A DNA stretch of 64,000 nucleotides from Escherichia coli (GTDB taxonomy: Bacteria > Pseudomonadota > Gammaproteobacteria > Enterobacterales > Enterobacteriaceae). A program made the position numbers and the translations under genes. Positions 1 through 64,000 of this stretch are shown piece by piece. The DNA is taken from NCBI GenBank assembly GCA_902500055.1, contig GCA_902500055.1_4131.1; one strand, written 5' to 3'. The notes beneath the pieces were generated by a model, which saw only the letters and a list, made by a program, of their open reading frames with translations, ran no database searches and was not told the origin of the DNA. Positions within the stretch are counted from its first letter, which is position 1. Every line of letters starts with the position of its first letter.

Positions 1-206
1 TTTACTTTGTATCTCTCTCTGGAGGGCATCAATTAACAACAGTACAGCATTCTCTTGATAGTTTGTTCCTAAGACTGAAAGCATCTTAATCTCATTTACT
101 ACGATCAACTTCTTTGAGCGTTCAATAATGTTACTATTATAAACGGCGTTACGTGCTGGATAAGTTTTTGCAAGACGAACATAATATTCATCTTTACTTA
201 AATTAA
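1..206 (-). CDS. family A small protein, partial (3' end lies beyond window start)
   Basis: Minus-strand ATG at 204-206 abutting stop of next gene; encodes LGTNYQ motif at about 47-66. Confidence 0.4.
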
Positions 207-425
207 TCATTTGCATTTACTTTTAACCTCTTTCTGTAGAGCGTCAATCCATAGATCCACATACATTTGTTGATAGTTTGTGCCTAAGAGTGCACCTACA
301 TAGAGTTCAGTTACTAGTGCGTGCTTAAGGTTAGCTTGGATGCTCTTATCGCTTGATAAGATTTTCCTTCTGCTGGTGCATGTTTTCAGGAGTCTGATGT
401 ATTCAAAGCCTTGTAAATTTCTCAT
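207..425 (-). CDS. family A small protein (C-terminal GTNYQ...SK motif)
   Basis: ORF track 72 aa; motif LGTNYQQMY...KSK shared with neighbours. Confidence 0.6.
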   Translation of the reverse strand: MRNLQGFEYIRLLKTCTSRRKILSSDKSIQANLKHALVTELYVGALLGTNYQQMYVDLWIDALQKEVKSKCK

Positions 426-649
426 ATTTTGGATACCACCTTGTTACGTAAGGCACTTAACAATACGTCAGTGTAGATGTTTTGATAGTTTGTCCCTACG
501 AAAGCACCCAACTTCATTTCAGCTATTATAACACATTTGTCCTCTTGTGCAATAGATTTGTTTAACACAATACTATACACTTTTGATTTGATAGTTTGTA
601 ACCTCCAATGATACTGAAACTCATTTAGTGTTATCATTCTCGTCTCCAT
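422..649 (-). CDS. family A small protein
   Basis: ORF track 75 aa; FVGTNYQNIY motif; stop/start overlap with neighbours. Confidence 0.6.
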   Translation of the reverse strand: METRMITLNEFQYHWRLQTIKSKVYSIVLNKSIAQEDKCVIIAEMKLGAFVGTNYQNIYTDVLLSALRNKVVSKI

Positions 650-870
650 ATCTCGGTTCTAATGTGTTGACATTGTGCTTCGATGAACATATCTATTGAT
701 TTGGCAATTGCTTTTTTATCAGTGCCTGTCATCAGTACAAGCATCTCTGCCTCACTATGAATTAAACGCATGATATCATAGGGTAATATTTCAGATACAG
801 TGTCATAGTGTTTCTGTGCCAGTGTCTGCAATAGTTTACAATACATTTTGTGATTTAGTCTTTGTCGCAT
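634..870 (-). CDS. hypothetical small protein (divergent, inside family A train)
   Basis: ORF track 78 aa, co-oriented and packed in operon. Confidence 0.45.
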   Translation of the reverse strand: MRQRLNHKMYCKLLQTLAQKHYDTVSEILPYDIMRLIHSEAEMLVLMTGTDKKAIAKSIDMFIEAQCQHIRTEIWRRE

Positions 871-1127
871 TGTTTATTCCATTCTTTTTTGGCTCTATGG
901 GTTTTATATTGGATTTGGTTTCTCAATGCTGCCAGGTATCGTAGAATGAACAGTTCTTGATAGTTTGTTCCAATGAATTTCATAAGATAAACATCACCGT
1001 TGATAACATCCAATTCAGGTGCACCATGTAATGCATAGTTTTTTCTAAGGGTGTTAAGAATAGAGAAGAGGGCGGCTTGATACTCAGAGCTTGATAAAGT
1101 TTTCATATTTTTCCACAATTCGTTCAT
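855..1127 (-). CDS. family A small protein
   Basis: ORF track 90 aa; FIGTNYQELF motif; exact start uncertain (overlaps upstream ORF). Confidence 0.55.
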   Translation of the reverse strand: MNELWKNMKTLSSSEYQAALFSILNTLRKNYALHGAPELDVINGDVYLMKFIGTNYQELFILRYLAALRNQIQYKTHRAKKEWNKQCDKD

Positions 1128-1341
1128 TTAGTTTTATCTGTATAAGATCCATTAGTTGTTCAAGATAATCGGTACAATATTTCTCTTGATATTGGGTTCC
1201 CACAAAGTACAGCAACCATAGCTCATGAACTTTAACTTTCATCTCGTTCCATGAAAGTGCATCGTCATCGTAGATTACTCTTGCTTCTGGGGTGAGCTTT
1301 CGAATTCTAAGTGAATATTCATCGTTCGTCAAGTGTTTCAT
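1084..1341 (-). CDS. family A small protein
   Basis: ORF track 85 aa; FVGTQYQEKY motif. Confidence 0.6.
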   Translation of the reverse strand: MKHLTNDEYSLRIRKLTPEARVIYDDDALSWNEMKVKVHELWLLYFVGTQYQEKYCTDYLEQLMDLIQIKLNERIVEKYENFIKL

Positions 1342-1496
1342 TTACATTTATCCCTTATTAGATTTGTGAGTGCAACTATGTGTTCATGGATATAAAAATT
1401 CTGATGAGAAGTTCCAAGAAAGTACAACATCCATCCCTCACTCTGCTCGACTTCTAGTTTAGTATCGAGTTGGTCAGATATGTTAATGAAAACCAT
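1338..1496 (-). CDS. family A small protein (52 aa, below ORF-track cutoff)
   Basis: Manual translation MVFINISDQ...LGTSHQNFY...DKCK; ATGA and TAATG overlaps with flanking genes. Confidence 0.5.
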   Translation of the reverse strand: MVFINISDQLDTKLEVEQSEGWMLYFLGTSHQNFYIHEHIVALTNLIRDKCK

Positions 1497-1720
1497 TAGT
1501 TCTTTTCCTTTCTTTCTATTTGTTTCATAAGAACATTGATATACTCACCCGCAAACCTATTCTGATACTGCGTCCCCATGAATTCCAACATCCATACTTC
1601 AGCAACCTTTTCTTCAATTTCAGTCCATTGTAAGTACATCATAGTGAAGTAAATGGTGTTCTCTTTTTTTCTGGCACTCTTAGCACGGGCCTCGTATTCA
1701 AAGTTATTAATGATGTTCAT
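1496..1720 (-). CDS. family A small protein
   Basis: ORF track (start trimmed to Met12); FMGTQYQNRF motif. Confidence 0.55.
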   Translation of the reverse strand: MNIINNFEYEARAKSARKKENTIYFTMMYLQWTEIEEKVAEVWMLEFMGTQYQNRFAGEYINVLMKQIERKEKN

Positions 1721-1934
1721 TACATTTGTCCATAATGTAATTCTTGAGTGCAACTATGTGTGCAATAACATACTCTTCCTGGAAGTTCGTCCCCAGTACA
1801 GCCATCATGCGTATATCGGTGGTGTTTATCCTGTGTTCTCTTATACATAAACCTTCTTTGTGAGGAAGTGTAAAATATTTGTTTATTGCAGCAATGATAA
1901 TTTTATTCTTCTCGGAATTACTTAAATGTTTCAT
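1707..1934 (-). CDS. family A small protein
   Basis: ORF track 75 aa; VLGTNFQEEY motif. Confidence 0.6.
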   Translation of the reverse strand: MKHLSNSEKNKIIIAAINKYFTLPHKEGLCIREHRINTTDIRMMAVLGTNFQEEYVIAHIVALKNYIMDKCNEHH

Positions 1935-2143
1935 AGTTTACTCCTGATATAATTCTGAAGTGCAATTAAGTATTCCCCTACATAATACACCTGAAAGTCT
2001 GTATCAAGGAATGCACCCATAAGTAAATCTTTTTCTAATACCCTTGATAAGTTAAGGTCTGCATTTGAAAGGTATATAAGTAAGATTTCACCCTGTGCGG
2101 AATTGAAACGTTTCTTATATTCTTCTGGTGTTAAAAAAATCAT
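1931..2143 (-). CDS. family A small protein
   Basis: ORF track 70 aa; FLDTDFQVYY motif; ATGA overlap. Confidence 0.6.
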   Translation of the reverse strand: MIFLTPEEYKKRFNSAQGEILLIYLSNADLNLSRVLEKDLLMGAFLDTDFQVYYVGEYLIALQNYIRSKL

Positions 2144-2355
2144 AATTTGCTCCTGATATATTTCTCAAGAGATGACAAATACTTTTCCTCATAATACTTC
2201 TGATAGTCTGTTCCTAAGAATGCACCCAATAGTATATCATTTTCCAATACCTCGGCTAAGTTTAAATCAGAAGTCTCTTCGTATATTATGAGGATTTCAA
2301 GTTGTCTGGCAGCGATGCGTTCAGTATATTGATATGAGTTTTCTATAATAATCAT
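2140..2355 (-). CDS. family A small protein
   Basis: ORF track 71 aa; FLGTDYQKYY motif; close paralog of 1931-2143. Confidence 0.6.
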   Translation of the reverse strand: MIIIENSYQYTERIAARQLEILIIYEETSDLNLAEVLENDILLGAFLGTDYQKYYEEKYLSSLEKYIRSKL

Positions 2356-2561
2356 AATTTACTCTTTATATCTTCTATTAAAAATCGAATCCATTCTTCA
2401 ACATAATCTTCCTGATGGTTTGTGTTCAGTACAGCTAACATGCGGATCTCTGCTCTTGCAACTTGGATTTCAGTTTTAGGAAGGTCTTTGCTGATATCCA
2501 ACATTAAGTCCATGTATTTCAAGATAAGACCTAATGATTGGGTTCGTGTTATAGTTTTCAT
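2352..2561 (-). CDS. family A small protein
   Basis: ORF track 69 aa; VLNTNHQEDY motif. Confidence 0.6.
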   Translation of the reverse strand: MKTITRTQSLGLILKYMDLMLDISKDLPKTEIQVARAEIRMLAVLNTNHQEDYVEEWIRFLIEDIKSKL

Positions 2562-2764
2562 TGTTTACTCTTTATATCTTTTATTAAATGTAAAATCCAA
2601 TCATTAACAAAACTTTCTTGGAAGTTGGTTCCCAGTCCAGCCATCATCCACCACTCCGATAGAATAAACTTTTTTTCATCCCTAGATAACTCATCTGGTA
2701 TATATATATTCTTTCTATATTCGATCATAAGATTATATAGTTGAAATTGTGTGATAATTTTCAT
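2558..2764 (-). CDS. family A small protein
   Basis: ORF track 68 aa; GLGTNFQESF motif. Confidence 0.6.
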   Translation of the reverse strand: MKIITQFQLYNLMIEYRKNIYIPDELSRDEKKFILSEWWMMAGLGTNFQESFVNDWILHLIKDIKSKQ

Positions 2765-2958
2765 AGTTTACCCGTTATATCTTCAATTAAATATGAAATC
2801 CAATCCTTGACATACCTTTCCTGAAAGTTAGTTCCAATGAATAGTGCCATAACCAATTCACGCTTATATGCAATACCACGGATATGTGACATATGTAGGA
2901 TATATGCCATGTTATTGATAAGTCTTTCGTGATGTTCTGCTTGAGTTAAAATACGCAT
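2761..2958 (-). CDS. family A small protein (first gene of operon)
   Basis: ORF track 65 aa; FIGTNFQERY motif. Confidence 0.6.
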   Translation of the reverse strand: MRILTQAEHHERLINNMAYILHMSHIRGIAYKRELVMALFIGTNFQERYVKDWISYLIEDITGKL

Positions 2959-2983
2959 AGGGACTCCATTAAAAATAATATCA

Positions 2984-3013
2984 ATCCTATAATATACGAT
3001 TCGTATAAAAAGT
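2984..3013 (-). promoter_or_regulatory. candidate sigma70-type promoter for family A operon
   Basis: Minus strand reads TTGACT-16 nt-TATTAT upstream of 2958 start; adjacent AT-rich inverted repeats at about 3100-3180. Confidence 0.4.
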
Positions 3014-3207
3014 CAATAACATTTTATTAGTAATACCCCTTTATCGAAGTCGCTAAGGTTACCCGCAGTTAAGCCCCCTACGCATTTTGCCATAGTCCAA
3101 TCCCTTTTTATTCATAAAAGTCAAGGGATTACCTATGCATTTTTTTAACGCTGAAATTTAAAAATGCCTTGACTTTTTTATGATTCAGTACTAAATCCTT
3201 TTACGCA

Positions 3208-3417
3208 TTAATCCTTCGTTACGCTTACGATTATCTGTGTATCCCCATAGTCCTGCCATACTTCCACGCCAGCCGTCGCCCTGGTTAGTCGTGCTGTCAT
3301 CTGCTTAATGGTCTTAGGCTTTAGTGGAACCTGTTGCAGTACTGTACGCATAGCACTATCGACGTTATCATGTACGCCTGCAATAGTGCCTAGAACGCTG
3401 TATACTGTATAGAACAT
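3208..3417 (-). CDS. hypothetical protein
   Basis: ORF track 69 aa; AGGAGG-like RBS upstream. Confidence 0.55.
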   Translation of the reverse strand: MFYTVYSVLGTIAGVHDNVDSAMRTVLQQVPLKPKTIKQMTARLTRATAGVEVWQDYGDTQIIVSVTKD

Positions 3418-3485
3418 ATGTATGCCCTCCTGATATAGTTAAGGCCGCTAGAGAGCGGCCTATGATGTTTGGTGATGTGTATTGC

Positions 3486-3887
3486 TTACAGCCCTAAGAT
3501 AGTACGTGCTTCGTTACGTTCCTTAGTTTGCTGCATGATGTAAGCTAACTGGTCCTTGCTAATGTATCCCTTGTCCATAGCTTCACGGATAGATACATCA
3601 TAAGCACCGAACCCCGTGCGAACGATACGCACATCATTCAGGTTAGTGTTATAGATACCGCCGAGATCAACGGATTCGAATACTGCATCAACTGTATATT
3701 CGTTGTTACCGTCATTGAAGTTTTCAATCTCAATGTTACGGGACACGGCCCAACGTTTACAGCTTCCAATGATGCGGCAATATTCAGGGTGCATATGACC
3801 ATTACTTACAGCGTGTTCAAGGCCAGCTTTACCAAAAGTCCGGGCCAGTACTAAAACGTCAGCGAAGGAATTGATTGAGAAGGTCAT
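3486..3887 (-). CDS. hypothetical protein
   Basis: ORF track; start trimmed to Met12 (MTFSINSF) with AAGGAG RBS; upstream Met lies in 5' hairpin. Confidence 0.6.
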   Translation of the reverse strand: MTFSINSFADVLVLARTFGKAGLEHAVSNGHMHPEYCRIIGSCKRWAVSRNIEIENFNDGNNEYTVDAVFESVDLGGIYNTNLNDVRIVRTGFGAYDVSIREAMDKGYISKDQLAYIMQQTKERNEARTILGL

Positions 3888-3907
3888 GATAAAACTCCTT
3901 AATTTAG

Positions 3908-3970
3908 GAGGGAGAACCATTTCCCCCTCTCTATGTAAAACATTATACTTGATTCTAAGTACTATGCAAG
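3908..3970 (-). promoter_or_regulatory. promoter plus 5' stem-loop cassette (PeSL-like)
   Basis: Minus strand: -35 TTGCAT (3964-3969), 16 nt, -10 TATAAT (3942-3947), then hairpin GGGAGAACCATTTCCCC. Confidence 0.55.
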
Positions 3971-3976
3971 TACTTT

Positions 3977-4309
3977 TTACATTTTAATACCTGGATTCAG
4001 GTAGCGGTGAGATCCATATTCTGGATCGGTTTCGGTCCAGTACTGTAAATCGATAGTACCTTTCGCGTTAATCTTGTCTACCAGCTTATTCATCTTAGCG
4101 TATACTACATCAGCATCGATGCGTTTAAAGCCAGTGGCTTTAGTGAAGTAGTAGTGATTTGCTTCACTATCATTCAGGATGTACCGAGAACCGTTTGCCG
4201 TTTGTGCGATAATGATTGAGTATTCTACGTTACGGTCGAGGCCGTCGATGAATACAGAGGAAACATTAGTACGGATGAAAGCTTTAACGATAGCGATTGA
4301 AGTAGTCAT
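3977..4309 (-). CDS. hypothetical protein
   Basis: ORF track 110 aa; RBS AGGAG upstream. Confidence 0.6.
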   Translation of the reverse strand: MTTSIAIVKAFIRTNVSSVFIDGLDRNVEYSIIIAQTANGSRYILNDSEANHYYFTKATGFKRIDADVVYAKMNKLVDKINAKGTIDLQYWTETDPEYGSHRYLNPGIKM

Positions 4310-4511
4310 TTTGAATCTCCTAACTTTGTGGGCCGTCGCACCATTGCCGCCCTACGAGATACATTATTGCAGTACTGATATACTTTGTCAATACTTTTTT
4401 TATTAATAGTTTTCACTCCACCAGCAGATAGTTACTCACCGTTATTAACTATATATTTTGGATACACTTATGCACCCTGTGGGCTAGTTTTTGTCTATGC
4501 GTATATAATAG

Positions 4512-4555
4512 CAAAGGGACTGACCGGAGTCAATCCCTTTTTTTATTCTTTTTTG
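4512..4555 (-). terminator. UNCG-tetraloop intrinsic terminator (bidirectional)
   Basis: Hairpin GGGACTGACCGGAGTCAATCCC flanked by A-run and T-run. Confidence 0.5.
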
Positions 4556-4756
4556 TTAGATGATTCTCCAATCATCAACGATCATGGTAAGATACCGAAC
4601 CAGTGATTCGAGTGATTCGTGTTCTCGATAGTCTGCCGCACCGCCAGCGGTACAAGTACAGCCGATTAAGCCGTTTTGCAATTCCTTAATCTGTACATCG
4701 ATAAGGTTGGCTTTAGCTTCTTTCAGTACTTCAACCAGGGCGATAGCGATAGACAT
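4556..4756 (-). CDS. hypothetical protein
   Basis: ORF track 66 aa. Confidence 0.55.
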   Translation of the reverse strand: MSIAIALVEVLKEAKANLIDVQIKELQNGLIGCTCTAGGAADYREHESLESLVRYLTMIVDDWRII

Positions 4757-4778
4757 AATGTTTTACTCCAAACTATTG

Positions 4779-4842
4779 GCGGGAGAACTATTCCCCCGCT
4801 CTATGTAAAACATTATACATTACTGGTTAGTACTGTCAAATA
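4779..4842 (-). promoter_or_regulatory. promoter plus 5' stem-loop cassette (PeSL-like)
   Basis: -35 TTGACA (4835-4840), 17 nt, -10 TATAAT (4812-4817), hairpin GGGAGAACTATTCCCCC. Confidence 0.55.
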
Positions 4843-4846
4843 GTTT

Positions 4847-5104
4847 TTATGAAATATCTTCGATGTAGTCGGCCCATTTCATTTTTTCAGTACTGTCAAG
4901 TGCAATCGGATTGCTAGGATCAAACCATTCACCATTCCCGCAATACATCCCCACGGCGACGGTTTTATATCCATCCTGGGCCGCACTCCACGACATTGCA
5001 CGATAGATATGGCCTTTAACTGGTTGCAGTACTGGTAACGTTTTATGGTCTTCTACGTAGGCCATAGCTTGAGGATTTACCCGATATTGTGTGAATTGAT
5101 CCAT
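4847..5104 (-). CDS. hypothetical protein
   Basis: ORF track 85 aa. Confidence 0.55.
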   Translation of the reverse strand: MDQFTQYRVNPQAMAYVEDHKTLPVLQPVKGHIYRAMSWSAAQDGYKTVAVGMYCGNGEWFDPSNPIALDSTEKMKWADYIEDIS

Positions 5105-5180
5105 TATGTTTCCCCTTGTAGTTAGTAAAGTTATTACATCAGTACTATCAAGCTATGTCAATAGTACTGAAATAAAACTT

Positions 5181-5405
5181 TTAGATTAGATTATTGAGGC
5201 CGTTGATGGTAGACTCGCTTTCTTCTTTCTCCCATTGGCGGTAGTACTTCCATGCTTCATGATATGTGGCGATTAGTTCATCTTTTTGATCCTGGTTACA
5301 TGCCAGTACTGAATCACGGTGAGCGGTGTTATAGATAGAATCGAATGATTTCTTCTCTTCTGCCAGGTTAGCTACTTCCCGCATCAGTTCATCAAAGTTA
5401 GCCAT
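5181..5405 (-). CDS. hypothetical protein
   Basis: ORF track 74 aa. Confidence 0.55.
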   Translation of the reverse strand: MANFDELMREVANLAEEKKSFDSIYNTAHRDSVLACNQDQKDELIATYHEAWKYYRQWEKEESESTINGLNNLI

Positions 5406-5421
5406 TTTATTACTCCTTTTA

Positions 5422-5482
5422 GTGGGGGAGGATATCTCCCCCTATGCAAAACATTATACTTTGTTTTAGTTATTATGCAAGT
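5422..5482 (-). promoter_or_regulatory. promoter plus 5' stem-loop cassette (PeSL-like)
   Basis: -35 TTGCAT (5475-5480), 16 nt, -10 TATAAT (5453-5458), hairpin GGGGGAGGATATCTCCCCC. Confidence 0.55.
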
Positions 5483-5736
5483 ACTTTTTTCATATAAACA
5501 TTAAATTCTACACCGCCGTAACCTTCCACGATGATATGTTTTGCGTTATCACGCTTGCACATAGTGAAACCGTTGTTGATATGTTCTGCATTTTCCAGGG
5601 ATACATCACCGATTGCAGCACATACGGCACTAATAACAGTATTCCGCAAAGTACTGGTATCATTAGCGGTCATAGTAGTTTGCAGTACTACGTTGTCGTA
5701 TACGTGTGCATTGATAGTGATTTCGATAGTGTTCAT
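5473..5736 (-). CDS. hypothetical protein
   Basis: ORF track; start trimmed to Met19 (MNTIEITI) with GGAG RBS. Confidence 0.55.
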   Translation of the reverse strand: MNTIEITINAHVYDNVVLQTTMTANDTSTLRNTVISAVCAAIGDVSLENAEHINNGFTMCKRDNAKHIIVEGYGGVEFNVYMKKVLA

Positions 5737-5754
5737 GGTGTATCTCCTGGACTT

Positions 5755-5818
5755 GAGGGGAAACCATTTCCCCCTCTCGATATAAAACATTATACGTTAA
5801 TCTAACTACAATGCAAGT
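5755..5818 (-). promoter_or_regulatory. promoter plus 5' stem-loop cassette (PeSL-like)
   Basis: -35 TTGCAT (5811-5816), 16 nt, -10 TATAAT (5789-5794), hairpin GGGGAAACCATTTCCCC. Confidence 0.55.
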
Positions 5819-5823
5819 ACTTT

Positions 5824-6015
5824 TTAAATTTTATTTCCGATATAGTCCGGCATGTTCTTTTCAGTCATACGCTTTGCTAATGTCTGCATATGGCTTATAG
5901 CGTTCAAGGTGTCTTCCTCCAGGGATGAATCAAGATAATCAGGATCATTCTTCACCTTGCAATGATTATGATAGCGTAGTACAGCCAGTACTTTTTTAAC
6001 TTCTTCAACTGTCAT
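5824..6015 (-). CDS. hypothetical protein
   Basis: ORF track 63 aa. Confidence 0.5.
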   Translation of the reverse strand: MTVEEVKKVLAVLRYHNHCKVKNDPDYLDSSLEEDTLNAISHMQTLAKRMTEKNMPDYIGNKI

Positions 6016-6284
6016 AATAAGTACCCCACTTCGTTAGCTTTCAGGTTAGTATCAATCATCAGTGGATTTTTGTAGTTCACAAAACGATTAGTTTTCTCGA
6101 TAGCGAATCCCATATAATCCAGCTTGCTTACAGTACATTCATTCTTAAAAACTTCTTTCGCTGTATCGATGGCTGATTGCATGGATAACCGCCCATCTAA
6201 ATTAATGTTTCCAAATGATCCACCAGCAGAAGTAGGATTACCGTTCATATCTTTAATGATCATAGTAGCGGAGTAGCTGGACAT
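6012..6284 (-). CDS. hypothetical protein
   Basis: ORF track 90 aa; ATGA overlap with downstream gene. Confidence 0.55.
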   Translation of the reverse strand: MSSYSATMIIKDMNGNPTSAGGSFGNINLDGRLSMQSAIDTAKEVFKNECTVSKLDYMGFAIEKTNRFVNYKNPLMIDTNLKANEVGYLL

Positions 6285-6372
6285 AATTTTGTTTCCTTTT
6301 ATTGGTGGGGGAGAACTATTCTCCCCTTGATGTAAACTATTATACAGTACTGATATACTTTGTCAAATACTT

Positions 6373-6777
6373 TTATTCGCCCATATAGATTAAGTTATCA
6401 TCGCCTACATAGGGATCGCAAACGTTGATTTCTTCGCAGTACTTCGTGAATACATCGCCATAGTGACCTAAACCACGATCCCAAAAACCAGTTCCGTGAC
6501 CTTCGCGGGTAAGGAACAGATCATGACCAGCTTGCTCATAACCGTAATCAATAAACATACCGCGAACTACTTCCAGATCATTACCGTGTTTCTCAATGAA
6601 GCGAGAACATGCAATCACCGCCGCTTGACGTGCTTCATCAGATAACTCATAATCTTCCAGGTAATCGCCGTTATCATTATGTACAGTACTGAATTGCATA
6701 GCTTCAATGTAACCAGCGACCATTGCAGCATGATTTTTATCGTTGGCGATATTCCGAGCAAGATTAGTAGTAGTCAT
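6373..6777 (-). CDS. hypothetical protein
   Basis: ORF track 134 aa. Confidence 0.6.
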   Translation of the reverse strand: MTTTNLARNIANDKNHAAMVAGYIEAMQFSTVHNDNGDYLEDYELSDEARQAAVIACSRFIEKHGNDLEVVRGMFIDYGYEQAGHDLFLTREGHGTGFWDRGLGHYGDVFTKYCEEINVCDPYVGDDNLIYMGE

Positions 6778-6861
6778 GATTTTATTCCTTTTAGTATCGG
6801 GGAGAACTATTCTCCCCTTGATGTAAACTATTATACAGTACTAAGATACTTTGTCAAATAC

Positions 6862-7083
6862 TTAATTACGTTTAAAATGATATGTACCTTTATCATCCTG
6901 TACGCCCCATACTGATTTACCATCAACACCAGTGAAGCCGGATTGTAATTCAATATGGAAACCATTATTATCAACTACAAAAACTTTTTTATTTTCATCC
7001 CGATAACATTGATATTCTGAATCAACATTAAAGGCCGCATCATTCAGACGATTGGAAGCGTAAATGCAAGTCATTGTAGTCAT
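6862..7083 (-). CDS. hypothetical protein
   Basis: ORF track; start trimmed to Met12. Confidence 0.5.
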   Translation of the reverse strand: MTTMTCIYASNRLNDAAFNVDSEYQCYRDENKKVFVVDNNGFHIELQSGFTGVDGKSVWGVQDDKGTYHFKRN

Positions 7084-7264
7084 GATTTTATTCCTTAATA
7101 TACCAGGGAGAACCATTTCCCCCTCTCGATATAAAACATTATACTTGATTCTAAGTACAATGCAAGTACTTTTTAAAAAATAGTTTTCAGTACTGAATAC
7201 TTATATAATAGATACACTTCCGCACCCTATGGGTCAGTGAGTTATCTCTCAATGGATATATAAT

Positions 7265-7300
7265 AGCAAAGGGACTGACCGGAGTCAATCCCTTTTTTAA
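7265..7300 (-). terminator. UNCG-tetraloop intrinsic terminator (bidirectional)
   Basis: Hairpin GGGACTGACCGGAGTCAATCCC 7271-7292, T-run on plus side. Confidence 0.5.
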
Positions 7301-7306
7301 TCTTTT

Positions 7307-7891
7307 TTATCGTGTTACCTTACTTGCTGCCACATCACGCTTTTTATAGTACTGATTCCAGATATTGCAGGTTAAACCGTAATCAAGTACTTTAATAAGG
7401 CCATTACGATCCTGGCCGATATTCTGTTTTCTGATATCTCTTATCGTTAGTGTTGATAATGTATCATCGACGTGTTGTAGTGCATCAGCAAAGCGGTGCT
7501 GGCGTTCGATTGCATTACGTTTAATATTGTACTTTAATTCATTGCACGCGTTTACGTGCTTCACACTACCTTTGCTTGCAGTACTCAACCGATCCATAAC
7601 GATAAACATATTATCAGGATCGCATAAATGCATATGCACCTTTGCAAAGTACTGTTTCAACTGAGGGCGGTCATAGTCTAAAAAATTCCATACCTTACAT
7701 TCAGTTTCATTTTGTTCTACACCCGCATCACAATTCGCGACCTTAATCACTAACCGATCATTTAAAGCGAAAACTATACGGGAAGAACCAGCACCGATGA
7801 TCTCCAGGCCAGCTAACCGACAAGCTGAAAGGATCTCTTTGTTGGTTTCCATTTCTGACAGTGTACGGATGAATTTAGTATAATTACGCAT
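7307..7891 (-). CDS. eukaryotic-like Ser/Thr protein kinase
   Basis: Gly-rich loop IGAGSSRIVF, VIKV lysine, catalytic loop IRDIRKQNIG, DFG-like IKVLDYG; start trimmed to Met20 with AAGGAGAA RBS. Confidence 0.7.
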   Translation of the reverse strand: MRNYTKFIRTLSEMETNKEILSACRLAGLEIIGAGSSRIVFALNDRLVIKVANCDAGVEQNETECKVWNFLDYDRPQLKQYFAKVHMHLCDPDNMFIVMDRLSTASKGSVKHVNACNELKYNIKRNAIERQHRFADALQHVDDTLSTLTIRDIRKQNIGQDRNGLIKVLDYGLTCNIWNQYYKKRDVAASKVTR

Positions 7892-7922
7892 TGCATGTTC
7901 TCCTTGAGTTAATGAAACTATA

Positions 7923-8165
7923 TTACAGTACTTTACTATCAATGGCAACTACTTTTTTAACATTAACGGCGTGGATCACTTCCTTCGTGTTTTTAGTACT
8001 GAATACTTTCGCCGCTCCTTGTTCGACCGTGATACGATAGCGACCATTAACATCAACCATATTAATAAAGTCCGGCGTGCTGAATGGTGTTGTTTTACAT
8101 TTGAGTACTGTTAACAGTTCCACCAGCGATGTAGTTTCTTTGATACGTTTTTCTAAAGTAATCAT
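7923..8165 (-). CDS. hypothetical protein
   Basis: ORF track; start trimmed to Met20; upstream 57 nt is a repeated promoter (TTGACA-17-TACTAT). Confidence 0.5.
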   Translation of the reverse strand: MITLEKRIKETTSLVELLTVLKCKTTPFSTPDFINMVDVNGRYRITVEQGAAKVFSTKNTKEVIHAVNVKKVVAIDSKVL

Positions 8166-8222
8166 TTTGTTTCCCCCGTGTTGGTATGTACATATAGTAC
8201 TAAAACATTTGAGTACTGTCAA

Positions 8223-8441
8223 TTAGATAATATTATATTTCTTTAAAGATAATGCGTCTTGGGTTGGCTGATACTCGATACCGTTCCCATTATTGACTTC
8301 AACTAATAAACCTTTGTCAATTAGTTTTTTAATAGTACGATACCCCTGTTGAAAATTGGTAAAATGTGAATCATTACGAAAGGTATAACCGTGCTTAACT
8401 GCTTCATCAATAGTTTTCTTTTCGATTTTAGATAATTTCAT
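8223..8441 (-). CDS. hypothetical protein
   Basis: ORF track; start trimmed to Met20; same repeated upstream cassette as 7923-8165. Confidence 0.5.
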   Translation of the reverse strand: MKLSKIEKKTIDEAVKHGYTFRNDSHFTNFQQGYRTIKKLIDKGLLVEVNNGNGIEYQPTQDALSLKKYNII

Positions 8442-8494
8442 TTTGTTTCTCCCGTGTTGGTATGTGTACATAATACTAAAACAATTGAGTACTG

Positions 8495-8749
8495 TCAACG
8501 TGATATTAGTTTTATTTTCTTATTATATTGTTGGTGTTCATATAGGTTTATTTTTCCTGTGTTCTCTATTACTATTCTGTTGTTAGTGTCCACATCGATT
8601 ACACGCAGTTTCCCGTTGCTTAACTTCCTTGGTAATAGGTTACCATTAATAAACTCATTAGCAAGCTGTACGGCCTTTGTGATGATTCTCTTCGGTGCTT
8701 TATAGTGTACCCGTAAGATGTTATCTTTATATAGTTGAACCTTAATCAT
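8495..8749 (-). CDS. hypothetical protein
   Basis: ORF track 84 aa. Confidence 0.5.
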   Translation of the reverse strand: MIKVQLYKDNILRVHYKAPKRIITKAVQLANEFINGNLLPRKLSNGKLRVIDVDTNNRIVIENTGKINLYEHQQYNKKIKLISR

Positions 8750-8761
8750 TTTGTTTGTCCT

Positions 8762-8789
8762 ATAAAAAAGGCGGGATCAGTTCCCGCCG
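8762..8789 (-). terminator. intrinsic terminator
   Basis: Minus strand hairpin GGCGGGAACTGATCCCGCC followed by T-run. Confidence 0.55.
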
Positions 8790-8810
8790 TGTTGTTAGTA
8801 CTGCAAGTTA

Positions 8811-9206
8811 TTAGATAACCTGGCGGCGTTTACTGTATACTGTTACACGATTACCCTTACGATCATGTCGGATCTCTTTCTGGTTGCGAATCAGTTCACT
8901 TGGACGCTTAAGGTTTGCCAGGTGATCCGCGTGAGTCCATGCGGTGTGGTTTACCTGTACTTTGATATCAGAATCAGCGATAAACTCATCTTGTGCGTCA
9001 AGTATTGCCGCCAGCATATCCGCTCGTTTTAGTTCTGCTGCTGTTAGTACTGGCTCAGGTGAATTCACAATATCAGAGATTTCTTTGAACTGTACGGCCC
9101 AGCGTTGACCTTTCGGTGCTGTCGTTCCCATGTCTTTAAATGCTGCTCCTTCCTCGCGTGCAACAATACGGGCAGCTTCACGGGTAGCGTAGAATTTAGT
9201 AATCAT
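8811..9206 (-). CDS. hypothetical protein (paralog of 20866-21132)
   Basis: Shared motifs YFATRE.AR, FKDMG, RWAV, RKGNRVTVY. Confidence 0.6.
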   Translation of the reverse strand: MITKFYATREAARIVAREEGAAFKDMGTTAPKGQRWAVQFKEISDIVNSPEPVLTAAELKRADMLAAILDAQDEFIADSDIKVQVNHTAWTHADHLANLKRPSELIRNQKEIRHDRKGNRVTVYSKRRQVI

Positions 9207-9301
9207 GGTATACATCCTATTAGTTGAGTTAGTACTACAAGTTAGAGTCTATTATAAAGTACTATCTGGGCAATGTCAAATAGTACTTTAAATGGATTCT
9301 A

Positions 9302-9625
9302 TTACATGTCTTTCTTACGTTTTACATCGTAGTAGCGAACTGTTATTTCTTTGTTAATCTCTTTTTCGATGCGGTGAATAACTTTTTCTTTCGGGTTGAA
9401 ACCTATAACGGTTTCTTTAATGATCTCCAAACCAGTGTATTCGCCTTGCGTACCGTAACCGTATGTAAAGGTTTCGTGTCCCAGGTCTTCCCAGCGGTCG
9501 CCAATTAACGCAGACACGTAGCAAGAGTGGTAAGTATTGCCGTTCCGATCAGTCCAGCGATTAACTTTAATGTCAAAGGAGGTTACAATTTTCAATTCCA
9601 CTTTCTGGGTAAGGATCATAGCCAT
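9302..9625 (-). CDS. hypothetical protein (paralog of 15258-15602)
   Basis: ORF track 107 aa; shared YGYG core and C-terminal VKRKKD. Confidence 0.6.
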   Translation of the reverse strand: MAMILTQKVELKIVTSFDIKVNRWTDRNGNTYHSCYVSALIGDRWEDLGHETFTYGYGTQGEYTGLEIIKETVIGFNPKEKVIHRIEKEINKEITVRYYDVKRKKDM

Positions 9626-9712
9626 TTTTATTTCTCTCTCTTTGTTAGGAGGGGAACCATTTCCCCGCCTTGATGTAAACTATTATACAGTACTAAGATA
9701 CTTTGTCAATAC

Positions 9713-9988
9713 TTAAGTATTGTAAATGTCGTGAATAGTGATAAAGTTTTTACGCCCGTAAACCTGTAAATCGGTATTAATGTAATGCTTATCAAGTACA
9801 TCCTCGACGCTTAAAGCCGTGTCGTGAATATCTTCGTAGAATTGAGGATCTACAATCTTGCTTAAGTCATCCGGCGTTAACTTATCGTTAAGCCATTGAA
9901 CCGCCTGGATATCTGCATCACGTTTCCATTGTTCCAGGTTAGTAGTCAGTACTTGTTCGATTTCGTTAGCTGTCAGTAGAATCCGCAT
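9713..9988 (-). CDS. hypothetical protein
   Basis: ORF track 91 aa; preceded by long duplicated leader. Confidence 0.55.
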   Translation of the reverse strand: MRILLTANEIEQVLTTNLEQWKRDADIQAVQWLNDKLTPDDLSKIVDPQFYEDIHDTALSVEDVLDKHYINTDLQVYGRKNFITIHDIYNT

Positions 9989-10002
9989 TTTAATGTTTCC
10001 TT

Positions 10003-10190
10003 ATCAGTGGTTGATGTAAGTATTATACTCGTTTACTTTCTATTGTCAAACTATTTTATCAGGGGAGTTTTTCGTATGTCTTACTCCTGGACTACTTAAC
10101 GGGGTTACTTGTTTCGTTCCCCGTCCTGATGTAAAACATTATACTTGATTCTAAGTACAATGCAAGTACTTTTTAAAAATAGTTTTCAGT
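10003..10190 (-). repeat. duplicated leader cassette with tandem promoters (copy 1 of 2)
   Basis: Near-identical to 20138-20320; contains TTGACA-16-TATAAT plus PeSL-type promoter and two hairpins. Confidence 0.6.
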
Positions 10191-10312
10191 ACTTGATAGT
10201 ACTAGCCACCAGCAAACAATAGATACATTTATGCACCCGGTGGGCTAATTTGTTTCTATGCGTATATAATAGCAAAGGGACTGACCGGAGTCAATCCCTT
10301 TTTCAATTATTT

Positions 10313-10462
10313 TTAAACTTCTTTCGGGTTGCGATAGGTGATAGCGTTCGGGTACATTTGTTTAATGTTATTCCATGCCTGGTTAACATTATAACCACTT
10401 GAGCGAATCAGTTGGTTACTACCGACACCTTGAAACACTACTTCAAATAAGAATTCTTTCAT
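10313..10462 (-). CDS. hypothetical small protein (49 aa, below ORF-track cutoff)
   Basis: Manual translation MKEFLFEVVFQG...; ATGA overlap with upstream gene stop. Confidence 0.4.
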   Translation of the reverse strand: MKEFLFEVVFQGVGSNQLIRSSGYNVNQAWNNIKQMYPNAITYRNPKEV

Positions 10463-10632
10463 GCTTTCACCTCGCTATCTGCTTTGCCTTTACGCCAGGC
10501 CGTTGCTAATTGTTCGCGTTGCCATAAGTCGAGTGATACGTAAAGTTTTGCATTATCACCCTTCGGATATTCGCCAGTAGTACCAATCCGATAAAACAGA
10601 TCTTTCAGTACTGTTAATTCTACCTGGACCAT
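10459..10632 (-). CDS. hypothetical small protein
   Basis: ORF track; start trimmed to Met35 (MVQVELTV) with AGAGGA RBS. Confidence 0.5.
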   Translation of the reverse strand: MVQVELTVLKDLFYRIGTTGEYPKGDNAKLYVSLDLWQREQLATAWRKGKADSEVKA

Positions 10633-10718
10633 TATACTTTCCTCTTTGTTAGGAGGGGAACTATTCCCCTTCCGATATAAAACATTATACACTTTATTCA
10701 GTACAGTGCAAGTACTTT

Positions 10719-10931
10719 TTAATCTTTCAGCCAATGATCCTGAATGAATTTTTCACCGAAACCTTGCTGCATTGATTGTAACAGACGTTCGCGATGAGCG
10801 GCGGCGAATTGCTCAGTACTATGCGTTACACCTGGTTGATATCTGGATTCACCATTGGGGGCGATGTATTGTACATCCCACGGTTTTTCGTTAGTATCAG
10901 ACCATTTACGAACGATTAGTTGACCTTGCAT
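10719..10931 (-). CDS. hypothetical protein
   Basis: ORF track 70 aa. Confidence 0.5.
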   Translation of the reverse strand: MQGQLIVRKWSDTNEKPWDVQYIAPNGESRYQPGVTHSTEQFAAAHRERLLQSMQQGFGEKFIQDHWLKD

Positions 10932-11017
10932 TTTTCTTTCCTCTTAGTGGGGAGAATCATTTTCTCCCCTTCATGTAACTTATTATACAGTACTATAATC
11001 TATTGTCCAGTACTTTT

Positions 11018-11206
11018 TTACAGTTTATGAATTAATTCTTTATCTAAGCGATAGCGTACATTATTAATGGTAACAGCATTATTTTTAATGCTACGCTGTA
11101 CGGGTCCACCAGCAATAACAAACGTTGCTTTATTGCCCCGAACAATGATAGCACTTCCAGGATTACCGAAATCATCTTGTACTAAAATACTTGATAAGTT
11201 TTCCAT
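11018..11206 (-). CDS. hypothetical protein
   Basis: ORF track 62 aa. Confidence 0.5.
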   Translation of the reverse strand: MENLSSILVQDDFGNPGSAIIVRGNKATFVIAGGPVQRSIKNNAVTINNVRYRLDKELIHKL

Positions 11207-11284
11207 TTTTATTTCCTCTTAGTAGGGGAAGATGTTTCCCCTTGATGCAAGTACTATAACAGTACTGAAAACTAAATGCAAGTA

Positions 11285-11641
11285 CTATGATAAAATCATG
11301 ATAGGATATTCACTATCTATCAATACCTCGAATCCGAAACCTTCGTACCATTCTTTAAGATTAAAGGCGTTATCTTCTCCCGTATCGCATTCTAAGATGA
11401 TACAATCTGAATCATCGGCGGCATCGATAAAGGCATTCATTAATTCGTTACCTTCACCATTGCCCCGACTATCAGGATCAACATAAAGAGAATCAATAAA
11501 CGCTACACGGTCATAATCAAGATCCGGTGCAATGATTCCACGTTTAACAAACCAGTACTGCAATTGTGCTACTTTGCCCTGTACCTGATAACCAGTGATC
11601 TCTCCATTGTCAGTAGTACGCGTGATATGTTGTATTCCCAT
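11285..11641 (-). CDS. GNAT-like N-acetyltransferase (putative)
   Basis: Motif YVDPDSRGNGEGNELMNAF (R-G-x-G-x-G acetyl-CoA loop) and C-terminal WYEGFGFE. Confidence 0.45.
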   Translation of the reverse strand: MGIQHITRTTDNGEITGYQVQGKVAQLQYWFVKRGIIAPDLDYDRVAFIDSLYVDPDSRGNGEGNELMNAFIDAADDSDCIILECDTGEDNAFNLKEWYEGFGFEVLIDSEYPIMILS

Positions 11642-11705
11642 GATTACTATCCTCAGTTAAGATATAAAACATTATACACTATCTTTCAGTACTGTCAATT
11701 ACTTT

Positions 11706-11963
11706 TTATCTCATAGATCTATGCCAACAATTACGCGGTTGACGTTTAAAAATACTATCATGATCCTCCTGGCAAGTTATGCAGTACTTACACCCCTTAA
11801 CGACCTGGCGGCGATTCTCAGGGATTTTATCGCCGCAGTCGAGGCAATGTATCAGTGATTCTATTTGTGCGTTAATTTGCGTTCTAGCGTGGTTAACAGC
11901 AGCCTGAATCACTGCGTTAATCTCGTCTTGTTCGGCCCCATCTTTCGCGAATCCTACAGCCAT
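11706..11963 (-). CDS. TraR/DksA-family C4 zinc-finger protein (putative)
   Basis: CLDCGDKIPENRR...CKYCITC four-cysteine motif. Confidence 0.55.
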   Translation of the reverse strand: MAVGFAKDGAEQDEINAVIQAAVNHARTQINAQIESLIHCLDCGDKIPENRRQVVKGCKYCITCQEDHDSIFKRQPRNCWHRSMR

Positions 11964-12293
11964 TATTTTAACCTCATTATAAAAATACTATAGTACTGTA
12001 ATGCGACAATAATATTACTTGTTCTTACTTTTTCCAATCCACATGATACCACATATTCATTACCATATGTGCGGAACGATACACCATGAAAATTTTTATA
12101 CACTTGCACTACTAATCATAACCTTTCGTCTAACCAACTGCATAGAATTATACTACTTTACGCAAATTGATCAAGTATTGATCAGATCATTTTTGATCAA
12201 TATTATACAGTTACATTTGTGCACCCTATGGGTTAGTGACGTTCTCGTCTTGATGTAAGTATTATGCCAGTACTGGATGATATTGTCAATAGA

Positions 12294-12491
12294 TTATTTT
12301 AATTTTTTTCTGTCATTGATTAATGCTTTCAGTACTATACTAATGATTTGCAATGATTCATCAATGACTATAAAATTATTTTCTTTCATTAGATGATAGT
12401 TACCATTGATTGTATATTCTAAGGAGTACTGTTTACGTTTAATTTTTGATAATGTTTCTATTTGTTTTTGTACTGATTTCATGCTAATCAT
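12294..12491 (-). CDS. hypothetical protein
   Basis: ORF track 65 aa. Confidence 0.45.
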   Translation of the reverse strand: MISMKSVQKQIETLSKIKRKQYSLEYTINGNYHLMKENNFIVIDESLQIISIVLKALINDRKKLK

Positions 12492-12596
12492 TGGTAAACG
12501 TCCTGTAACGCATTCTAACGAGATAAACGGTTGAGTACTGGCATTGTATAGGGTAATGAATTAAAGCCCACCAGCGTTAACCAGTGGGCTATAATC

Positions 12597-12740
12597 TTAC
12601 ATCTTGCGGATAATCTTAACAGTATCTTTCACCGATTTACCGTTTTGCTGACATTGCTCGATCATCGCGTATTGTTCTGCGGTCAGATCCTCGCCAGTTT
12701 TTGCCAGTACTGCGTCGATGAATGAATCCAGTGCGATCAT
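12597..12740 (-). CDS. hypothetical small protein (47 aa)
   Basis: Manual translation MIALDSFIDAVLAK...; RBS-like AGAGAGAGAAACAAA upstream; hairpin downstream. Confidence 0.4.
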   Translation of the reverse strand: MIALDSFIDAVLAKTGEDLTAEQYAMIEQCQQNGKSVKDTVKIIRKM

Positions 12741-12832
12741 TTTGTTTCTCTCTCTTAGGTTAAGTTAACTACTGTTTATAAAACTTATTATACAGTACTA
12801 TCAAACGTTGTCAATAGTACTGGTAATATATT

Positions 12833-13045
12833 TTAATTGATGATGGTTAATGTAAAGTTATAATCCCCTGCCTGGTATAGTACTTTATCGCCGAACGTGC
12901 CGACACGTTTCATATTGCAATAGATACCCATAACACTTTTTACATCTTTGATATTCCGAACGCCCGTAATATCCTTGTTTAAATGATCGTGATCAGAAAA
13001 TAAAACTTGTTTTGCATTTTTCAGTACAGTGCAGATATTAGCCAT
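12833..13045 (-). CDS. hypothetical protein
   Basis: ORF track 70 aa. Confidence 0.5.
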   Translation of the reverse strand: MANICTVLKNAKQVLFSDHDHLNKDITGVRNIKDVKSVMGIYCNMKRVGTFGDKVLYQAGDYNFTLTIIN

Positions 13046-13141
13046 TTTGTTTTCTCTCTCTGTTAGTGGGGAGAAGTTTTTCTCCCCTTGATGTAAACTA
13101 TTATACAGTACTATAATCTATTGTCAAACTATTTTTTTATA

Positions 13142-13483
13142 TTATTCGAAATCTTCTGGACCGGACTGATAATCATCTTCACCGTATGCACTTTCTAACT
13201 TCTCGCCAGTGTGATCATCAGTTAGTGAATCATCCTCATAATTCACGTCTACGCCTACAATGTAAAACTGGCTATCGTCTGGATCATTGAAATTAATTTT
13301 CTGAATGTTTACAATAACTGTATTGATGCCCAGGACACAGCCATCAGCCGTTACAAAGTACTGATATTTTTCACAACCGCCTGAATTGAAACCGTAATTA
13401 ATTTCGGCCCGACCATCATTTAAACGCAGTGCCTGGGCGATGATTTCATTTTCAAAGTTAGATTGAGCAATTGAGATAGTCAT
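13142..13483 (-). CDS. hypothetical acidic protein
   Basis: ORF track 113 aa. Confidence 0.55.
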   Translation of the reverse strand: MTISIAQSNFENEIIAQALRLNDGRAEINYGFNSGGCEKYQYFVTADGCVLGINTVIVNIQKINFNDPDDSQFYIVGVDVNYEDDSLTDDHTGEKLESAYGEDDYQSGPEDFE

Positions 13484-13697
13484 GATTTGTTTCCTTATTA
13501 CCAGGGGAAACCGTTTCCCCTTTCGATGTAAAACATTATACGCTTATTGAGATAGTTTGCAAGTACTTTTTAAAAATAGTTTTCAGTACTCAATACTTAT
13601 ATAATAGATACACTTATGCACCCGGTGGGCTAGTGAGCTATCTCTCAATGAATATATAATAGCAAAATGGCTGACCGAAGTCAACCACTTTTTTCAT

Positions 13698-13832
13698 TTA
13701 TTTTTTAGCTTTCAGTACTGCCGCCTTTCGCGTCATGCCTTGCTTAATGTACTCCTTTACTTTCGCTTTACGTGCTTTCGCTTTATCTGCTTTCGTTTTA
13801 GGAGTACTGTAAATTAAACCGTTAGGATTCAT
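13698..13832 (-). CDS. hypothetical small basic protein (44 aa)
   Basis: Manual translation MNPNGLIYSTPKTKADKAKARKAK...; terminator hairpin downstream; weak RBS. Confidence 0.3.
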   Translation of the reverse strand: MNPNGLIYSTPKTKADKAKARKAKVKEYIKQGMTRKAAVLKAKK

Positions 13833-13918
13833 TTAAATCACCATAAAGAATAGATAGGTTACTAACAATGCCGCGATCAATGCACCGATCACCGCTGAAC
13901 TGTAATAAGCTAATGATT

Positions 13919-14071
13919 TCATTTTTTAGCCTGAAAATAATGTTTAATTTGAGCGGCGGTCAGTGCACAATTACGCAGGAAGTTTTCTGTATAACTTTTG
14001 CGAGTACTGAAAGAGAATTGACCTTTGCCGTTACCGATAGTAACATCAAACCGAGCGTTGTATTGTTTCAT
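13919..14071 (-). CDS. hypothetical small protein
   Basis: ORF track; start trimmed to Met11. Confidence 0.45.
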   Translation of the reverse strand: MKQYNARFDVTIGNGKGQFSFSTRKSYTENFLRNCALTAAQIKHYFQAKK

Positions 14072-14152
14072 TTTGTTTCTCCTGTTATTGGGGAGAATCA
14101 TTTCTCCCCTTCATGTAAACTATTATACAGTACTAAAAACTAATTGCAAGTA

Positions 14153-14299
14153 CTATTTTTTAGATTTACGCAAACTTTCTACCATCTCAGGAGTAAGGCC
14201 CGGCGGGTAGGAAACTACTTCATCAACGAAACGTAAAGGGAATACCCCAGCGAAAGGTGAACGTGCTTTCTTAGTATTACTCTTTTTTGATGCTTTCAT
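14153..14299 (-). CDS. hypothetical small basic protein (48 aa)
   Basis: Manual translation MKASKKSNTKKARSPF...; AAGGAA RBS; PeSL upstream. Confidence 0.4.
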   Translation of the reverse strand: MKASKKSNTKKARSPFAGVFPLRFVDEVVSYPPGLTPEMVESLRKSKK

Positions 14300-14368
14300 T
14301 TCATATTCCTTAATTAGTGGGGAGAATCATTTCTCCCCTTCATGTAAAACATTATACGCGTTTAAAAA

Positions 14369-14578
14369 CTAATTGCAAGTACTATTTGAAAGTAAATGCT
14401 CATACGCTGCATTAACTACGTTTTCAATAACCGACTGTACAGAAAGATCCCCCACGTCCTGGCTATAGTAGAAATCGCTTACAGTGGTGTCATCGTATGC
14501 AAATACTTTACCAGGTACGGCATCAATCACATACATATTAACCTTTAAGATGTCGATCTTATCCTGTACAGTAAGCAT
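14369..14578 (-). CDS. hypothetical protein
   Basis: ORF track 69 aa. Confidence 0.5.
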   Translation of the reverse strand: MLTVQDKIDILKVNMYVIDAVPGKVFAYDDTTVSDFYYSQDVGDLSVQSVIENVVNAAYEHLLSNSTCN

Positions 14579-14583
14579 ATTAA

Positions 14584-14856
14584 TTAACCTTTTAAGTACT
14601 GGCTTAAGTAGTCTTGTTGATCTTCGGTGATTGCAGCCATCTTCCCTAGTACTGGATTGATGATATAATCCCCTGTAACGTCCTGTAACGCATTCTCAGG
14701 CGGTTTAACGGCTGGGGTAGCCATAGCCATTGCCTGGACTTGTTCGACGCTGTAACGCTCATATAGGCGGCATTCTTCCGGTGTTAACATAGCATCAGTA
14801 CGCTTCATCGGTTTAATGATGCTTTCGATCTCATTCAGTACTTGATTAACGTTCAT
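14584..14856 (-). CDS. hypothetical protein
   Basis: ORF track 90 aa. Confidence 0.55.
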   Translation of the reverse strand: MNVNQVLNEIESIIKPMKRTDAMLTPEECRLYERYSVEQVQAMAMATPAVKPPENALQDVTGDYIINPVLGKMAAITEDQQDYLSQYLKG

Positions 14857-14907
14857 GGTATAATCCCCAATATAAGCGGCCTGAATCGACCGCTAACGAT
14901 GTTTTGA

Positions 14908-15177
14908 TTAATAGGTGTATGGTTGACGCTCAAACAATGATTGCACGTTGTACGCCCCGCTTATGGGCTTCGCTGGTAAATCAATTTTATATTGTTCACG
15001 CTTAAAGATAATAAAACGGCAATTGTTTTTAACATCAAAATTGATTGAACGTTCCAGGAGTTTACCATCGTGCACAAATACAAGATAACCGCTTGGTACT
15101 TGTTTTGTAGTACTGGTTGCAACCATAGACCGCCGAACATGTGTACCTGCATCGATTAAAGTACTGATATTTTTCAT
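14908..15177 (-). CDS. hypothetical protein
   Basis: ORF track 89 aa. Confidence 0.5.
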   Translation of the reverse strand: MKNISTLIDAGTHVRRSMVATSTTKQVPSGYLVFVHDGKLLERSINFDVKNNCRFIIFKREQYKIDLPAKPISGAYNVQSLFERQPYTY

Positions 15178-15257
15178 TATACGATCCTCTTAAGTTAATT
15201 TAATTTCTTTCCCCTATGCAGACACTATATCAAAGTATCTGCATAAAGTAAAGCTAA

Positions 15258-15602
15258 TTAAAGATCTTTTTTGCGTTTAACATCAGTTACCGAACTGTAA
15301 ACAGTGATATTATTGTCACGGCAAAAACGGGAAAGATAAGAACCGCGTAAAAACTCTTTATCTTCCATATTAATAACCTTGCTAAATTCTTCCATTGCTA
15401 CAGTGTCAAAGTGATCCCCGTATCCATATTGGAACGGCACGTTTACTACTTCAATAAAATTACCATCAATTTCTACGTCTACACTTAAAGAGAAATAAGT
15501 GTTACCATATGAAGCCTGGAACCAACGCCGAGCGGCAATATGTACAACTTCAACAGAAGACAGGTTGATATTTTGTTTTGCGATAGTGTTGATATTAGCC
15601 AT
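15258..15602 (-). CDS. hypothetical protein (paralog of 9302-9625)
   Basis: ORF track 114 aa; shared C-terminal VKRKKD and YGYG core. Confidence 0.6.
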   Translation of the reverse strand: MANINTIAKQNINLSSVEVVHIAARRWFQASYGNTYFSLSVDVEIDGNFIEVVNVPFQYGYGDHFDTVAMEEFSKVINMEDKEFLRGSYLSRFCRDNNITVYSSVTDVKRKKDL

Positions 15603-15690
15603 TTTAATTTCCTCTTAGTTGTCTTGATAAAATCTATTATGCCAGTACTATCAAACTATGTCAATAGTACTGTGATAATATTTTTACTTA
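15603..15690 (-). repeat. about 90 bp promoter-region direct repeat (second copy 15897-15990)
   Basis: TTGTTTCCTCTTAGTTGTCTTGATAAAATCTATTATGCCAGTACTATCAAACTATGTCAATAGTACTGTGATAATATTTTTACTTAC occurs twice. Confidence 0.7.
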
Positions 15691-15896
15691 CTTTCTTTCG
15701 CTGCTTTGTGCGTTGCCACTGCCATAACCACATCAGCACGAACAAAGTTTTTTACCGTGTCAGTGTAGTAATTGATTGCATCGTCAACATCTGTAAAAAT
15801 CCGATACATGCCGCACCACGATACTTTATAACCTTCTTTCACTTCTTCCAGCTTAACCAGTGATTTGTTTACTTTGATTTTTGTGATGATAGCCAT
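15684..15896 (-). CDS. hypothetical protein
   Basis: ORF track 70 aa. Confidence 0.55.
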   Translation of the reverse strand: MAIITKIKVNKSLVKLEEVKEGYKVSWCGMYRIFTDVDDAINYYTDTVKNFVRADVVMAVATHKAAKESK

Positions 15897-15977
15897 TATT
15901 GTTTCCTCTTAGTTGTCTTGATAAAATCTATTATGCCAGTACTATCAAACTATGTCAATAGTACTGTGATAATATTT

Positions 15978-16121
15978 TTACTTACTTTTTGCTTTCTTTG
16001 CTGCTTCCACCTGGTCGGCCCACTCTTTACCCCATACCTGAGCGTTATAGTGATACTGACAAAGAGCAACGCCCCGCTTTAAACCAGTAATAGATTTCTG
16101 ACCACATTGACAAGTTTTCAT
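15978..16121 (-). CDS. hypothetical small Cys-containing protein (47 aa)
   Basis: Manual translation MKTCQCGQKSITGLKRGVALCQYHY...; AAGGAAA RBS. Confidence 0.4.
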   Translation of the reverse strand: MKTCQCGQKSITGLKRGVALCQYHYNAQVWGKEWADQVEAAKKAKSK

Positions 16122-16207
16122 TTTAGTTTCCTTGTAGTGGGGAGAACCATTTTCTCCCCTTGATGTAATGTATTATACTTTATTCGATTTACTTTGCAAG
16201 TACTTTT

Positions 16208-16435
16208 TTAATTTAATTCATCAAGGCAAAGGATACGCTCAACGCCCAAATCAGTTAAACTAATCGACGGCACTTGATAGGTTTCAATGTATGCTACACT
16301 TGCCCACTGACCGAACTCATTAACGGCCCAGGTATTCATTGCATTTTGCAATTCCGCACCTTCCTTGTTGGTAATGACTGCAACTACTTGTTCGTTGCCA
16401 GTAGTACCAGATACGCGAGTAATGATAATAGCCAT
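16208..16435 (-). CDS. hypothetical protein
   Basis: ORF track; start trimmed to Met20. Confidence 0.5.
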   Translation of the reverse strand: MAIIITRVSGTTGNEQVVAVITNKEGAELQNAMNTWAVNEFGQWASVAYIETYQVPSISLTDLGVERILCLDELN

Positions 16436-16669
16436 TGTTTTGATTCCTTTGATTTGGAAGGAGAACCGTTTCCCCCTCTCGATGTAAAACATTATACGCT
16501 AATCTCTTAATCGTGCAAGTACTTTTTATTACTTTTTGCAAAATACTTTAAACGCACTCAATCGCATTCTAACGACTTTAACGCCACCAGCTAGGGCAAT
16601 GCATCAGATAAACAGTTTAATACGTTAGAATCGTTTCTAGGCGGTGCTGGTGGCCTGGTAAACGATAAA

Positions 16670-16700
16670 CACAAAAAAGCCCACTGTATAAGTGGGCTAA
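16670..16700 (-). terminator. intrinsic terminator
   Basis: Minus strand hairpin AGCCCACTTATACAGTGGGCT followed by TTTTTTGTG. Confidence 0.55.
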
Positions 16701-16719
16701 TGATTCAGTACTTTAATTG

Positions 16720-17202
16720 TTATGCTTCAACTTTGCGATGAGCTTCGATCCATTCCTCGCGAGTCATACCACTGGAGTTAATCGCATCCAGTACTACCGC
16801 AATGCAGTTACCACGCACCGGAATCAGATATTCTTCCCCGTTATCAAGTACTACCGCTACACGTTCTTGAATCCATTTTTTAGCTTTTACTTCTGGCTTA
16901 TCTTCACCGTACTTTTTCGCCAGGGCTTTTTGTGCCATCTCTGTAACTACTTCCAGATCCAATCCAACTACTGCCGCCTGAATACTTTCAATTGTTGCTT
17001 GTAGTTCTGCTTCACGGGCCGCCTTTGCCGCTTCAATTTCTGCCGCTTTATTTGCTTGTAGTTCTTTCGCAGTACTGTAAGCGATGTTAAAATTATTGCG
17101 TACCGCTTTCATGGTATCGTTATCCAGTTCAGCCAGGATCTCAGCCGCGACGTTAGTTTCATTTGCTACCAGTGCTTTGATGAATGATTTTACATTAGCC
17201 AT
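16720..17202 (-). CDS. hypothetical Ala-rich coiled-coil protein
   Basis: ORF track; start trimmed to Met6 with GAGGA RBS. Confidence 0.6.
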   Translation of the reverse strand: MANVKSFIKALVANETNVAAEILAELDNDTMKAVRNNFNIAYSTAKELQANKAAEIEAAKAAREAELQATIESIQAAVVGLDLEVVTEMAQKALAKKYGEDKPEVKAKKWIQERVAVVLDNGEEYLIPVRGNCIAVVLDAINSSGMTREEWIEAHRKVEA

Positions 17203-17401
17203 TTTATAAATCCTCAATTAAAGTTTAGTTTACGTTTATTAGTGTATCAAAGTTTTCTCGACGTGTCCAGTTTTTCGTTCGACTTACTGGCGGTCTACTT
17301 AGTGCTCCCCGTCTTGATGTAATACATTCTACGCTTTTCTGCGGTAATGTCAACTACTTTCTTAAAACTATTTTCAAAGTATCTCAGTACTACGATACTA
17401 C

Positions 17402-17431
17402 AAAAACAAAAAAAGCCCACCAGGTGGGCTA
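17402..17431 (-). terminator. intrinsic terminator
   Basis: Minus strand hairpin AGCCCACCTGGTGGGCT followed by TTTTTTTGTTTTTG. Confidence 0.6.
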
Positions 17432-17436
17432 TGTAC

Positions 17437-17667
17437 TTAATCAGTGAGTAAAATATTAAACACTTTACCATTTAACGTTATTGGTGCACTGCTACCAGGC
17501 TCAAGATCCGTTAATATACCTGCAATCGCTTTATCATTGGCGACCTTTCCAGTGTCCAACAGTACTACAGTACTGATAAGATTAACGCTCGTTTCAATAT
17601 CATAATGCACGGCGTTAAGTAGTTGTGTAGTACTGCTTTCGTTAAGTAAAACAATTCGCTTAGTCAT
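17437..17667 (-). CDS. hypothetical protein
   Basis: ORF track 76 aa. Confidence 0.5.
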   Translation of the reverse strand: MTKRIVLLNESSTTQLLNAVHYDIETSVNLISTVVLLDTGKVANDKAIAGILTDLEPGSSAPITLNGKVFNILLTD

Positions 17668-17688
17668 GATGTTACCCCGTAGTATCTA

Positions 17689-17988
17689 TCAACGGCAATT
17701 AATAACGCCGGTATGCGTTACTTTCTCAGTATCCATTACAGTGACCGAACCGCGTTTAGTACTGGCATCATAATAAATTGTCGTGCTACCGTTTTCGTCT
17801 TCTTCATGGAACGGGCCGTTTTTAAATGCTTCCGGCTGAATCTCCAGATCCTTTAATACAATCTCGCCAGTACTTTCATCGGTCATTGCAACAGTGCACT
17901 GAATGAATTTTTCACTACTTACATCTAATGACGCATTAACAGCGAAAGAGGAAACAGATAAAGCCAGGGCGATGATTGTAATTTTCAT
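17689..17988 (-). CDS. secreted protein (signal peptide)
   Basis: N-terminus MKITIIALALSVSSFAVNAS. Confidence 0.55.
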   Translation of the reverse strand: MKITIIALALSVSSFAVNASLDVSSEKFIQCTVAMTDESTGEIVLKDLEIQPEAFKNGPFHEEDENGSTTIYYDASTKRGSVTVMDTEKVTHTGVINCR

Positions 17989-18072
17989 TTGATTATCCTT
18001 AGTTACCAGGGGGAACCGCTCCCCCTTGCGATGTAAAATATTATACAGTACTAAAAACTATTATCAAGTACT

Positions 18073-18309
18073 TTATGATTTTTTATAAAACATTTCAGCA
18101 GTGATATTTTTACCCGTTGGCTGTACTTTATCCAGAATTTTTTGATGCCCTGGTCGTCCAAAGGAATATGATCCGTAAACAGTAAACCAGTAGTTGCCAT
18201 CAGTGTTTACATGTACAGCACAATAGGGTACGCCCCGCGATTCATCACTAGTAAAGTGTGCTACCGTTCCCGTTACATTCGAAGTCGTTGATTTGATTTG
18301 TTCAAGCAT
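18073..18309 (-). CDS. hypothetical protein
   Basis: ORF track 78 aa. Confidence 0.5.
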   Translation of the reverse strand: MLEQIKSTTSNVTGTVAHFTSDESRGVPYCAVHVNTDGNYWFTVYGSYSFGRPGHQKILDKVQPTGKNITAEMFYKKS

Positions 18310-18553
18310 TTTATTATTCCTTAGTTACCAGGGGGAACCGCTCCCCCTATGCAAAACATTATACGCGTTTAAAAACTAATTGCAAGTATTTTAATAAAAA
18401 GTATTTGAAAAATAGTTGTTGACAAGTGCATCCAGTACTGGCATAATTACTACATCAAGACGAAACAGTCACTAACCCACCGGGTGCCGAGATCCGTCTA
18501 TTAAATGATTCAGTACTGAAAAAGTAACGGGGAGTTATTATCTCCCCGCGTTG

Positions 18554-18775
18554 TTATTTTGTAAGGTATAAACAGAAGTCGCCTTTATTTGCTACGCCGC
18601 CAGTGTAACGCGATGAATAGTTAGAAACGTCCTGGACTTCTGCTATTACCAGGGTATCATCATTCAATTCGTCGCAGAAGCAAACGGCTGGATCTTGTAC
18701 GCCGATTTTGTCGGCATGTTCCCGCATAGATTTCACCAGTGCTTCCAGTTGGGAAAGAGTAGTGATATTAGCCAT
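18554..18775 (-). CDS. hypothetical protein
   Basis: ORF track; start trimmed to Met11. Confidence 0.5.
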   Translation of the reverse strand: MANITTLSQLEALVKSMREHADKIGVQDPAVCFCDELNDDTLVIAEVQDVSNYSSRYTGGVANKGDFCLYLTK

Positions 18776-18863
18776 TTTATTTTCCTCATTACCAGGGAGA
18801 ACCATTTCTCCCTTTGATGTAAACCATTATACAGTACTGAAAACTAATTGCAAGTACTTTTTT

Positions 18864-19124
18864 TCAGTATTGTTTATCGTCGTCTTCCTCGATGAATTGA
18901 CCGACGAAATGATCTACTTTCGCTTTGAGGCTTTTATAATCTTCTTCTACTTCCGTTAAACGTTCCTGGTAGTATTCCAGTGCCTCAAGATACGCCGCCT
19001 CAGCAGTTTTTGCACGCATAGCTAAATTCATTCCACGCGTTTCATCATAAAGCCAATAACCATCGGTGCACTGGCTAATAGATAATGACTTGCTTAGTGC
19101 TGTATAGCTAATTACTTTACTCAT
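18864..19124 (-). CDS. hypothetical protein
   Basis: ORF track 86 aa. Confidence 0.5.
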   Translation of the reverse strand: MSKVISYTALSKSLSISQCTDGYWLYDETRGMNLAMRAKTAEAAYLEALEYYQERLTEVEEDYKSLKAKVDHFVGQFIEEDDDKQY

Positions 19125-19181
19125 TAGATAACCCTCAGTAAAGGCGGGAACTATTACCCGCCATTATCTCAGTACTGAATA

Positions 19182-19421
19182 TTACATTCCAACCATTGCA
19201 GCACGGATCGCCGTAGTGCTATACTTGAATCCGTCCGGCGTTGTAGTAGTACCGTTGGCTTTTAATCTGCGGTACATACATTCCGCAGCAATATCTTTCG
19301 TTTTACTTTGTGCGATGCAATTTTGAGCAATCCGGTATAATGATTCATCGTTATTGATCCAAAGGCTTACATTCCAATGAGTTTTGTTTTTGTGCCCGTT
19401 GTAAGTTTTAGTACTAGCCAT
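19182..19421 (-). CDS. hypothetical protein (paralog of 21221-21460)
   Basis: Shared HKNKTHWNVSLWINNDE and TPDGFKYSTTAIRAAMVGM. Confidence 0.6.
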   Translation of the reverse strand: MASTKTYNGHKNKTHWNVSLWINNDESLYRIAQNCIAQSKTKDIAAECMYRRLKANGTTTTPDGFKYSTTAIRAAMVGM

Positions 19422-19511
19422 TTTTAAATCCTCGTTTGAGCGGGGAACCACTCCCCGCCTTGATGTAAAGTATTATACGCTTTTAAACTTAGTTTACAAG
19501 TACTTTTTAAA

Positions 19512-20120
19512 TTAATATTCGATTGATTCCACTACGCCATCAATAACATTGAATTGATATTCGTTACCCTCAATCAGTGCAGTAATGTTTTCAGTAGTGA
19601 ATTGATCCTCATATGCATTCTCTAAATCACGGTACAACTTACGAGATAATTCACGGATCGCATCAGTCAGTAAGTTTTCCAGATCCTCAGCCAATGCCGC
19701 CTGTTTTACAGTTAAATCAGTGTAGCGAGTATCAACGCAACCGCCTACCGTGTTTTCGTGTGCGTAGCGTGATTGGAAACGTTCTACACTCATTTCTAAA
19801 TCATCCTCGTTCAACAGGTGACGGATTGAACGATATTTCGTTAACGCCTTAACCTTGCGTAAAAACTTCTCAGCGTCAACGTGGTTAGTACTGATTGATG
19901 CACCGTCACCTTGCGACCAAAAACCACTGTATTGCAATTCAGCTTCATCTATGCCGTATTCTGGTAGTACTGTTTCTTTATAGTACTCGATAACGCCCTC
20001 AGCAAAGAAATTATCCTCACATGAACGCTCACGATCCCGAACCAGTTCAATAGCCGCCGTTTTTTGTTCTGCGTTCAGTTCAGAAAAAGCCATAACAAAA
20101 GTAGTAGTGATAGTTTTCAT
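19512..20120 (-). CDS. hypothetical acidic protein
   Basis: ORF track 202 aa; GAGGG RBS; preceded by duplicated leader. Confidence 0.6.
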   Translation of the reverse strand: MKTITTTFVMAFSELNAEQKTAAIELVRDRERSCEDNFFAEGVIEYYKETVLPEYGIDEAELQYSGFWSQGDGASISTNHVDAEKFLRKVKALTKYRSIRHLLNEDDLEMSVERFQSRYAHENTVGGCVDTRYTDLTVKQAALAEDLENLLTDAIRELSRKLYRDLENAYEDQFTTENITALIEGNEYQFNVIDGVVESIEY

Positions 20121-20137
20121 TTTGTAACCCTCATTCA

Positions 20138-20320
20138 GTAGTTGATGTAAGTATTATACGCTTTTACTTTCTATTGTCAAACTATTTTATCAGGGGAGTT
20201 TTTCGTGTGCCTTACTCCTGGGCTACTTAACGGGAAGTTACTTATTTCGTTCCCCGTCCTGATGTAAAACATTATACGCCTTTAAACATAGTTTACAAGT
20301 ACTTTTTAAAAATAGTTTTC
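20138..20320 (-). repeat. duplicated leader cassette with tandem promoters (copy 2 of 2)
   Basis: Near-identical to 10003-10190. Confidence 0.6.
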
Positions 20321-20547
20321 AGTACTGAATATTAAAAAAAAGTATTGACAGCATTATCAAGTACTGGCATAATATACCCCATGACAACAGCTAACCCACC
20401 GGGTGCACAATTGTAACTATACTAAACTAATTTTTCTATAGATACACTCCCGCACCCTATGGGCTACGGCTTATCTGCCAATGAATACATTATGCCAGTA
20501 CTGACAAAATAAGTCAATACCGGCAATTGTAAAGATTTGTAAACTGC

Positions 20548-20784
20548 TTATACTGCAATCGCGTCCAGGCTGTAATAATAATAAGTGCCGTATTGGTGTA
20601 CTTTATTACCTTTTATTTCAGTACTGAATGAATCCGAACGGTTTGCATATGATGTTAATTTAAAGTACTTTGATTTGCTGATACGTTGCCATACACCACA
20701 GATCCGCTGTAAGTAAGTAGTTTTATTCGTGGTAGTATCTTTTACGGTTTTAACTTCAGTCATATACATATTAGTCATTTTCAT
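20548..20784 (-). CDS. hypothetical protein
   Basis: ORF track 78 aa. Confidence 0.45.
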   Translation of the reverse strand: MKMTNMYMTEVKTVKDTTTNKTTYLQRICGVWQRISKSKYFKLTSYANRSDSFSTEIKGNKVHQYGTYYYYSLDAIAV

Positions 20785-20865
20785 TACTCCAGGTTATAGG
20801 CGGGAAGAGTTCCCGCTCTCGATGTAAAACATTATACGCTTTTATCAGTACGGTGCAAGTACTTT

Positions 20866-21132
20866 TTATTCAAGTACTGCAATCTTTTTAGTACGGTACA
20901 CGGTCACGCGGTTGCCCTTTCGGTCGAGCTTTATTTCTACCACTCGACGCGATACACTATCGGGACTTTTTAAGGCCGCTAACCAGTACTGTAATGATCT
21001 GGCCGTACTACGCTTTACAATGGCCCAACGTTCACCACTTGCCGATCCCGCTCCCATATCTTTAAACGTTGCCCCGTCCTGGCGTGCGGCGATCCGAGCT
21101 TGTTCACGCGTCGCAAAATACTTAATATTCAT
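20866..21132 (-). CDS. hypothetical protein (paralog of 8811-9206)
   Basis: Start trimmed to Met13; shared motifs with 8811-9206. Confidence 0.6.
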   Translation of the reverse strand: MNIKYFATREQARIAARQDGATFKDMGAGSASGERWAIVKRSTARSLQYWLAALKSPDSVSRRVVEIKLDRKGNRVTVYRTKKIAVLE

Positions 21133-21220
21133 GTTGTTGCCCTTATCGTTGGTGTATGAATAAAACACTATTATAAAGTACTATCCCCGTGCAATAGTAC
21201 TTTAAATAAATTCTATTCTA

Positions 21221-21460
21221 TTACATTCCAACCATAGCCGCACGGATCGCAGTAGTGCTATATTTGAATCCGTCCGGTGTTTTATCTTGTCCAGTCTGTT
21301 CTAAAAATAACATCATATGACGGGCCGCATCATTGCGATTAGTATTGGCGGCAATAAAGTCCAGGGCCAACCGATACAATCCCTCATCGTTATTAATCCA
21401 CAGGCTTACATTCCAATGAGTTTTGTTTTTGTGACCTAAGAACATTTTTGATTTAGCCAT
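21221..21460 (-). CDS. hypothetical protein (paralog of 19182-19421)
   Basis: Start trimmed to Met14; shared motifs. Confidence 0.6.
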   Translation of the reverse strand: MAKSKMFLGHKNKTHWNVSLWINNDEGLYRLALDFIAANTNRNDAARHMMLFLEQTGQDKTPDGFKYSTTAIRAAMVGM

Positions 21461-21552
21461 TTTTTTAATCCTCTTATATAGTGGGGAACTATTCCCCACC
21501 TGATGTAAAACATTATACGCTTTTATTCAGTACTGTCAAACTAATTTTTAAC

Positions 21553-21915
21553 TTATTCGTAAATTTTGCCACTGTCAGCCCATACCAGGAAACGAGGCAT
21601 ATTATCCCATGCATCTTGTTTTAAATTTAAACCGTGTAATACTTCTGTACTTTCCATTCCTGGTACTGGTTTACTATACACCGCGAAATTTTCGCCCATA
21701 TACTGATAAACCATCGTCAAATCACTGGCGATCATCTTATGGATCATCGCATCAAGCATCACGGTGGCGGCGTATTGTTCACGCTTAAGCGGCAGCATTT
21801 TAATCAGTTCGCGGTATGCGTCAATGTGAGTTTTAACCGTTGCCGCCGGAAGATCTTTCATATCGTCGCGGAAGTTAACCAGGTTAGCAATGATTTTAGT
21901 GATTTGAGTCGCCAT
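21553..21915 (-). CDS. hypothetical protein
   Basis: ORF track 120 aa. Confidence 0.55.
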   Translation of the reverse strand: MATQITKIIANLVNFRDDMKDLPAATVKTHIDAYRELIKMLPLKREQYAATVMLDAMIHKMIASDLTMVYQYMGENFAVYSKPVPGMESTEVLHGLNLKQDAWDNMPRFLVWADSGKIYE

Positions 21916-22027
21916 CGTTTTAATCTCTTAAAAGTGAGTAGGGAAGTGTTCCCGCTCTCGATGTAAAACATTATACGCTTTTTTCAGTACTGTGCAAGTA
22001 CTTTCTACAAATACTTTTAAAATAGTT

Positions 22028-22127
22028 TTCTTTCTATATAGGGGAACTATTATTCAGTACTGAATCAATCCAGGGGAACTATCTTTCTATATAGGAGTAC
22101 TATTATTCAGTACTGAATCAATCCACT
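22028..22127. repeat. tandem direct repeat, 2 x about 45 bp
   Basis: TCTTTCTATATAGG(G/A)G..ACTATTATTCAGTACTGAATCAATCCA occurs twice in tandem. Confidence 0.7.
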
Positions 22128-22277
22128 AAATCATCCCTATACCCCGTAAAACGGCCTCAGACGCATTCTAACGCATTAATACACCTAAGCTATACATTTG
22201 CACCATTCTAATCATTCCAGGGCTTTACGGGCCGTTTAAACGCGTTAAATTATTTTCAATTATTTTGTTTTTAGGTA

Positions 22278-22305
22278 TTGACTTGATCCTGAAAAAGCGT
22301 ATAAT
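22278..22305 (+). promoter_or_regulatory. near-consensus sigma70 promoter in non-coding hub
   Basis: TTGACT-16 nt-TATAAT. Confidence 0.5.
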
Positions 22306-22420
22306 TACTACATAGACGCGAGAAAGCGGAAACCCCAGGGGGTGCGGAATTACGCCCAAAATTCAAGATATAAAAAAAGGATACACTCCCGCACCCTAGC
22401 AGGCAAACGCACTTTCTCAG
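22306..22420 (+). ncRNA. candidate small RNA unit 1 (speculative)
   Basis: Downstream of promoter 22278-22305; no ORF; shares CGAGAAAG, GGGTGC and TTACGCCCAAAATTCA blocks with unit 2. Confidence 0.25.
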
Positions 22421-22493
22421 TACTGAAATATAGTACCATAGTCCGGCCCAGGATAGCAAGCAAATTAATTAAAATTTTTTTGCTTCCAGGGTA

Positions 22494-22521
22494 TTGCTTT
22501 ATTTTTTCAGTACTGTATAAT
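22494..22521 (+). promoter_or_regulatory. near-consensus sigma70 promoter with extended -10
   Basis: TTGCTT-16 nt-TG-TATAAT. Confidence 0.5.
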
Positions 22522-22600
22522 AGTTCCATCAAGTCGAGAAAGACTCAAGCCCACCGGGTGCATAGTTACGCCCAAAATTCAGTACTGAAAAAATTTTTAA
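22522..22600 (+). ncRNA. candidate small RNA unit 2 (speculative)
   Basis: Downstream of promoter 22494-22521; paralogous to unit 1; no ORF. Confidence 0.25.
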
Positions 22601-22618
22601 AAATATCCGTCCAGGCCG

Positions 22619-22647
22619 TTGACATTGCCCCCAGTTTATAAGATAAT
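22619..22647 (+). promoter_or_regulatory. near-consensus sigma70 promoter
   Basis: TTGACA-17 nt-GATAAT. Confidence 0.45.
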
Positions 22648-22740
22648 GATTCCAGATTCAGAAAAATCTAACTCCAGATACTGCGGGGAAACTATCCCCA
22701 CGCGGTAGGGGAACTATTGGAAAAAACAAAATAAAATTTT

Positions 22741-22875
22741 GATTTAGCCGTCTATACTTCCAGACGTGTAACCATCTAGCCGTTTAGCCGTCCAAACGTC
22801 TAGCCATCCAGCCATCCAGAAATCTAGCCGTTTAGCCGTCTAGATGGATAGCCATCTTTACTTCCAGACTTCTGG
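22741..22875. repeat. iteron-like short direct and inverted repeat cluster
   Basis: TAGCCGT/TAGCCAT heptamer about 8 times, CTAGCCGTTTAGCCGTC twice, palindrome CCATCTAG/CTAGATGG, ACTTCCAGAC twice. Confidence 0.65.
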
Positions 22876-23925
22876 AGGGCTAGACATATCTACGTCCAAA
22901 ATCCACCCAGGGTAACTACACCCAAAATCCGTCAGTACTATACCATAGATCTATCTTTTGAAAGGGAGTATTCAGTACTGCCATCATAGCCCTCACTATG
23001 TTACCCTAGGAGGATGAAGACCATCATGTAGTACTGAATACTGTTAGAGGGAATCCACCAGCTTGTGCTGGTGGCATAATGCATTAAATTAAAATCAGTA
23101 CTGACACCATTCTGTTAATATCAGTACTGTTTATATTACGAAAAAAGAGGTTATAAAAAGATGTACCACCCATAGGAGGAACTATCCTTTCAGTACTGTC
23201 TCACGACAGGAGGTAGAGTGAATGAATTGTTTGCGGCAACTCATCTCTCTATGTAGAACATTATACAGTACTGAATCATAATGTCAATAGCTTTCTTTCA
23301 TTATTCAGTACTGATATTCTTGAGAACTACCCGACTACAAACATCATTATATCCCACAAATCATAAACGTCCCAACGTAAATTTCAACTTTCGAAGATCC
23401 AACTTTTATTTCATAGGTACTCCAAAATTTTTAGGATCGAGATTTAGGATGGAGTACTAACCAACTTTTTGCTGGAGCCTCAAGGGGTAATGGAATTTTA
23501 CCCCGAAGGGTAAAAGGGTAATTGTAATTAAGGTGAAAGTAATAATTCAGTACTAATCATTGTGTGATTACTTTTGATTACATTTGATGTAATTTGCAAA
23601 ATGGAAAAGGAGCTTGGAAACTACAAAGTACGGCAGACTTCCTCTGCCTACTTAGTGGGATATCAGTACTGAATCATTCACACACATTTCCGTGCATTCT
23701 TGAGCAATCTTGTCTATACTAATCAGTACTGAATCATATATAATCATTCTGTGATTCTACGGTGCTCATATAAATGTTTATATATGATTACTTATGACTA
23801 CCTATGATTACGGGGTTTAGCCTGGGGAGAATCCTAGTGATCGCATTTGTCCAGGCTGAATTTTAACAATTCGCCTGTACATAAAGGTTGTTCACTAGGA
23901 GCTTCCCCTGTCTCTATGTGTTTAA

Positions 23926-24117
23926 TTACTTTCTATATATAAGCATTAAGATATAGTAGTACTGATTATACTGTACATTCTCTTTAATATTATAAGGGTC
24001 TATAGCAATCTCGGTACATCTGTTAAATGCATATCTATTAAATGCCAGTGGAATTATAGATCTAATCCATACTTGTTCATTTTCTTTTAGTTTACTTATA
24101 TAGAAGTTTTTATACAT
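23926..24117 (-). CDS. family B small hypervariable protein
   Basis: ORF track 63 aa; termini MYKNFYISKL...ILMLIYRK. Confidence 0.6.
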   Translation of the reverse strand: MYKNFYISKLKENEQVWIRSIIPLAFNRYAFNRCTEIAIDPYNIKENVQYNQYYYILMLIYRK

Positions 24118-24132
24118 AGTATTCTCTATTAA

Positions 24133-24315
24133 TTAATATGATAGTACTAGTGTTAGTACTGAGCACAATTGTTCTTTATAGTTCTTATGGTATATAGAAT
24201 CTTTTATGCACTCATTGAAGTGCCATAGGTATAATCTTGGGTCGCATTCTTTATATATTCTTACGGGGACGAATGTTAGTTTTCGTATATAGAATTCTTT
24301 ATGTTCTTTATTCAT
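24133..24315 (-). CDS. family B small hypervariable protein
   Basis: ORF track; MNKEHKEFYIRKL...LTLVLSY. Confidence 0.6.
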   Translation of the reverse strand: MNKEHKEFYIRKLTFVPVRIYKECDPRLYLWHFNECIKDSIYHKNYKEQLCSVLTLVLSY

Positions 24316-24316
24316 A

Positions 24317-24505
24317 TTAGTACCTGAATATAAGTAGGATTATGTTATAGTACTGGTTAGTACTGCAATGATTCTCTATACATCGATTAACAGTTATGGA
24401 ATAGCTATATCTGGCGTAAGCATTATCCAGCGGGATTTTACATTGAGCACTTAGAGAAAGTACAGTAGGTAGTGTATTCAAATAGAAGTCTTTGTAATTA
24501 TTCAT
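24317..24505 (-). CDS. family B small hypervariable protein
   Basis: ORF track; MNNYKDFYLNTLP...ILLIFRY. Confidence 0.6.
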   Translation of the reverse strand: MNNYKDFYLNTLPTVLSLSAQCKIPLDNAYARYSYSITVNRCIENHCSTNQYYNIILLIFRY

Positions 24506-24707
24506 ACAGGAATAGTATACCTATGATACCTGAGTACAGGTTAGTACTGTTACCATCTTCGTTTGCGTTTAAAGTCATTTGAATACAATTATTGTAGCAT
24601 ACTCTGCCGAAAAATGTATTAGTACTTAAAGGTGGAGTAGTCCTTAGAAACATTTGTTCTGAGGGGCTGAGGTGTTTGGAGTAGTATTCTTTATGTTCTT
24701 TATTCAT
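24498..24707 (-). CDS. family B small hypervariable protein
   Basis: ORF track; MNKEHKEYYSKHL...ILFLYE. Confidence 0.6.
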   Translation of the reverse strand: MNKEHKEYYSKHLSPSEQMFLRTTPPLSTNTFFGRVCYNNCIQMTLNANEDGNSTNLYSGIIGILFLYE

Positions 24708-24712
24708 ATTAG

Positions 24713-24898
24713 TTAGTGTCTGTATATAAGTAATAGTAAGAATACGTACTGCACTTGTTCATCTTTAGTATTGAGTACTGTACGTATTGCGTCATTAAAC
24801 AAGAATATAGTACTTGGGTCATGAGAATTTAAAGGGGTTCTGGGTACGGCATGTTTGTAGTTCCCTTTAACAAATTGTGTGTAGTATTCTCTATGCAT
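24713..24898 (-). CDS. family B small hypervariable protein
   Basis: ORF track; MHREYYTQF...LLLLIYRH. Confidence 0.6.
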   Translation of the reverse strand: MHREYYTQFVKGNYKHAVPRTPLNSHDPSTIFLFNDAIRTVLNTKDEQVQYVFLLLLIYRH

Positions 24899-24899
24899 A

Positions 24900-25085
24900 T
24901 TAGTACCTATATATTAGGGCGATAATGTAGTACAATTCATATGGAATGTAATTTGGGGTGATCGCACACTGTGTATGGTAAATGAATTGTTCGGTATTTT
25001 TCTTATCCTTGATATCTATTGGGATTAGTGGTATAAGCATTTGGGAGTTTAGATCGAGATGGCTTAAGTAGAATTCTTTATGCAT
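24900..25085 (-). CDS. family B small hypervariable protein
   Basis: ORF track; MHKEFYLSHL...IIALIYRY. Confidence 0.6.
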   Translation of the reverse strand: MHKEFYLSHLDLNSQMLIPLIPIDIKDKKNTEQFIYHTQCAITPNYIPYELYYIIALIYRY

Positions 25086-25094
25086 ATTGTTCTT

Positions 25095-25283
25095 TTAGAA
25101 TACGAAAGCTAGGTACAGGGTATGATACAGTACTCGATGATAGCTATCAAAATCTAGTATACATGCTTTAGTGCACATAGTAAAGTACACTTTATCGTTT
25201 TGTGCAATGATACCGCGAGGTTTATCTAATAGATTAGTACTGAGGTACATTGGGAAATATTTTGTGTAGTATTCTTTATGCAT
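25095..25283 (-). CDS. family B small hypervariable protein
   Basis: ORF track; start trimmed to Met16 (MHKEYYTKYF). Confidence 0.6.
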   Translation of the reverse strand: MHKEYYTKYFPMYLSTNLLDKPRGIIAQNDKVYFTMCTKACILDFDSYHRVLYHTLYLAFVF

Positions 25284-25284
25284 A

Positions 25285-25467
25285 TTAGTACCTGAATATA
25301 AGTAGGATAGTGTTATATAGCTGGTCATAACTACTACTATTTTCTATACTTCGTTCTATGCAGTTATTGAATCCCAGTACTGCCAAATCGTTATCCATAG
25401 GGACTTTGTATCTGGCGTAGTGTTCAAAAATGCTGGGGAGAAATTGTGTGTAGTATTCTTTGTGCAT
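25285..25467 (-). CDS. family B small hypervariable protein
   Basis: ORF track; MHKEYYTQFLP...ILLIFRY. Confidence 0.6.
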   Translation of the reverse strand: MHKEYYTQFLPSIFEHYARYKVPMDNDLAVLGFNNCIERSIENSSSYDQLYNTILLIFRY

Positions 25468-25468
25468 A

Positions 25469-25660
25469 TTAGTACCTATATATTAGTAAAAGGATGTGAT
25501 ACAGTACTCGATTATAGTCTTCAATATATATCGAGGATTTAGTGCACTTAATGAAATAGTCTTTTTCGTAGTCTTTTTCTATACTCAATTGTTTTGTTGG
25601 TACAAGGTGTTGGAGATACATTGGGAGTTTCTCTATGTAGTATTCTTTGTGGTTATTCAT
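25469..25660 (-). CDS. family B small hypervariable protein
   Basis: ORF track; MNNHKEYYIEKLP...LLLIYRY. Confidence 0.6.
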   Translation of the reverse strand: MNNHKEYYIEKLPMYLQHLVPTKQLSIEKDYEKDYFIKCTKSSIYIEDYNRVLYHILLLIYRY

Positions 25661-25668
25661 ATTATGTG

Positions 25669-25848
25669 TTATTTCGTGAAAACAAGGGTTAGTACTGCAT
25701 AGTACAAGTCATACGTATCTTTAGGGTTAATAGCACCTTTAATACATTCTTTCATTACTTCATTATAGATAATTTTAGTACTGAATGTATTGGATGTTAC
25801 TATATCGGAATTAAGGTACGAGAGGTAGAATTCTTTATAAGTATTCAT
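25669..25848 (-). CDS. family B small hypervariable protein (59 aa, below ORF-track cutoff)
   Basis: Manual translation MNTYKEFYLSYL...YYAVLTLVFTK. Confidence 0.5.
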   Translation of the reverse strand: MNTYKEFYLSYLNSDIVTSNTFSTKIIYNEVMKECIKGAINPKDTYDLYYAVLTLVFTK

Positions 25849-25849
25849 A

Positions 25850-26032
25850 TTAGTACCTGAATGTTAGCATTACTACGTAGTACAGCATATATGGATTATC
25901 ATCGTATATGAGCGTGTACTTAGTACATTGTTGGAACATTATCTTTGCGTGATCTTTGATACCCAATGCAACGTTTGGTATATGGTGTTGTAGATGCATT
26001 GGGATTTTATCTTTGTAGTATTCTTTATACAT
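25850..26032 (-). CDS. family B small hypervariable protein
   Basis: ORF track; start trimmed to Met22 (MYKEYYKDKIP). Confidence 0.6.
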   Translation of the reverse strand: MYKEYYKDKIPMHLQHHIPNVALGIKDHAKIMFQQCTKYTLIYDDNPYMLYYVVMLTFRY

Positions 26033-26684
26033 AGTTTGAAATATACGTAATGAGGTGATGAAATTTCTTATCAGTACTGATAAGTTCCTGTACATGTTTT
26101 GTTAGTTTGTACGCGTTTTTATAGAGTTCTGGATTATCGATTACAGTACTGTACATGAATTCTTCTTCTGGTGTTAATTCTTTGTTTTGTAGTTCTTTGA
26201 GGAATTGCAGTACTGTATCAGTTTCGTTAGTACGTTGCTTTTGGAAGAAGTGCATGTTATCGTGTATTTTTTCTGAACCCATGCAGTACATATCGCCGAT
26301 TTGGAATTGTGCAGTACTGATATCATGGGTGCTATTACAATTCCCGAAGAAGTATACATTCCCGAAAGATAGAATTATAGTGCACGGGATATTATCCATG
26401 TGTATATAGATAGATGCATTCTTTAGTGCTTTTGTGCTGGTATTAGTACTCAATACTTTTAAATCAGTATGATAGATATTAATAAAAGCAAGAGCTATAT
26501 TATTTTTCTTCAAGTACGATTTGAGGTTCTTAGATACGAGAACATTTCTGGATTTTTTCTTTTTATTTCGTTTCTTTAGTACATTAGGGTGATACGTATA
26601 TGCAGATGTAATAGATTCTGCTTGAATACTGTTGAGGTACTTAAAGTGCTTAAGGTATTGTTTGCTGTGTGCATTAAGTTTCAT
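26025..26684 (-). CDS. hypothetical protein (219 aa) embedded in family B array
   Basis: ORF track; long ORF in AT-rich DNA; no family B motifs. Confidence 0.55.
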   Translation of the reverse strand: MKLNAHSKQYLKHFKYLNSIQAESITSAYTYHPNVLKKRNKKKKSRNVLVSKNLKSYLKKNNIALAFINIYHTDLKVLSTNTSTKALKNASIYIHMDNIPCTIILSFGNVYFFGNCNSTHDISTAQFQIGDMYCMGSEKIHDNMHFFQKQRTNETDTVLQFLKELQNKELTPEEEFMYSTVIDNPELYKNAYKLTKHVQELISTDKKFHHLITYISNYV

Positions 26685-26694
26685 TTGGTTTCCT

Positions 26695-26874
26695 TTATAC
26701 AGATGCTAGTGCGAGGATTTCCCTGAAGGGATTATCTTTTGTTAGTGCGTGATGAATGCAGCTATTGAGATTAATATTTTTAGTACTGTTAGTTGCCAGG
26801 TTGTAGTACTTCACGAAGGTGTCGTACATGAAACGGTCTTTAATGCTTATGTGTTCTATATAGTATTCTTGCAT
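26695..26874 (-). CDS. family B-like small protein
   Basis: ORF track; start trimmed to Met26 (MQEYYIEHIS). Confidence 0.5.
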   Translation of the reverse strand: MQEYYIEHISIKDRFMYDTFVKYYNLATNSTKNINLNSCIHHALTKDNPFREILALASV

Positions 26875-26882
26875 ATTATTCC

Positions 26883-27062
26883 TTACATAGAGATGAGTTT
26901 CAGTACTTCTCTGTACGTGTACTTTTCGTTTTGTGCTTCTACTGTACATGATAGAAAGTATCGTTTTTTATCTCTTTTGTTCCCGACTGTGTAGTACCTT
27001 TGGAATTTATTATAGTTGTATCTATCTTTGTGCTGAAGTTTATAGATATAGAATTCTTGCAT
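26883..27062 (-). CDS. family B-like small protein (59 aa, below ORF-track cutoff)
   Basis: Manual translation MQEFYIYKLQHKDRY...EVLKLISM. Confidence 0.5.
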   Translation of the reverse strand: MQEFYIYKLQHKDRYNYNKFQRYYTVGNKRDKKRYFLSCTVEAQNEKYTYREVLKLISM

Positions 27063-27070
27063 AGAGTACC

Positions 27071-27256
27071 TTAGATAGAGATTAGTTTCAGTACTTCAAT
27101 ATATGTGCGGTACTCTGCTTTAATTAAATTTGTACACACTGTAAGGGAATTTCTTTGTATAAGTTTATTGCCGCTTTTATACGCATTTCTCCACACATAG
27201 AGATGAGATCTTTCTGGCATAGATAGTTTATTTGTATAGTACTCAAATGTATTCAT
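27071..27256 (-). CDS. family B-like small protein
   Basis: ORF track; start trimmed to Met8 (MNTFEYYTNKL). Confidence 0.55.
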   Translation of the reverse strand: MNTFEYYTNKLSMPERSHLYVWRNAYKSGNKLIQRNSLTVCTNLIKAEYRTYIEVLKLISI

Positions 27257-27266
27257 AGTATTCTCT

Positions 27267-27452
27267 TTACATATCAATAAGTTTCAGTACTGCTCTGTAC
27301 GTGTACTTAGTTGTTAGTGTTTCTTTTATAGCAGTACTGAAGTAATGTTGTTTGTCCCTTATACTACCGCGTTTGTAGTACCATACATGGGAGTTGTGGG
27401 TGTACTTGTCCCTGTCGGATAGATTTTGGTAATAGTATAATATATGATTCAT
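27267..27452 (-). CDS. family B-like small protein
   Basis: ORF track; MNHILYYYQNL...AVLKLIDM. Confidence 0.55.
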   Translation of the reverse strand: MNHILYYYQNLSDRDKYTHNSHVWYYKRGSIRDKQHYFSTAIKETLTTKYTYRAVLKLIDM

Positions 27453-27661
27453 GGTAATGTAATTAGCCTTATTATGTTAAAGTACTCGGTTCCTGGTACA
27501 CCTTGTAGAATATTATCAACTACATTTTCTTGGTGCAGGATTAATACATTCGGTGCGGTTCTTTTAAGGTTTTTTAAAGTACTGTATTCTTGTTTAAGGA
27601 TGAACTGTACATCTTTAGGGAGAATATCTAAGTAGTACTGGTGTATGTTCATAGTTTTCAT
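27449..27661 (-). CDS. family B-like small protein
   Basis: ORF track; MKTMNIHQYYLDILP... Confidence 0.55.
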   Translation of the reverse strand: MKTMNIHQYYLDILPKDVQFILKQEYSTLKNLKRTAPNVLILHQENVVDNILQGVPGTEYFNIIRLITLP

Positions 27662-27672
27662 ATAGTACTCTT

Positions 27673-27858
27673 TTAGAACTTAAAGATGAGGTTCATGATA
27701 GATAAGTACTTAGTTTCAGGAAATTGATGTTCTATTGCATAACGTGTCTCCAGTCTGAAGTCAAATTTATAAAAGGGACTATTCATATCCATAGGTTCAT
27801 TGGGAAATGAATCTCTGTATTGTTTGTGCAGCTTACTACAGTAGAATTCTTTATACAT
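27673..27858 (-). CDS. family B-like small protein
   Basis: ORF track; MYKEFYCSKL...IMNLIFKF. Confidence 0.55.
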   Translation of the reverse strand: MYKEFYCSKLHKQYRDSFPNEPMDMNSPFYKFDFRLETRYAIEHQFPETKYLSIMNLIFKF

Positions 27859-27859
27859 A

Positions 27860-28072
27860 TTAGTGCTCGATTAAAAGGGTTAGGATGTAATAGTATTGCA
27901 TACTTTCTACCCCTTGTACAGCATTTCTTATTTTATTATTCCTGTACGAGTTCAAGAGTTTAGGACAATGTTTGAAGTTTATATAATTATTTTGTGTATA
28001 CAGTAGGCTTTCTCGTAGACCTTTTGTTGGTAGTGCATCGATGTAGTACTGTTCAATGTTCATAGTGTTCAT
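27860..28072 (-). CDS. family B-like small protein
   Basis: ORF track; MNTMNIEQYYIDALP... Confidence 0.55.
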   Translation of the reverse strand: MNTMNIEQYYIDALPTKGLRESLLYTQNNYINFKHCPKLLNSYRNNKIRNAVQGVESMQYYYILTLLIEH

Positions 28073-28296
28073 AGAGCTACCAGTACTAAGATTTTTGATA
28101 ATTGTTTATTGCTATCCCCGCAGATGGTGCTGTGTAAAATACTCACTACAAGGGTATCAAGTGCATTGTTCAGCATAAGGTTACATCCAGTACTGTTATG
28201 TGTTTTTAGCTCTATTAGCCACGAACAATCCGCGAGAAACTTACCGTACTCTAGTTCATTTAGAGTATTAATGTAGTACTTAAGTGTAGCTGTCAT
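28069..28296 (-). CDS. family B-like small protein (first gene of minus array)
   Basis: ORF track; start trimmed to Met19 (MTATLKYYINTL). Confidence 0.5.
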   Translation of the reverse strand: MTATLKYYINTLNELEYGKFLADCSWLIELKTHNSTGCNLMLNNALDTLVVSILHSTICGDSNKQLSKILVLVAL

Positions 28297-28398
28297 GTGT
28301 AGTTCTCCTTGTATTCCTTCTATAGTACACCAGTACTGAAAGGATGTCAAGGGTTTTGTTTATGGGGTAAATATGATATAATGAATAAAGGAGGAAAT

Positions 28399-29304
28399 AT
28401 GTTACCTTTTGTTAGAATGTTTGATTATGGGAATGAAGCTCCATTACCAGCCCCAAATGGTGGTATACGAACTCAATTTACCACATCACCAGTACCTTCA
28501 GCACGAAATAACTTTGGTTATACGTATGATGCATCAAGAAATACTGCTTATATATTTGGTGGTATAATGAATACTTCGAACCAGGATAATCAGTTATGGA
28601 GTTTTAATTTAAATTCTAGAATATGGGTACAATTATCATCACCACCAGTATCCACCTATGGAAGTGCATTGTGTGCCTATCAAGGAAAAATATATTTGTT
28701 CGGTGGTTTAGGTGCAGCGAATGTTGCTAATAATAATTTTTATGTATATGACATAAGCTCTGATACATGGACACTGAATAATACAAGTGTTGGCAAACCT
28801 AACCAGGCAGTATATAGTAAGATGATTACTACAGGGGATAAGATATATTTGTGGGGTTCACCGTCTAATACTGCATTATATAGTTATACGCCGAGTACTA
28901 ATACATGGGCATCGTTAGGTACTACTGGGAATACAACAAACAATGGTGGTGGTGATATGTGCACTGATGGTACTTACATATATTTTACAGGACAAGGATC
29001 TACTCCTGCACAAAAATATCACATAGAGAGTGCGGTTTGGTCAAGAATGGCAGCAGTTGGTGGAGCTAACCCTAGTAAGATAATTTACAATAGATATGAC
29101 AAAGGTATATATGCAGTATCTTATGGTGCATTAAATTTATTAAAATATGATGCCGAGCAAAACAAATGGATACCATTAGCTATCAATACAACGTTGAGTA
29201 ATAGTACTGGTGCATTATTTGGCTCTAATAATAGTGCTGAAATATTTTACGTACTTGGTTACGACAACGGGACACGTGTTAATACGCAGTATGTTTTTAA
29301 ATAA
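28399..29304 (+). CDS. family C member 1: conserved N-terminal peptide + Kelch-like beta-propeller
   Basis: AGGAGGAAAT-ATG; N-terminus MLPFVRMFDYGNEAP; six blades with IY.FGG/W pattern. Confidence 0.8.
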   Translation: MLPFVRMFDYGNEAPLPAPNGGIRTQFTTSPVPSARNNFGYTYDASRNTAYIFGGIMNTSNQDNQLWSFNLNSRIWVQLSSPPVSTYGSALCAYQGKIYLFGGLGAANVANNNFYVYDISSDTWTLNNTSVGKPNQAVYSKMITTGDKIYLWGSPSNTALYSYTPSTNTWASLGTTGNTTNNGGGDMCTDGTYIYFTGQGSTPAQKYHIESAVWSRMAAVGGANPSKIIYNRYDKGIYAVSYGALNLLKYDAEQNKWIPLAINTTLSNSTGALFGSNNSAEIFYVLGYDNGTRVNTQYVFK

Positions 29305-29316
29305 TTTGGAGGAAAT

Positions 29317-30466
29317 ATGTTACCTTTTGTAAGAATGTTTGATTATGGGAATGAAGCACCTACCAACTCTGGGCGTTTTAAAATATATTCCAGTGATTCT
29401 ATGTATCTTCATGATACTTATACTGATAAGTTGTATGCATCTTCTGCGACGAATTGGGGTACTGGTACAGGTGTAGCATCGAGTAAATTTATTCTTTGTG
29501 CGGAGAATGTTAAACGAGTTCTATTGGAAGATAACAGTAGTGATTGTCAATTGTATGAAGAGAAAGGTACTGGAAAAGTTTTTATCACTGGTAACACGAA
29601 GGCATTCACTGGTGTAACTGATAGAAAAACTTTGTGGACGGACTGTACTACGTGGATAACATCAAGTGGTATTAATGTTTCTGATATAAAATACATGAGT
29701 AGTTTTTATGATATGAAGGTGAATTTGATAACAAACGATGGTACATTGTATTGTTGTGGAACTAACAATATATCGAACATATCATCATTTGGTGATGGCA
29801 CAAACATTAATTCTTTTAACACATTCAAAAGAGTAGATACTATAACTTCGGTTAAAAAGGCAGTTGGTAACATTTATTTGCGAGAAGATAATACTTTATG
29901 GGGTTGTGGTTTTAACTATTACTACCAGTTGGGTACTGGTAATCAAACTTCGATTACTGGGGTGACGATGATTTCTTCGGATGTTATAGATTTTGATGTA
30001 AGTTATCAGAGTACATTTTTTTATCAAATCGGATAATAATTTGTACGCATGTGGGAAGCAGTACGGAGCACAATATGGTAATGAATTTGGCACAGGTGGA
30101 ACATCTACTAGTACTGATATTCAATACAAGACTCCTACATTATTGAGTACAGGGGTATATGGTGTATATGCATGTGTTGCTAACATGGCATCACATATTG
30201 TCAAAGCAGATGAAGTTCTATATGCTTCTGGATCGAATGGGTTTGGGCAATTAGGTGTTGGTAATAATAATAATCAGTACTCCTATACTCCTTCATATAC
30301 TTCGTTTAATACTTCGTGTAATTTGGTACGCACTCCATCTGGTTCACTTATACTTACTGACACTTCGAAGTTATATTATTCGGGTGCTTCATTTGTAGTA
30401 ATGGGTGGTAGTGCTGGACAGAACGTTCTTAATTATACCGAAGTCGATATGTCATTTGTGCAGTAA
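29317..30466 (+). pseudogene. family C member 2, interrupted by frameshift at T7 tract (pseudogene, phase-variable or sequencing error)
   Basis: ORF 29317-30036 (MLPFVRMFDYGNEAP...) continues in +1 frame as 30041-30466 with RCC1-like repeats; T7 run at 30016-30022; a T6 run would fuse them into about 383 aa. Confidence 0.6.
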
Positions 30467-30475
30467 ATTAATATA

Positions 30476-30502
30476 CCAGTACTTGATACTGGCTTTTTTT
30501 GA
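30476..30502 (+). terminator. family C cassette terminator hairpin
   Basis: CCAGTACTTGATACTGG followed by T7. Confidence 0.6.
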
Positions 30503-30534
30503 TTAAATATAGTATAATGAATAAAGGAGGAAAT

Positions 30535-31644
30535 ATGTTACCTTTTGTAAGAATGGTTAAGTACGGGAATATTGCACCAGTACCGAAAAAAATAAAGAAA
30601 GTTATAGCAGGATATGATAATTTATATGTACTATATGGTGATGGTTCGCTATATGGTTGTGGAATCAATAACTATCAACAGTTAAATATTGATGGAACTG
30701 CTACACAAAATAATTGGGTACTAATTACCAATGGTGTTAGTAATGCATGGGCTGGTGGATACAATATTTTATATTTGAAAGAAGATAAATTTATAATGCA
30801 CGGAACTAATGTCTCATTAGGTTTAGGAAATACTACAATTCCATTAGGTGGAGTAGATGTAACTTCTTCATTCCCAGATATCTCTAATATTAAAATGATA
30901 TCCATTGGTTTTGATTCAATGCACTATGTTAGTGCTGATGGTACAACTGTATATGGAAGAGGTATGAACACAAATGGTTCTGTTGGTTCAGGTAGTACTT
31001 ACTCACAGAGTACTTTCACTTCAGTACTGAATAATGGAACTAATCAGGTTATTGATATATTTGGTAACGTTAATAATACAGTGCTTCTAACATCGAATGG
31101 TGAGCTTCGAGCATGTGGGACAAGTGCTTATGGTTCTATAGGAAATGAAACTGGTAAGTGGACATCGTTTGGTTTAAAATTATCTGGCACTAAAATAATG
31201 GGTGGTAATGGGTATAGTACGCTTGCATATACAAATTCGGGAATGTACCACTCAGGGTGGCAGTTAAATGGGGAACTAGGAAATGGTTTAGATACTAACG
31301 TACAGGTATATCCATTTCAATTTAACTCTAAAACGATAGATAGCAAGATAGATAAAATTGCCAAATCATCATCTGGGTCATATGTTAACATGTACTCAAC
31401 AACAGAAGGAAAGATATATACGACAGGTTCGTTTGGTAAAAACGGGTCAACTACTGCATTGAATTTGTTCACCAATACATTAACACTTATAAATTACAAT
31501 CCAGATACCGCCTCGTTGTATACGTGCACAAACTTCAGTGTTGTGTATGATGGTAATGAAACTATTGCTGTAAGTGGTAGTCCTACATATGTACCAGGGG
31601 GCGTTGCCGCTAATAGATGGACTACAATTCCATTACCCAAGTAA
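30535..31644 (+). CDS. family C member 3: N-terminal peptide + RCC1-like beta-propeller
   Basis: TATAAT, AGGAGG, MLPFVRMVKYGN; repeats LYGCGINNYQQL, VYGRGMNTNGSVG. Confidence 0.8.
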   Translation: MLPFVRMVKYGNIAPVPKKIKKVIAGYDNLYVLYGDGSLYGCGINNYQQLNIDGTATQNNWVLITNGVSNAWAGGYNILYLKEDKFIMHGTNVSLGLGNTTIPLGGVDVTSSFPDISNIKMISIGFDSMHYVSADGTTVYGRGMNTNGSVGSGSTYSQSTFTSVLNNGTNQVIDIFGNVNNTVLLTSNGELRACGTSAYGSIGNETGKWTSFGLKLSGTKIMGGNGYSTLAYTNSGMYHSGWQLNGELGNGLDTNVQVYPFQFNSKTIDSKIDKIAKSSSGSYVNMYSTTEGKIYTTGSFGKNGSTTALNLFTNTLTLINYNPDTASLYTCTNFSVVYDGNETIAVSGSPTYVPGGVAANRWTTIPLPK

Positions 31645-31650
31645 TACTAT

Positions 31651-31678
31651 GCCAGTACTTGATACTGGCTTTTTTTGA
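31651..31678 (+). terminator. family C cassette terminator hairpin
   Basis: GCCAGTACTTGATACTGGC followed by T-run. Confidence 0.6.
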
Positions 31679-31711
31679 TTAAATATAGTATAATGAATAA
31701 AGGAGGGAATT

Positions 31712-32839
31712 ATGTTACCTTTTGTTAGAATGTTTGATTATGGGAATATAATCGAAGTTAATAATATAAAGAAAAGTGTTGTTAGTTACACTCTTGAAAT
31801 GTTTCTAATGCAAGATGGCACTGTATATGCACACGGTGAAGATTCAAACTATAATGCGGGTTTAAGTACAAAGTTTGTATCGTTAGGAGCAGTTCAACAA
31901 ATCACAACTGAAGTTGATGACTTATGGTTAGGATCGTTTTCCGTTGTTATTAAAGGTGATAAAATATATGGTTCAGGTTCAACATATGCATTCACGAATT
32001 CTAATACTTTCCAACAAGGATATACTGACTGGGCTGTGTATTTCACTGGTATAGATGTTACCCAAATTAAAAAAATGTTATGTGGTTATACAGCATTTAC
32101 ATTAATGAAAGACGGAACACTTTATGGAAGAGGATGGAATCGAAGTGGTTCATTAGGTTTAGGACATAAAAATTATGTTTCAGCGTGGACTGTACTTGAC
32201 ACTAATGTGGATAATATATTTGGCGGTTACCTTGGCGATACATTGTTTAAGATTAAAAACGATGGAACTGTATATGGTTCAGGTTCAAATAACAGCTTTC
32301 AAGTTAAAGCAACATCGGGTGATGCAACCACATTTGTTCCGTTGTTTGATGATATATCTTATGATATAAAATGCAGTTTTGTTTCTGGTGTTGGTTTTGT
32401 AATGATAACATCTGATAATAAAATATATGCAACTGGAACTACTTTTGCTGGTAGTGGTGCACATAGTAAAGTTTTTGATGTTGGTTTTACTATAGGTGAT
32501 ATGAGTAATATATATCATCCTGATTCGTTGGACTATTCGACTAGTGTTGTATTTTTAATTAATGCAGATACAAACAAACTAATAGCAACTGGGCATACCC
32601 CATTTACGGGAAGTAGTTCAAGTTCCCTTCCATATTTTACAGCATTTCAAGAATTCAATTTTACATCGTTCAATTCGAATACACGATATAGTGGGTCTTT
32701 ATACTGGAATACATTTTACGAAGGTAATAATGTATGGATGAATGGATATAATCCTAAAAATACGGGTGGAAAGAATTTCTCATTGTGTTCAATACCGTTA
32801 GATACTATTATTACTAAGCAAATTGATTTACCTTTTTGA
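31712..32839 (+). CDS. family C member 4: N-terminal peptide + RCC1-like beta-propeller
   Basis: MLPFVRMFDYGN; repeats LYGRGWNRSGSLGLG. Confidence 0.8.
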   Translation: MLPFVRMFDYGNIIEVNNIKKSVVSYTLEMFLMQDGTVYAHGEDSNYNAGLSTKFVSLGAVQQITTEVDDLWLGSFSVVIKGDKIYGSGSTYAFTNSNTFQQGYTDWAVYFTGIDVTQIKKMLCGYTAFTLMKDGTLYGRGWNRSGSLGLGHKNYVSAWTVLDTNVDNIFGGYLGDTLFKIKNDGTVYGSGSNNSFQVKATSGDATTFVPLFDDISYDIKCSFVSGVGFVMITSDNKIYATGTTFAGSGAHSKVFDVGFTIGDMSNIYHPDSLDYSTSVVFLINADTNKLIATGHTPFTGSSSSSLPYFTAFQEFNFTSFNSNTRYSGSLYWNTFYEGNNVWMNGYNPKNTGGKNFSLCSIPLDTIITKQIDLPF

Positions 32840-32846
32840 ATACTAT

Positions 32847-32877
32847 GCCAGTACTCAAGTACTGGCTTTTATTTTTG
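32847..32877 (+). terminator. family C cassette terminator hairpin
   Basis: GCCAGTACTCAAGTACTGGC followed by T-run. Confidence 0.6.
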
Positions 32878-32911
32878 ATTAAATATAGTATAATGAATAA
32901 AGGAGGGAAAT

Positions 32912-34105
32912 ATGTTACCTTTTGCTAGAATGGTTAAATACGGGAATAAACTGCCTATTCCTGATCCAGTTGAGTTCACTGATGTTTTACAGCAACATTA
33001 TACTAATGCTATGTATCTACATAAGCCCACGAATACACTATACGGTTATGGTGGTAATAACTTGAGCCAATTAGGTCTAGGGAATCGATCGGCAGTTTCT
33101 ACTTTTACAGTACTGGCAACGCACTGTGCAGCCTTTTGGTTAGGCGTTCATGGATCATTGATGATTGACTTGGATAATAGAATATATTTCACAGGGAATA
33201 CAGTAGCATTCCCCGATTATGGAGATGCAACTCCAGTTAATGGTTATTTTAGAACATGGACTGATGTTACTGCCGCATTTAACAAAATAAATGTACACGC
33301 TAATTTAATCAAGAGTGTACATATAGGTGAAAGTACTAGAATATTACTACACGATGGAAGAGTCGTTGTTTGTGGTAAAAATGCAAATGCCGAATGTGGA
33401 ACAGGTAACCAAAATCCCATTCCAGTACTAACAGTTGTTACTGGTATGGGTGAAGTTTCTCAATTGGCGTGTTCATTACAGGGTACGCACTATCTCAAAA
33501 CAAATAAAGAAGCATGGTTTTGTGGTAAGGATAACTTTGGTGAAAGTGGTGGTGGGACTAGCTCATACGTTTTTACTAATAAATTAATACGAACCAACGT
33601 CGATTATATAAGTACTACTTATGATGTTACCTGGTGGTTTACTGCCGGTAGGGTGTACTGGAGTGGTAGAAACAATTCTGGACAAGCTGGGAATGGTACT
33701 ACTTCAACTACAAACCAATTAACTACAGTTCAGAATTCACAGGTTATAGTGAATATTAGTGATGGTTTCCTGTGTCCTAGTAATATGGGTAACTCAACAA
33801 TTGGTGCACCTATGGCTCAATACCCATCATATGTCAGGAGTGCAGGCATCAATACATATGGTCAAGAAGGGACGGGAAATACAACAATAATTACTTCGTG
33901 GGGGGCGTTTTCTTTAAGTGCGATACAGGGTGGATATGACAATGTTCTTATGGCATCCAAAGACTGGTCCAGAACAATAATTATAACTAAAGATTATAAA
34001 TTATATGCATGTGGGGGCTTTAACGGTTCAGGTAGTAAATTACCGGATGGTACTTACTTAATTAAAACATTAACATTAATGCCAACGCAGTTATGGCAAT
34101 CATAG
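32912..34105 (+). CDS. family C member 5: N-terminal peptide + RCC1-like beta-propeller
   Basis: MLPFARMVKYGN; repeats LYGYGGNNLSQLGLGN, VYWSGRNNSGQAGNG. Confidence 0.8.
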   Translation: MLPFARMVKYGNKLPIPDPVEFTDVLQQHYTNAMYLHKPTNTLYGYGGNNLSQLGLGNRSAVSTFTVLATHCAAFWLGVHGSLMIDLDNRIYFTGNTVAFPDYGDATPVNGYFRTWTDVTAAFNKINVHANLIKSVHIGESTRILLHDGRVVVCGKNANAECGTGNQNPIPVLTVVTGMGEVSQLACSLQGTHYLKTNKEAWFCGKDNFGESGGGTSSYVFTNKLIRTNVDYISTTYDVTWWFTAGRVYWSGRNNSGQAGNGTTSTTNQLTTVQNSQVIVNISDGFLCPSNMGNSTIGAPMAQYPSYVRSAGINTYGQEGTGNTTIITSWGAFSLSAIQGGYDNVLMASKDWSRTIIITKDYKLYACGGFNGSGSKLPDGTYLIKTLTLMPTQLWQS

Positions 34106-34114
34106 GAGAAAATC

Positions 34115-35224
34115 ATGTTACCTTTTGTTAGAATGTTTGATTATGGGAATATCACACCTGGTCCTAAAAATATAATTAAAGTTGGTGCTTCTACACAGGG
34201 TCAATTCTTATTGACAGATTCACATGATTTATATTACATAGGTAGAAATCAAGGTGGTGAATCTGGAAATGGAAATACCAACACAGTATCCTCATGGATA
34301 TTAGTAAGTACAGATGTTTCTAATTTTTTCGTGGGTGATCGTACACTTGTTATTATTAAAAATGATAATACGATATGGTCATCAGGTCAAACGTACTGGT
34401 TCACATCTTCCACAACTACTTCTTACAGTACTGTATTAGTTGATAGAACCAGTTGGTTCACAAATGCAATACCAGTAAGTGAAATTGCTAATATTGTATG
34501 TACATATGGTTTAATATTTGTACTTAGCACTAATTCAGTACTCTATGGTGCAGGGGCTAATGGATATCGTGGTGCTTTAGGTATTGGTTCATCATCAATT
34601 TACACATTAACTCAATGTGCTACTAATGTGCGTAAAGTAATGACGAATTCAAATGACAGTATGTATATTACATTAGATAATAAGTTATATAGTTCTGGGT
34701 GGAATGACAGGGGTCAGCATGGCACGGGGAACCGAACACAAATTAACACGTGGGGATTACGTAGTACTGGAGTAATAGATGCAGCTATTGGTGGACATAC
34801 ACTCAATTACTATAATGGTACATCATATTTCACATGTGGTACAACTCCAAACTTTCTTAGTTCAGATTCAACTACATTCAAAGCAGTTCCTGTAAGTACT
34901 TTACCTAATAATTCACCTTTGTTTATGACAAATTCAGAGGCAACAAGCACGGCTACGCAAATTATATTAACTAGTGCATATCAGAAAGGTATTGGGGGAA
35001 ACCGTGGTTTGGGATTAAACAATTCTCAAACGGGTGCTATCTATAGTGCTGCTAATTTACAATTACCTGTAGAAGTTAGTGAGATTAGTGATGTTGCTTT
35101 TAGTGACGGATTAACATCATTATTAACCAAAGACGGGAATGTATATAGTACTGGATCGTATTACGCCATTCCAGGTGCAAGTGCAGATGTTGCAGTCTTT
35201 ACTAAAATTGATTTACCAAAATAA
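34115..35224 (+). CDS. family C member 6: N-terminal peptide + RCC1-like beta-propeller
   Basis: MLPFVRMFDYGN; follows member 5 with no terminator (co-transcribed); repeats LYSSGWNDRGQHGTGN. Confidence 0.8.
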   Translation: MLPFVRMFDYGNITPGPKNIIKVGASTQGQFLLTDSHDLYYIGRNQGGESGNGNTNTVSSWILVSTDVSNFFVGDRTLVIIKNDNTIWSSGQTYWFTSSTTTSYSTVLVDRTSWFTNAIPVSEIANIVCTYGLIFVLSTNSVLYGAGANGYRGALGIGSSSIYTLTQCATNVRKVMTNSNDSMYITLDNKLYSSGWNDRGQHGTGNRTQINTWGLRSTGVIDAAIGGHTLNYYNGTSYFTCGTTPNFLSSDSTTFKAVPVSTLPNNSPLFMTNSEATSTATQIILTSAYQKGIGGNRGLGLNNSQTGAIYSAANLQLPVEVSEISDVAFSDGLTSLLTKDGNVYSTGSYYAIPGASADVAVFTKIDLPK

Positions 35225-35230
35225 CATAAT

Positions 35231-35260
35231 GCCAGTACTCAAGTACTGGCATTTCTTTTT
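35231..35260 (+). terminator. family C cassette terminator hairpin
   Basis: GCCAGTACTCAAGTACTGGC followed by T-rich run. Confidence 0.6.
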
Positions 35261-35295
35261 GGGGTAAATATAGTATAATGAATAAAGGAGGAATT

Positions 35296-44526: not shown

Positions 44527-44889
44527 TTATTTCCTCATACCCAAACGTTGGTGGATTTCAGAGATCTTTATATACAATAGTACCACAAGGTGCAGTACTA
44601 AACAACATATAATTACGGCTAATACCAATGAACATATCATAAGACCGAAGGTTATTGTATTCAAAGAGGATGTGAACAGTCCAATTATTAATACAATAAA
44701 ACCAAAATTGAATACTGTACCCAACACAGTATATGCTGGACTATATCTCTTTTGGATTACATCATATATATTTGATAATGGTCGCTTATGGAAGTACTTC
44801 CCAATGCACACGAATGCATTCAGTGAGAAGATAAATGTATACGCCATTACTAGTAATTGACCAACGAAAGATAATTCTATCCCGTTCAT
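44527..44889 (-). CDS. family D small polytopic membrane protein
   Basis: ORF track; start trimmed to Met22; hydrophobic helices. Confidence 0.6.
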   Translation of the reverse strand: MNGIELSFVGQLLVMAYTFIFSLNAFVCIGKYFHKRPLSNIYDVIQKRYSPAYTVLGTVFNFGFIVLIIGLFTSSLNTITFGLMICSLVLAVIICCLVLHLVVLLYIKISEIHQRLGMRK

Positions 44890-44890
44890 A

Positions 44891-45259
44891 CTAACCTCGT
44901 TTACGTTTTTTAATTGTACTGTGCATCTTTTCGAAATAGGGAACCAAAACATATTGAACAGTTTGCCAGATAACCATTAGATTATGCACTGCACCACCAA
45001 GGATACCAAACACTAGAACAATAATTGCCATAATAGGATCACCGTCTACCATACCCCATTTAAAGATATGTAAAATCCAAGCAATGACTAGACAAAATAA
45101 ACTAAGCCAATACGTAATGAAAAATCCGGCTTGTAGTTCATAATCATCAGCAATTTCATCGTATACCGTTTCTAAAAATGATACACAAAAGAATTTACCA
45201 ATTATAACCACAGTACTAATAAACAACATAGCAGTTAAGATAATAAGAGCAATTTCCAT
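44891..45259 (-). CDS. family D small polytopic membrane protein
   Basis: ORF track 122 aa; C-terminal basic tail KKRKRG. Confidence 0.6.
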   Translation of the reverse strand: MEIALIILTAMLFISTVVIIGKFFCVSFLETVYDEIADDYELQAGFFITYWLSLFCLVIAWILHIFKWGMVDGDPIMAIIVLVFGILGGAVHNLMVIWQTVQYVLVPYFEKMHSTIKKRKRG

Positions 45260-45573
45260 TACATCCCTCGTTTACGCTTTTGATTGCGTCTAAATTCTGT
45301 TAGTCCACGGCTAATCGGCGGCATCAGACTACATAAAAAAGTAACAGTTGTTGGTAGTAACATCAAGTCAATCATTGCAGTGTTATCTGGTGGATCAAAA
45401 ACCAAAAAATACACACAAGAAACACTAATAATGGTTGAACCGATAAAAGGAATACAAAATTCTTTTATCTGTTTTTCAACATAATCAAACATCTTGAGTA
45501 CAAATAAAAATCCAACCCAACACATAATGAAATAGAATGAATACAACGTGTAAATCAATGTTACTATATCCAT
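45259..45573 (-). CDS. family D small polytopic membrane protein
   Basis: ORF track 104 aa; C-terminal tail RRNQKRKRGM. Confidence 0.6.
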   Translation of the reverse strand: MDIVTLIYTLYSFYFIMCWVGFLFVLKMFDYVEKQIKEFCIPFIGSTIISVSCVYFLVFDPPDNTAMIDLMLLPTTVTFLCSLMPPISRGLTEFRRNQKRKRGM

Positions 45574-45911
45574 TAGTACCTCGCATCAGGAACTTTAGCA
45601 CGTAACTTATGAACGACTGGGAACAACAACAAACTTACATATGCAATAGTTGAACCCCAATAGAATACTAATACAATTGGTTCACCATTAGAACGGAAAC
45701 CTCTACTAATCATTGAGTAGTGAATAATAGGCATAATCATCGCCATACCAAACCATGCGTGTAATTTTAATTGCAGCATGTTATCAGCGATGAATACTGA
45801 AATTGGTCGTTTAAAGAACCACATCAGAAAGTAGAATCCAGCACTAATAATATAGTACATGGTACTAACTTTCATATACCACGGCAGTAAATCAATAAAG
45901 TACTCCATCAT
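45573..45911 (-). CDS. family D small polytopic membrane protein
   Basis: ORF track 112 aa; FFKRP after TM, C-terminal KVPDARY. Confidence 0.6.
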   Translation of the reverse strand: MMEYFIDLLPWYMKVSTMYYIISAGFYFLMWFFKRPISVFIADNMLQLKLHAWFGMAMIMPIIHYSMISRGFRSNGEPIVLVFYWGSTIAYVSLLLFPVVHKLRAKVPDARY

Positions 45912-46255
45912 TCCTCCGGTATCTTATTTCGAAGTTCAATCATAACACAACAAATTTTAATGGTCAATATAAAAGTTAAACATATCATCCCAAGTGTGCC
46001 GTAAACTGCGGAAAAAGCTGGTAGTACCTTTCCTGTGAGTGTTGCTACAATACATGCAATCAATGTTGATGCAAACAACGATTGATTAATGGCAGAATTC
46101 ATAAAATCTTCACCATTACGTTTATAGAATTGTCGTTTAAAATACCATCCTAGAAACATAACTACCCAAAATGATACATAAGTTGTTAGAATAATCCCTG
46201 CAAGTGAATGTGCAACTGAACTACTCCTTAAAAACTCAAGATAAGCTTCAAACAT
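45908..46255 (-). CDS. family D small polytopic membrane protein
   Basis: ORF track 115 aa; YFKRQ, C-terminal RNKIPEE. Confidence 0.6.
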   Translation of the reverse strand: MFEAYLEFLRSSSVAHSLAGIILTTYVSFWVVMFLGWYFKRQFYKRNGEDFMNSAINQSLFASTLIACIVATLTGKVLPAFSAVYGTLGMICLTFILTIKICCVMIELRNKIPEE

Positions 46256-46593
46256 TAGAAGTCTCCGCGAATTTTATCTCTACCATGAATAATGAGATGG
46301 ATTAAGTATACAACTAACCAAATGAACAACCCAAAGAATACAATATATTGTGAGATTGAGTTCAAGTGAGGATTGGCACAATAAATTAAGTGTGCCATAA
46401 GACCAACAATTGCAAACAAACCTTGAACTAGTGTGTAAAGAACTAGTGATGAATTCCTTACTGGATACAGTTTAAAAACAATTTTCTTTTTAAAATACCA
46501 CAGTACTACAACCAGTGCATGATAAAAGAAAAAACCAAACAGATAAATCAAAGTAATACTAATCATTGTATCTGAATTAAAAAACTCAAGCAT
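46255..46593 (-). CDS. family D small polytopic membrane protein
   Basis: ORF track 112 aa; YFKKK after TM. Confidence 0.6.
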   Translation of the reverse strand: MLEFFNSDTMISITLIYLFGFFFYHALVVVLWYFKKKIVFKLYPVRNSSLVLYTLVQGLFAIVGLMAHLIYCANPHLNSISQYIVFFGLFIWLVVYLIHLIIHGRDKIRGDF

Positions 46594-46660
46594 ATCGTAT
46601 CTCCGGTGGTGAATATTAAGTTATAGTACTACCATAGTGTAGTACTGTCAATACATGTAA

Positions 46661-47434
46661 TTAAATTTTCTCAAGGAACATATTCTCTGCCATTGATTCC
46701 CAATCGTATGGGAATTTATTATACAAACCAGCGATCAGTACTGGCATACGCAGTGATGGACTACGCAAACGTTCTTCGTTGTTCAGCATCCAATTCAGGA
46801 TTGCTTTACAACCATTTTTGTTAACACCATTGTTTTCAAGGATGTTAGTTTTGTTCATGATGTTCTCAATGTGAATCATCACTTCTTCGTTGGTGAACAG
46901 TTGCAGGTCAACAAAGATACTACGAGTGATCAGTGCATCGATGTGTGGTGCTAAGCTGCTTTTACCTTTAGCAATCTGTGACAGGTTTTTGTTAGTCAGA
47001 AAGATTACTTTACCACGGAATTCAAACTGCTTAGGGATACCCTGCTGTTCCAGGTACTTAGCAGAAGTCGCGTAAGAAACTACACGCTTCTCTGACGTAT
47101 CCAACACAGCTTTAAGCAAATCAATATTAGTCTCGTCAGAGAAGATATCAACGTCATCAAGTAACAGTACTGATGCGGCATGACGTGAACGATACAGTGC
47201 TTCGTACAGACCCAAAGTAGTTACTTTACCACTGATTTTCTTGTAGTCGATTTCAAAGTTATCATCAGCTTTCTGTAACCGTTGGTCAACGTTATAAGTT
47301 TTACCAACACCACCTTTACCTGATACGATCAGAGAGTTGATAGAGTTAGCTTGTGTATCAAGAAGGCATTCCAGTGCAGCCATCATGCTATTGAAGTTTT
47401 TTTCGATTTGGATTGCTTTCTCTTGACGGGTCAT
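46661..47434 (-). CDS. P-loop ATPase with deviant Walker A (ParA/MinD-like)
   Basis: SGKGGVGKT Walker A and VLLLDDVD Walker B. Confidence 0.6.
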   Translation of the reverse strand: MTRQEKAIQIEKNFNSMMAALECLLDTQANSINSLIVSGKGGVGKTYNVDQRLQKADDNFEIDYKKISGKVTTLGLYEALYRSRHAASVLLLDDVDIFSDETNIDLLKAVLDTSEKRVVSYATSAKYLEQQGIPKQFEFRGKVIFLTNKNLSQIAKGKSSLAPHIDALITRSIFVDLQLFTNEEVMIHIENIMNKTNILENNGVNKNGCKAILNWMLNNEERLRSPSLRMPVLIAGLYNKFPYDWESMAENMFLEKI

Positions 47435-47469
47435 GGTTTGTCTCCTTCGTTTCGATATAGATATAATAG

Positions 47470-47505
47470 CAAAAGGGCCGACCTAAGTCAACCCTTTTTT
47501 TATTC
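47470..47505 (-). terminator. UNCG-type tetraloop terminator (bidirectional)
   Basis: GGGCCGACCTAAGTCAACCC with T-run. Confidence 0.45.
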
Positions 47506-47864
47506 TATTCTAACTCACTCATTGTGGTGATAGTTAATCCCATTTCTTCTGCAATGTTGCATAGCAAACCAACTGCATTGCGAAGAATATCAGTGTTATC
47601 CACCGAGAATGATGAGTTTTCATTTACAGTTGAAGACTCAATGTAGTACTCAAAATAACGAGAAGTTGAACGGACAACTTTAACACCTTCATACTTCTGT
47701 AGTTCAGAGTTGATACGCTCGATGAGCGAATCTTCCAGTACTCGATAGTCACCATTCATTCCACGTTTCCATCCATCAGCAGGACGGAAGTAAAACGTCT
47801 TGGTGCGTTGAACAGTACTAATTACCAGTGGATTCAGTTCAGTGATTTCAGATAAAGATGCCAT
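47505..47864 (-). CDS. hypothetical protein
   Basis: ORF track 119 aa. Confidence 0.55.
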   Translation of the reverse strand: MASLSEITELNPLVISTVQRTKTFYFRPADGWKRGMNGDYRVLEDSLIERINSELQKYEGVKVVRSTSRYFEYYIESSTVNENSSFSVDNTDILRNAVGLLCNIAEEMGLTITTMSELE

Positions 47865-47929
47865 TTCCGATTCCTCATTAGTTGGTGTACATACATAATA
47901 CAGTTAAATGAGTACGGTGTCAATACCTT

Positions 47930-48265
47930 TTACTCAACAATTCCCAACTTAACAATCTCATACCCATCGAGTTGCCCGTGGGGACACTCAGGTGTTTCAT
48001 AAGATGAACCATCATGGATGTCCTGGCATTGACTTTTGGAATTCTCAAGCAATCGTTGCAGTACTGATACGTCATCAAGAACGTAATACAAGTTAGCATA
48101 TAAGTCCGTTACAATACAGTACTCCAACATGTCAAATGTATCAATCGAAATTTCAACCTTAGCAAATCGTTTCTTTTCTTTATTATACAGTGCGTACATA
48201 TTAATCTCCATAATCAAGTTTAACCAACTTACCACACAGATACCCAAAGTTTTCTGGCTTCGCAT
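47930..48265 (-). CDS. hypothetical protein
   Basis: ORF track 111 aa (alternative start at Met19). Confidence 0.5.
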   Translation of the reverse strand: MRSQKTLGICVVSWLNLIMEINMYALYNKEKKRFAKVEISIDTFDMLEYCIVTDLYANLYYVLDDVSVLQRLLENSKSQCQDIHDGSSYETPECPHGQLDGYEIVKLGIVE

Positions 48266-48311
48266 CTGAATAGAAGAAGTCAGTACTTAACTCTGAATCC
48301 AATGCTAAAGC

Positions 48312-48572
48312 TCACAACTCCACCCAAAATAAACCCCTATGTTGTACTGGCTTACAACGTTTCTGTACAGTTACTAGTCCAGTACATGATGACCACAACG
48401 TAGGGCAGATACCACTATTACTACGCTTGGAGTACTGCATCCACGAACGTTCATTGAGGTTAGCTATCATCCCTGTTAAGAATAGCTTCCAACTTTTAAA
48501 GGTTGGAATCTTGATAGCATATTCCCCAATGAGTATGACAGTTCGTGTTGCACCTTTCAAATCTATATTCAT
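48312..48572 (-). CDS. hypothetical protein
   Basis: ORF track; start trimmed to Met17. Confidence 0.45.
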   Translation of the reverse strand: MNIDLKGATRTVILIGEYAIKIPTFKSWKLFLTGMIANLNERSWMQYSKRSNSGICPTLWSSCTGLVTVQKRCKPVQHRGLFWVEL

Positions 48573-48583
48573 ATTTTTTTTAA

Positions 48584-48835
48584 TTAGAAGAACACAAACC
48601 AAGTCCAGAATAAATTCCACACTACAAATAAAGACATAGTGGTTTTATGTACAATATCAGCAGTACTGGTCCATCCTCCACCGTGTCCTATTCCATTTAT
48701 GAATAGAACTAAGAACAAGATACCATTTACTACAATAGTACATAGTAAGTACACAAACACATTCCATGCAAGTTCAGGGGATACTAACGTAAATGGTAAA
48801 ACAATTAGTAGTATTAGAACTAATAAAATTTTCAT
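48584..48835 (-). CDS. small membrane protein
   Basis: ORF track 83 aa; two hydrophobic helices. Confidence 0.5.
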   Translation of the reverse strand: MKILLVLILLIVLPFTLVSPELAWNVFVYLLCTIVVNGILFLVLFINGIGHGGGWTSTADIVHKTTMSLFVVWNLFWTWFVFF

Positions 48836-48902
48836 TTATCGCCTCACTTAATTAACGTGACAATTAGTACGAATCAGATTCCCAGTACTCGATTGCTTCT
48901 TT

Positions 48903-49040
48903 CAGCAATTCTTTAGCACGTTGTTTTGCAATGCGAGCGGGAAACTGATATGTGTACATTAACTGACGCTTCACTTCATTCAGCGAAAGCTGTTCATGGT
49001 ACAGTGCATCCATCAGTCGATTACGAGTACGTAGTTTCAT
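48903..49040 (-). CDS. hypothetical small protein (45 aa)
   Basis: Manual translation MKLRTRNRLMDALYHEQ...; AAGGA RBS. Confidence 0.3.
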
Positions 49041-49051
49041 ATAAGTTATCC

Positions 49052-49606
49052 TTATTTCAAAGAATCATAGTAAGCAGTGTCAAAGATTGGAGTCATAATA
49101 ACATAGTCAATACGGTCAATGTAAGTTGAACTCCACATTTCTGGTTTGTCATATAACTGACGCTCGCGTTCATTCATACGAGTCAGTACTTCTTCCAATT
49201 TACTACGTGAAGCCATCAATGTATTACGCGATCCATAAGTGAAGTACTCAGTCCATTGATATTCATATTCAGTACTGATAGATTGAATAGTACCATCTTT
49301 GAAATGAGCTAATGCATAACCTTTCTCTACAAAGTTATCAGGTGGAAGAACACCATCTGGATTAGTTTTCAATGCTTTTTCTAACTTTTCTTTAATTTCA
49401 GTTAACGTGCATACTGAACGAATGTTCTTCAGGTTTGATACTTGAAAATCACTGTACTTTCCAAAGAAAAATACACGCCAATCTTTAGGTTCATTATCAG
49501 ATACGGTAACATCAGGATGATGGGCGAGTAAACGAAGAAGGCCAGCTTTGTGACCGTTAATGTAGATTTCATGGATGTGGTTAGCAGTTTTCTTAAAAGT
49601 AATCAT
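49052..49606 (-). CDS. hypothetical protein
   Basis: ORF track 184 aa. Confidence 0.6.
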   Translation of the reverse strand: MITFKKTANHIHEIYINGHKAGLLRLLAHHPDVTVSDNEPKDWRVFFFGKYSDFQVSNLKNIRSVCTLTEIKEKLEKALKTNPDGVLPPDNFVEKGYALAHFKDGTIQSISTEYEYQWTEYFTYGSRNTLMASRSKLEEVLTRMNERERQLYDKPEMWSSTYIDRIDYVIMTPIFDTAYYDSLK

Positions 49607-49682
49607 GGTAGTTCCTCGATTGTAGGGATGAGAAGTTCATCCCCTTGATAAGCATTATACAGTACTGAATGTGTTTGTCAAC

Positions 49683-50078
49683 TCAAAATAAATTCATTTC
49701 ATGTGCGTATTGTGGTTCAAGATAAGATAAGTTTTTGAAACTGTCTTTCAATTCCGCATCATCTACGTACACAGTACCAGGTACATTCCCCATAGTGAAG
49801 CCAACCCAAACAGTCATGTTTCCAGTTCCTAAGCGGGGCATTGATAGCGTCCCGTCAGGTGAAACATCAAACGCTACACTAAAGTCATCCGTTACAACTT
49901 CCGACCCATTTTCCAGAATAATACAACCACGTTCTTTAAGCTTCTGAATGTGGATAGCAGCCTCTACAGCACGTTTAAAGTTATAATAAGACTCTTTATC
50001 CTCGAACATTGATTGTTTAACCAGACGCTTGTTTAGCTCGGTTACTTTGTGCATTTGACGCATTACTTCAACTCCCAC
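49683..50078 (-). CDS. hypothetical protein
   Basis: ORF track 131 aa. Confidence 0.55.
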   Translation of the reverse strand: MGVEVMRQMHKVTELNKRLVKQSMFEDKESYYNFKRAVEAAIHIQKLKERGCIILENGSEVVTDDFSVAFDVSPDGTLSMPRLGTGNMTVWVGFTMGNVPGTVYVDDAELKDSFKNLSYLEPQYAHEMNLF

Positions 50079-50317
50079 AGTTGTAGAATTTCATAAGAGC
50101 CTGGTGGTGCTGGATTGATAATCTCAGGGTATTCAGTACTGTTAGGATTACCACCAGCATTGAACTCAGCAAGTAATAATTCGAGTTCATTCCTATCATG
50201 AACAACAAACACGCAATATCCAGTTCCTTCTTCAAGAACTGTAGTTGATCCCGCACAATCCCATACGGTATCAATACATAATAATTCTTTAGTGTTTTTA
50301 TTACGCAACGCAAACAT
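50063..50317 (-). CDS. hypothetical protein
   Basis: ORF track 84 aa; AGGAGA RBS; preferred over overlapping 50068-50481 frame. Confidence 0.55.
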   Translation of the reverse strand: MFALRNKNTKELLCIDTVWDCAGSTTVLEEGTGYCVFVVHDRNELELLLAEFNAGGNPNSTEYPEIINPAPPGSYEILQLWELK

Positions 50318-50326
50318 ATATGTCTC

Positions 50327-50695
50327 CTATCGATTCGGCATATTCTTTCGTAGTCGCAAGAGAAATTCAACCACTGACCATGTTGTAATGAAGGCAATAT
50401 AAGTTGCAAGGAATCCAGTAAGAATAAATGCAACCAGCGTACTACCATTTGGGGAATCAGTTTTAATGCCGATGACACCATCGGCTACAGTGAAACATGT
50501 AGCCATTAATGTGTAACCTACGTACAACACAAAGAAAAACTCATTCTCCATTGAAGGATAGAAACGGTTAAACACTTTATAAAATTTAAAGTACAGTAGG
50601 ATTATACCAACAAAGGCATAGAATGTAAACAGTGTTGTTATAATATATGAGATTAGGTTCAAATTATACATATCAACGCTCCGGTAGATTATCAC
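50327..50695 (-). CDS. family D small polytopic membrane protein
   Basis: ORF track 122 aa; C-terminal RLRKNMPNR. Confidence 0.6.
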   Translation of the reverse strand: MIIYRSVDMYNLNLISYIITTLFTFYAFVGIILLYFKFYKVFNRFYPSMENEFFFVLYVGYTLMATCFTVADGVIGIKTDSPNGSTLVAFILTGFLATYIAFITTWSVVEFLLRLRKNMPNR

Positions 50696-51020
50696 GTAAT
50701 GTTTTAATTCGATGATACATTTTCATACCAATATTACCAAAGATACCATATCCAAGTACTAAAATGTATGCAATAAGCATAGTAATAATTACTATAGTGC
50801 CAAAACTATAATGTACACTACTGATACCCATTGTAGTTTCAACGATTATTTGAGAAACTGAAAGAATCAAAAGTACAACTACAATTGGATGATTTGGGTA
50901 CATTCGGTTGAACAACGTTTTGTACTTAAAGAAGCACAGTACTCCACCGAATAAGAAGTAAACAATGTAAATGCAAGCAACAGCATAGGCAAACATGTTA
51001 GTGTAATAAATCATTTCCAA
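50673..51020 (-). CDS. family D small polytopic membrane protein
   Basis: ORF track 115 aa; C-terminal LRDNLPER. Confidence 0.6.
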   Translation of the reverse strand: MEMIYYTNMFAYAVACIYIVYFLFGGVLCFFKYKTLFNRMYPNHPIVVVLLILSVSQIIVETTMGISSVHYSFGTIVIITMLIAYILVLGYGIFGNIGMKMYHRIKTLRDNLPER

Positions 51021-51023
51021 TCC

Positions 51024-51362
51024 TTACTTTTCAGGGATATTAGAACGCCATATATCAATGCGATGAACTAGTCCAAAGAACAACCATACTGGAACGGCAG
51101 CTATCATAACAACAAATGAAAACCCAGTCAACACCGATACCAGATTTAATTCATCAGTACTATACCCACATATCAGTACTTCTAATATTCCCCACGTACA
51201 TGCACAAAACATCAAGAATGAAATTGGGGCATCATAGTAGATACGTTCATATAAAGTAGTATATCGGAAGAATGCAATAATATAGCAAAACATATAATAC
51301 ACCCAAACCAAAGATACTACATAAAATGATACTTTGTTTATTAATTCAAAATATTGTTCCAT
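51024..51362 (-). CDS. family D small polytopic membrane protein
   Basis: ORF track 112 aa; C-terminal WRSNIPEK. Confidence 0.6.
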   Translation of the reverse strand: MEQYFELINKVSFYVVSLVWVYYMFCYIIAFFRYTTLYERIYYDAPISFLMFCACTWGILEVLICGYSTDELNLVSVLTGFSFVVMIAAVPVWLFFGLVHRIDIWRSNIPEK

Positions 51363-51364
51363 TT

Positions 51365-51646
51365 TTACCCCAATATATATTCAGAGAGTAATGTATTAGC
51401 TTCATCTTTGTTCTTAAGGTAATACATGTAATATAGATTCGGTTCACCATCTTTAGAACTCAAATCGAAGTACTTTAAACTATGTACTTTCATAGTAAAA
51501 ACAAATAATGACTTAAAACCAATCTCACCGTACTTAATAAACAGTTCATCCAAATGAATGTAACTTTTTGATTTGGATAATTCTTTAACGTCTGCATCAA
51601 TTTCAGATAAAAGATGCTTACCTATTAAGTTTTCAAATGAACGCAT
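51365..51646 (-). CDS. hypothetical protein
   Basis: ORF track 93 aa. Confidence 0.5.
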   Translation of the reverse strand: MRSFENLIGKHLLSEIDADVKELSKSKSYIHLDELFIKYGEIGFKSLFVFTMKVHSLKYFDLSSKDGEPNLYYMYYLKNKDEANTLLSEYILG

Positions 51647-51707
51647 GATTTTATCCTTTACCGCAATTTTTATGGTTTATTAAGAATACACCAGAACATC
51701 AGTTCTG

Positions 51708-52349
51708 TCAATAAAAAACTGGATCTTCTTCAGTAACTGGTATTTCTCTACGTACATCACACGAAAGAGGATCAGTAATGAATACATTGCCATCTTTATC
51801 CATCATCACATTACTTGAATGAATGTCTGGTACAAAACGCCCGTGAAACTCTTTCATGATGTTAGCAGCGACCGTTGCAATAGCAATCTCTTCAGAATTT
51901 CCACGCATATCATTCACTGAAGTAGCGTACTGACCAGCATGTGCATAAGAATATAAATCTCCAATTTTAGTACTAACAAAGTCATCATAATTATTTTTTT
52001 GTTTAATTATAGGATAGTACTTGTCCATCTCATACCATCCAAAGTTTCCTTGTTCGTTGGCACTGTAGATCACTGGAAGAAACTTGGTTCCTGCGTTTTC
52101 AATGCAGTACTTTGCATAAGCACGAAAACCATCCCAGCGTGAAGTGGTTACTTTAAATGCACGTCCAGGATAGTTTTTATGTTCAACTACTACAGAGTAC
52201 ATCCCCATTCCAAGCAAAGTAAGTCCAGCAGCTTTAACTTGTGGAAAGATTACGCGTTCAGCATAAGGAATATCAAACTCCATCGCACAACGAGTTTTTG
52301 ATGGACGCAAAATGTCAATTAAAGTTTTGAATATGTCTTGCTTAGTCAT
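51708..52349 (-). CDS. protein-kinase-like phosphotransferase (putative)
   Basis: Gly-rich LGMGMYSVVV, AFKV lysine, catalytic DIHSSNVMMD, FITDP; start trimmed to Met12 with AGAGGA RBS. Confidence 0.5.
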   Translation of the reverse strand: MTKQDIFKTLIDILRPSKTRCAMEFDIPYAERVIFPQVKAAGLTLLGMGMYSVVVEHKNYPGRAFKVTTSRWDGFRAYAKYCIENAGTKFLPVIYSANEQGNFGWYEMDKYYPIIKQKNNYDDFVSTKIGDLYSYAHAGQYATSVNDMRGNSEEIAIATVAANIMKEFHGRFVPDIHSSNVMMDKDGNVFITDPLSCDVRREIPVTEEDPVFY

Positions 52350-52382
52350 TACTTTATCCTCTGTAGTTAATACCAACATCAT

Positions 52383-52420
52383 AACAAAAAAGGCTGACCG
52401 AAGTCAACCTTTTGTTTTAT
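52383..52420 (-). terminator. UUCG-tetraloop intrinsic terminator (bidirectional)
   Basis: Minus strand GGTTGACTTCGGTCAGCC followed by TTTTTTGTT. Confidence 0.6.
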
Positions 52421-53679
52421 CATTTACCGTATTTGCTCATGATATCCTTTTCCCAAGGAGTTACATTTCCATTTTCGTAATCACGGAAAGAGTCATCAAG
52501 TGTAGTCAATGCATAATCATATGCCTCACCGGATTCAACATCAATGTCAACAGCACCATTCACTACATCAGTCCACGCTTTTTGTAGTTTACGAGCGTTG
52601 TTACCAACTTTATCTTTAATCCAACTAAGATTTCGGTTTATACTCTTCTTATCAGCACCAGCTTTTTCACCAACATCTGCAACCCATTGCATTAATTTCT
52701 GTAGTTCGTTATGGGATTTTTCAGTCATTTGGCGGTCTTGTGACAGTTCAGCTTCCATGTCATCAATTTCTTCGTCTGAATGAACATCATTCTGTTCTAC
52801 TGCACCTTCTTCATCATCACGCATCAGATAACCATCTCGTGTAACCTTCTCACCATGATCAGCTTCATACTTTTTCATAGTATTGAATGCAGCATCCATT
52901 GCAGTTACAAAACGACTCTTTTCACCTTGTACATAAGATTTAAGTGCATCGTTAACTGCATCAGATACTAATTTAATCTTATCGTCTTTACCTTCCAGAC
53001 GGTTTTCTAACTTAGCTAGTACATTCTTAACTTGTTGAGCATTAGCACGGTCTTCTTTACCAATACTATCAAATGTTTTAAGTACGCTTTCAAGACTTAC
53101 TTCCTCTTGTGCAGGCACATCACCTTGTTGCGTACCTTCAAGTGCACGCATTATAGTACTGAATACTTCAGTTGGTTCAGTACTGGTATTTCCACTCATT
53201 GCATCAAGTACAGCTTGTGCTTTGACTTTTAATTCTTCTTTAGGTACAGATTGCAATTCTTTCACAATACCTTGGATAAGTTGTGGTTTATTAGCAAAAA
53301 TCTTACCTAACTTATCAGACAGTTCTTTGACAGGGTTAACCGCCTTTGGTGCTTCTTGTTTTGGTTCTTCTTTCGCAGGAGCAGACTTTTCTTTTTCTTC
53401 ACGTTCCATATCAGCTAGACGTTGTTTTTGTGTAGCATTAAGAAGTCCCAATGAATTAACATAACGTAGCTTTTCTAGCTCAGTCATGTTCTCAGTACTC
53501 TTAACTTCACCTGCTTCTGCGTTTGCCTTACCAGCAAGTCCCGTTCCTTGGTTTCTGGAACCACGTGAACCTTGTCCTGCTTGATAACTATTTTTGCGAC
53601 GATTTCGGTCGGCCCATTTATCCGAGTGTTGTACTAGTCCACCATTACGATGTTTCATATCCCCATTATCTTGTGGCAT
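52420..53679 (-). CDS. hypothetical acidic coiled-coil protein with basic N-terminus
   Basis: ORF track 419 aa; shares YVNSLGLL region with 55024-55407. Confidence 0.65.
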   Translation of the reverse strand: MPQDNGDMKHRNGGLVQHSDKWADRNRRKNSYQAGQGSRGSRNQGTGLAGKANAEAGEVKSTENMTELEKLRYVNSLGLLNATQKQRLADMEREEKEKSAPAKEEPKQEAPKAVNPVKELSDKLGKIFANKPQLIQGIVKELQSVPKEELKVKAQAVLDAMSGNTSTEPTEVFSTIMRALEGTQQGDVPAQEEVSLESVLKTFDSIGKEDRANAQQVKNVLAKLENRLEGKDDKIKLVSDAVNDALKSYVQGEKSRFVTAMDAAFNTMKKYEADHGEKVTRDGYLMRDDEEGAVEQNDVHSDEEIDDMEAELSQDRQMTEKSHNELQKLMQWVADVGEKAGADKKSINRNLSWIKDKVGNNARKLQKAWTDVVNGAVDIDVESGEAYDYALTTLDDSFRDYENGNVTPWEKDIMSKYGK

Positions 53680-53683
53680 ATTT

Positions 53684-54226
53684 TTAATCCTCTATCCATG
53701 TTTGATTGTATAAAATACGACGTATTGTTTTTTTACATACACGGTATTTATTACAATTTTCTCGTGCATATTCTATCACATCATTATAATTATCATTATA
53801 ATCTTTTCTTATTTCTCTTACAATTTCCCATGTCAACACAGCAGCACCACGATTAGTTGTTGCGTTACCATGTGAATAAGAATATAGTACGTTTTCAGAT
53901 GCTGTGTTCCATTCCAAATTCAAATAGTGATTGTTACTTCTATTACAATCTTTATGGTTTATGTGAACAACTTTTTTCTTTGTTCTACTCGCCCACTGTA
54001 ACTGTTTCTGTGTGGGTGGTGGTAAAAATGCTTCAGCTACTAGTCGATGAATCGCCTTTCTATTTTTCACAGAATTGCGATACAAATCGACCTTCACATA
54101 CCCATCTTTATTTTTAAATCCACAACTTATATATCCAGTTTGTTCGTTTCTTACTCTTCCATGATCAGAAATTGAATAGTCATAATCAGGAATTAATTTC
54201 CAACGTTCCATGTTTATTTCTTCCAT
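53684..54226 (-). CDS. HNH homing endonuclease
   Basis: N-terminal WKLIPDY...YSISDHGRVRN, HRLVAEAF, HINH.D..R.NN...NLEW. Confidence 0.75.
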   Translation of the reverse strand: MEEINMERWKLIPDYDYSISDHGRVRNEQTGYISCGFKNKDGYVKVDLYRNSVKNRKAIHRLVAEAFLPPPTQKQLQWASRTKKKVVHINHKDCNRSNNHYLNLEWNTASENVLYSYSHGNATTNRGAAVLTWEIVREIRKDYNDNYNDVIEYARENCNKYRVCKKTIRRILYNQTWIED

Positions 54227-54229
54227 TAT

Positions 54230-54265
54230 ATATAAAGGTTGACCGAAGTCAACCCTATTTTCACT
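54230..54265 (-). terminator. UUCG-tetraloop intrinsic terminator
   Basis: GGTTGACCGAAGTCAACC perfect hairpin. Confidence 0.5.
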
Positions 54266-54276
54266 GTACTATACCA

Positions 54277-54573
54277 TTAGTAGTTACAGTCAGCTTTCGC
54301 TGTGAATGTTTTACTTTCTCCGCGTTGTGTGGTGATTCGTCCGAGTAAAGTAGTTTTGTCAATAGTCATTGTAGTTAGTACTGGAACATTACCTTCAAAG
54401 TCAATAGCTTTGAAATTGTAGGTGGTTTCATTCTCCACTACACTTGGACCAAAGAGTTCATATGTGTTGATTTCAAGTGTGTCACCATCTGAACGCAACA
54501 GTGTGCAGTCCAGATTAGGAGTAGCCAGTACAGGGAAAGCCAAACACATTATCATTGCTATAATTAATTTCAT
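54277..54573 (-). CDS. secreted protein (signal peptide)
   Basis: N-terminus MKLIIAMIMCLAFPVLA. Confidence 0.55.
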   Translation of the reverse strand: MKLIIAMIMCLAFPVLATPNLDCTLLRSDGDTLEINTYELFGPSVVENETTYNFKAIDFEGNVPVLTTMTIDKTTLLGRITTQRGESKTFTAKADCNY

Positions 54574-54833
54574 TTCACTTCTCCTGATTTTTTCTTAGGA
54601 TCAACCAATGACCAAATGAAGAATCCGAGAATTACAAGTACCCACAGAATCATGATAAAGAAAGCAAACAGTACAATAGTATTTGTCAAAAAGAAATACA
54701 ATAGAATGTTCGACCCAATACTACATACAATCAATGCAGCTTCATGTTTAACAACACGAATGGCTGTAATGAGTGCGGGAAGAAATCCGACAAATAACAG
54801 TACTAACGCATATAGTGATAATGTTTCAGCCAT
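54570..54833 (-). CDS. small membrane protein
   Basis: ORF track 87 aa; hydrophobic helices. Confidence 0.5.
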   Translation of the reverse strand: MAETLSLYALVLLFVGFLPALITAIRVVKHEAALIVCSIGSNILLYFFLTNTIVLFAFFIMILWVLVILGFFIWSLVDPKKKSGEVK

Positions 54834-54989
54834 GATATCCCTTATTTGGTTTGTTCAACACTAGGTGTATTGATATAGGTGTCAATTGAATAACATACTG
54901 TACCCACTACAACAGCAGCGATTAGGGCAGCAACTACAAATTTCAAACCTTGCATATATGATACCTCAGTTATATTGAGAAGTTATGAT

Positions 54990-55030
54990 ACAACAAAGGG
55001 CTGACCTTAGTCAACCATTTTTATTACTTC
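54990..55030 (-). terminator. tetraloop intrinsic terminator
   Basis: GGCTGACCTTAGTCAACC with flanking A/T runs. Confidence 0.45.
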
Positions 55031-55407
55031 TTGAACTTATGTTTTTCACTTTCGATTGCATTCACGATTTCATCATGAATTTTACGAAGATTGTGAGTTT
55101 TCTTTAGAGAATCATGCAATGCACGGAATGCAGAGTGTACAGTTGCTTTAAAGTGCTCTTTAGGAGTTACTTTAAGTTTCTCGATAATATCACGTACATA
55201 GATTGGGTGATCCTCAAACACACGATTAAGCTCATGGCCTAGTGATTCTAGGCTAAATGCTTTTTCACGGGATGGACGATCATGTGCAAGACTTTGGTCT
55301 GGTTTTAGAAGACCTAGTGAATCTAGATACTTGTGCTTATGTGCATTGTCTAGACCAGAAATATCAACATCATGTGATGGATCTTTCTTATTCCATTTAC
55401 CAACCAT
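55024..55407 (-). CDS. hypothetical protein (shares domain with 52420-53679)
   Basis: KYLDSLGLLKPDQ and HPIYVRDIIEKLKVTPKEHFKA parallel RYVNSLGLLNATQ and KPQLIQGIVKELQSVPKEELKV. Confidence 0.6.
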   Translation of the reverse strand: MVGKWNKKDPSHDVDISGLDNAHKHKYLDSLGLLKPDQSLAHDRPSREKAFSLESLGHELNRVFEDHPIYVRDIIEKLKVTPKEHFKATVHSAFRALHDSLKKTHNLRKIHDEIVNAIESEKHKFKK

Positions 55408-55522
55408 TTTTATAACTCCTATAAGAGATAAATTTTACTATAATATTTATAGTTCCGTTGTCATTTATATCGAATGACATAAAACATTATATCATAATAA
55501 GAATGGTTGTCCCAAAGTTAAA

Positions 55523-55966
55523 TTAGTACTGATCAAGTTCAGATGTAAAAATGAATGCATCCATGTCTTCCAACGTAAGTTTTAAGTCTGGTACATACTT
55601 AAGAATAACGCACTCTGGCTTCTTAATAGCAGCTTGATAAGCAGCAATGGCAAGGGATTCCAACTGCTGTGCTGTATAATTTTTCCGTTCTGCATTAAAA
55701 ACTTTGTTTTTGATATCACCACCTGGGAGTTTTTCAAACTCACGCATAACTGCGGCAAGAACATCGTCGGCAGTGTTACTATATACCCATTGGGGTAATT
55801 GCATTACATTATAAATCACACCACTATCATCCATCAAAGAGATCCATTTATATCCATCACTCGCACTGAACAAACGCCCTTTTAGTACTGTATTATTGGT
55901 TAAATTTACAAATGCAAAAATATCTTGTTCGTTAAGTTCAATACTATTAACATTTACCCAACTCAT
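55523..55966 (-). CDS. hypothetical protein
   Basis: ORF track; start trimmed to Met11. Confidence 0.55.
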   Translation of the reverse strand: MSWVNVNSIELNEQDIFAFVNLTNNTVLKGRLFSASDGYKWISLMDDSGVIYNVMQLPQWVYSNTADDVLAAVMREFEKLPGGDIKNKVFNAERKNYTAQQLESLAIAAYQAAIKKPECVILKYVPDLKLTLEDMDAFIFTSELDQY

Positions 55967-55979
55967 TACGATTCCCCAT

Positions 55980-56552
55980 TCATAAATCACGAACAATATT
56001 CATTAAACACAATTTAGGCTTTATAGAATTCAAAACCCATATGCACTCTTTGTAAGTAGCTATTATATCATCTAAATGCTCAGTCACAATACTTTCTTGA
56101 AAATATTCTTCATCATTGAGCTTTGCTAATTTAGTAACATCACATGTAGGCACTATAGGTCTGGATTGTACACCCATTCCATTATTGATATTAGTGAAAT
56201 GTACAAAATGGTACTTCACAACACCTTTATCTAGATTTATTATACATGACAAATTTTCCAACTCAGTTAGTTTTTTATTACAAGTAACATTAATGAAACC
56301 AGCATTATAGGCTCTATAATCATCTACTGATATCTCAAAATCATTACGTTCAAATATAAGTGAAATGAGTTGGTCCAGTGGTTTGACATTCATATATTTT
56401 AATGAATTTACGTATGATACTTCAATCTTAGATGAAATTATCTTTTTACTAAGTGCAGTTAAATCTTTGTTAGATTTAACTGTTAAAACAATAGGTTTAA
56501 ACCTAGAACTTTTGTTCTTTTTTGATACTTTAAAACGACCTTTACGATTCAT
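55980..56552 (-). CDS. hypothetical protein
   Basis: ORF track; start trimmed to Met9. Confidence 0.5.
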   Translation of the reverse strand: MNRKGRFKVSKKNKSSRFKPIVLTVKSNKDLTALSKKIISSKIEVSYVNSLKYMNVKPLDQLISLIFERNDFEISVDDYRAYNAGFINVTCNKKLTELENLSCIINLDKGVVKYHFVHFTNINNGMGVQSRPIVPTCDVTKLAKLNDEEYFQESIVTEHLDDIIATYKECIWVLNSIKPKLCLMNIVRDL

Positions 56553-56559
56553 AATTTCC

Positions 56560-56781
56560 TCAATTAATAATTTCACATTTAACGTGTGGTTTATATAGCA
56601 TAATTAACCCATTTTTAAGTACAATGATTGTTGCTCTGTTAGTAATCGAAACGTTTTTAATTATACTTTTTTTATATGTTTCAACATATTTCTCTTCATA
56701 ATTTATACATTTAACATATTCTTTTTGTTTAGCACTTACAACAGTACTGAATAATATCAGTACAAGTACTATATATTTCAT
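56560..56781 (-). CDS. secreted small protein (signal peptide)
   Basis: N-terminus MKYIVLVLILFSTVVSA. Confidence 0.5.
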   Translation of the reverse strand: MKYIVLVLILFSTVVSAKQKEYVKCINYEEKYVETYKKSIIKNVSITNRATIIVLKNGLIMLYKPHVKCEIIN

Positions 56782-56833
56782 TACTATACCTTATAAACAA
56801 AAAGGAATTCATTTAAGAATTCCTATTTTACAA

Positions 56834-57127
56834 TCATTTATCTAACATACCATTGTGTAAACGTTCATATACTTCAGTTCGACGCAAATTCACAATATCT
56901 TCTGCGTATTTTAATGTAAATGCCCATGCTTTTGGATGTACGTTAAGCTTCATACGAATTCGATTTTTCATCAACTCTCCACTTAAACGAATAAATTCGT
57001 GTACACCACGACTACCGTATTCAGTAATTAAATCATTAATGTACATATCACGAAGAGTTTCATCTGCACATTCTTTAACCATTTCTACGTCAGCGACGAT
57101 GCTTTCATTAACTGAAGTACTGATCAT
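56834..57127 (-). CDS. hypothetical protein
   Basis: ORF track 97 aa. Confidence 0.5.
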   Translation of the reverse strand: MISTSVNESIVADVEMVKECADETLRDMYINDLITEYGSRGVHEFIRLSGELMKNRIRMKLNVHPKAWAFTLKYAEDIVNLRRTEVYERLHNGMLDK

Positions 57128-57138
57128 TTTAATTTACC

Positions 57139-57405
57139 TTATTTAAATTCGACTGTAATTTTATCACCTTCAACTACGAACTTACAGTTGTAGCGACGTG
57201 CCATATCCATGTACATATGCTCAGAGTACCAAGGAACATCAATAATCGGATGCTCTGCATATTGTAGAACTTCACGGTCGCCCACTGTAGTAATGATGAA
57301 AGGAATGTTCATCTCTCGTAAAAACAGTTCAGCACCAGGAGAACGATTAATAAATTCAGTATCATTACGTAAAGTAAATCCATTATATTGTAATTTAAGC
57401 TTCAT
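57139..57405 (-). CDS. hypothetical protein
   Basis: ORF track 88 aa. Confidence 0.5.
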   Translation of the reverse strand: MKLKLQYNGFTLRNDTEFINRSPGAELFLREMNIPFIITTVGDREVLQYAEHPIIDVPWYSEHMYMDMARRYNCKFVVEGDKITVEFK

Positions 57406-57419
57406 ATGTTATCCTCTAT

Positions 57420-57764
57420 TCAATACCATTCTTTAAAACCATTAAGTTCGGCTACGTGAGTGATTATAACACATATAACATTCAGGTCAAGTATAATTTG
57501 ATCATAATTTAATTTTATACGATCATCATTATATGCTCTAAAAACTACATCGTAATCAAAGAAATTTGCGTTTTCATCATTCATTGAAACGATTCGGTAT
57601 CTACGTCTTCCATCTGTATTGAATATAGTTAAACACTGTTGAAACTTTCTCATTAACTGTTTAGATAGGATATTATAATATTCAATATCTTTTTGTGAAT
57701 TACGTGGGTCATCAGGAAGATAGAATGAAACAAATTTCTTTAATTCTATTTGAGTTTTATCCAT
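57420..57764 (-). CDS. hypothetical protein
   Basis: ORF track 114 aa. Confidence 0.5.
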   Translation of the reverse strand: MDKTQIELKKFVSFYLPDDPRNSQKDIEYYNILSKQLMRKFQQCLTIFNTDGRRRYRIVSMNDENANFFDYDVVFRAYNDDRIKLNYDQIILDLNVICVIITHVAELNGFKEWY

Positions 57765-58197
57765 ATATTACCTCATGTGTTTCTCTTTTACTTTGTCGGA
57801 ACTCATCCTTTGCTTCCTTAACTGACATGATACGAACTAATTTAGCACTACCGCAATAGTACTGAACCTGATTACGACCAATGTCTACATGGTGGTCTGG
57901 AACTTCATATACAGATATAGCAAACCCAGCACGATGCAATTTACCTAAGTCCATAGTGAAGAATCTGAACAAATCTTTCAAACTTTGACAGCCAAATACC
58001 CATCCACTTTTGATTGAATAGATCCCATCCTCAGTTGGTTCAGGTTGGAATTGAGAAGGTGTAGTCATGAGCAAACGGTCAAATCCATTTTTAGTACTGT
58101 ATCTGGTTGAATACCGTGCAAACGGACCTACAGTTCGTGCAGGATCTAAGTTAGGTTCAATGTAACTAAATTTAAGTTCAAAACGATATACATACAT
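57757..58197 (-). CDS. hypothetical protein
   Basis: ORF track 146 aa. Confidence 0.55.
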   Translation of the reverse strand: MYVYRFELKFSYIEPNLDPARTVGPFARYSTRYSTKNGFDRLLMTTPSQFQPEPTEDGIYSIKSGWVFGCQSLKDLFRFFTMDLGKLHRAGFAISVYEVPDHHVDIGRNQVQYYCGSAKLVRIMSVKEAKDEFRQSKRETHEVIYG

Positions 58198-58231
58198 AAT
58201 TAAAATCCTCTAATTTATTAAGAGAATTATA

Positions 58232-58268
58232 ACAAAAAAGGCTGACCGAAGTCAACCTTTGTTTTGAA
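58232..58268 (-). terminator. UUCG-tetraloop intrinsic terminator (bidirectional)
   Basis: AAAAAAGGCTGACCGAAGTCAACCTTTGTTTTG. Confidence 0.55.
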
Positions 58269-58443
58269 GTTCTTGAACTAATTGTCGTACTTCGTTAATA
58301 TTATTACACTGCTTTACAGTGAAGTAATCATACTTACGACCATAGGTTCTTGGGTCATCACCTTCCATATACTGCTGCACATCAAAGATTTGTAAGTAGG
58401 GATGCTGCATAACACGAATATTTTCACTTTGATAAATCAACAT
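58252..58443 (-). CDS. hypothetical small protein
   Basis: ORF track; start trimmed to Met19; stop lies in terminator stem. Confidence 0.4.
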   Translation of the reverse strand: MLIYQSENIRVMQHPYLQIFDVQQYMEGDDPRTYGRKYDYFTVKQCNNINEVRQLVQELQNKG

Positions 58444-58447
58444 AATA

Positions 58448-58798
58448 TCAATCCTTATATTTACACAAGCCACCAAAACTAGTTTCTTTAGCACCACGAC
58501 GCATCATAACTAATTTAGCATATTGTGTACCATTACTATCTTCATATACATCTACTTCAATAAACGCTAAGAAGTTAGGGTCTGTGTCGTTAGAAAACTC
58601 AGTGAAGCTAATGTCGCCTACTGTATGCTCTTTAACAAACGTATATGATTGTCCATCAATATATACAATATCTCGATCGTCACTATCACCTTGATAGATA
58701 TGTTTAATATTACCATCTGTACAAACTAAACCTTCCAATGGTTCAGCATATGACAATCCACACATTAACATACATACAAAAAATAAAATAATTTTCAT
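58448..58798 (-). CDS. secreted protein (signal peptide)
   Basis: N-terminus MKIILFFVCMLMCGLSYAEP. Confidence 0.55.
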   Translation of the reverse strand: MKIILFFVCMLMCGLSYAEPLEGLVCTDGNIKHIYQGDSDDRDIVYIDGQSYTFVKEHTVGDISFTEFSNDTDPNFLAFIEVDVYEDSNGTQYAKLVMMRRGAKETSFGGLCKYKD

Positions 58799-58800
58799 GA

Positions 58801-59178
58801 TTATTTTCCTCCAACGTTAAGTGATTTCTTGTACTGATATTCTTTATAAGTACTATACCATATATCACCAACGTAAATCAAGTACCACGTAGCAGGATAA
58901 AGAGCCAATCCAGTACTGATGTATACGAACTTTTGGTCAAGGACATCAAATACATGCAGAAGGAAAGTTACTCCCATAATGCAAGAACAAATTAACCATA
59001 AGTTATAAGCCATTGAATCGCAAGCAAAAATAGAATCAAGCTTAGAAATTAGGACATATTTGTTTGTTAAAATAAAATGAATTACTGCAACTAAACAATA
59101 TCCTGCCATAAAAATAGAAATTAAAAAAGACAGAATAATTGGAATATTCAACAACAAAAGTAAAATAGTGTTTACCAT
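58801..59178 (-). CDS. polytopic membrane protein
   Basis: ORF track 125 aa; several hydrophobic helices. Confidence 0.55.
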   Translation of the reverse strand: MVNTILLLLLNIPIILSFLISIFMAGYCLVAVIHFILTNKYVLISKLDSIFACDSMAYNLWLICSCIMGVTFLLHVFDVLDQKFVYISTGLALYPATWYLIYVGDIWYSTYKEYQYKKSLNVGGK

Positions 59179-59190
59179 TTTTTTTAAGTC

Positions 59191-59550
59191 CTATATTTCA
59201 CAGTGTAAGTTCAATTTATCTATATCTAGGTCACGGCGTACCGATGAGTCCAAGTAAATTACTATATAGATATCACCATTACCAGTTCTTGGGTCTACAA
59301 TTAATATTACGTTTGCTAATGTACCAGAATCATCTCTATAAGTCGAGATTTTTTTATTACCGATAATACTTTCTACTTTAAAACGATAAATCACACCATC
59401 AACAACTATATTTTTACCATTTCTAGGGTCGTTAGTCAATACATGCCACGTTCCCTTAGTACTACGACAATATGTTTCTGCTGCTACACCATAACTAAAA
59501 CATGAAAATAATGCACACACAAGTGCTATTAATTTTATATAGCTTTTCAT
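59191..59550 (-). CDS. secreted protein (signal peptide)
   Basis: N-terminus MKSYIKLIALVCALFSCFSYGVAA. Confidence 0.55.
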   Translation of the reverse strand: MKSYIKLIALVCALFSCFSYGVAAETYCRSTKGTWHVLTNDPRNGKNIVVDGVIYRFKVESIIGNKKISTYRDDSGTLANVILIVDPRTGNGDIYIVIYLDSSVRRDLDIDKLNLHCEI

Positions 59551-59628
59551 AACAAACCTCTAACGAGAAATACTTCTGTACTATATATATGTACAGAAGT
59601 ATTTAATACTATAGAGGTATTTTGACTG

Positions 59629-59955
59629 TTACATCTTATTCGTGAACTTGAATTTGATAATATCAATCCAAATTTTAACATTTCCTGCAAATAGTGCTTT
59701 GATTAGCCACATAATTGCAACAAAGTTCTCAACTAAATCCAAAGTTTTAACTACTGCACCGAGTGGGAAGATAAAACTCAAAACCCATACAATTACTGAA
59801 ACCACAACGACTGTATAGAAAATACGCACAATCGGTGAATCAAGCATAAACAACTCAGAGAACTCTTTTTTATCATTATCATCAGTAATAAAGCATTCGT
59901 AAACCAGAAGCCAAATCAGAATTAAAGACGGAATTGAAATTAGTACTGATAGCAT
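59629..59955 (-). CDS. membrane protein
   Basis: ORF track 108 aa; hydrophobic helices. Confidence 0.5.
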   Translation of the reverse strand: MLSVLISIPSLILIWLLVYECFITDDNDKKEFSELFMLDSPIVRIFYTVVVVSVIVWVLSFIFPLGAVVKTLDLVENFVAIMWLIKALFAGNVKIWIDIIKFKFTNKM

Positions 59956-60015
59956 ATTTTTTACCTCAAGTTTAAGTGTTAAGTTTCAGACTACAGGAAC
60001 CATTATACAGTACTA

Positions 60016-60255
60016 CTAATTGTTGTCAACTGGTTTTTCTTCAATAAGCATAAGATAACTGATTACGAAGAGTAATACCGACACAATATCAATAACAGTA
60101 AAGCTCACGGGAATGATAATAGAAACCAGTACTAATGCCACGTTTAGCAAGAATACAGTAGTGATATCTACAATCGGTCGTTTAGTGGCTAATGCTACTA
60201 GTGTAGGATAAAACATAAACAATAGTGCAACAACAAAACTTAGTACTAGATACAT
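60016..60255 (-). CDS. small membrane protein
   Basis: ORF track 79 aa; two hydrophobic helices. Confidence 0.5.
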   Translation of the reverse strand: MYLVLSFVVALLFMFYPTLVALATKRPIVDITTVFLLNVALVLVSIIIPVSFTVIDIVSVLLFVISYLMLIEEKPVDNN

Positions 60256-60833
60256 TTCTTTTTCACCTTAATAAAATTATAACACAAAACCACATCAACA
60301 TCTGGTTCATCATACAAGTACTCAAAACGTTCTTTACTTCGTTTAGTACCAATATAATCACCATTCTTATGCCAACGCCATCCACCATCCTTTGGTTGTT
60401 CAGACTTCAGTACTGGGTGATAGCACAGGACAATTTCTTCTGGACCTTCAATTAGGTTCTTGTACTTATTCATAATCTGTTCAAGCGTATCTGCTACACC
60501 ATAAGATGGATGCATAAGATAAGACTCAGGACGTGGACGTCCACTTGGTAGAATATCATCAGTACTATTAAAGATAGCACGGAAGTCTTCAGATGTGTAT
60601 AGACTTCCATCTTCATGGATCATTGGGTATTCATCCACTACATCGTAATCAGTGAAGTGTTCAATTGCATGTCCAGGTCGATAACCTGCAAGGATACCTG
60701 CATGTTTAGTCTGGACAATAGTCATAACAGATGTATTGTTGTTTACAGTTGGATCATGAATTTCAGCCCAGAACGGATGATTTGGGTCAAAAGTTGCATT
60801 TACCAATGTACACTCACCAATGTAATCAAACAT
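60246..60833 (-). CDS. hypothetical protein
   Basis: ORF track; start trimmed to Met32 (MFDYIGECT) with AAGGAAACT RBS. Confidence 0.55.
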   Translation of the reverse strand: MFDYIGECTLVNATFDPNHPFWAEIHDPTVNNNTSVMTIVQTKHAGILAGYRPGHAIEHFTDYDVVDEYPMIHEDGSLYTSEDFRAIFNSTDDILPSGRPRPESYLMHPSYGVADTLEQIMNKYKNLIEGPEEIVLCYHPVLKSEQPKDGGWRWHKNGDYIGTKRSKERFEYLYDEPDVDVVLCYNFIKVKKKCI

Positions 60834-60939
60834 AGTTTCCTTGAAGTTTAAAGAAACCCCACGTAATGCCCAGTCAGGTGAAGTGATGAAATTAAGATTA
60901 ACTAACATAAGTATCCTCAGATGCAATTTTTTGATGTGG

Positions 60940-61155
60940 TTATTGTATCAAAGATGTATCGATTTGTACAACATTTATTGTAACTATTTCGTACATATAG
61001 TCAGGTGCATTGAACTCAGCATACCACTCAATGATCTCACAGGCAGCATCAACTTGGTTGTTCGCATTAACACGTCTTGCATAGGTACTAGACATTTTAT
61101 ATCTACCATTTACATACACGTTATATACACCATGACACCACCACATCTTAGTCAT
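60940..61155 (-). CDS. hypothetical protein
   Basis: ORF track 71 aa. Confidence 0.45.
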   Translation of the reverse strand: MTKMWWCHGVYNVYVNGRYKMSSTYARRVNANNQVDAACEIIEWYAEFNAPDYMYEIVTINVVQIDTSLIQ

Positions 61156-61366
61156 TTATGCTAGGCCATACTTTGTATTGTAAGTTCTGGTATTGAAATT
61201 TACCAATTTCATTTTTCTTACGGAATGATTCATCTACTTGAATTTCCGCATCGTACTGACCATCAGCCTGTACAACGTACTTAAATTCTTCTACGTGTGA
61301 AAAACGTTGACCTTCACCTTCTGGTTTATAGACTTGTACTAAACCTTCAACTAGATATAAATTCAT
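61148..61366 (-). CDS. hypothetical protein
   Basis: ORF track 72 aa. Confidence 0.5.
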   Translation of the reverse strand: MNLYLVEGLVQVYKPEGEGQRFSHVEEFKYVVQADGQYDAEIQVDESFRKKNEIGKFQYQNLQYKVWPSIND

Positions 61367-61369
61367 TTA

Positions 61370-61591
61370 TCATTCCTCATCACTTTCAGTTAGCATAATG
61401 CTATGTACAGTTTCCACATAGCGGTGTGTTTTAGGTGTGTTATACTTTGTAATTTCATCAAACAATTTAAACAGTGCATCTACTTCACTAAGAGCACGAA
61501 TGAATACATCCATCTTGGTGACTACTCTGGAAAACCCGCGTATGTTATTAAATTCAGAGACGTGTTCATACACAACATAGTATCTATTCAT
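61370..61591 (-). CDS. hypothetical protein
   Basis: ORF track 73 aa. Confidence 0.5.
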   Translation of the reverse strand: MNRYYVVYEHVSEFNNIRGFSRVVTKMDVFIRALSEVDALFKLFDEITKYNTPKTHRYVETVHSIMLTESDEE

Positions 61592-62106
61592 ATATTAAAA
61601 AGTTCCATGAATTCATTGAATAAAGAAGTTCTAATGCACATAACAAATTCAAAGTCAACATCGATGGTGTCAAGTAGTTTGAACAACTTTGGTACTAATG
61701 GATCATTCACCTCAAAGTTATAAATCAAACTTTGTTGAAACACATTTTCTTCAGTACTATAATCAATAACAAAATATTCAGCAATACCAGGTGGTGTGTA
61801 AACATCATATAAAATATGGCGGTGATGATTTGTTTTAGAACTAGGGGAATATATAAGTTCTATTTCATAAGATTTATCAGCACTGCGTGCGTAACAAACA
61901 ATATCAGTACTTGTTATTTCTGAACCATCACTTCTCTCTGAAAAACAAATATCAGCATATCGTTTTCCAGAAAGATTCAAAAGATCATGAGTTGTTTTAC
62001 CATAACAGAAATCAGTTTCAATGCGTATCACATCTTGATATTCAATTGGTCTTGTATCGCGGCGTTCACGATTAAACACTAATGTCAACAACTCATTAAT
62101 ATCCAT
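61588..62106 (-). CDS. hypothetical protein
   Basis: ORF track 172 aa; ATGA overlap with downstream gene. Confidence 0.55.
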   Translation of the reverse strand: MDINELLTLVFNRERRDTRPIEYQDVIRIETDFCYGKTTHDLLNLSGKRYADICFSERSDGSEITSTDIVCYARSADKSYEIELIYSPSSKTNHHRHILYDVYTPPGIAEYFVIDYSTEENVFQQSLIYNFEVNDPLVPKLFKLLDTIDVDFEFVMCIRTSLFNEFMELFNI

Positions 62107-62306
62107 TACTTAGTCTCAATAACCTTTAGATTTACAAAGTCACCTTTAACCTTCATACATTTGTATTCAGTGCGAGTTTCATCACCAGCATCACGAGGCC
62201 AATGAGTTGCAGAGTAACACTGATCAGGTGTTTTATATACACCTTCACCAACGGTGCGAGTGATTTCACCATTAGTTAGTACTACTGCAAGATATAAAGT
62301 AAACAT
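62106..62306 (-). CDS. hypothetical protein
   Basis: ORF track 66 aa. Confidence 0.5.
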   Translation of the reverse strand: MFTLYLAVVLTNGEITRTVGEGVYKTPDQCYSATHWPRDAGDETRTEYKCMKVKGDFVNLKVIETK

Positions 62307-62457
62307 ATTAGTCCTTACAATAATTTATTAATAATAATAGCACCCAAACCAAGTACTGCAATAATTGCAGATACCCACATTACCGCGTTCACTGTACCTG
62401 TGAGTTCTTTATCAAACTCTCGGCACTTCTTGCGGTAATCTTCCCACTCTTTGTTAT

Positions 62458-62673
62458 TCACACTGCCACTCCTAATAGGTCGGTAGCTTTCTTGAGTACT
62501 ACGTCAATGGTTTCCAGTACTGCACCTTTGTGTTCAATTGATACAATATTATTATAAGTATCAAGGTCCAAGTACTCCATATATTCAGTTTTGAATACAC
62601 GAACATCAGTACTAGTGATTTTAATATCACAACCTTTATCCCAAATAACCTGCATCATTTCATTGGTAGTCAT
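62458..62673 (-). CDS. hypothetical protein
   Basis: ORF track 71 aa. Confidence 0.5.
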   Translation of the reverse strand: MTTNEMMQVIWDKGCDIKITSTDVRVFKTEYMEYLDLDTYNNIVSIEHKGAVLETIDVVLKKATDLLGVAV

Positions 62674-62948
62674 TATTCAACCTTATCATAAACAAGTTTG
62701 TGTGTGCTTAGTACTTTGTTGTGATGTCCAGGGCATTCATATACATACAATCGCTCCTGTCGTTTTTCCCAACCACCACAGATACGACCTGATTGTGTAC
62801 ATACCTCATACTCGTTAATAAAAGACTTACCTGTGAATGTACAATCCTGACGAACTAAGTCTTTTGCACTAAACCTGCCGTCATCATTACATGCTGTAAG
62901 AAACATTGTACAGAATACAAAGACAACTGTCAATAGTTTTTTAATCAT
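62673..62948 (-). CDS. lipoprotein (putative)
   Basis: N-terminus MIKKLLTVVFVFCTMFLTACNDD with lipobox-like LTAC. Confidence 0.55.
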   Translation of the reverse strand: MIKKLLTVVFVFCTMFLTACNDDGRFSAKDLVRQDCTFTGKSFINEYEVCTQSGRICGGWEKRQERLYVYECPGHHNKVLSTHKLVYDKVE

Positions 62949-63313
62949 TGAACATCACCCCAACGGAAGCCATTCATATAATTCAAATTCACCTCAACGA
63001 GTTCATGTGTTTTTGTACACCAAATTGATAGAGTTTTTGTAACATCACCAGGTGAACTTTCATACTTCACACAATACCCTTCAATGCGAAGAGTTTTGTT
63101 AGTCCAATGTTGCCACTCAATCCAAATTTCATTAGGATAATAAACCATATCTTCCTTGAACCTATGGTATTGATCCATCGGTAAGTGACCTTCAACTTCA
63201 ATTACTTCAGCACTTCGAGCCAGTTTTTCAAGCTTGTACTTTATTTCAGCAAGATATTCTTCATCATTCAGACGAGTTAATAAATCTGCTGCACGTGTTG
63301 TATCAAGGCTCAT
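62945..63313 (-). CDS. hypothetical protein
   Basis: ORF track 122 aa. Confidence 0.55.
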   Translation of the reverse strand: MSLDTTRAADLLTRLNDEEYLAEIKYKLEKLARSAEVIEVEGHLPMDQYHRFKEDMVYYPNEIWIEWQHWTNKTLRIEGYCVKYESSPGDVTKTLSIWCTKTHELVEVNLNYMNGFRWGDVQ

Positions 63314-63315
63314 TG

Positions 63316-63561
63316 TTATTCTCCATGAATTACGGAAGTGTTGATTCGTGTTTTACCGCTAGTGTATCCAGTACTTGTATTTGCATTAGGACAGTACACA
63401 GTGTATAAAGTCGCACCAGCACCATCTTGTTGCATACGATAAATCTTACACCCTGCTTCTTTTAATTCAGCAGGTAGAACAAAATCACTTGTACGTTCTT
63501 TGGTAGAAGCATCACATGCAGTGAGTAGAAATGCGACGAGTACTGCTACAATGTATTTCAT
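63316..63561 (-). CDS. lipoprotein (putative)
   Basis: N-terminus MKYIVAVLVAFLLTACDAS with lipobox LTAC. Confidence 0.55.
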   Translation of the reverse strand: MKYIVAVLVAFLLTACDASTKERTSDFVLPAELKEAGCKIYRMQQDGAGATLYTVYCPNANTSTGYTSGKTRINTSVIHGE

Positions 63562-63869
63562 TAACGAACCTCCACTTCTTGAGAAAGAGCATGAGTCAGT
63601 GCATTTGAATTCGAACCATTCATTTCACGCTGACATACAAACATAATGGCATCTTGTACTGAACCTGCGATTTCATACTCACGACCTTCTGGATCAGTTA
63701 CCAGATGTTCAACGATACAACCACCTCTCAGTACAGAAGCACCAGTACTTACACTAATCCTGTAACCTAAAAAATCAAACTGCATACATGCGTCAGTAGG
63801 TTTCATCCAATAACCGCTGTTTTGATTCAAATCGATGATTACAAAACCTTGAGTGTTAGTTTGAAACAT
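63561..63869 (-). CDS. hypothetical protein
   Basis: ORF track 102 aa. Confidence 0.55.
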   Translation of the reverse strand: MFQTNTQGFVIIDLNQNSGYWMKPTDACMQFDFLGYRISVSTGASVLRGGCIVEHLVTDPEGREYEIAGSVQDAIMFVCQREMNGSNSNALTHALSQEVEVR

Positions 63870-63894
63870 AGTTAATTCCTCATTTAATTTAAAA

Positions 63895-63990
63895 GGGCGG
63901 GAACGCAGTGACGAGTACGATTATGCTGTCTTTCCTTTCACTGCATTCCCTTTGATATAAACATTATACTGCTATTATTCAGTACTGTCA
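63895..63990 (-). promoter_or_regulatory. promoter plus long 5' stem-loop cassette (PeSL-like variant)
   Basis: Long hairpin GGGAACGCAGTGA...TCACTGCATTCCC then TTTGATATAAACATTATAC signature. Confidence 0.45.

Positions 63991-64000: not shown

Follow-up and report, generated by a model that had tools for sequence, protein, structure and literature searches.

Comparable units are the promoter early stem-loop (PeSL) cassettes of T4-like phages, defined in phage RB49. The RB49 stem-loop lies between the -35 and -10 elements or overlaps the -10, and it has been interpreted as a terminator (PMC2839356). Direct reading of the RB49 sequence confirmed this placement within the promoter. Within the clade of the phage analysed here, RpoD-like promoters with an UP element have been predicted in phage CBB (PMC5259590), and phage PA5oct depends on host RNA polymerase (PMC7318152). 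The direct terminal repeat (DTR) of phage fEgEco12 is 20,993 bp according to PhageTerm and restriction digests (PMC13070987). The 64,000-nt stretch of DNA analysed here (the window) is from an Asteriusvirus, a 121Q/PBECO4-like jumbo coliphage. Its terminal repeat was bounded by alignment, with position 1 of the G17 record falling at window position 3056 and position 1 of both fEgEco12 and CRJP21 at 23652. About nine canonical terminators divide the repeat into units, each with several promoters.

A sequence-only reading of the window had matched its minus-strand promoter and stem-loop units to T4-type PeSLs. The part of this likeness that can be tested, gene gain, loss, and replacement at the cassettes, holds. 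However, the phage is not T4-type, and its whole hairpin comes after the predicted start site, whereas that of RB49 is inside the promoter. Searching 90 kb of RB49 with the cassette profile gave no match, indicating no detectable sequence homology; in the reverse comparison, the best match of an RB49 PeSL profile in the window was the promoter-only cassette at 8442..8498 (E 4e-6).

Copies of the unit can be seen directly in the 3.5-24 kb region. A profile built from 10 copies identified 27 full-length promoter-hairpin-RBS units at 3888-22005 (matches 3903-22005; E-values 1e-7 to 5e-22), all on the minus strand, where about 25 had been estimated from the sequence alone. The same search found about eight partial copies consisting of the promoter only. 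A family-independent scan required a sigma-70-like promoter and, 6-18 nt downstream of it, a helix of at least 6 bp with at least four G-C pairs. It found 23 sites on the minus strand of the terminal repeat, whereas 100 dinucleotide shuffles gave a mean of 0.1 and a maximum of one. One such site is on the plus strand of the whole window. Eleven perfect (12/12) matches to TTGACA-16/17-TATAAT are on the minus strand. The profile and the shuffles thus bear out a repeated sigma-70-type promoter, stem-loop, and RBS ahead of small ORFs. Of the roughly 49-56 genes in the terminal repeat, 24 have a full cassette directly ahead of them, so the earlier statement that most genes have one was too strong; about 11 more genes have the promoter without the hairpin. 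Behind the cassettes are small ORFs whose function is unknown. One promoter, a short RNA hairpin, and an RBS are common to about half of these early genes of the terminal repeat (Table 1). As had been noticed, many mechanically called ORFs start inside the cassette, either at the ATG of TATAATG or in loops that contain ATG.

Table 1. Cassettes and related features of the terminal repeat and window (hairpins as 5' arm-loop-3' arm).
Positions	Strand	Feature	-10 at	Hairpin	Remarks
3056..23652		Direct terminal repeat			~20.6 kb; holds 27/28 cassettes
21916..21997	-	Cassette	21975	GGGAA/TTCCC	Degenerate 5-bp stem; gene ATG 21915
21461..21539	-	Cassette	21517	GGTGGGGAA-tag-TTCCCCACT	TTGACA; hairpin at 21480-21500
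20785..20858	-	Cassette	20836	GCGGGAA-ctc-TTCCCGC	
20189..20298	-	Long variant	20276		AUCAGG/CCUGAU closes a ~75-nt structured RNA; no ORF; then second promoter 20180-20153
19422..19499	-	Cassette	19477	GGCGGGGAG-tgg-TTCCCCGCT	
18776..18853	-	Cassette	18831	AGGGAGAA-atgg-TTCTCCCT	
18310..18385	-	Cassette	18363	AGGGGGA-gcggt-TCCCCCT	
17989..18067	-	Cassette	18045	AGGGGGA-gcggt-TCCCCCT	
17238..17353	-	Diverged long variant	17331		-10 TAGAAT; no simple hairpin; long leader to gene start 17202
16436..16518	-	Cassette	16496	GAGGGGGAA-acgg-TTCTCCTTC	Two G.U pairs
16122..16199	-	Cassette	16177	GGGGAGAA-aatgg-TTCTCCCC	
14300..14378	-	Cassette	14356	GGGGAGAA-atga-TTCTCCCC	True start ATG 14299
14072..14149	-	Cassette	14127	GGGGAGAA-atga-TTCTCCCC	
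13484..13562	-	Cassette	13540	AGGGGAAA-cgg-TTTCCCCT	
13046..13127	-	Cassette	13105	GGGGAGAA-aaac-TTCTCCCC	TTGACA
11207..11280	-	Cassette	11258	AGGGGAA-acatc-TTCCCCT	-10 TATAGT
10932..11009	-	Cassette	10987	GGGGAGAA-aatga-TTCTCCCC	
10633..10711	-	Cassette	10689	AGGGGAA-tag-TTCCCCT	
10056..10165	-	Long variant	10143		~75-nt structured RNA (-21 kcal/mol); no ORF; then promoter 10049-10022
9626..9709	-	Cassette	9687	GGCGGGGAA-atgg-TTCCCCTCC	TTGACA; one C.T mismatch
7084..7165	-	Cassette	7143	AGGGGGAA-atgg-TTCTCCCT	
6778..6857	-	Cassette	6835	GGGGAGAA-tag-TTCTCCCC	TTGACA
6285..6366	-	Cassette	6344	GGGGAGAA-tag-TTCTCCCC	TTGACA
5737..5816	-	Cassette	5794	GAGGGGGAA-atgg-TTTCCCCTC	
5406..5480	-	Cassette	5458	GGGGGAG-atatc-CTCCCCC	
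4757..4839	-	Cassette	4817	GCGGGGGAA-tag-TTCTCCCGC	TTGACA
3888..3969	-	Cassette	3947	GAGGGGGAA-atgg-TTCTCCCTC	Identical in 8/8 relatives
49607..49681	-	Cassette		GGGGATGA-acttc-TCATCCCT	Only full cassette outside the repeat; profile match 49682-49612
9989..10049	-	Promoter only			TTGACA-16-TATAAT; leader ACATCAA then SD; indel junction in 121Q and JP4
12741..12814	-	Promoter only			Junction with extra ~200-nt module in 8/8 relatives
8442..8498	-	Promoter only, second subfamily			TTGACAGTACTCAA...ACATACCAACACGGGAGAAACAAAATG; paired with copy 8166-8222
15603..15664	-	Promoter only, third subfamily			TTGACA-17-TGgCATAAT, true extended -10; duplicated at 15897-15958
8770..8788	-	Hairpin without promoter (contrast)		GGCGGGAA-ctga-TCCCGCC	Followed by TTTTTT; same stem type; canonical intrinsic terminator

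Each unit consists of an A-tract, a -35 element (TTGCA(T/A/C) in 15 copies, TTGACA in eight), a 16-nt spacer, TATAAT, the start region gttttACATca, the hairpin, about 19 nt (15-25) with a strong Shine-Dalgarno (SD) sequence, and the ATG, 46-56 nt past the -10. A TG-extended -10 had been proposed, but the scan tool answered "no" for every cassette TATAAT promoter; G at -13 is conserved in 27 of 28 copies and T at -14 occurs in about 40%, which is not the canonical TGnTATAAT register. The hairpin begins 10-13 nt past the -10 (8-16 with outliers). Its G-rich/C-rich stem has 7-9 bp, its loop of 3-5 nt varies in length and sequence, and its folding energy lies between -12 and -16 kcal/mol. Every copy is rich in purines in the 5' arm (GGGGAGAA or GGGGGAA) and in pyrimidines in the 3' arm. 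Long variants, with a structured RNA of about 75 nt and no adjacent ORF, account for three of the 27 copies (-10 at 10143, 20276, and 17331). The hairpin is predicted to lie in the 5' leader of the cassette's own transcript. Both the use of the promoters and their start sites are predicted, as a search of the accessible literature returned no transcript data for this phage group.

The window and eight relatives together supplied 127 hairpins, of which 52 are distinct, for a covariation count; 91% of cells were paired, and double changes occurred at six of nine pairs. There were 44 compensatory cells compared to 9.5±2.5 in shuffles (0/500 reached 44) and at most seven in slid controls. One stem pair was AU in 19, GC in 16, GU in 14, and AC in none. 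Over 68 distinct hairpins, G.T wobbles outnumbered A.C (49 vs 15), as they did at the most variable pair (16 vs 1). These patterns show that selection maintains the pairing of the hairpin in the transcribed strand, through compensatory changes with G·U intermediates, so it works as RNA.

We give about an even chance to the reading that each unit is an early expression cassette complete in itself and transcribed by the host sigma-70 RNA polymerase, with the hairpin acting most likely as a nuclease barrier and cistron insulator. Its parts are an upstream tract rich in A, a promoter close to consensus, a conserved start region, a stable short hairpin in the leader, and a strong SD that is unpaired. 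The hairpin ends some 19 nt short of the ATG, where the ribosome footprint has its 5' edge, so hairpin and initiating ribosome together would expose hardly any leader to RNase E. When transcription reads through from a promoter further upstream, the hairpin would be a 3'-exonuclease stop protecting the upstream cistron, and it would keep the RBS context constant whatever sequence lies upstream. Classical 5'-terminal stabilisers of the ompA type are reported to have no more than 2-4 unpaired nucleotides. Here the predicted start, 6-8 nt past the -10, would leave 4-7 unpaired nucleotides ahead of the stem, which makes a role of that kind only borderline. The hairpin is not essential for expression, because about 11 genes in the region have a promoter and leader without it.

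Transcription attenuation has been proposed for PeSLs, and here too the hairpin could damp read-through from the many promoters upstream, so that downstream genes of a multi-promoter unit are not over-expressed. When one PeSL stem-loop, similar in size and composition, was inserted between a promoter and lacZ, it reduced expression as much as rrnB T1 (PMC2839356), and with about nine terminators and several promoters per unit, cumulative transcription is a real issue. However, no T-run follows any of the 27 cassette hairpins, and the scan tool did not class a single one as terminator-like, whereas promoter-less hairpins with the same stem (8788-8770 and 18549-18527) have T-runs. Because it is downstream of its own promoter's predicted start, the hairpin as an attenuator would also cut short the transcripts of its own cassette when they are about 30 nt long, a problem that the RB49 hairpin escapes by lying inside the promoter. 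The SD and ATG were unpaired in all eight leaders folded. With no T-run and an open SD, the hairpin is neither a canonical terminator nor an SD-masking structure, and we consider attenuation or termination by it unlikely.

The hairpin might instead be a recognition site for a phage translational repressor, a boxB-like anti-termination factor, a RegB-like early-mRNA endonuclease cutting GGAG, or host RNase III. Its fixed position between start site and SD would suit a regulator, the purine/pyrimidine bias of the arms exceeds what pairing needs, and GGAG occurs in about half of the 5' arms. Nevertheless, GGAG is absent from the other half and base-paired where present, the differing loops offer no conserved boxB-type loop, and stem sequences drift with compensatory changes. 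RNase III needs about two helical turns, roughly 20 bp, and the cassette stems are well below that size, so the RNase III element that the sequence-only reading had put up for testing is unlikely. Recognition as a whole appears improbable.

Duplication and gene conversion of whole cassettes could also have spread the hairpin as a functionless passenger. Many copies are nearly identical (the GGGGAGAA-atga-TTCTCCCC hairpin occurs 23 times across nine genomes), the roughly 11 hairpin-less promoters presumably work, and the leader at 10027 (ACATCAA|CCACTGATAAGGAAAC) resembles a precise hairpin deletion when compared with 6344. We consider this quite improbable, since 70 distinct hairpin sequences retain pairing with compensatory changes far above both controls, and the design persists despite sequence divergence in Klebsiella, Erwinia, and native A73 copies. 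Action of the inverted repeat on DNA, as an operator for a dimeric repressor of early transcription or a cruciform/recombination signal making cassettes exchange hot spots, is very improbable. In its favour, roadblock operators typically lie where the repeat does, at about +5 to +25, GGGG...CCCC was speculated to be a recombination protein target in PeSLs (PMC2839356), and breakpoints cluster at cassettes. However, the distance between half-sites differs by as much as 2 bp among copies, half-sites co-vary rather than being conserved, and the G.T excess is strand-specific as expected of RNA and not of duplex DNA or a symmetric cruciform. Hairpin-less promoter cassettes are also junctions (8222..8438, 10061..10007, and 12835..12774), so exchange does not require the hairpin.

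Compared to eight relatives, 25 of 47 distinct indel breakpoints are no more than 20 nt away from a full cassette (coverage 15.7% of the repeat; binomial 3e-9), although intergenic space here is almost all cassette, and breakpoints in cassettes are not fully separable from breakpoints between genes. Most remaining breakpoints are at hairpin-less promoter cassettes. The gene between copies 8166-8222 and 8442-8498, for example, is missing in TH47, SP27, and SD-2_S15. At 6372..6766 the window has 393 additional nucleotides; where it has cassette 6344, the 6373-6777 gene, and cassette 6835, five relatives carry a single hybrid cassette. The alignments show that related phages gained, lost, and swapped genes at the ~80-nt repeated cassettes. 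Twelve junctions, that at 6372..6766 among them, have 45-123 nt of overlapping cassette homology, the mark of homologous recombination from one cassette to another, which has also been proposed for PeSLs. Because intergenic space is nearly all cassette, this junctional homology alone argues specifically for cassette-cassette recombination.

The same design is present in the DTR of Klebsiella jumbo phage fENko-Kae01 (seven copies), in Erwinia jumbo phage Hallingskeid (seven copies), and in rV5-like phage A73. Phage A73 has cassette and gene modules in common with the window at 74-85% nucleotide identity but in a different order; cassette 16122..16199 and its flanking genes are 85% identical to A73.

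The repeated minus-strand unit of promoter and stem-loop that the sequence-only reading had noticed is confirmed. A profile built from ten copies recovered 27 full-length cassettes (promoter, leader hairpin, SD and ATG) between 3903 and 22005, on the minus strand only and with E values of 1e-7 to 5e-22, together with a further full cassette at 49682-49612; about eight other hits are partial and comprise the promoter alone. A family-independent scan, which required a sigma-70-like promoter and, 6-18 nt on, a helix of at least 6 bp with at least 4 G-C pairs, found 23 sites on the minus strand of the terminal repeat versus 0.1 (maximum 1) in 100 dinucleotide-preserving shuffles. The same scan found 1 site on the plus strand of the whole window.

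The cassettes share a common anatomy. An upstream tract AAAAA(G)TAC lies ahead of the -35 (AAAAA(G)TA in 27 copies), the -35 is TTGCA(T/A/C) in 15 copies and TTGACA in 8, and a 16-nt spacer separates it from the -10, TATAAT. From these elements, the promoter is predicted to be strong, early and sigma-70-like, and the tract upstream of it is AT-rich. The -10 had been described as TG-extended, but in the promoter scan no TG stands in the canonical register before the second hexamer of any cassette TATAAT promoter, whereas other promoter classes in the terminal repeat do score it; what is conserved near the cassette -10 is a G at -13. The start region between the -10 and the stem reads g/a-tTTtACATca(a/g). 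The 5' arm of the hairpin is GGGGAGAA, GAGGGGGAA, GGCGGGGAA or similar, with a complementary 3' arm. A typical stem is GGGGAGAA/TTCTCCCC, with 7-9 bp (5-9 bp over all helices), a folding energy of -12 to -16 kcal/mol, and a variable loop of 3-5 nt. In every hairpin the stem begins downstream of the predicted start, 8-16 nt past the -10 (mode 12; mostly 10-13). The end of the hairpin is 15-25 nt from the ATG, with an SD of AAGAGGAAA, AAGGAA or AGGAG in this interval, and the distance from -10 to ATG is 46-56 nt.

A full cassette precedes 24 of the approximately 49-56 genes in the terminal repeat, which is about half rather than most of them, as had been proposed; about 11 more carry the promoter without the hairpin. 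Genes behind cassettes are annotated as hypothetical proteins in related phages. Mechanically called ORFs do begin within the cassette, as had been suspected, often in TATAATG or in the hairpin loop, and annotators gain from the cassette a simple start-codon rule for the early region.

At 80-99% identity, window positions 3500-12000 match 87 phage records, almost all of them from Asteriusvirus jumbo phages of Escherichia or Salmonella, including 121Q, PBECO4, G17, fEgEco12, and Sharanji. By alignment, position 1 of the G17 record corresponds to window 3056, and position 1 of both fEgEco12 and CRJP21 corresponds to window 23652. Direct terminal repeats of 20,993 bp in fEgEco12, determined by PhageTerm and restriction digests (PMC13070987), and of 20,668 bp in Sharanji (PMC11895373) have been reported. 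Together, these record ends and known repeats place the terminal repeat at 3056-23652. The cassette array (3895-22010) lies wholly within it, and from the left-end repeat copy on the packaged genome, transcription is directed inward from the physical end.

Covariation was used to compare RNA and DNA readings of the hairpin. A covariance model seeded with nine gapless copies of 28 nt was applied to the window and to the terminal-repeat regions of eight relatives, and it gathered 127 hairpins, 52 of them distinct. Standard pairs occupy 91% of cells, and six of the nine pairs show changes on both sides. Compensatory cells number 44, compared to 9.5±2.5 in 500 shuffles (0 of 500 reaching 44) and at most 7 when the partner is slid by 1-3 columns; the alignment was fitted to the model and is biased toward structure, but the margin is nevertheless large. 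The most variable pair is AU in 19 cases, GC in 16, GU in 14, and AC in 0. In 68 distinct hairpins there are 49 G.T and 15 A.C combinations; at the most variable pair the counts are 16 and 1. Such a strand-specific wobble bias fits a sense-strand RNA helix and would not be predicted by a protein operator or a cruciform. Loop length also varies, so the spacing of half-sites is not fixed. A scan of 1-26000 against Rfam by E-value returned only a weak, unrelated Trp_leader match at 16671-16735 (E 0.065), under the gathering score.

For the molecular role of this hairpin, which we infer from its position, we favor a nuclease barrier and insulator. The end of the hairpin, about 19 nt from the ATG, would coincide with the 5' border of the ribosome footprint, so that hairpin and initiating ribosome together would expose almost no naked leader. 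In read-through transcripts, the hairpin would be positioned between cistrons. The barrier reading is weakened by the 4-7 unpaired nt predicted before the stem, given a start 6-8 nt past the -10. It is also weakened by the ready bypass of simple orthogonal stem-loops by RNase E (Richards & Belasco; PMC9943677), and for the same reason an RNase E "scanning obstacle" was downgraded as the stabilizing mechanism. The hairpin is not indispensable, since natural hairpin-less cassettes, such as the one with its leader at 9989-10049, occur in the same region.

A canonical intrinsic terminator was rejected. None of the 27 cassette hairpins is followed by a T-run (criterion, a T-rich run within 0-2 nt) and none was terminator-like by the scan tool; the sequences that follow are ACTAAGAG, GGTAATAA, CCTAACAA, and similar. 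Hairpins of this stem type that have no promoter (8788-8770 and 18549-18527) do carry T-runs, and other T-run terminators divide the terminal repeat into about nine units. Further T-run hairpins lie at 10301, 13691, 16698, and 17430. Because the hairpin lies downstream of the predicted start of its own promoter, an efficient terminator there would abort the cassette's own transcripts. Masking of the ribosome-binding site was rejected because SD and ATG are unpaired in the minimum-energy fold of eight of eight leaders. Helices of 5-9 bp are too short for an RNase III processing site, which needs some 20 bp or more of double-stranded helix, interruptions allowed. An ATG lies within the loop of 13 of the 27 hairpins, but it was rejected as a leader-peptide start because frame and stop are unconserved, the GGAG-to-ATG distance is about 2 nt, and loops in relatives have no ATG. 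With about 70 natural variants, this one small hairpin offers material on the effects of promoter-proximal stem-loops on mRNA life and translation in E. coli.

Gene content of the terminal repeat was compared between the window and the eight relatives using chained blastn alignments. Of 47 distinct breakpoints, 25 are no more than 20 nt from a full cassette. Such positions make up 15.7% of the repeat (binomial 3e-9), and none of 100,000 uniform draws gave as many, but intergenic space is almost wholly cassette, so that the specific support for cassette-cassette recombination is the junctional homology. Most of the remaining breakpoints are at hairpin-less promoter cassettes. Cassette sequence overlaps by 45-123 nt at twelve junctions. 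At 6372..6766, for example, the window has an additional 393 nt (one gene and one cassette), and five relatives have one cassette that aligns to both window cassettes across 99 nt. The reading of cassettes as recombination linkers is well supported by these genome comparisons, and it would explain the early region as the main site of gene-content variation in Asteriusvirus genomes.

Coordinates of long cassette variants and ORF-less units in the window and of junctions with related phages
Feature	Position	-10	Strand	Extra in window (nt)	Overlap (nt)	Remark
Long cassette variant	10056-10165	10143	minus			no adjacent ORF
Long cassette variant	20189-20298	20276	minus			no adjacent ORF
Long cassette variant	17238-17353	17331	minus			diverged; no adjacent ORF
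ORF-less unit		4510	minus
ORF-less unit		7265	minus
ORF-less unit		10271	minus
ORF-less unit		13661	minus
ORF-less unit		20494	minus
ORF-less unit		12266	minus
ORF-less unit		18442	plus
ORF-less unit		20368	plus
ORF-less unit		22300	plus
Junction, extra in window	14158..14314			+155	74
Junction, extra in window	18075..18349			+273	45
Junction, extra in window	5489..5766			+276	56
Junction, extra in window	5828..7105			+1276	73
Junction, extra in relatives	9726..9619					gene + cassette
Junction, extra in relatives	11018					gene + cassette
Junction, extra in relatives	12835..12774					gene + cassette
Junction, extra in relatives	16448..16478					gene + cassette
Junction, extra in relatives	18863..18877					gene + cassette
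Replacement	15283..15595					similar lengths
Replacement	19161..19510					similar lengths

Promoter-early stem-loops (PeSLs) combine a sigma-70-like early promoter, preceded by an AT-rich tract, with a GGGG...CCCC stem-loop (Arbiol et al., PMC2839356). Most lie ahead of ORFans in hyperplastic regions; they mediate indels and give rise to mini-circles, and one PeSL stem-loop reduced lacZ expression as strongly as rrnB T1 (PMC2839356). T4-like phages that carry them include RB49/phi1, PST/T4, and nt-1/KVP40 (PMC2839356; Comeau et al., 2014, PMC4122927). The proposed match between the window cassettes and PeSLs of T4-type phages is partly supported: composition, genomic setting, and recombination behavior agree, but stem-loop placement, terminator features, and phage lineage do not. 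Like PeSLs, the cassettes are intergenic composites of about 80-100 nt (AT-rich tract, promoter, GGGG...CCCC-type stem-loop, SD, and ATG), present in dozens of copies, in a variable region, ahead of small genes whose function is unknown, and indels and replacements between close relatives are sited at the units. Unlike PeSLs, they are carried by an Asteriusvirus rather than a member of Straboviridae, the array fills a direct terminal repeat, and the hairpin has no T-run. In the RB49 sequence, PeSL stem-loops (GGGGATC..GATCCCC; e.g., TTGACAGGGGATCACCGATCCCCTATAAT) lie between -35 and -10 or across the -10. They are therefore outside the cassette's own transcript, whereas the window hairpin, 10-13 nt past the -10, is within it. 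The PeSL definition allows a stem-loop in or overlapping the promoter core, upstream of the -35, or just before the start, and the window cassettes include no such case. RNA-level covariation was found for the window cassettes and has not been reported for PeSLs. We consider the window element a new PeSL-like variant: its hairpin belongs to the leader RNA, its array is sited in the terminal repeat of a jumbo phage, and the element recurs in more than one phage family. The PeSL idea of a regulatory cassette doubling as a recombination linker is thereby extended to jumbo-phage terminal repeats and rV5-like phages, and in the window version the stem-loop is a leader RNA element rather than part of the promoter.

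The window hairpin-cassette profile had no match at E<=10 in 90 kb of RB49, and none of 51 records matching a cassette is a T4-like phage. In the reverse search, the window sites matched by an RB49 PeSL profile were all promoter cassettes lacking the hairpin (8499-8443, E 4e-6, a score due partly to promoter consensus). Leader motifs are common to RB49 PeSLs and the hairpin-less cassettes at 8442-8498, 8166-8222, 12240-12291, and 18409-18467 (+). The window leader ACATACCAACACGGGAGAAACAAAATG resembles RB49 ACATACCGAAACGAA..GGAGAATCAAAATG, and the ORF190/194 leaders of RB49 share CATCAAGACGAGA with window positions 12266 and 18442(+). Such shared motifs may mean that the early leaders of T4-like and jumbo phages descend from one source or have been exchanged.

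Stabilizers at the 5' terminus of mRNA, such as the E. coli ompA leader and the T7 gene 10 leader (GGGAGA...UUUCCC), have a hairpin within 0-4 nt of the 5' end. The cassettes resemble them in the order of elements on a highly expressed mRNA, where a short G-rich/C-rich hairpin close to the 5' end leads through an A/U-rich spacer to a strong SD. They differ in the unpaired nucleotides predicted ahead of the stem (4-7 nt) and in that the hairpin is also internal in read-through transcripts. REP/BIME elements are longer, not promoter-coupled, and located after genes rather than in the leader, and T7 early-mRNA junctions are RNase III substrates of about 25 bp. Similar to both, the cassettes provide repeated intercistronic hairpins in multi-gene transcripts that could delimit and stabilize upstream segments. 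The T5 pre-early region has a few host-RNAP-dependent genes in a direct terminal repeat of about 10 kb; the window likewise has host-RNAP-dependent early genes in a long direct terminal repeat, and we know of no repeated promoter-hairpin cassette in that of T5. As in integron cassettes and phage "morons," small genes travel as units with a structured linker or their own expression signals. Unlike integrons, there is no integrase or attC chemistry, and exchange resembles homologous recombination between repeats of about 80 nt; morons, unlike the window cassettes, have no common linker.

A single cassette matches 51 phage records. Matches outside Asteriusvirus include Klebsiella phage fENko-Kae01 (in its annotated terminal repeat), Erwinia phage Hallingskeid, and the rV5-like phages A73 and W70. 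A generic scan found seven promoter-hairpin-SD units in fENko-Kae01 and seven in Hallingskeid, with their own sequence variants (e.g., TTGCAT-16-TATAAT-ggtttgcata-GGGGGAA-acatc-TTCCCCC). Phage A73 (Vequintavirinae) has two cassettes 85-90% identical to those of the window as well as diverged native ones. A73 and the window have six gene segments in common, in a different order and with nucleotide identities of 74-85%; cassette sequence adjoins two of the six. Window 15982-16497, for instance, corresponds to A73 locus 6030-6540 at 85%. This combination of shared modules and altered order points to exchange between phage families. An IMG/VR pattern scan gave a single 348,532-bp contig only and did not extend the distribution. 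Genome papers of Sharanji, fEgEco12, CBB, RaK2, PA5oct, and rV5 mention promoters or terminators at most and no promoter-proximal hairpin cassette. The cassette is unannotated in the G17 and fEgEco12 records, and a literature search on rV5-like phages found no earlier description. A speculative and rather improbable extension is that the cassette is a linker for trading ready-to-express early genes among Rak2-like jumbo phages, rV5-like Vequintavirinae, and possibly RB49-like phages, integron-like without an integrase, and that the hairpin and the promoter AGTACT (in jumbo-phage copies) are recognized by dedicated phage factors controlling early mRNA fate or promoter shut-off.

No hexamer is more frequent in the whole window than AGTACT (296 copies versus 21.6 expected from base composition). 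It is densest at 3056-28000, has zero copies in 1-3055, and is found in all three codon phases of long ORFs. The cassettes hold 34 copies of it in 28 x 45 nt, overlapping the -35 (AGTAC-TTGCA) and/or abutting the -10 (cAGTACTg-TATAAT). It is enriched 16-23x in regions of 121Q, fEgEco12, Klebsiella fENko-Kae01, and Erwinia Hallingskeid; rV5-like A73 shows no enrichment, and 90 kb of RB49 has zero copies. A literature search found no link of AGTACT to jumbo phages.

The nine ORF-less units have an extended -10 promoter and, 25-35 nt on, an invariant core CCCAyMGGGTGC with a weak G.U-rich hairpin; in four of the nine, a terminator hairpin, AAAGGGATTGACTCCGGTCAGTCCCTTT, encloses the promoter. They have no Rfam match and may be small RNAs or protein-binding sites. 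Highly expressed ncRNAs have been reported in the terminal repeat of PA5oct (PMC7318152). In the long cassette variants, an RNA of about 75 nt comes after the promoter; AUCAGG pairs with CCUGAU to close it, and two hairpins lie inside (single folds, -19 to -21 kcal/mol, z -1.7 to -2.8). These variants have no SD or ORF, a second promoter follows directly, and the arrangement is conserved in Vequintavirinae phage A73 (L009 5913-6001).

The segment 22010-23652 is about 1.6 kb with few ORFs and adjoins the physical genome end (fEgEco12 position 1). It contains numerous GATTCAGTACTGA repeats and, at about 22750-22900, tandem-like repeats of GGCTAGA/GGCTAAACGGCTAGA; the terminal repeat's first promoter also lies here, at about 23260-23287. 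On either side of the repeat, at 207-2958 and 23926-26095 (minus), are long series of close-packed, often overlapping ORFs of 60-90 aa with no cassettes between them; relatives have the same arrays with varying copy number. Another kind of GC-rich inverted repeat, GGGCGGCAATGGTGCGACGGCCC, weaker than the cassette hairpin, stands between the promoter TTGACA-17-TGcAATAAT and the SD at 4310-4391 (minus). This inverted repeat resembles a second hairpin subfamily in A73 (GCGGCAAtaGCGCCGCC), and its locus is an indel junction in 121Q.

Follow-up and report, generated by a model that had tools for sequence, protein, structure and literature searches.

The hexamer AGTACT is strongly over-represented in the window (by which we mean the whole 64,000-nucleotide stretch analysed here, whose source is an Asteriusvirus-like jumbo coliphage), and it is kept there by selection on the DNA itself. 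Found both at early promoters and within genes, at about ten times the frequency expected by chance, it has the look of a selected sequence label of phage DNA. We tentatively prefer the reading in which a clade-specific protein recognises AGTACT, which would be an operator where early promoters lie and, over the genome as a whole, a mark of phage DNA. We found no earlier description of the over-abundance in the literature.

A first-pass annotation of this DNA had reported strong enrichment of an 8-bp palindrome, and the count bears this out: the window contains 72 exact copies of CAGTACTG, against 1.03 ± 0.96 expected from dinucleotide-preserving shuffles. However, the octamer is too narrow a unit, as its count is fully predicted by its 7-mers (70.1). 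The enriched unit is the core hexamer, with 296 copies against 21.3 ± 4.8 expected, and CAGTACTG is its commonest form. The two flanking preferences, for C at −1 and for G at +1, do not depend on each other, and each is seen at ∼48% of sites; the order on the left is C, then A and T, with G far behind, and on the right its mirror image. This preference is symmetric, additive, and alike in ORFs and non-coding DNA. The forms TTCAGTACTGAA and CAGTACTGTATAAT occur 8 and 5 times in the window, and among the 903 sites of the relative 121Q the flanks are C..G in 194 cases and G..C in 3.

Nor is the enrichment confined to positions 3940–23760, as had been supposed; that range holds 40 of the 72 octamers, and the enrichment spans the window except for its first 3186 positions.

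3187–63987: AGTACT field, 296 sites, 72 of them as CAGTACTG, with 4–19 per 2-kb bin in every bin from 2 kb onward
1–3186: AGTACT-free stretch of tightly packed genes of ∼70 aa, the sole part of the window without enrichment
21916–23925: non-coding hub of 2 kb, 20 AGTACT, 14 of them as CAGTACTG
22055 and 22108: octamers of a duplicated ATTATTCAGTACTGAATCAATCC block in the hub
23266, 23664 and 23724: three copies of CAGTACTGAATCAT in the hub

The hub, whose homologue in 121Q (135195–137160) has no annotated CDS, thus falls short of the more than 15 octamers first attributed to it. The octamer is likewise present in 14 of the 37 intergenic regions between 3940 and 23760 rather than in nearly all of them, as had been stated, while the hexamer is found in 34. 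The claim of intergenic enrichment stands as regards density, CAGTACTG being ∼3-fold denser in intergenic DNA (2.3 per kb) than in coding DNA (0.78 per kb). By the heuristic gene calls made in the present analysis, however, 39 of the 72 octamers and 172 of the 296 hexamers lie in ORFs, and because most copies do so the label "intergenic" is misleading.

Within genes, selection acts at the DNA level. The 172 copies in window ORFs compare with 48.8 ± 6.0 in synonymous-codon shuffles, and the plus-strand gene block alone gives 36 against 11.4 ± 3.1. For 39 ORFs of at least 400 aa the corresponding figures are 172 and 50.9 ± 5.2, with sites distributed uniformly along the ORFs and at similar density in all of them (1.2–2.9 per kb). 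The excess over shuffles that keep codon usage is 3–5 fold in every reading frame (175, 33 and 80 observed; 56.8, 6.8 and 19 expected). Ser-Thr dipeptides are encoded AGT-ACT in 175 of 347 cases, against 57 expected, and the dipeptide itself is enriched 1.32-fold. Two examples of copies inside genes are given here.

26025–26684, minus strand: ORF of 219 aa with four CAGTACTG copies (26072, 26144, 26208, 26312), none in a promoter-like context
31022–31029, plus strand: TTCAGTACTGAA deep in a long ORF (30535–31644) for an RCC1-like paralogue, the ORF being of the opposite coding strand

The same holds genome-wide, for which the annotation had suggested a count of observed against expected copies: 121Q carries 903 AGTACT against 118 expected, across the whole genome and in every 10-kb bin. 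AGTACT is the only strongly over-represented palindromic hexamer in 121Q, where 24 others, and GCGC, have zero copies. Restriction avoidance, one of the roles first offered, therefore points in the wrong direction. RaK2, GAP32 and CBB share the over-abundance; across Asteriusvirus, Alcyoneusvirus and Mimasvirus the hexamer is enriched 4.6–17 fold, while enrichment is absent from the Pseudomonas relative PA5oct and from coliphage rV5. RaK2-like jumbo phages of Enterobacterales keep AGTACT at ∼2–5 copies per kb; a 100-kb sample of E. coli K-12 has 6 copies against 23 expected (0.06 per kb).

Individual sites are better conserved than the background: comparison of the window with 121Q shows 77% of AGTACT sites retained, where hexamers overall reach 57%, and at conserved Ser-Thr positions of 121Q and RaK2 AGTACT is shared in 15 of 19 cases against 5 of 13. 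Such conservation is only moderate, 63% of 121Q ORF sites not being shared with RaK2, and selection therefore seems to act mostly on density. Outside the early region the sites are spaced more evenly than by chance (CV 0.74 and 0.85, against 0.98–0.99 for random placement), and the largest gap in core and late regions is ∼2 kb, against ∼3 kb for random placement; early regions have 4–19 fold extra density. Two stretches of 121Q, at 155.5–159.6 kb (4.1 kb, the homologue of window positions 1–3186) and 161.8–169.4 kb (7.6 kb), are free of AGTACT, which makes it doubtful that a site is strictly required in every 2 kb.

At early promoters AGTACT is placed precisely. Approximately 24 promoters in the window have it beside the −10, as ATACAGTACT (16 cases) or TATGCCAGTACT (8 cases). 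One copy flanks the −35 and a second lies one base before the −10, ∼22 bp apart, starting at −29 and −7 relative to the −10 hexamer, in a layout conserved across genera. AGTACT spacing in early regions peaks at 20, 22 and 23 bp, and the two-site architecture is also present in GAP32 and CBB.

6339–6366, minus strand: perfect sigma-70 promoter TTGACA-N16-TATAAT, with CAGTACTG as the last 8 bp of the spacer, then the 5′ hairpin GGGGAGAATAGTTCTCCCC
6830–6857, 9682–9709, 13100–13127 and 23260–23287: promoters of the same layout as that at 6339–6366
12787–12821, minus strand: two-site promoter with AGTACT one base upstream of TTGACA (12816–12821) and of TATAAT (12794–12799), 22 bp centre to centre
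9258/9282, 10989/11009, 14129/14149, 15644/15666, 15938/15960, 18047/18067 and 18833/18853: equivalent AGTACT pairs, 20–24 bp apart
15636–15671, minus strand: CATAAT-class promoter AGTACTGG-CATAAT, with the TG of AGTACTG in the canonical TGn register
12261–12289 (minus), 15930–15958 (minus), 18419–18447 (plus), 20345–20373 (plus) and 20489–20517 (minus): other CATAAT-class promoters
21512–21539, minus strand: promoter with the octamer overlapping the −35 (TTGA-CAGTACTG)
11671–11698, 4812–4839 and 8470–8498: further promoters with the octamer over the −35
13535–13590, minus strand: promoter of the weak −35 class, AGTACT-TGCAA ... gcgTATAATgtttt, with an extra AGTACT 23 bp upstream (13585–13590)

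The weak −35 class has up to three copies of AGTACT in steps of ∼20–23 bp, and TGCAAGTACTTT recurs 12 times. Many intergenic copies ride on repeated promoter cassettes, and so are not independent of one another.

The annotation was correct that some copies sit in promoter spacers. Its proposal that their TG forms an extended −10 is not supported in that form: a promoter scan found the canonical register (−15/−14) in the AGTACTGG-CATAAT promoters and in one AATAAT promoter at 4391–4363, but in none of the twelve perfect TTGACA/TATAAT promoters of the region. In CAGTACTG-TATAAT the TG abuts the hexamer, at −14/−13. A hairpin-embedded TTGACT/TATTAT class has the canonical TG without any adjacent AGTACT. 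Since the homologous position in GAP32 and CBB reads AGTACT-T-TATAAT, with no TG, we conclude that the conserved promoter element is AGTACT and not TG.

Promoters account for only part of the enrichment. Some 13 of the 72 octamers have a full sigma-70 (−35/−10) context and 11 more adjoin a −10-like hexamer alone, leaving 48 (33 coding, 15 non-coding) with no promoter-like context, where ∼1 would be expected in total; 224 of the 296 hexamers also lack such a context. That so many octamers remain after masking favours a role additional to promoters, as first suggested.

The reader of AGTACT would most likely be a clade-specific, twofold-symmetric (dimeric) DNA-recognising protein. At early sigma-70 promoters it would occupy sites directly upstream of or overlapping the −35 and one base before the −10, about two turns of the helix apart, and in some cases also a third site at the next step upstream. 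By binding these sites cooperatively it could then control access of RNA polymerase, most simply as early shut-off, and activation would also be possible for the weak −35 class. The evenly spread copies would give phage DNA an address that sets it apart from a host chromosome poor in AGTACT, a label that might direct coating, recruitment or protection. While the enrichment, the selection at DNA level, the distribution over the clade and the geometry at promoters are all demonstrated, we infer that a protein reads the sites, as we do its nature and the direction of its regulation. Pfam detected no HTH, RHH or AbrB-type domain in 119 window ORFs and 10 selected 121Q proteins, and a sharp site of 6–8 bp is short for a typical dimeric repressor, resembling instead the recognition site of an enzyme such as a methyltransferase or nuclease.

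In an alternative that we consider unlikely, AGTACT is the target of a phage methyltransferase or other base-modifying enzyme, and so an epigenetic mark analogous to HIP1. A dense symmetric mark could time early promoters, through the difference between fully modified parental and newly replicated DNA, or could discriminate strand or self. Sharp 6-bp palindromes are typical of methyltransferase and restriction-enzyme sites, the hyper-abundant palindrome HIP1 of cyanobacteria is linked with two methyltransferases, and the enrichment of a ScaI-type site while 24 palindromes are purged implies that the site is somehow safe. The clade does have orphan methyltransferases, C5-cytosine (PF00145) and Dam-type (PF05869), but a Dam-type enzyme most simply targets GATC, the C5 enzyme of RaK2 is reported to act at CpG, and we identified no methyltransferase, N4-cytosine or otherwise, whose inferred specificity is AGTACT. 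RaK2 DNA is reportedly cut solely by methylation-insensitive enzymes (PMC3622015). Methylation alone, however, leaves the abundance of AGTACT unexplained, and the one-mismatch deamination products AGTATT and AATACT show no anomaly (ratio 1.07).

We think it improbable that AGTACT is instead a word for a phage DNA-transaction enzyme acting every 1–2 kb on both strands, whether as a primase start, a nicking site for clamp loading or a hotspot of recombination-dependent replication. Palindromy gives equal density on both strands, the even spacing in core and late regions and the similar density in long ORFs would suit such an enzyme, and the trait follows a clade that has a T4-like replisome of its own. 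Yet known primases use trinucleotide sites, for which no enrichment is needed; neither the precise −35/−10 placement nor the extra early-region density is explained, and the AGTACT-free stretches of 121Q also count against it.

Two further explanations are very improbable. If the octamer were purely an early promoter consensus with an extended −10 TG, the remaining copies would be decayed or cryptic promoters. The promoters with AGTACT beside the −10, the perfect consensus promoters and the register of the CATAAT class speak for this, but the enrichment persists in all frames of ORFs of at least 400 aa among late and structural genes, and in the TATAAT class the TG misses its register by one base. 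As a complete account it is refuted by the masking of promoter copies, surviving in part for the CATAAT subclass. We are equally sceptical of a neutral process without sequence-specific function, be it mutational or repair bias, codon or codon-pair preference, or the copying and pasting of cassettes. Ser and Thr are most often encoded by AGT and ACT, and the repeated cassettes in which the intergenic copies lie are similar to PeSL elements, which recombine in T4-like phages (PMC4122927). Against this, the excess over synonymous shuffles extends to three frames with dipeptide usage shifted too, one-step precursor words are not depleted as they would be by very-short-patch-type repair, sites are conserved above background, and the trait is stable in three genera on different hosts.

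Least credible is a decoy for a host protein, notably the nucleoid occlusion factor SlmA, which would block division or titrate the factor: the SlmA site GTGAGTACTCAC is centred on AGTACT (PMC3020112) and all trait-bearing phages infect Enterobacterales, the Pseudomonas relative being without the trait, but SlmA binding to CAGTACTG sites is unlikely on sequence grounds, since SlmA requires G1, T2 and a purine at position 3 where the phage prefers C and G is rarest (8%), full SlmA-type sites are absent from the window and 121Q, flanks of the SlmA half-site type are rarer than expected (20 of 903, where 55 would be expected), and coliphage rV5 lacks the enrichment.

Among known systems, the extended −10 (TGn) is matched by the AGTACTGG-CATAAT subclass, with TG at −15/−14 beside a weakened −10. 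The more numerous TATAAT promoters have their TG a base nearer to the −10 than that register requires, GAP32 and CBB carry a T in its place, and most copies of AGTACT lie outside promoters altogether. AGTACT is also the ScaI/Eco255I type II restriction site (AGT^ACT); phages are expected to avoid such sites, whereas this clade enriches AGTACT and purges 24 hexamers and GCGC.

Phased operator arrays of phage repressors resemble the promoter sites, in that copies of a short site overlap the −35 and −10 at helical-turn spacing. The stoperators of Cluster A mycobacteriophages are repressor sites scattered genome-wide, including within ORFs, but they are asymmetric sites of 13–14 bp, oriented with transcription, with a few dozen in each genome and a role in lysogeny. 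AGTACT, in contrast, is a palindrome of 6–8 bp of which the genome of a virulent phage carries ∼900 copies, and no candidate repressor was found for it. Chi, DNA uptake sequences and KOPS are short words held at selected high density, by which a protein machine recognises its own DNA; they are asymmetric and strand- or orientation-biased, while AGTACT, being palindromic, has no polarity.

The window's cassettes resemble PeSL cassettes of T4-like phages: both join a near-perfect sigma-70 early promoter to a stem-loop, are repeated between genes, and lie beside small, variable ORFs where the genome is plastic (PMC4122927). A word search of that text returned neither GTAC nor palindrome terms, and such a cassette accounts for the intergenic copies of AGTACT only. 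HIP1 (GCGATCGC) is hyper-abundant throughout cyanobacterial genomes, in and between ORFs, and conserved above neutral expectation; like AGTACT it is a short palindrome without a gene-level explanation, whose function is inferred at chromosome level only (PMC5861425). AGTACT differs in having no identified cognate methyltransferase, in its over-representation of 8–17 fold as the hexamer or ∼57–70 fold as the octamer, in being a hexamer (an octamer with its preferred flanks) of a virulent phage clade rather than of a cellular genome, and in being placed precisely in early promoters as well.

The octamer CAGTACTG occurs 72 times in the window, compared with 1.03 ± 0.96 in dinucleotide-preserving shuffles, and 40 of these copies lie between 3940 and 23760, where the first-pass annotation had reported it as enriched. 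The same is true genome-wide: in the Asteriusvirus-type phage 121Q the octamer occurs 194 times where 3.4 copies are expected. The enriched unit is the hexamer core AGTACT, with 296 copies in the window against 21.3 ± 4.8 expected. Over-representation of the hexamer is 13.7-fold in the window and 7.65-fold in 121Q, and that of the octamer about 70-fold and 57-fold, respectively. The octamer count is predicted by its constituent 7-mers (70.1, compared with 72 observed), and the flanking bases are biased independently, with C at −1 in 49% and G at +1 in 48% of cases, and G rare at −1. GTAC is itself 3-fold enriched in the window; CGTACG and GGTACC have zero copies. AGTACT is its own reverse complement, without the asymmetry or the strand or orientation bias of polar signals such as Chi, KOPS and stoperators, and it has the dyad symmetry and symmetric flank preferences of an operator for a dimeric regulator. 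These half-site preferences are additive, and alike in genes and spacers. As an observation, the enrichment of AGTACT is firmly established.

To place this in a wider setting, we analysed the complete genome of 121Q, slices of the RaK2, GAP32, CBB, PA5oct and rV5 genomes, and a 100-kb sample of the host. AGTACT occurs 903 times in 121Q (118 expected), with 11-65 copies in every 10-kb bin (3.4 expected), and is the only strongly over-represented palindromic hexamer in that genome, the next being GTGCAC at 2.35-fold.

AGTACT counts in phage genome slices and in the host sample
RaK2 core genes (Alcyoneusvirus): 114 observed, 16.6 expected
GAP32 early region (Mimasvirus): 217 observed, 13.4 expected
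CBB early region (Mimasvirus): 226 observed, 13.3 expected
PA5oct (Pseudomonas relative): 2 observed, 10 expected
rV5 (unrelated coliphage): 9 observed, 14.4 expected
E. coli K-12, 100-kb sample (L013, L014): 6 observed, 23.2 expected

In the 100-kb E. coli K-12 sample the hexamer is about 4-fold under-represented, and these counts put its density in the phage at about 40-80 times that of the host sample. GCGC is absent from the window (67 expected), from 121Q (291 expected) and from the RaK2, GAP32 and CBB slices, while it is plentiful in PA5oct and occurs at 7.2 per kb in the host sample. The zero-copy palindromic hexamers of 121Q (24 of 64) are mostly those with four or more G/C, and EcoRI and EcoRV sites are at expectation. 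This purging of palindromes is common to RaK2, GAP32 and CBB, and is not found in PA5oct or rV5. We rejected the idea that AGTACT is a restriction site under phage avoidance, given its 7.65-fold enrichment in a genome from which 24 palindromic hexamers are missing. Scanning IMG/VR with the exact two-site promoter pattern returned GAP32 and CBB only, and no new relatives.

Within the window, 18000-26000 is matched by the Asteriusvirus-type jumbo coliphages BF17, phAPEC6, UE-S1, 121Q and PBECO4 at 87-96% identity (megablast), and ∼93-158 kb of 121Q aligns with the window in reversed orientation. The genes are arranged as follows.

1-28.3 kb, minus strand: small early-type genes, broken by a 2-kb non-coding hub at 21.9-23.9 kb
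28.4-43.5 kb, plus strand: RCC1-like paralogue array
43.5 to 64 kb, minus strand: further genes

Roughly a dozen paralogues, each 240-400 aa long, stand in tandem in the array (28399-43468), with near-identical intergenic spacers between them; their 121Q annotation is RCC1-like 'regulator of chromosome condensation'. The array is the source of GGTGGTGG-type words among the enriched k-mers. In the hub, about 12 copies of TAGCCGTC form an iteron-like array (22745-22843). The GAP32 and CBB records start in the counterpart of the hub, as does the CBB terminal repeat; GC skew changes sign near 24 kb. AGTACT does not fall at the boundaries of the CBB terminal repeat. Scanning the window against Rfam and for tRNAs gave no matches.

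The first-pass annotation described the enrichment as intergenic. In terms of density this is correct, non-coding DNA carrying 8.6 hexamers per kb compared with 3.45 in ORFs, but the word is not exclusive to spacers: by the heuristic gene calls made in this analysis, which define the split, 39 of the 72 octamers and 172 of the 296 hexamers lie inside ORFs. Nor does the octamer recur in nearly every intergenic region, being present in 14 of the 37 between 3940 and 23930; it is the hexamer that is found in 34 of them. The hub (21916-23925) holds 14 octamers, rather than the more than 15 reported, and 20 hexamers.

The copies inside genes are themselves in excess. Synonymous-codon shuffles, which hold protein sequence and codon usage constant, give 48.8 ± 6.0 hexamers and 5.6 ± 2.0 octamers in the window genes, compared with 172 and 39 observed, and the excess is alike in all three gene blocks. 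The 39 ORFs of at least 400 aa in 121Q (86 kb, mostly replication and structural genes) contain 172 hexamers, evenly distributed along their length, against 50.9 ± 5.2, and in the 96 ORFs of at least 250 aa the three frames hold 175/33/80 copies where 56.8/6.8/19 are expected. Because the excess survives synonymous shuffling and all frames are enriched, a peptide, codon or codon-pair explanation is excluded; a neutral explanation also fails the shuffle tests. In the same 96 ORFs AGT-ACT encodes 175 of the 347 Ser-Thr dipeptides (57 expected), and Ser-Thr and Val-Leu dipeptides in 121Q outnumber their reversed orders. Outside the window, 121Q has an annotated tRNA-Ser (25464-25555 of the stretch L002) whose ACT anticodon would read AGT. 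Given that AGT is the top Ser codon (34%) and that AGT-ACT accounts for half of the Ser-Thr dipeptides, DNA-level pressure on AGTACT may have shaped the phage tRNA set.

Promoter-like sigma-70 sites number 104 in the region, compared with 65.6 ± 8.4 in shuffles, and twelve are perfect 12/12 promoters, all on the minus strand. AGTACT recurs at three positions: one base 5' of the −10 element (AGTACT-g-TATAAT or AGTACT-gg-CATAAT), at the 5' edge of the −35 element, which it either overlaps or directly precedes (AGTACT-a-TTGACA, AGTAC-TTGCAA), and across the 3' edge of that element (TTGAC-AGTACT). Its start positions in three genera are −29 and −7, counted from the −10 hexamer. Paired sites are spaced by 20-24 bp, with a third copy 23 bp further upstream at some promoters. 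The fixed overlap with core promoter elements and the helical phasing that mark an operator are thus found in three genera, with a distance of 20-23 bp between sites.

Promoter copies do not account for the enrichment in full. About 13 of the 72 octamers sit in a full promoter, 11 beside a −10-like hexamer alone and 48 in no promoter-like context, as do 224 of the 296 hexamers; masking promoters therefore leaves a roughly 50-fold excess, and we rejected a promoter-only explanation on this test. It had further been proposed that the TG of the octamer forms an extended −10 element. This stands for 7 promoters, the AGTACTGG-CATAAT class and a single one with AATAAT, which are the only AGTACT-bearing promoters with TG in register, and falls for the TATAAT promoters, in which TG is one base too close; none of the twelve perfect TTGACA/TATAAT promoters has TG at −15/−14. 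In the homologous promoters of GAP32 and CBB (AGTACT-T-TATAAT) AGTACT is kept and TG is not, T replacing G.

Several other elements accompany the promoters. A conserved leader, acatcaa-GGGGAGAAnnnnTTCTCCCC, lies no more than about 12 nt downstream of early promoters (6300-6338, 6795-6829, 13060-13099 and many others, minus strand) and would give the transcript a 5'-terminal hairpin. Four copies of a hairpin with a 12-bp stem (AAAGGGATTGACTCCGGTCAGTCCCTTT-GCTATTAT; 4505-4540, 7260-7295, 10266-10301 and 13656-13691, minus strand) enclose a promoter, so that terminator and promoter form one composite element, as in the PeSL cassettes of T4-like phages, and similar TTGACT...GGTCAG units lie at 47.4, 52.4, 54.2, 55.0 and 58.2 kb. 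In ten short units a conserved (A/G)CCCAYNGGGTGC follows a promoter at a distance of about 28 nt.

Promoter-proximal (A/G)CCCAYNGGGTGC units
4438-4515
7188-7265
10199-10276
12187-12264
13584-13661
18444-18521
20363-20440
20418-20495
22302-22379
22518-22595

Several of these have AGTACT within about 40 nt after them. At 18419-18548 (plus strand) promoter and terminator are about 100 nt apart, and this unit could be a small RNA. A structured RNA in the ten units was rejected (conserved hairpin of only 3-4 bp, no covariation, no Rfam match), and an RNA hairpin formed by the palindrome was discounted by inspection because the UUCAGUACUGAA stem could reach only 4 bp.

Comparing the window with 121Q in the diverged part of their alignment (88% identity), AGTACT is intact in 77% of cases compared with 57% for all hexamers (coding, 71% vs 55%; non-coding, 83% vs 62%), figures that carry some ascertainment bias. 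In orthologues of 121Q and RaK2, which have 68% amino-acid identity, 21 of 57 ORF sites share position. Where a Ser-Thr pair is conserved, RaK2 has AGTACT at 15 of the 19 positions that are AGTACT in 121Q, and at 5 of the 13 that 121Q encodes differently. These alignments suggest some positional conservation together with much turnover, the pattern expected if density outweighs individual sites. One-mismatch variants are not depleted (AGTATT/AATACT 1.07), and there is thus no trace of a repair-driven conversion sink; a very-short-patch or deamination-type drive was rejected on the same grounds. Outer-position variants are about 2-fold enriched.

Any explanation has to accommodate five facts: a dyad-symmetric word of 6-8 bp with additive flank preferences, its precise and phased placement at early promoters in three genera, a 5-10 fold genome-wide excess that persists despite protein-coding constraints, rarity in the host sample and restriction to one phage clade. 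The account that would cover all of these most simply is a clade-specific, symmetric DNA-recognising protein that reads AGTACT. With sites on both sides of the −35 element and right next to the −10 element of early promoters, occupancy should block or shift RNA polymerase. We favour early shut-off as the direction of regulation; activation of the weak −35 AGTACT-TGCAA class, with its site centred near −38, is a possible alternative. The genome-wide copies would make phage DNA addressable amid host DNA. Our confidence in this mechanism as a whole is no more than moderate.

Pfam searches of 10 ORFs that flank the hub, of all 119 called window ORFs and of 10 selected 121Q proteins gave no DNA-binding domain that would mark a candidate reader. 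In the small window ORFs they identified a ParE-like toxin domain, a DksA/TraR zinc finger, a GNAT acetyltransferase, an HNH nuclease and two DUF7249 proteins, the remainder being unannotatable; the matches overall add sigma-factor regions and C5 (PF00145) and Dam-type (PF05869) methyltransferases. The last bear on the strongest rival, that AGTACT is a methylation mark read epigenetically, as in the HIP1 model. We rank it first because the site resembles an enzyme target and must in some way escape ScaI-type restriction, but the specificity of the encoded methyltransferases is not readable from sequence, no matching methyltransferase and no N4-cytosine methyltransferase was found among the proteins scanned, and methylation alone leaves the abundance unexplained.

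A replication or recombination signal would fit the even spacing of the sites, which outside the early region have a coefficient of variation of 0.74 and 0.85, compared with 0.98-0.99 for random placement, and a largest gap of about 2 kb, compared with about 3 kb. It does not fit the promoter geometry, nor the two stretches of 121Q (4.1 and 7.6 kb) that lack AGTACT altogether.

121Q 155.5-159.6 kb (window 1-3186): AGTACT-free
121Q 161.8-169.4 kb: AGTACT-free

Both consist of tightly packed genes of about 70 aa, with GTAC abundant in the 7.6-kb stretch, and they may be recent acquisitions or a module exempt from selection on the word. The sites of LexA, TrpR and Mom-type regulators have a half-site arrangement or flanks unlike those of AGTACT, and were set aside. 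Hijacking of SlmA, whose site contains an AGTACT core (PMC3020112), is excluded, since the SlmA site (GTGAGTACTCAC; G1, T2, purine at 3, A4 and G5 per half-site) has no full matches, SlmA-type flanks are depleted 2.8-fold, and G..C flanks occur at only 3 of 903 sites in 121Q.

The preferred reading, a protein that recognises AGTACT, could be carried further. RaK2-like jumbo phages, which are without T4-style base hypermodification, might distinguish their own DNA from that of the host purely by word content, although we think this rather unlikely. GCGC and two dozen host-common palindromic hexamers would have been erased as possible targets of own or host nucleases, the genomes would be loaded with a host-underused hexamer as a positive address label, and a putative phage protein would read that label, so that factors for transcription control, coating or replication are sent to phage DNA alone.

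That almost all palindromes containing GC have been purged from a virulent clade, yet about 900 copies of one restriction-type palindrome, AGTACT, are kept and bias its Ser-Thr codon and dipeptide usage, implies a selective force undescribed for phages. The word offers a handle on self/host discrimination in large phages with unmodified DNA and on the timing of their early promoters, and a simple genomic signature for spotting the clade in metagenomes. Its defined sequence (wild-type oligonucleotide TTCAGTACTGAA, comparison oligonucleotide TTCAGTTCTGAA) is a target for a reader-protein search. ScaI-type host restriction should be lethal to these phages unless AGTACT is protected.

The accessible full-text papers on RaK2, CBB, phAPEC6, Sharanji, Asteriusvirus and jumbo-phage comparative genomics make no mention of CAGTACTG or AGTACT. 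In its promoter geometry AGTACT resembles phased operator arrays, and the phage intergenic cassettes are similar to the modules of promoter and stem-loop (PeSL) in T4-like phages (PMC4122927), an analogy by which such cassettes may explain the spread of promoter-borne copies. Its nearest counterpart is the cyanobacterial HIP1, another hyper-abundant palindrome that is conserved both inside ORFs and between them and whose function is unresolved (PMC5861425). Like HIP1, AGTACT is many-fold over-represented genome-wide, and is present and conserved within and between ORFs beyond what codon usage provides. Further traits of the HIP1 type are orphan methyltransferases that recognise the word or its core and a periodic distribution over 10-90 kb; for AGTACT the analysis of spacing and dispersion covered short distances. 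Our conclusion is that the abundance of AGTACT belongs with the selected genomic signature words.

Follow-up and report, generated by a model that had tools for sequence, protein, structure and literature searches.

The recurrent motif GCACCC-N2-3-TGGGY in this stretch of DNA (the window, 64 kb of an Asteriusvirus-like, or Rak2-like, jumbo coliphage) very probably belongs to a structured RNA element of about 50 nt that is coupled to a promoter. Ten copies of this element and one remnant occur in the window, all of them inside the inferred direct terminal repeat of the phage, and related copies are found in phages of at least six lineages.

Motif enrichment and the copies in the window

Nine exact matches to the motif were found in 64 kb where 0.03 would be expected (4472+, 7222+, 10233+, 12221+, 13618+, 18475-, 20394-, 20452+ and 22549-), and none of 100 dinucleotide-preserving shuffles of the window reached nine (shuffle mean 0.03). 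A frequency due to base composition is thus contradicted, and the recurrence described in an earlier sequence-only reading of this DNA is real. Each of the eight sites listed there is no more than about 10 nt away from a true copy; that list was genuine but overlooked the copy at 20452-20464 (the convergent partner of 20394-20406), a diverged copy at 22333-22345 with the core CCCCAGGGGGTGC, and a decayed remnant at 22379-22398. A covariance model of the wider element, run over the whole 64 kb, returned ten copies and this remnant, confined to 4.4-22.6 kb, and nothing further. The motif had also been placed outside coding sequence, and every copy in the window is indeed intergenic. Its orientation needs correction, as the five copies called forward were written as the complement of the functional strand; the transcribed strand reads RCCCAnnGGGTGC. 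The units, with predicted promoters, are as follows.

Unit A, 4453-4533, minus strand: promoter TTGACT-17-TATTAT (4533-4505); RNA element 4499-4453; motif 4472-4484; short-spacer class; 41.5 bits, E=1.4e-8
Unit B, 7203-7288, minus strand: promoter TTGACT-17-TATTAT (7288-7260); RNA element 7254-7203; motif 7222-7234; H1 UGAG/CUCA, loop AGAUAA; 67.9 bits, E=2.6e-15
Unit C, 10214-10294, minus strand: promoter TTGACT-17-TATTAT (10294-10266); RNA element 10260-10214; motif 10233-10245; short-spacer class; 42 bits
Unit D, 12202-12289, minus strand: promoter TTGACA-17-TGgCATAAT (12289-12261); RNA element 12252-12202; motif 12221-12233; H1 GACG/CGUC; 38.9 bits
Unit E, 13599-13684, minus strand: promoter TTGACT-17-TATTAT (13684-13656); RNA element 13650-13599; motif 13618-13630; H1 UGAG/CUCA; 64.3 bits
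Unit F, 18419-18548, plus strand: promoter TTGACA-17-TGgCATAAT (18419-18447); RNA element 18456-18506; motif 18475-18487; bidirectional terminator 18528-18548; 40.2 bits
Unit G, 20345-20425, plus strand: promoter TTGACA-17-TGgCATAAT (20345-20373); element 20385-20425; motif 20394-20406; plus-strand half of a face-to-face pair with unit H; 30.9 bits
Unit H, 20433-20517, minus strand: promoter TTGACT-17-TGgCATAAT (20517-20489); element 20483-20433; motif 20452-20464; H1 UGGC/GCCG, loop AGAUAA; 51.8 bits
Unit I (diverged), 22278-22364, plus strand: promoter TTGACT-16-TATAAT (22278-22305); element 22313-22364; H1 CGC/GCG; variant core at 22333-22345, opposite the remnant; 26.8 bits, E=7.9e-5
Decayed partner of unit I, 22379-22398, minus strand: GCCUGCUAGGGUGCGGGAGUGUAUCC; model positions 26-45; repeat D17; 14 bits, E=0.14
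Unit J, 22494-22580, plus strand: promoter TTGCTT-16-TATAAT (about 22494-22521); element 22529-22580; motif 22549-22561; H1 AGUC/GACU; 45.3 bits
Inferred direct terminal repeat, 3057-23652 (~20.6 kb), no strand assigned: matched to phage fEgEco12; contains every copy

Unit A is co-directional with the genes, its -35 box lies inside a terminator hairpin (4540-4513), and the next features downstream are another promoter and ORF 3977-4309. An early promoter, of the ordinary kind after unit B, separates units B, C and E from ORFs 6862-7116, 9713-9988 and 13142-13483 respectively, while unit D lies upstream of the DksA/TraR-like ORF 11706-11963. In the pair of units G and H, 45 nt separate the two GGGTGC hexamers. 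The remnant facing unit I keeps only the core and the downstream segment, and unit J, the copy closest to the physical genome end (window 23652), is oriented towards that end. The order promoter, motif, terminator, as first described, holds only for units such as 18419-18548; it is reversed at the first copies, because the supposed terminator beside them (AAAGGGACTGACCGGAGTCAATCCCTTTTTT) is a hairpin that bears the unit promoter's own -35, TTGACT, and ends the upstream minus-strand gene.

Predicted RNA architecture

The consensus of 111 copies is CUAACCCACAGGGUGCGGAAAUGUAUCU. The predicted RNA consists of four parts: a 5' hairpin (H1), a small RCCC-NNN-GGGU hairpin that is the motif itself (H2), an invariant UGC, and a YRYCY segment. 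H1 has a stem of 3-5 bp, free in sequence, and purine-rich loops of 6-8 nt (GAGAAA, AGAUAA, GCGAAA, AGAACAA), and is joined to the core hairpin by a linker of 3-4 nt (CUA or CAA). Six nucleotides ending in U follow the core GC and precede the YRYCY segment (GUAUCU, CCGUCU or ACGCCC), which is able to pair with GGGUG as an alternative fold.

H1 forms a genuine helix. At the fixed site, 4 bp or more are paired in 48 of the 95 non-redundant units on which the unit statistics are based (shuffles: mean 19.5, maximum 29), and these 95 units carry 33 distinct H1 stems when analysed copy by copy. In the 111-sequence alignment of the covariance-model set all four H1 pairs vary on both sides (one, for example, is CG in 36 sequences, AU in 24, GC in 23 and UA in two, with none unpaired), 93.8% of H1 cells are paired, and none of 500 shuffles attained the observed score; this alignment was fitted to the covariance model, which is offset by the per-copy analysis and by an assumption-free MI-APC scan whose top four pairs are the four H1 pairs. 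RNAalifold finds both H1 and H2 unaided.

The core hairpin is too conserved for a covariation signal, but RCCC is paired with GGGU in 95% of cells. Its base pair is AU in 61 and GU in 44 sequences, and such G-U pairing points to RNA. A rare compensatory double change (CCU/AGG) and a shifted-register variant that retains 3 bp plus a tetraloop were also seen. Each H2 contributes about -3.7 kcal/mol, and the minimum-free-energy fold includes it in 64 of the 95 units. The short RNA hairpin proposed in the sequence-only reading is therefore the best structural reading of the core, though as a part of the ~50-nt element and not as a free-standing structure.

Promoter coupling and predicted transcript layout

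Sixty of 62 first-pass instances, drawn from six phage loci, have a near-consensus sigma-70 promoter on the same strand, its -10 box ending 27-35 nt upstream of GGGTGC; the consensus of these dedicated promoters is TTGACN-17-(TGn)YATWAT. The units, which lie in the small-ORF early region, are found in both orientations relative to genes, and about half of them oppose the gene direction or face a partner unit. Convergent pairs account for 32 of the 95 units, with gaps quantised at 45, 56, 63 or 67 nt. Gene-opposed units always end quickly. Co-directional units have a terminator on one side and, on the other, an ordinary early promoter that has been retained; they would read into the next gene and would therefore act as a leader there, unless processed.

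In ten units from several phages, including unit F, a GC-rich terminator starts 45-46 nt past GGGTGC, giving a predicted RNA of 90-104 nt. Unit F itself, which runs against the gene direction, resembles a stand-alone small-RNA gene with a predicted transcript of about 100 nt, and a counterpart with ~71% identity is kept in RaK2/K64-1. Of the 95 units, 17 have a terminator-like site no further than ~104 nt away (the ten GC-rich ones being clear); the rest lack one by the criteria used or face a partner. A clean terminator is seen in only about a fifth of the units. The ten flanking ORFs are ORFans unrelated to one another and belong to ten different PHROG families, the sole one with an assigned function being the DksA/TraR zinc finger, and many units have no downstream ORF; we therefore rejected a gene-specific cis-regulatory leader of the riboswitch or attenuator type.

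Terminal repeat and distribution

Window position 23652 is the equivalent of position 1 in phage fEgEco12, and ~3057 that of the end of its 20,993-bp repeat, which has been confirmed experimentally as a direct terminal repeat (PMC13070987). The fEgEco12 copies likewise all fall within the repeat, the early small-gene region of immediate-early host takeover. There are about ten units per terminal repeat, or about 20 counting both repeats.

The 111 copies come from at least six phage lineages, whose hosts are Escherichia, Klebsiella, Salmonella, Cronobacter, Yersinia and Erwinia, with model matches in RaK2, K64-1-like phages, 7t3, fENko-Kae01, Hallingskeid, and the putative GAP32, CBB and fHe-Yen9-04 counterparts. 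Some of the phages that bear the element share only ~29% genome-wide identity with Asteriusvirus fEgEco12 (ANI table, PMC13070987). Among GC-rich matches to the pattern that lack a promoter, the covariance model matched none. Rfam, the genomes of E. coli and of bacteria, and the literature searched yielded no counterpart; at E<=1, a cmscan of window positions 1-30000 against Rfam 15 reported nothing beyond a weak Trp_leader match at 16671-16735 (27.9 bits, gathering threshold 41), away from every unit. The family appears to be undescribed so far. Its seed of 52 positions, its 111 members and the clear covariation in H1 make it ready for annotators as a covariance model, for regions at present left blank or labelled only 'terminator'.

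Proposed role and alternative explanations

We propose, with about equal measures of belief and doubt, that each unit is an autonomous module for an immediate-early non-coding RNA, the core of which serves as a recognition site. Autonomy is suggested by the two orientations, the unrelated flanking ORFans, the position of co-directional units, the early ends of gene-opposed ones and the convergent pairs. Each module would be transcribed by host sigma-70 RNA polymerase from its own near-consensus promoter, starting at a conserved A about 7 nt past the -10 box, so that the ~50-nt structured element would form the 5' end. The RNA itself would be the product, abundant straight after infection, and would serve neither as a base-pairing seed nor as a regulator of the adjoining gene. 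The invariant core would be recognised by a host or phage protein, and the RNA would therefore act as a decoy, sponge or scaffold. A more speculative extension, which we think unlikely, is an RNA-based host-takeover device without a described counterpart. About 20 gene copies per genome (ten in each terminal repeat) would swamp the cell during the first minutes with a structured RNA, and its invariant core would capture a host factor, candidates being an RNase, an RNA chaperone, RNA polymerase or a defence protein that senses RNA; the face-to-face pairs would additionally yield defined double-stranded RNA. Alternatively, the nascent element might reprogramme the polymerase in a put-like, protein-free manner, in phages for which no antitermination system is known.

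An action in cis on the transcribing polymerase, like that of put, nut or ops, is a doubtful alternative. Acting as nascent RNA or by way of the non-template core strand, the element would pause or modify the polymerase just after promoter escape; the polymerase would thereby come to resist the intrinsic terminators that are dense in the early region, or would be loaded with a phage factor. The fixed short distance of the element from the predicted start site, the two adjacent small hairpins directly after an early promoter and H1 loops that, like those of lambdoid boxB, are purine-rich all suit such an action, as does the GG-N8-U-G spacing around GGGUGCnnnnnU and the G after it, which we take to resemble the consensus elemental pause. 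However, about half of the units are gene-opposed or face-to-face and then meet strong terminators or a partner; read-through in these units would produce antisense RNA over early genes. Nor is a boxA-like sequence present in any of the 95 units, the core differs from ops, and no N- or Q-like gene was recognised beside the units. We put at a similarly low level a reading of the units as regulatory cassettes of the T4 PeSL kind that move or recombine: a strong early promoter with a 5' stabilising stem-loop would spread, through recombination, from one intergenic site to another, the core being kept mainly as a cassette part (for 5'-end protection or processing) with no separate function in trans. 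Extended flanks are common to copies (repeat D15, 66-91% identity over 93 nt; repeat D20, 86% over 138 nt), both orientations and inverted pairs occur, and the same region carries 27 ordinary promoter-plus-hairpin cassettes. A 5'-terminal H1 would also suit protection from 5'-end-dependent decay, which 5'-terminal hairpins are known to confer on E. coli mRNAs. Against this, the 13-nt core and YRYCY are near-invariant over at least six genera while their surroundings, including the H1 stem, have diverged, which implies selection on the core itself; and units at orthologous positions in G17 and the window are evidently not actively moving.

As a further alternative, transcripts from these promoters might stay hybridised to the DNA and thereby prime replication or promote recombination between the terminal repeats, as at T4 oriF/oriG or in ColE1. 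This would accord with a G-rich RNA segment (GGGUG) followed by very AT-rich DNA and with multiple, orientation-independent copies found only in the terminal repeat; but H1 covariation indicates a folded free RNA rather than a hybrid, the pairs are convergent where bidirectional origins use divergent ones, and sigma-70 promoters are active before phage replication proteins exist, so that we regard such sites as very improbable. Still less probable is a protein that binds the duplex RCCCAnnGGGTGC past the start site and shuts off or blocks the strong promoters. The CCC/GGG half-sites are symmetric, the CCU/AGG double change keeps that symmetry, and a site at about +22 to +34 would be well placed for a roadblock. 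Yet the orientation to the promoter is strict, asymmetric bases are invariant, and A or G opposite the invariant U at the hairpin base is RNA wobble and not DNA symmetry. The sequence-only reading offered a protein-binding site as its other option; taken as a site in DNA, this is improbable for the core and leaves unaccounted for H1, the constant companion of the motif, with its variable sequence and strong covariation. Recent duplication did give rise to some copies (D15, D20), but an artefact of chance, composition or recent duplication is hardly conceivable and was rejected given the excess of matches over expectation, conservation at ~29% genome identity and compensatory changes in H1.

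Therapeutic use of Rak2-like jumbo phages (Asteriusvirus, Alcyoneusvirus and relatives) is under development, yet some 80% of their genes, and the whole of their regulation, are uncharacterised. A conserved, multi-copy structured RNA in the DNA that should be expressed first, in phages of at least six host genera, therefore offers a testable entry point into the start of infection. Should the RNA turn out to tie up a host factor, or to alter RNA polymerase, this would represent a new mechanism of phage takeover.

Comparison with known systems

HK022 put consists of two stem-loops, ~65-70 nt in total, that suppress downstream terminators in cis. Like put and lambdoid nut, the units place a small two-hairpin RNA directly past an early promoter, with an H1 loop purine-rich as in boxB; unlike them, they are shorter (~50 nt), present in many copies, and in some cases gene-opposed and terminator-ended. 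That gene-opposed units run into terminators argues against membership of the HK022 put type. A boxA (CGCUCUUUA-like), searched as YGCTCTTWA, is absent from -35 to +110 of the 95 non-redundant units. Compared with boxB (a 5-bp stem and a GNRA-like purine pentaloop), H1, with 3-5 bp and loops of 6-8 nt, is similar in flavour but different in size. The RfaH ops/JUMPstart sequence GGCGGTAGnnTG is absent from the 111-copy consensus.

An indirect precedent comes from the distantly related Pseudomonas jumbo phage PA5oct, in which ncRNA001 and ncRNA002 in the terminal repeat make up 2-5% of phage reads (PMC7318152). The likeness lies in non-coding RNAs from a long terminal repeat, highly expressed in PA5oct and predicted from sequence in our units; the PA5oct RNAs are 236 and 451 nt long and only two in number. 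They do not match the unit covariance model (best E=0.28), and the parallel is therefore one of analogy only.

T4-type PeSLs combine an early sigma-70 promoter with an adjacent stem-loop and are repeated among the small ORFs of a plastic early region, where they mediate the recombination or excision of ORFs that they flank. Most units show the promoter and stem-loop layout, with a promoter and H1 within a small-ORF region, but the 27 ordinary early cassettes of the window resemble T4-type PeSLs more closely; the units add an invariant core (RCCCAnnGGGUGC plus YRYCY) conserved over genera and often have no ORF following them.

The lambda PR' 6S RNA and StxS of Stx phages are short phage transcripts made close to a promoter that also serve as small RNAs; each exists in a single copy and is linked to the Q-dependent control of late genes. 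The units differ in having ~10 paralogous copies in both orientations, a third of them in convergent pairs, and a conserved structured 5' domain with no evident Q-type switch. What unit F and the other terminator-ended units share with 6S and StxS is the layout, a strong promoter for the host polymerase with an intrinsic terminator within ~100-200 nt, and the abundant short early non-coding RNA characteristic of 6S and StxS is likewise predicted for the units.

Recurrence of the motif and its coupling to promoters

A pattern search of the whole window for GCACCC-N2-3-TGGGY gave nine exact matches, against an average of 0.03 in dinucleotide-preserving shuffles, none of 100 of which reached nine. 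The recurrence in both orientations claimed by the sequence-only reading is therefore real, and a chance frequency is excluded. Every copy which that reading listed exists, while the plus-strand copy at 20452 had been overlooked; a relaxed search of the window added one variant copy at 22334-22345.

Exact pattern matches of the motif in the window
4472, 7222, 10233, 12221, 13618 and 20452, plus strand: motif copies
18475, 20394 and 22549, minus strand: inverted motif copies

In a consensus scan, a near-consensus sigma-70 promoter adjoins every motif copy in the window (TTGACA or TTGACT, 17 nt, then TATTAT, CATAAT or TATAAT, mostly with a TG-extended -10). Transcription from it would give RCCCAnnGGGUGC, complementary to the form in which the first five copies had been written. 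The order promoter, motif, terminator proposed for these five has to be turned round, the transcribed strand running from terminator/promoter to motif. A plus-strand reading of the five was rejected, as the -35 is poor there and the near-consensus promoter is on the other strand at every copy. We refer to the promoter-plus-RNA copies of the window as units A-J (A-E and H on the minus strand; F, G, I and J on the plus strand). The -35 TTGACT of units A, B, C and E falls within a GC-rich hairpin, the terminator of the upstream gene, and it is this hairpin that the sequence-only reading had taken for its terminator.

Compact terminator-promoter overlaps
4513-4540, 7268-7295, 10274-10301 and 13664-13691: terminator hairpins AAAGGGATTGACTCCGGTCAGTCCCTTT containing the -35 of the next promoter

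Across the window and five annotated relatives (G17, RaK2, Salmonella 7t3, Klebsiella fENko-Kae01 and Erwinia Hallingskeid), a first-pass pattern search found such a promoter at 60 of 62 instances of CCC-N3/4-GGGTG. The GGGTGC of these 60 lies 27-35 nt downstream of the -10 end, in two spacing classes of 27-28 and 31-35 nt. Transcripts from sigma-70 promoters usually start about 7 nt after the -10; a conserved CAU stands about 7 nt past the -10 of the units, and we infer that their transcripts start there.

The window is also rich in the palindrome AGTACT (296 occurrences against about 22 expected from base composition, densest at 4000-28000), and CAGTACTG occurs 72 times against 0.7 expected. 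The palindrome occurs both within promoter spacers (ccAGTACTggCATAAT) and 10-20 nt beyond the RNA element (UUCAGUACUGAA).

Structure of the RNA element

Units of the long-spacer class carry a 5' hairpin, H1, at a fixed place between start site and motif. Called copy by copy, H1 has at least 3 bp in 74 of 95 non-redundant units and at least 4 bp in 48, the latter against a mean of 19.5 and a maximum of 29 in shuffled controls. Its stems comprise 33 different sequences, and its loops are conserved and purine-rich (GAGAAA 15, AGAUAA 12, GCGAAA 10, AGAACAA 9). We built a covariance model of the approximately 50-nt element from a seed of 19 units with identical geometry. In the resulting alignment of 111 copies, each of the four H1 pairs varies on both sides, with pair 6-34 occurring as CG 36, AU 24, GC 23 and UA 2 and pair 5-35 as GC 49, CG 27, GU 5, AU 4 and UA 1, neither with any unpaired cell. 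Overall 93.8% of H1 cells are paired, with 164 double-change cells against 62 in shuffles, and the score was reached by none of 500 shuffles. As this alignment was fitted to the model, H1 was checked separately: the top four pairs of an MI-APC scan without structural input are exactly the four H1 pairs, and RNAalifold also recovers the hairpin.

Two further pairings, of the H1 loop (AGAUA) with a downstream UAUCU and of a 5' arm in the fold of unit F alone, were rejected as not general, the MI scan giving nothing beyond H1. A G-U versus A-C strand test on H1 was left unused because the A/C-rich loop context confounds it.

Conservation of the core is too high for covariation. Its RCCC pairs with GGGU across a 3-nt loop to form a small hairpin, H2, with 95% of cells paired. 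Its basal pair alternates between A-U (61) and G-U (44), CCU...AGG replaces CCC...GGG in three copies from different phages, and a variant core class (CCCUAGA, CCCUCAA, CCCCAGG) has CCC moved by one base, with 3 bp and a tetraloop retained. In the mutually exclusive pairing H3, GGGUG pairs with a downstream YRYCY in 89% of cells, against 33-49% in slid controls, and the variation is purely one-sided (UA 70/UG 38; GU 76/GC 31). H2 is worth a uniform -3.7 kcal/mol and H3 a mean of -2.8 kcal/mol; of the 95 units, 64 have H2 in their MFE fold and 19 have H3. We treat H2 as the predicted default fold, with H3 as a possible second one. It is very probable, in our view, that the motif belongs to an RNA element that is transcribed and structured and is coupled to a sigma-70 promoter.

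Location in the terminal repeat

By megablast, the window is 89-96% identical to the Asteriusvirus group of approximately 350-kb jumbo coliphages (G17, fEgEco12, phAPEC6, 121Q, PBECO4). Its layout, with dozens of minus-strand ORFs of 50-200 aa, is as in G17, where the region is annotated as successive small hypothetical genes on a single strand with predicted terminators between them. In phage fEgEco12, PhageTerm and restriction digests established a direct terminal repeat of 20,993 bp (PMC13070987). In exact-pattern mapping, its nt 1-40 are identical to window 23613-23652 (minus strand) and the end of its repeat falls at about 3057, so that the repeat should correspond to window ~3057-23652 (~20.6 kb). 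Every motif copy of the window lies inside this inferred repeat. In fEgEco12 itself the model gives ten copies and one remnant, all between 1,080 and 19,597, and no match in the 5 kb past the repeat; the pattern-search copies of fENko-Kae01 all fall within its annotated 19,736-bp repeat. Since the physical genome end at 23652 lies inside the window, the assembly would be permuted or concatemeric there.

Several other features were seen in and around the repeat. An 8-bp unit, TAGCCGTC, is repeated about 12 times (64% matches) at 22745-22843, in the gene-free terminal kilobase about 0.8 kb from the physical genome end; this array could be linked to packaging, end recognition or injection. GC skew changes sign near 23-24 kb and near 43-44 kb, with coding-strand switches. 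Just outside the repeat, 28309-42243 (plus strand) holds about 11 similar-sized ORFs (~330-415 aa). Kelch or RCC1-like beta-propeller domains are present in the three of them that were tested, in agreement with the annotated 'regulator of chromosome condensation' array of Hallingskeid. Runs of tandemly duplicated small ORFs of about 200 bp (60-70 aa; repeat families D13, D14 and D16) lie back to back at 2344-2850 and 24284-25902, with overlapping stop and start codons.

Arrangement relative to genes

The units occur in both orientations, whereas the genes are uniformly oriented. The gene-directed units A-E are flanked by the previous gene's terminator and by the retained ordinary early promoter of the next gene, which belongs to a 27-copy family (AAAAAGTACTTGCAA-16-TATAATGTTTTACAT) with its own 5'-UTR hairpin GGGGAGAAnnnTTCTCCCC; because this promoter is retained, the unit's own is dispensable for the next gene. 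The ordinary cassettes run from promoter through hairpin and Shine-Dalgarno to a small ORF.

Ordinary early-promoter cassettes
3900-23300 (e.g. 18817-18871, 14069-14163), minus strand: 27 copies, repeat families D1-D8

Units directed against the genes end quickly in every case. In ten units from several phages a GC-rich terminator starts 45-46 nt past GGGTGC, giving predicted RNAs of 90-104 nt (unit F in the window), and 32 of 95 units form face-to-face pairs whose GGGTGC-to-GGGTGC gaps are quantised at 45, 56, 63 or 67 nt. Within the window, pairs are formed by units G and H, with a gap of 45 nt, and by unit I and the remnant at 22379-22398. The neighbouring genes are unrelated ORFans and one DksA/TraR zinc-finger protein, and the flanking-gene families have no common theme.

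In other Rak2-like phages an AT-rich palindrome, GAGAATGATAATCATTCTC, separates the convergent elements of the pairs listed below; by eye, about 16-17 of 19 positions agree with the consensus of the E. coli Fur box. The palindrome does not occur in the window.

Convergent pairs with GAGAATGATAATCATTCTC in other Rak2-like phages
L002: 29871-29956
L003: 1346-1434 and 7622-7703
L005: 19347-19428 and 19885-19973

Distribution

At E<=0.001 the model recovered 111 copies from 44 sources, 485 kb in all. The 64-kb window has ten full copies, one remnant and nothing further; none of the GC-rich, promoter-less pattern matches of the collection scan was among its hits. By blastn, the unit at 18405-18560 matches RaK2 and K64-1 at about 71% identity, and its core is also recognisable in 7t3, fENko-Kae01 and Hallingskeid. 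An IMG/VR scan gave copies from contigs of GAP32, CBB, 121Q and fHe-Yen9-04 magnitude and from other 345-378 kb phages.

No Rfam family matches the element. A weak Rfam Trp_leader match elsewhere in the window (16671-16735, minus strand; 27.9 bits against a gathering score of 41, E=0.075) overlaps the terminator AGCCCACTTATACAGTGGGCTTTTTT and is most likely a chance resemblance to its hairpin. The ~110-nt unit F has no counterpart in E. coli genomes at E<=10; short antisense targets would be undetectable in a database of that size. The commonest core form had six matches in representative bacterial and archaeal genomes, in unrelated taxa and at about the chance expectation by our own estimate; these were rejected, having no promoter, no H1 and scores of 16-23 bits, where true copies score 25-68. 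The terminal-repeat ncRNAs of PA5oct, considered as homologues, have no model match. The searched literature on RaK2, CBB, PBECO4, 121Q, fEgEco12 (PMC13070987) and fENko-Kae01 and a 2026 jumbo-phage review give generic RpoD-like promoters only and do not mention the element.

Possible function and comparison with known systems

Given the orientations, the retained promoters, the quick ends and the unrelated flanking genes, selection seemingly favours the promoter-plus-RNA module as such, together with a block to its antisense read-through, rather than any link to a downstream gene. The conserved part is identical across paralogues while the 3' parts differ, which is the opposite of a base-pairing seed family; it suggests that a common partner recognises this part, with the many copies raising the dose. 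We put at about even the chance that the RNA is a product in its own right, serving as decoy or scaffold, as opposed to a device that works in cis; the putative partner would then recognise the conserved part of the module's product.

A cis-acting device of put/nut/ops type, working on the polymerase that transcribes it, is unlikely, as copies point antisense and converge, and boxA is absent from the units. A PeSL-like mobile cassette, its hairpins merely stabilising 5' ends, is similarly improbable, the core being invariant across genera. We give little credence to R-loop or origin sites, and still less to a duplex-DNA operator, which would leave H1 and the strict orientation unexplained.

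Both small RNAs and promoter-proximal RNAs are already known from phages, and T4 PeSL cassettes have their likeness in the window's ordinary early-promoter cassettes. Neither Rfam nor the searched literature describes the element family, the number of its copies, their restriction to the terminal repeat or their arrangement in convergent pairs.

Follow-up and report, generated by a model that had tools for sequence, protein, structure and literature searches.

Described elements at phage gene boundaries

Bidirectional intrinsic terminators between convergent genes have been described in bacterial 3'-end mapping studies, and the intercistronic hairpins of T4 are, as Tuerk et al. reportedly found in 1988 (in PNAS), Rho-independent terminators with C(UUCG)G tetraloop caps. 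PeSLs, as far as the available text of the two papers goes, are combinations of sigma70-like promoters and terminator stem-loops whose promoter and terminator activities were shown with reporters (PMC2839356; PMC4122927). The carriers named in that text are the T4-type phages RB49/phi1, T4/PST and KVP40/nt-1 (Arbiol et al. 2010, PMC2839356; Comeau et al. 2014, PMC4122927), with a stem consensus of A3-4G3-loop-C3T3-4 in nt-1/KVP40 (PMC4122927). In one PeSL subclass the stem-loop overlaps the -35 box, and PeSL-PeSL mini-circles have been demonstrated by inverse PCR (PMC2839356). Morons of lambdoid phages, which have been contrasted with PeSLs, consist of a gene with its own promoter and terminator (PMC2839356).

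Here we analysed a 64,000-nt stretch of DNA (the window) from an Asteriusvirus, a 121Q/G17-like jumbo coliphage, in which a hairpin recurs at nine gene ends. Each site is probably a compact, one-directional terminator-promoter cassette of the minus strand in an early-type gene region; the 'early' timing class itself is tentative, because 121Q annotates two genes flanking the elements as coding for virion structural proteins. We regard the finding as sound but largely ordinary, in that the arrangement is already known from T4-type phages, under the name of PeSL cassettes. As in PeSLs, a predicted -35/N17/-10 sigma70-like promoter with an AT-rich upstream tract overlaps, at the sequence level, a stable stem-loop predicted to act as terminator or attenuator. 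The elements also separate the stop of a small gene from the SD/ATG of its successor, are present in many copies amid small, functionally uncharacterised genes, and occur at indel or replacement junctions between close relatives (two related genomes compared). Their clamp matches the nt-1/KVP40 stem consensus as given in the available text, whereas the -35 consensus printed there, TTGYVH, has no literal match to the TTGACT of the window (PMC4122927). Further differences are that the -35 box of the window elements always lies within the 5' arm, that their loop is mostly a UNCG tetraloop, and that they are carried by an Asteriusvirus jumbo phage rather than a T4-type genome; this last point concerns the host range of the PeSL concept and not its mechanism. 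A literature search found no paper describing PeSLs in the Asteriusvirus group. Mini-circles and reporter activity have been published for PeSLs. For the window elements, the analysis shows the sequence architecture with its statistics, covariation, strand asymmetry, distribution and indel junctions, whereas the termination, initiation and recombination activities discussed below are inferred.

A hairpin family at nine gene ends

The first-pass annotation of the window had proposed that at least nine gene ends carry a conserved hairpin. This proposal was borne out by a search with GGYTGACCGRAGTCARYC at up to two mismatches, which returned nine matches, all on the plus strand (Table 1), against a chance expectation of 0.01; nine matches were reached in none of 100 shuffles. 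Allowing three mismatches yielded no further copies in the window, and a relaxed TTGAC-N3-9-GTCRR scan recovered the identical nine and one weak relative at 20517. The proposed stem pattern and loop type applied to part of the family. Only four of the nine copies match GGYTGACCGRAGTCARYC exactly; three others (4518, 7273 and 10279) read GACTGAC..GTCAATC, with a compensated A-U pair, and the 54237 copy is a perfect palindrome with zero mismatch and weak A/T flanks. Read on the minus strand, seven loops are of the C(UNCG)G type closed by a C-G pair (UUCG in four, UCCG in three), and the remaining two, at 47476 and 54999, are UUAG and UAAG.

All nine hairpins lie downstream of a minus-strand ORF stop and between tandem, co-directional minus-strand ORFs, two of the upstream ORFs being short (44 and 49 aa). 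The gap to the stop is 7-22 nt in eight copies, the exception being 58240, where the upstream ORF ends with a TGA inside the hairpin. In five copies an SD and ATG follow 13-30 nt past the -10 box described below; in the other four a leader and a second promoter come next, before the gene start.

Table 1 Coordinates of the nine composite elements, with their predicted promoter boxes, and of one hairpin-less promoter in the window
Feature	Span	Strand	GGYTGACCGRAGTCARYC match (+ strand)	Stem	Loop	-35 box	Spacer (nt)	-10 box	Upstream side	Downstream side	Homologue in G17
Element 1	4505..4544	-	4518	4513-4540, 12 bp with A/U extension	UCCG	TTGACT 4528-4533	17	TGn + TATTAT 4505-4510	stop 4556-4558; A-run 4538-4544	conserved leader, second promoter, then gene start 4309	annotated terminator
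Element 2	7260..7301	-	7273	7268-7295	UCCG	TTGACT 7283-7288	17	TGn + TATTAT 7260-7265	stop 7307-7309		annotated terminator
Element 3	10266..10306	-	10279	10274-10301	UCCG	TTGACT 10289-10294	17	TGn + TATTAT 10266-10271	49-aa ORF end 10313		
Element 4	13656..13697	-	13669	13664-13691	UUCG	TTGACT 13679-13684	17	TGn + TATTAT 13656-13661	44-aa ORF end 13698		
Element 5	47463..47503	-	47476	47471-47498, second wobble GTCGG	UUAG (non-UNCG)	TTGACT 47486-47491	17	TGn + TATTAT 47463-47468	stop 47505-47507	SD AAGGAG, ATG 47434, 28 nt past -10	
Element 6	52378..52417	-	52392	52388-52413	UUCG	TTGACT 52402-52407	18	TGn + TATGAT 52378-52383	stop 52420-52422	SD GAGGA, ATG 52349 (homologue of 121Q protein kinase gene)	
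Element 7 (perfect palindrome)	54225..54258	-	54237	54235-54256	UUCG	TTGACT 54247-54252	16	TATAAT 54225-54230		ATG 54211 opens HNH/NUMOD4 homing endonuclease gene	
Element 8	54985..55022	-	54999	54999-55016, 7 bp	UAAG (non-UNCG)	TTGACT 55009-55014	18	TATCAT 54985-54990	stop 55024-55026	SD GAGG and ATG of 37-aa ORF ~30 nt downstream	annotated terminator
Element 9	58226..58264	-	58240	58237-58260	UUCG	TTGACT 58250-58255	18	TGn + TATAAT 58226-58231	TGA of upstream ORF 58252-58254, within -35/5' arm	SD GAGGA, ATG 58197	CDS overlaps annotated terminator
Hairpin-less promoter	47895..47923	-				TTGACA	17	TATTAT			

Terminator signals on the minus strand

With flanks included, the minus-strand hairpins have stems of 7-12 bp and folding energies of -10.7 to -19.5 kcal/mol, and 4-7 of the first 8 nt 3' of the stem are T. 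The features expected of Rho-independent terminators (a G+C-containing stem, a loop of 3-8 nt and a U-rich tail) were thus found on this strand, where a terminator scan called eight of the nine hairpins. At the homologous sites checked, the G17 GenBank record carries minus-strand ARNOLD terminators for eight of the nine; the window-specific hairpin at 54237 has no G17 counterpart. Judging from these signals, the hairpins look like intrinsic terminators of the transcribed minus strand. They resemble the C(UUCG)G-capped terminators in their G+C-clamped stem, their C(UNCG)G loop (7/9) and their U-rich tail, as well as in being predicted as terminators by ARNOLD (homologues) and by the scan (window copies). 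They differ in that their stem sequence appears to be fixed by an overlapping promoter element and that the TGn/-10 box of the following predicted promoter cuts their U-tract short. In the 4518-type copies the U-tract is short (UUUGCUAUU), so termination there may be partial (attenuation).

Promoter-like boxes overlapping the hairpin

On the minus strand, the 5' arm and the first loop base together spell TTGACT, a sigma70 -35 box, in every one of the nine copies, and a promoter-like match is completed 16, 17 or 18 nt further on by TATTAT, TATAAT, TATGAT or TATCAT. The -10 boxes agree with the consensus at at least five of six positions in 9/9 (background probability 0.032 per site) and are preceded by TGn in 7/9 (background 0.009), per-site values that overstate the within-window case because the nine copies are not independent, five of them having a 68-nt repeat (family D17) in common; the cross-lineage data given below compensate for this. 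The 24 nt upstream of the -35 box have an A fraction of 0.38-0.75, against a background of 0.34, with A-runs 4-7 long, and an A-run also occurs 3-4 nt upstream of the -35 box in the hairpin-less promoters of the window. The A-run is better read as a putative UP-like element and stem extension than as the source of a plus-strand T-run. In the Yersinia phage fHe-Yen9-03, -35 and -10 boxes are annotated on the same element, the -10 box being TGCTATACT and the -35 box being placed differently by those annotators. The -35 box within the hairpin had been overlooked in the first-pass annotation.

The same coupling recurs across phages. In IMG/VR, 54 of 56 exact 18-mer copies combine A-run, hairpin and T-run with a -10-like box that is mostly TGn-extended, and in most of the copies an SD and ATG, or a conserved leader, come next. 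In a loop-unbiased set of 128 distinct GGGTTGAC-N4-GTCAGCCC contexts, the -10 box matched at at least five of six positions in 96, and UNCG and GNRA loops made up 41% and 15%, where chance would give 1.6% and 3.1%. The architecture also occurs in RaK2-like phages, KVP40-like Vibrio phages and Brochothrix phage A9, and KVP40, a described PeSL carrier, has multiple GGGTTGAC-N4-GTCAGCCC copies. In a comparison of 61 distinct cores, paired cells make up 93% of the total and the G/C clamp shows covariation, with 19 double-change cells, a number equalled in none of 500 shuffles; TTGAC is invariant in these cores, its partners switching between A and G only.

These data bear on whether the sites might be plain minus-strand terminators only, their TTGACT/TATAAT-like boxes stemming from cassette duplication in AT-rich DNA without any initiation. 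G17 annotates terminators alone, the 68-nt repeat speaks for duplication, and the AT-rich sequence between 44 and 64 kb contains 96 promoter-like matches, against 94.6 in shuffles. Nevertheless, we consider this explanation unlikely: the -10 boxes and downstream sequences vary between copies at a constant spacing of 16-18 nt, the coupling is shared by many phage lineages, with a Gram-positive phage among them, TTGAC does not vary while its pairing partners do, and the SD and ATG stand at a promoter-appropriate distance.

Strand asymmetry of the hairpins

The hairpins had also been described as more stable on the minus strand, where a stem mismatch becomes a G-U wobble, and both points were confirmed: the core folds at about -9 kcal/mol in eight of nine copies (-8.4 to -9.5), compared with -1.8 to -4.5 kcal/mol on the plus strand, and what is a C.A mismatch on the plus strand reads as a U.G wobble on the minus. 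What did not hold up is the further proposal that these are bidirectional intrinsic terminators, tuned to the minus strand, whose A-run and T-run are kept to stop antisense plus-strand read-through. T-runs of 5-7 do follow the hairpin on the plus strand, and with flanks the 4518-type hairpin still folds at -13.2 kcal/mol on that strand, but only the palindromic 54237 copy is called as a plus-strand terminator, and the hairpin-less promoters carry the same A-tract upstream. Moreover, the stem proper of the 61 distinct family members holds 74 G.U cells, able to pair on the gene strand alone, against a single A.C cell, for which pairing would be confined to the opposite strand; selection for a plus-strand hairpin is thus not apparent. 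Together with the location of every site between co-directional genes, this makes the bidirectional explanation distinctly improbable. As a class, the bidirectional terminators known from bacteria were likewise rejected: the A-run and T-run on the two sides of the hairpin are a likeness, but stability is asymmetric in 8/9 and none of the nine sites lies between convergent units.

A DNA operator, in which the inverted repeat would serve a dimeric phage or host regulator over an early promoter and the RNA hairpin would be incidental, appears very improbable, for although the conserved inverted repeat overlaps the -35 box and the genome has other over-represented palindromes (for example, CAGTACTG), the half-sites consistently differ (TTGAC versus CTGAC) in a way that preserves the RNA G.U pairing, the clamps covary via G.U intermediates, the enrichment for UNCG/GNRA tetraloops is relevant only in RNA, and a T-run follows the stem.

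Proposed mechanism

If, as we favour, each site is a one-directional terminator-promoter cassette, the transcript of the upstream gene would fold as (A)nGGG-UUGAC-UUCG-GUCAG-CCC-(U)n and stop in the U-tract, its 3' end being a stable tetraloop-capped hairpin. At the DNA level, TTGACT would double as the sigma70 -35 hexamer, the 16-18 bp spacer would consist of what remains of the loop together with the 3' arm and T-run, a TGn-extended -10 hexamer would come next, and the upstream A-run would act as a UP-like element. Host RNA polymerase would then restart the transcript of the next gene a few bases past the previous end, so that each small gene or cassette would be insulated. The constraint imposed by the overlapping -35 box would explain why the stem sequence is conserved instead of covarying freely, and the partner of the first U would usually be G because a wobble pair preserves the RNA hairpin while avoiding a mirror-image TTGAC on the opposite strand.

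Indel junctions in G17 and 121Q

Being repeated, the ~40-70 bp cassette may also act as a recombination site for the gain, loss or swap of genes between related phages, in a modular shuffling of the PeSL type. In this respect the elements recall morons, which are likewise transcription units complete in themselves that a phage genome can acquire or lose. The regulatory sequences of morons, however, are neither conserved repeats nor regarded as drivers of their mobility (PMC2839356), whereas in the window it is the repeated cassette that lies at the junctions. Against G17 and 121Q, two close relatives with a common history, the breakpoints of three junction events lie at a distance of 6-23 nt from an element. 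The single elements of the window at 47476 and 52392 correspond in the relatives to element pairs flanking 1.0-2.2 kb cassettes that differ in content: at the first site G17 and 121Q each have two elements, around different cassettes of 1.4 kb and 2.2 kb, and at the second G17 has two copies around a 1.04 kb three-gene cassette. There is also an 866-bp difference from G17, which has at this position an extra element, denV and one ORF; the junction in the window is the -35 box of the hairpin-less promoter listed in Table 1, and the crossover maps to the common TTGAC.

Hairpins at gene ends carry a predicted promoter

Megablast placed the window in the Asteriusvirus group of E. coli jumbo phages (~350-380 kb; 121Q, PBECO4, G17, phAPEC6), with 95-98% identity over patchy coverage. 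Judging from the open reading frames and GC skew, genes lie on the minus strand at ~1-24 kb and 44-64 kb and on the plus strand at ~28-43.5 kb, and all nine members of the hairpin family fall inside the minus-strand blocks, which are rich in small genes of unknown function (see table). ARAGORN detected no tRNA or tmRNA in the window, and no Rfam family matched anywhere in it at gathering thresholds.

The occurrence of this family at gene ends was borne out: a pattern allowing up to two mismatches matched nine times, in a single orientation, where 0.01 matches were expected, and looser pattern searches of the window gave no further true hairpin member. Read on the minus strand, the element is (A)n-GG(G)-TTGAC-loop-GTC(A/G)(G/A)-CC(C)-(T)n. 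The first-pass annotation had reported UNCG tetraloops, a stem mismatch that becomes a wobble on the minus strand and a corresponding bias in stability, and this description is correct apart from small exceptions. Seven loops are UUCG or UCCG, but one is UUAG and one UAAG; the U.G wobble (C.A on the plus strand) is found in eight elements, but the element at 54237 is a perfect palindrome. For those eight, the core energies computed with ViennaRNA are -8.4 to -9.5 kcal/mol on the minus strand versus -1.8 to -4.5 kcal/mol on the plus strand. A minus-strand ORF stops 7-22 nt before each element, with the exception of 58240, where the TGA lies within the hairpin. At this site the stop codon of the upstream ORF, the -35 sequence TTGACT and the 5' arm of the terminator stem overlap; at the homologous site of G17, a close relative, a CDS overlaps the annotated terminator.

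Missed in the first pass was that the 5' arm and the first loop base together read TTGACT in all nine elements. A -10 hexamer matching TATAAT at five or more of six positions follows 16-18 nt downstream in every case, preceded by TGn (extended -10) in seven, and a promoter scan lists all nine. By background chance, measured over all window positions, such a -10 box would occur with a probability of 0.032; for a box with TGn, computed at a looser 4-of-6 threshold, the value is 0.009. At five elements a Shine-Dalgarno (SD) sequence and ATG lie 13-30 nt past the -10 box; the other four (4518-13669) have a conserved leader and a second promoter in between. RNAalifold yielded a weak, G.U-rich hairpin without covariation for this leader, and a structured RNA is therefore not claimed.

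The proximal subsite of the UP element has the consensus AAAAAARNR at -46 to -38, and the minus-strand A-run (the plus-strand T-run) falls exactly at this position. Hairpin-less promoters of the window share the A-tract, with a mean longest A-run of 4.6 versus 2.6 in the background. Thus, the presence of both an A-run and a T-run needs no bidirectional explanation. UP-like elements accompany RpoD-like promoters in CBB, a RaK2-like phage (PMC5259590). The record of Yersinia phage fHe-Yen9-03 annotates -35 and -10 boxes on the same element, with TGCTATACT as the -10, its annotators having picked another, poorly spaced -35. Literature searches for Asteriusvirus promoters or terminators and for fHe-Yen9-04 promoters found nothing, and a search for the exact TTGACTTCGGTCA returned only an unrelated regulon paper.

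Coordinates of the elements and neighbouring features (window positions)
Feature	Position	Strand	Remark
Hairpin with predicted embedded promoter	4518, 7273, 10279, 13669, 47476, 52392, 54237, 54999, 58240	-	
Triple overlap	58250-58255	-	TGA at 58252-58254
Homing endonuclease gene	53687-54211	-	HNH_3 + NUMOD4, free-standing
Second repeat family, extent	3883-23305	-	
Second repeat family, examples	3883-3979, 7079-7175, 13476-13572, 18771-18867	-	
CCCAYNGGGTGC copies	4473, 7223, 10234, 12222, 13619, 20453	-	exact match
CCCAYNGGGTGC copies	18476, 20395, 22550	+	exact match
Candidate antisense small RNA	~18419-18560	+	~100 nt
Its promoter	18419-18447	+	TTGACA-17-CATAAT with TG
Its terminator-like hairpin	18528-18548	+	followed by T-run
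Degenerate tandem array	22749-22900		8-nt period
Paralogous genes	28309-43468	+	~10 genes, 240-415 aa

Termination is predicted on the gene strand

A stem-plus-T-run scan called eight of the nine elements as terminators on the minus strand, in agreement with the function first proposed; at elements with a short U-tract, termination may be incomplete. At the homologous hairpins checked (eight of the nine), the G17 record carries the label 'putative transcriptional terminator, determined by ARNOLD' on the gene strand; the element at 54237 is window-specific and has no G17 counterpart. The terminator function had already been predicted in a public annotation. The CUUCGG hairpins of T4 are reportedly a precedent for such terminators, and a literature search combining CUUCGG, terminator and bacteriophage gave no relevant open-access paper.

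The same hairpins had also been proposed to stop read-through on the plus strand. There, the sole element called was the palindromic 54237. Within the stem proper, the 61 distinct cores compared below hold 74 G.U cells against a single A.C cell, which indicates that the hairpin is kept by selection only in RNA read in the promoter direction. No other finding speaks as strongly against a plus-strand function under selection. The earlier interpretation was half right: termination is supported for one strand but not for both. The same G.U asymmetry led to the rejection of an operator acting purely as a DNA palindrome, and the stem length of just 7-12 bp to that of an RNase III processing site.

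The coupled layout recurs among phages

In IMG/VR, 39 stretches contain 56 exact copies of the 18-mer GGTTGACTTCGGTCAGCC, and 54 of these have the same layout of A-run, hairpin, T-run and -10-like box, mostly TGn-extended, with SD and ATG or the conserved leader next in most. A loop-unbiased search (GGGTTGAC-N4-GTCAGCCC) returned 128 distinct contexts, 96 of which have a -10 box (at least 5/6) at 16-18 nt; the remaining 32 include several with 4-of-6 boxes such as CATTAT and roughly ten G+C-rich chance matches. Loops in the coupled set are UNCG in 41% and GNRA in 15%. Among the cells of 61 distinct 30-nt cores, 93% are paired. TTGAC is invariant and its pairing partners toggle between A and G only; the three innermost pairs were fixed by the way the set was chosen and carry no weight. 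In these cores the outer G/C clamp covaries, with 19 double-change cells, a value that none of 500 shuffles reached and that beats all slid registers.

Searching with a 40-nt consensus located the element in Asteriusviruses of Escherichia and Salmonella, in RaK2-like phages of Klebsiella, Erwinia, Yersinia, Serratia and Pectobacterium, and in Vibrio KVP40-like phages and Aeromonas phage 65. IMG/VR copies map to Vibrio phages VH7D and KVP40 and to Brochothrix phage A9, which has a Gram-positive host. The flanks of the element differ among lineages, and we infer that the lineages converged on a sequence for which a -35 TTGAC, a U-first tetraloop and a complementary, G/C-clamped arm leave little choice. 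In the SPO1-like phage A9 (HM242243; IMG/VR loci L024 and L030), GGTTGACTTCGGTCAGCC occurs twice, each time with the same T-run, a TGTTATTAT -10 box, SD and ATG; these copies are probably convergent, since the -35/-10 consensus and the UUCG loop are common across bacteria. A metagenomic contig with five elements (L003) had no relative in the phage collection.

Relation to promoter-early stem-loops

Promoter-early stem-loops (PeSLs) of T4-type phages combine strong sigma70-like promoters with stem-loops acting as effective terminators, lie between the small genes of hyperplastic regions and form five subclasses by stem-loop position, one of which overlaps the -35 box (PMC2839356). Both activities were demonstrated with lacZ reporters, and neighbouring PeSLs recombine to give indels and mini-circles (PMC2839356). 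The class was extended to T4/PST and KVP40/nt-1, with the nt-1 stem consensus A3-4G3-loop-C3T3-4 (PMC4122927). The window elements agree with PeSLs in every sequence-level characteristic, although the genome is not that of a T4-type phage. From sequence, they are better described as predicted unidirectional terminator-promoter cassettes of the PeSL kind. A literature search found no paper describing PeSLs in Asteriusvirus or RaK2-like phages, and this description would extend the concept from T4-type to 121Q/RaK2-like jumbo phages. It also corrects an annotation habit: what the G17 record calls a terminator and the fHe-Yen9-03 record a promoter is the same element, which appears to be both. 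A simple rule, TTGAC in the 5' arm and a TGn -10 box 16-18 nt later, may show where transcription units begin and end, and where recombination is likely to join segments, among the hundreds of small genes that lack annotation, and the compact 40-bp insulator could serve as a synthetic-biology part.

Since E. coli RNA polymerase often remains on DNA after intrinsic termination and re-initiates nearby (PMC6978380, PMC6978322), a device that hands polymerase from one transcript to the next is conceivable. RNA would be released in a U-tract that is the next promoter's spacer, and polymerase would then sit on the -35/-10 pair. Termination-coupled re-initiation of this sort, yielding fresh, insulated, high-rate early-gene transcripts, with the cross-phage 18-mer as convergence on an optimal design, seems to us improbable. 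On this reading, embedding the terminator in the promoter would serve more than compactness, and the convergent copies would be the near-identical 18-mers of enterobacterial jumbo, Vibrio/Aeromonas T4-type and Brochothrix phages; if true, it would connect intrinsic termination and re-initiation in nature.

Some indel junctions lie at or near elements

Returning to the PeSL-type cassettes, the single element at 47476 corresponds to two elements flanking a cassette of 1.4 kb and two genes in G17, and in 121Q, also a close relative, to two elements around a 2.2 kb cassette of other content, whose three genes include one for an endonuclease. At 52392, too, one window element stands against two in G17, which flank 1.04 kb and three genes, with the alignment overlapping at the element. 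The window also lacks 866 bp of G17 that comprise one ORF, denV and an element, and the junction falls at the shared TTGAC of a hairpin-less promoter. The homing endonuclease gene, which has the palindromic 54237 as its own predicted hairpin-promoter, lies within a window-specific 1.28-kb segment absent from G17 and 121Q. In G17 coordinates, 4 of 12 breakpoints lie within 25 nt of an element, against ~2% expected by position alone (p ~1e-4 by our own binomial arithmetic). These junctions support PeSL-type shuffling but do not prove it, since the comparison involves two related genomes.

Other repeats in the window

A second, larger family comprises at least 25 copies of a ~100-nt cassette. On the minus strand it reads A-tract, TTGCA(A/T) or TTGACA, a 16-nt spacer and TATAATG, then a 5'-UTR hairpin (GGGGAGAAnnnnTTCTCCCC and covarying variants), SD and ATG. 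This putative promoter with a leader stem-loop precedes nearly every small gene and seems to be another PeSL-like class.

The leader motif CCCAYNGGGTGC has nine exact copies, and 14 matches with up to one mismatch versus 2.7 expected. In all cases a strong promoter has its -10 box ~25-35 nt upstream of the motif; the four hairpin-promoters at 4518-13669 are among these promoters. A small covarying hairpin precedes the motif, which also follows the same elements in IMG/VR loci L002, L011, L018, L025 and L084. The motif gave no Rfam match and no convincing consensus structure; a leader, a small RNA or a protein site are candidate roles. Two copies, at 20395 and 20453, overlap in convergent orientation; the one at 18476 follows the promoter of the candidate small RNA, which is located opposite genes of the minus strand.

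An 8-bp palindrome, CAGTACTG, is present in 72 copies versus 1.03 expected, throughout the window and most densely at 20-24 kb, in coding and intergenic DNA alike. It makes up the spacer of many promoters, directly adjoining the -10 box (CAGTACTGTATAAT), and its half-sites occur within plus-strand terminator stems. Between the two gene blocks lies the degenerate tandem array of CGTCTAGC- or CATCCAGC-like units. The plus-strand paralogues share the N-terminus MLPF(V/A/G)RM..YGN and are labelled regulator-of-chromosome-condensation-like in relatives. Between these genes stands a third type of cassette, in which a terminator (GCCAGTACnnnnGTACTGGC) with T-run is followed by TAAATATAGTATAATGAATAAAGGAGG and ATG; this is a promoter-like box without a -35, possibly of middle or late type.
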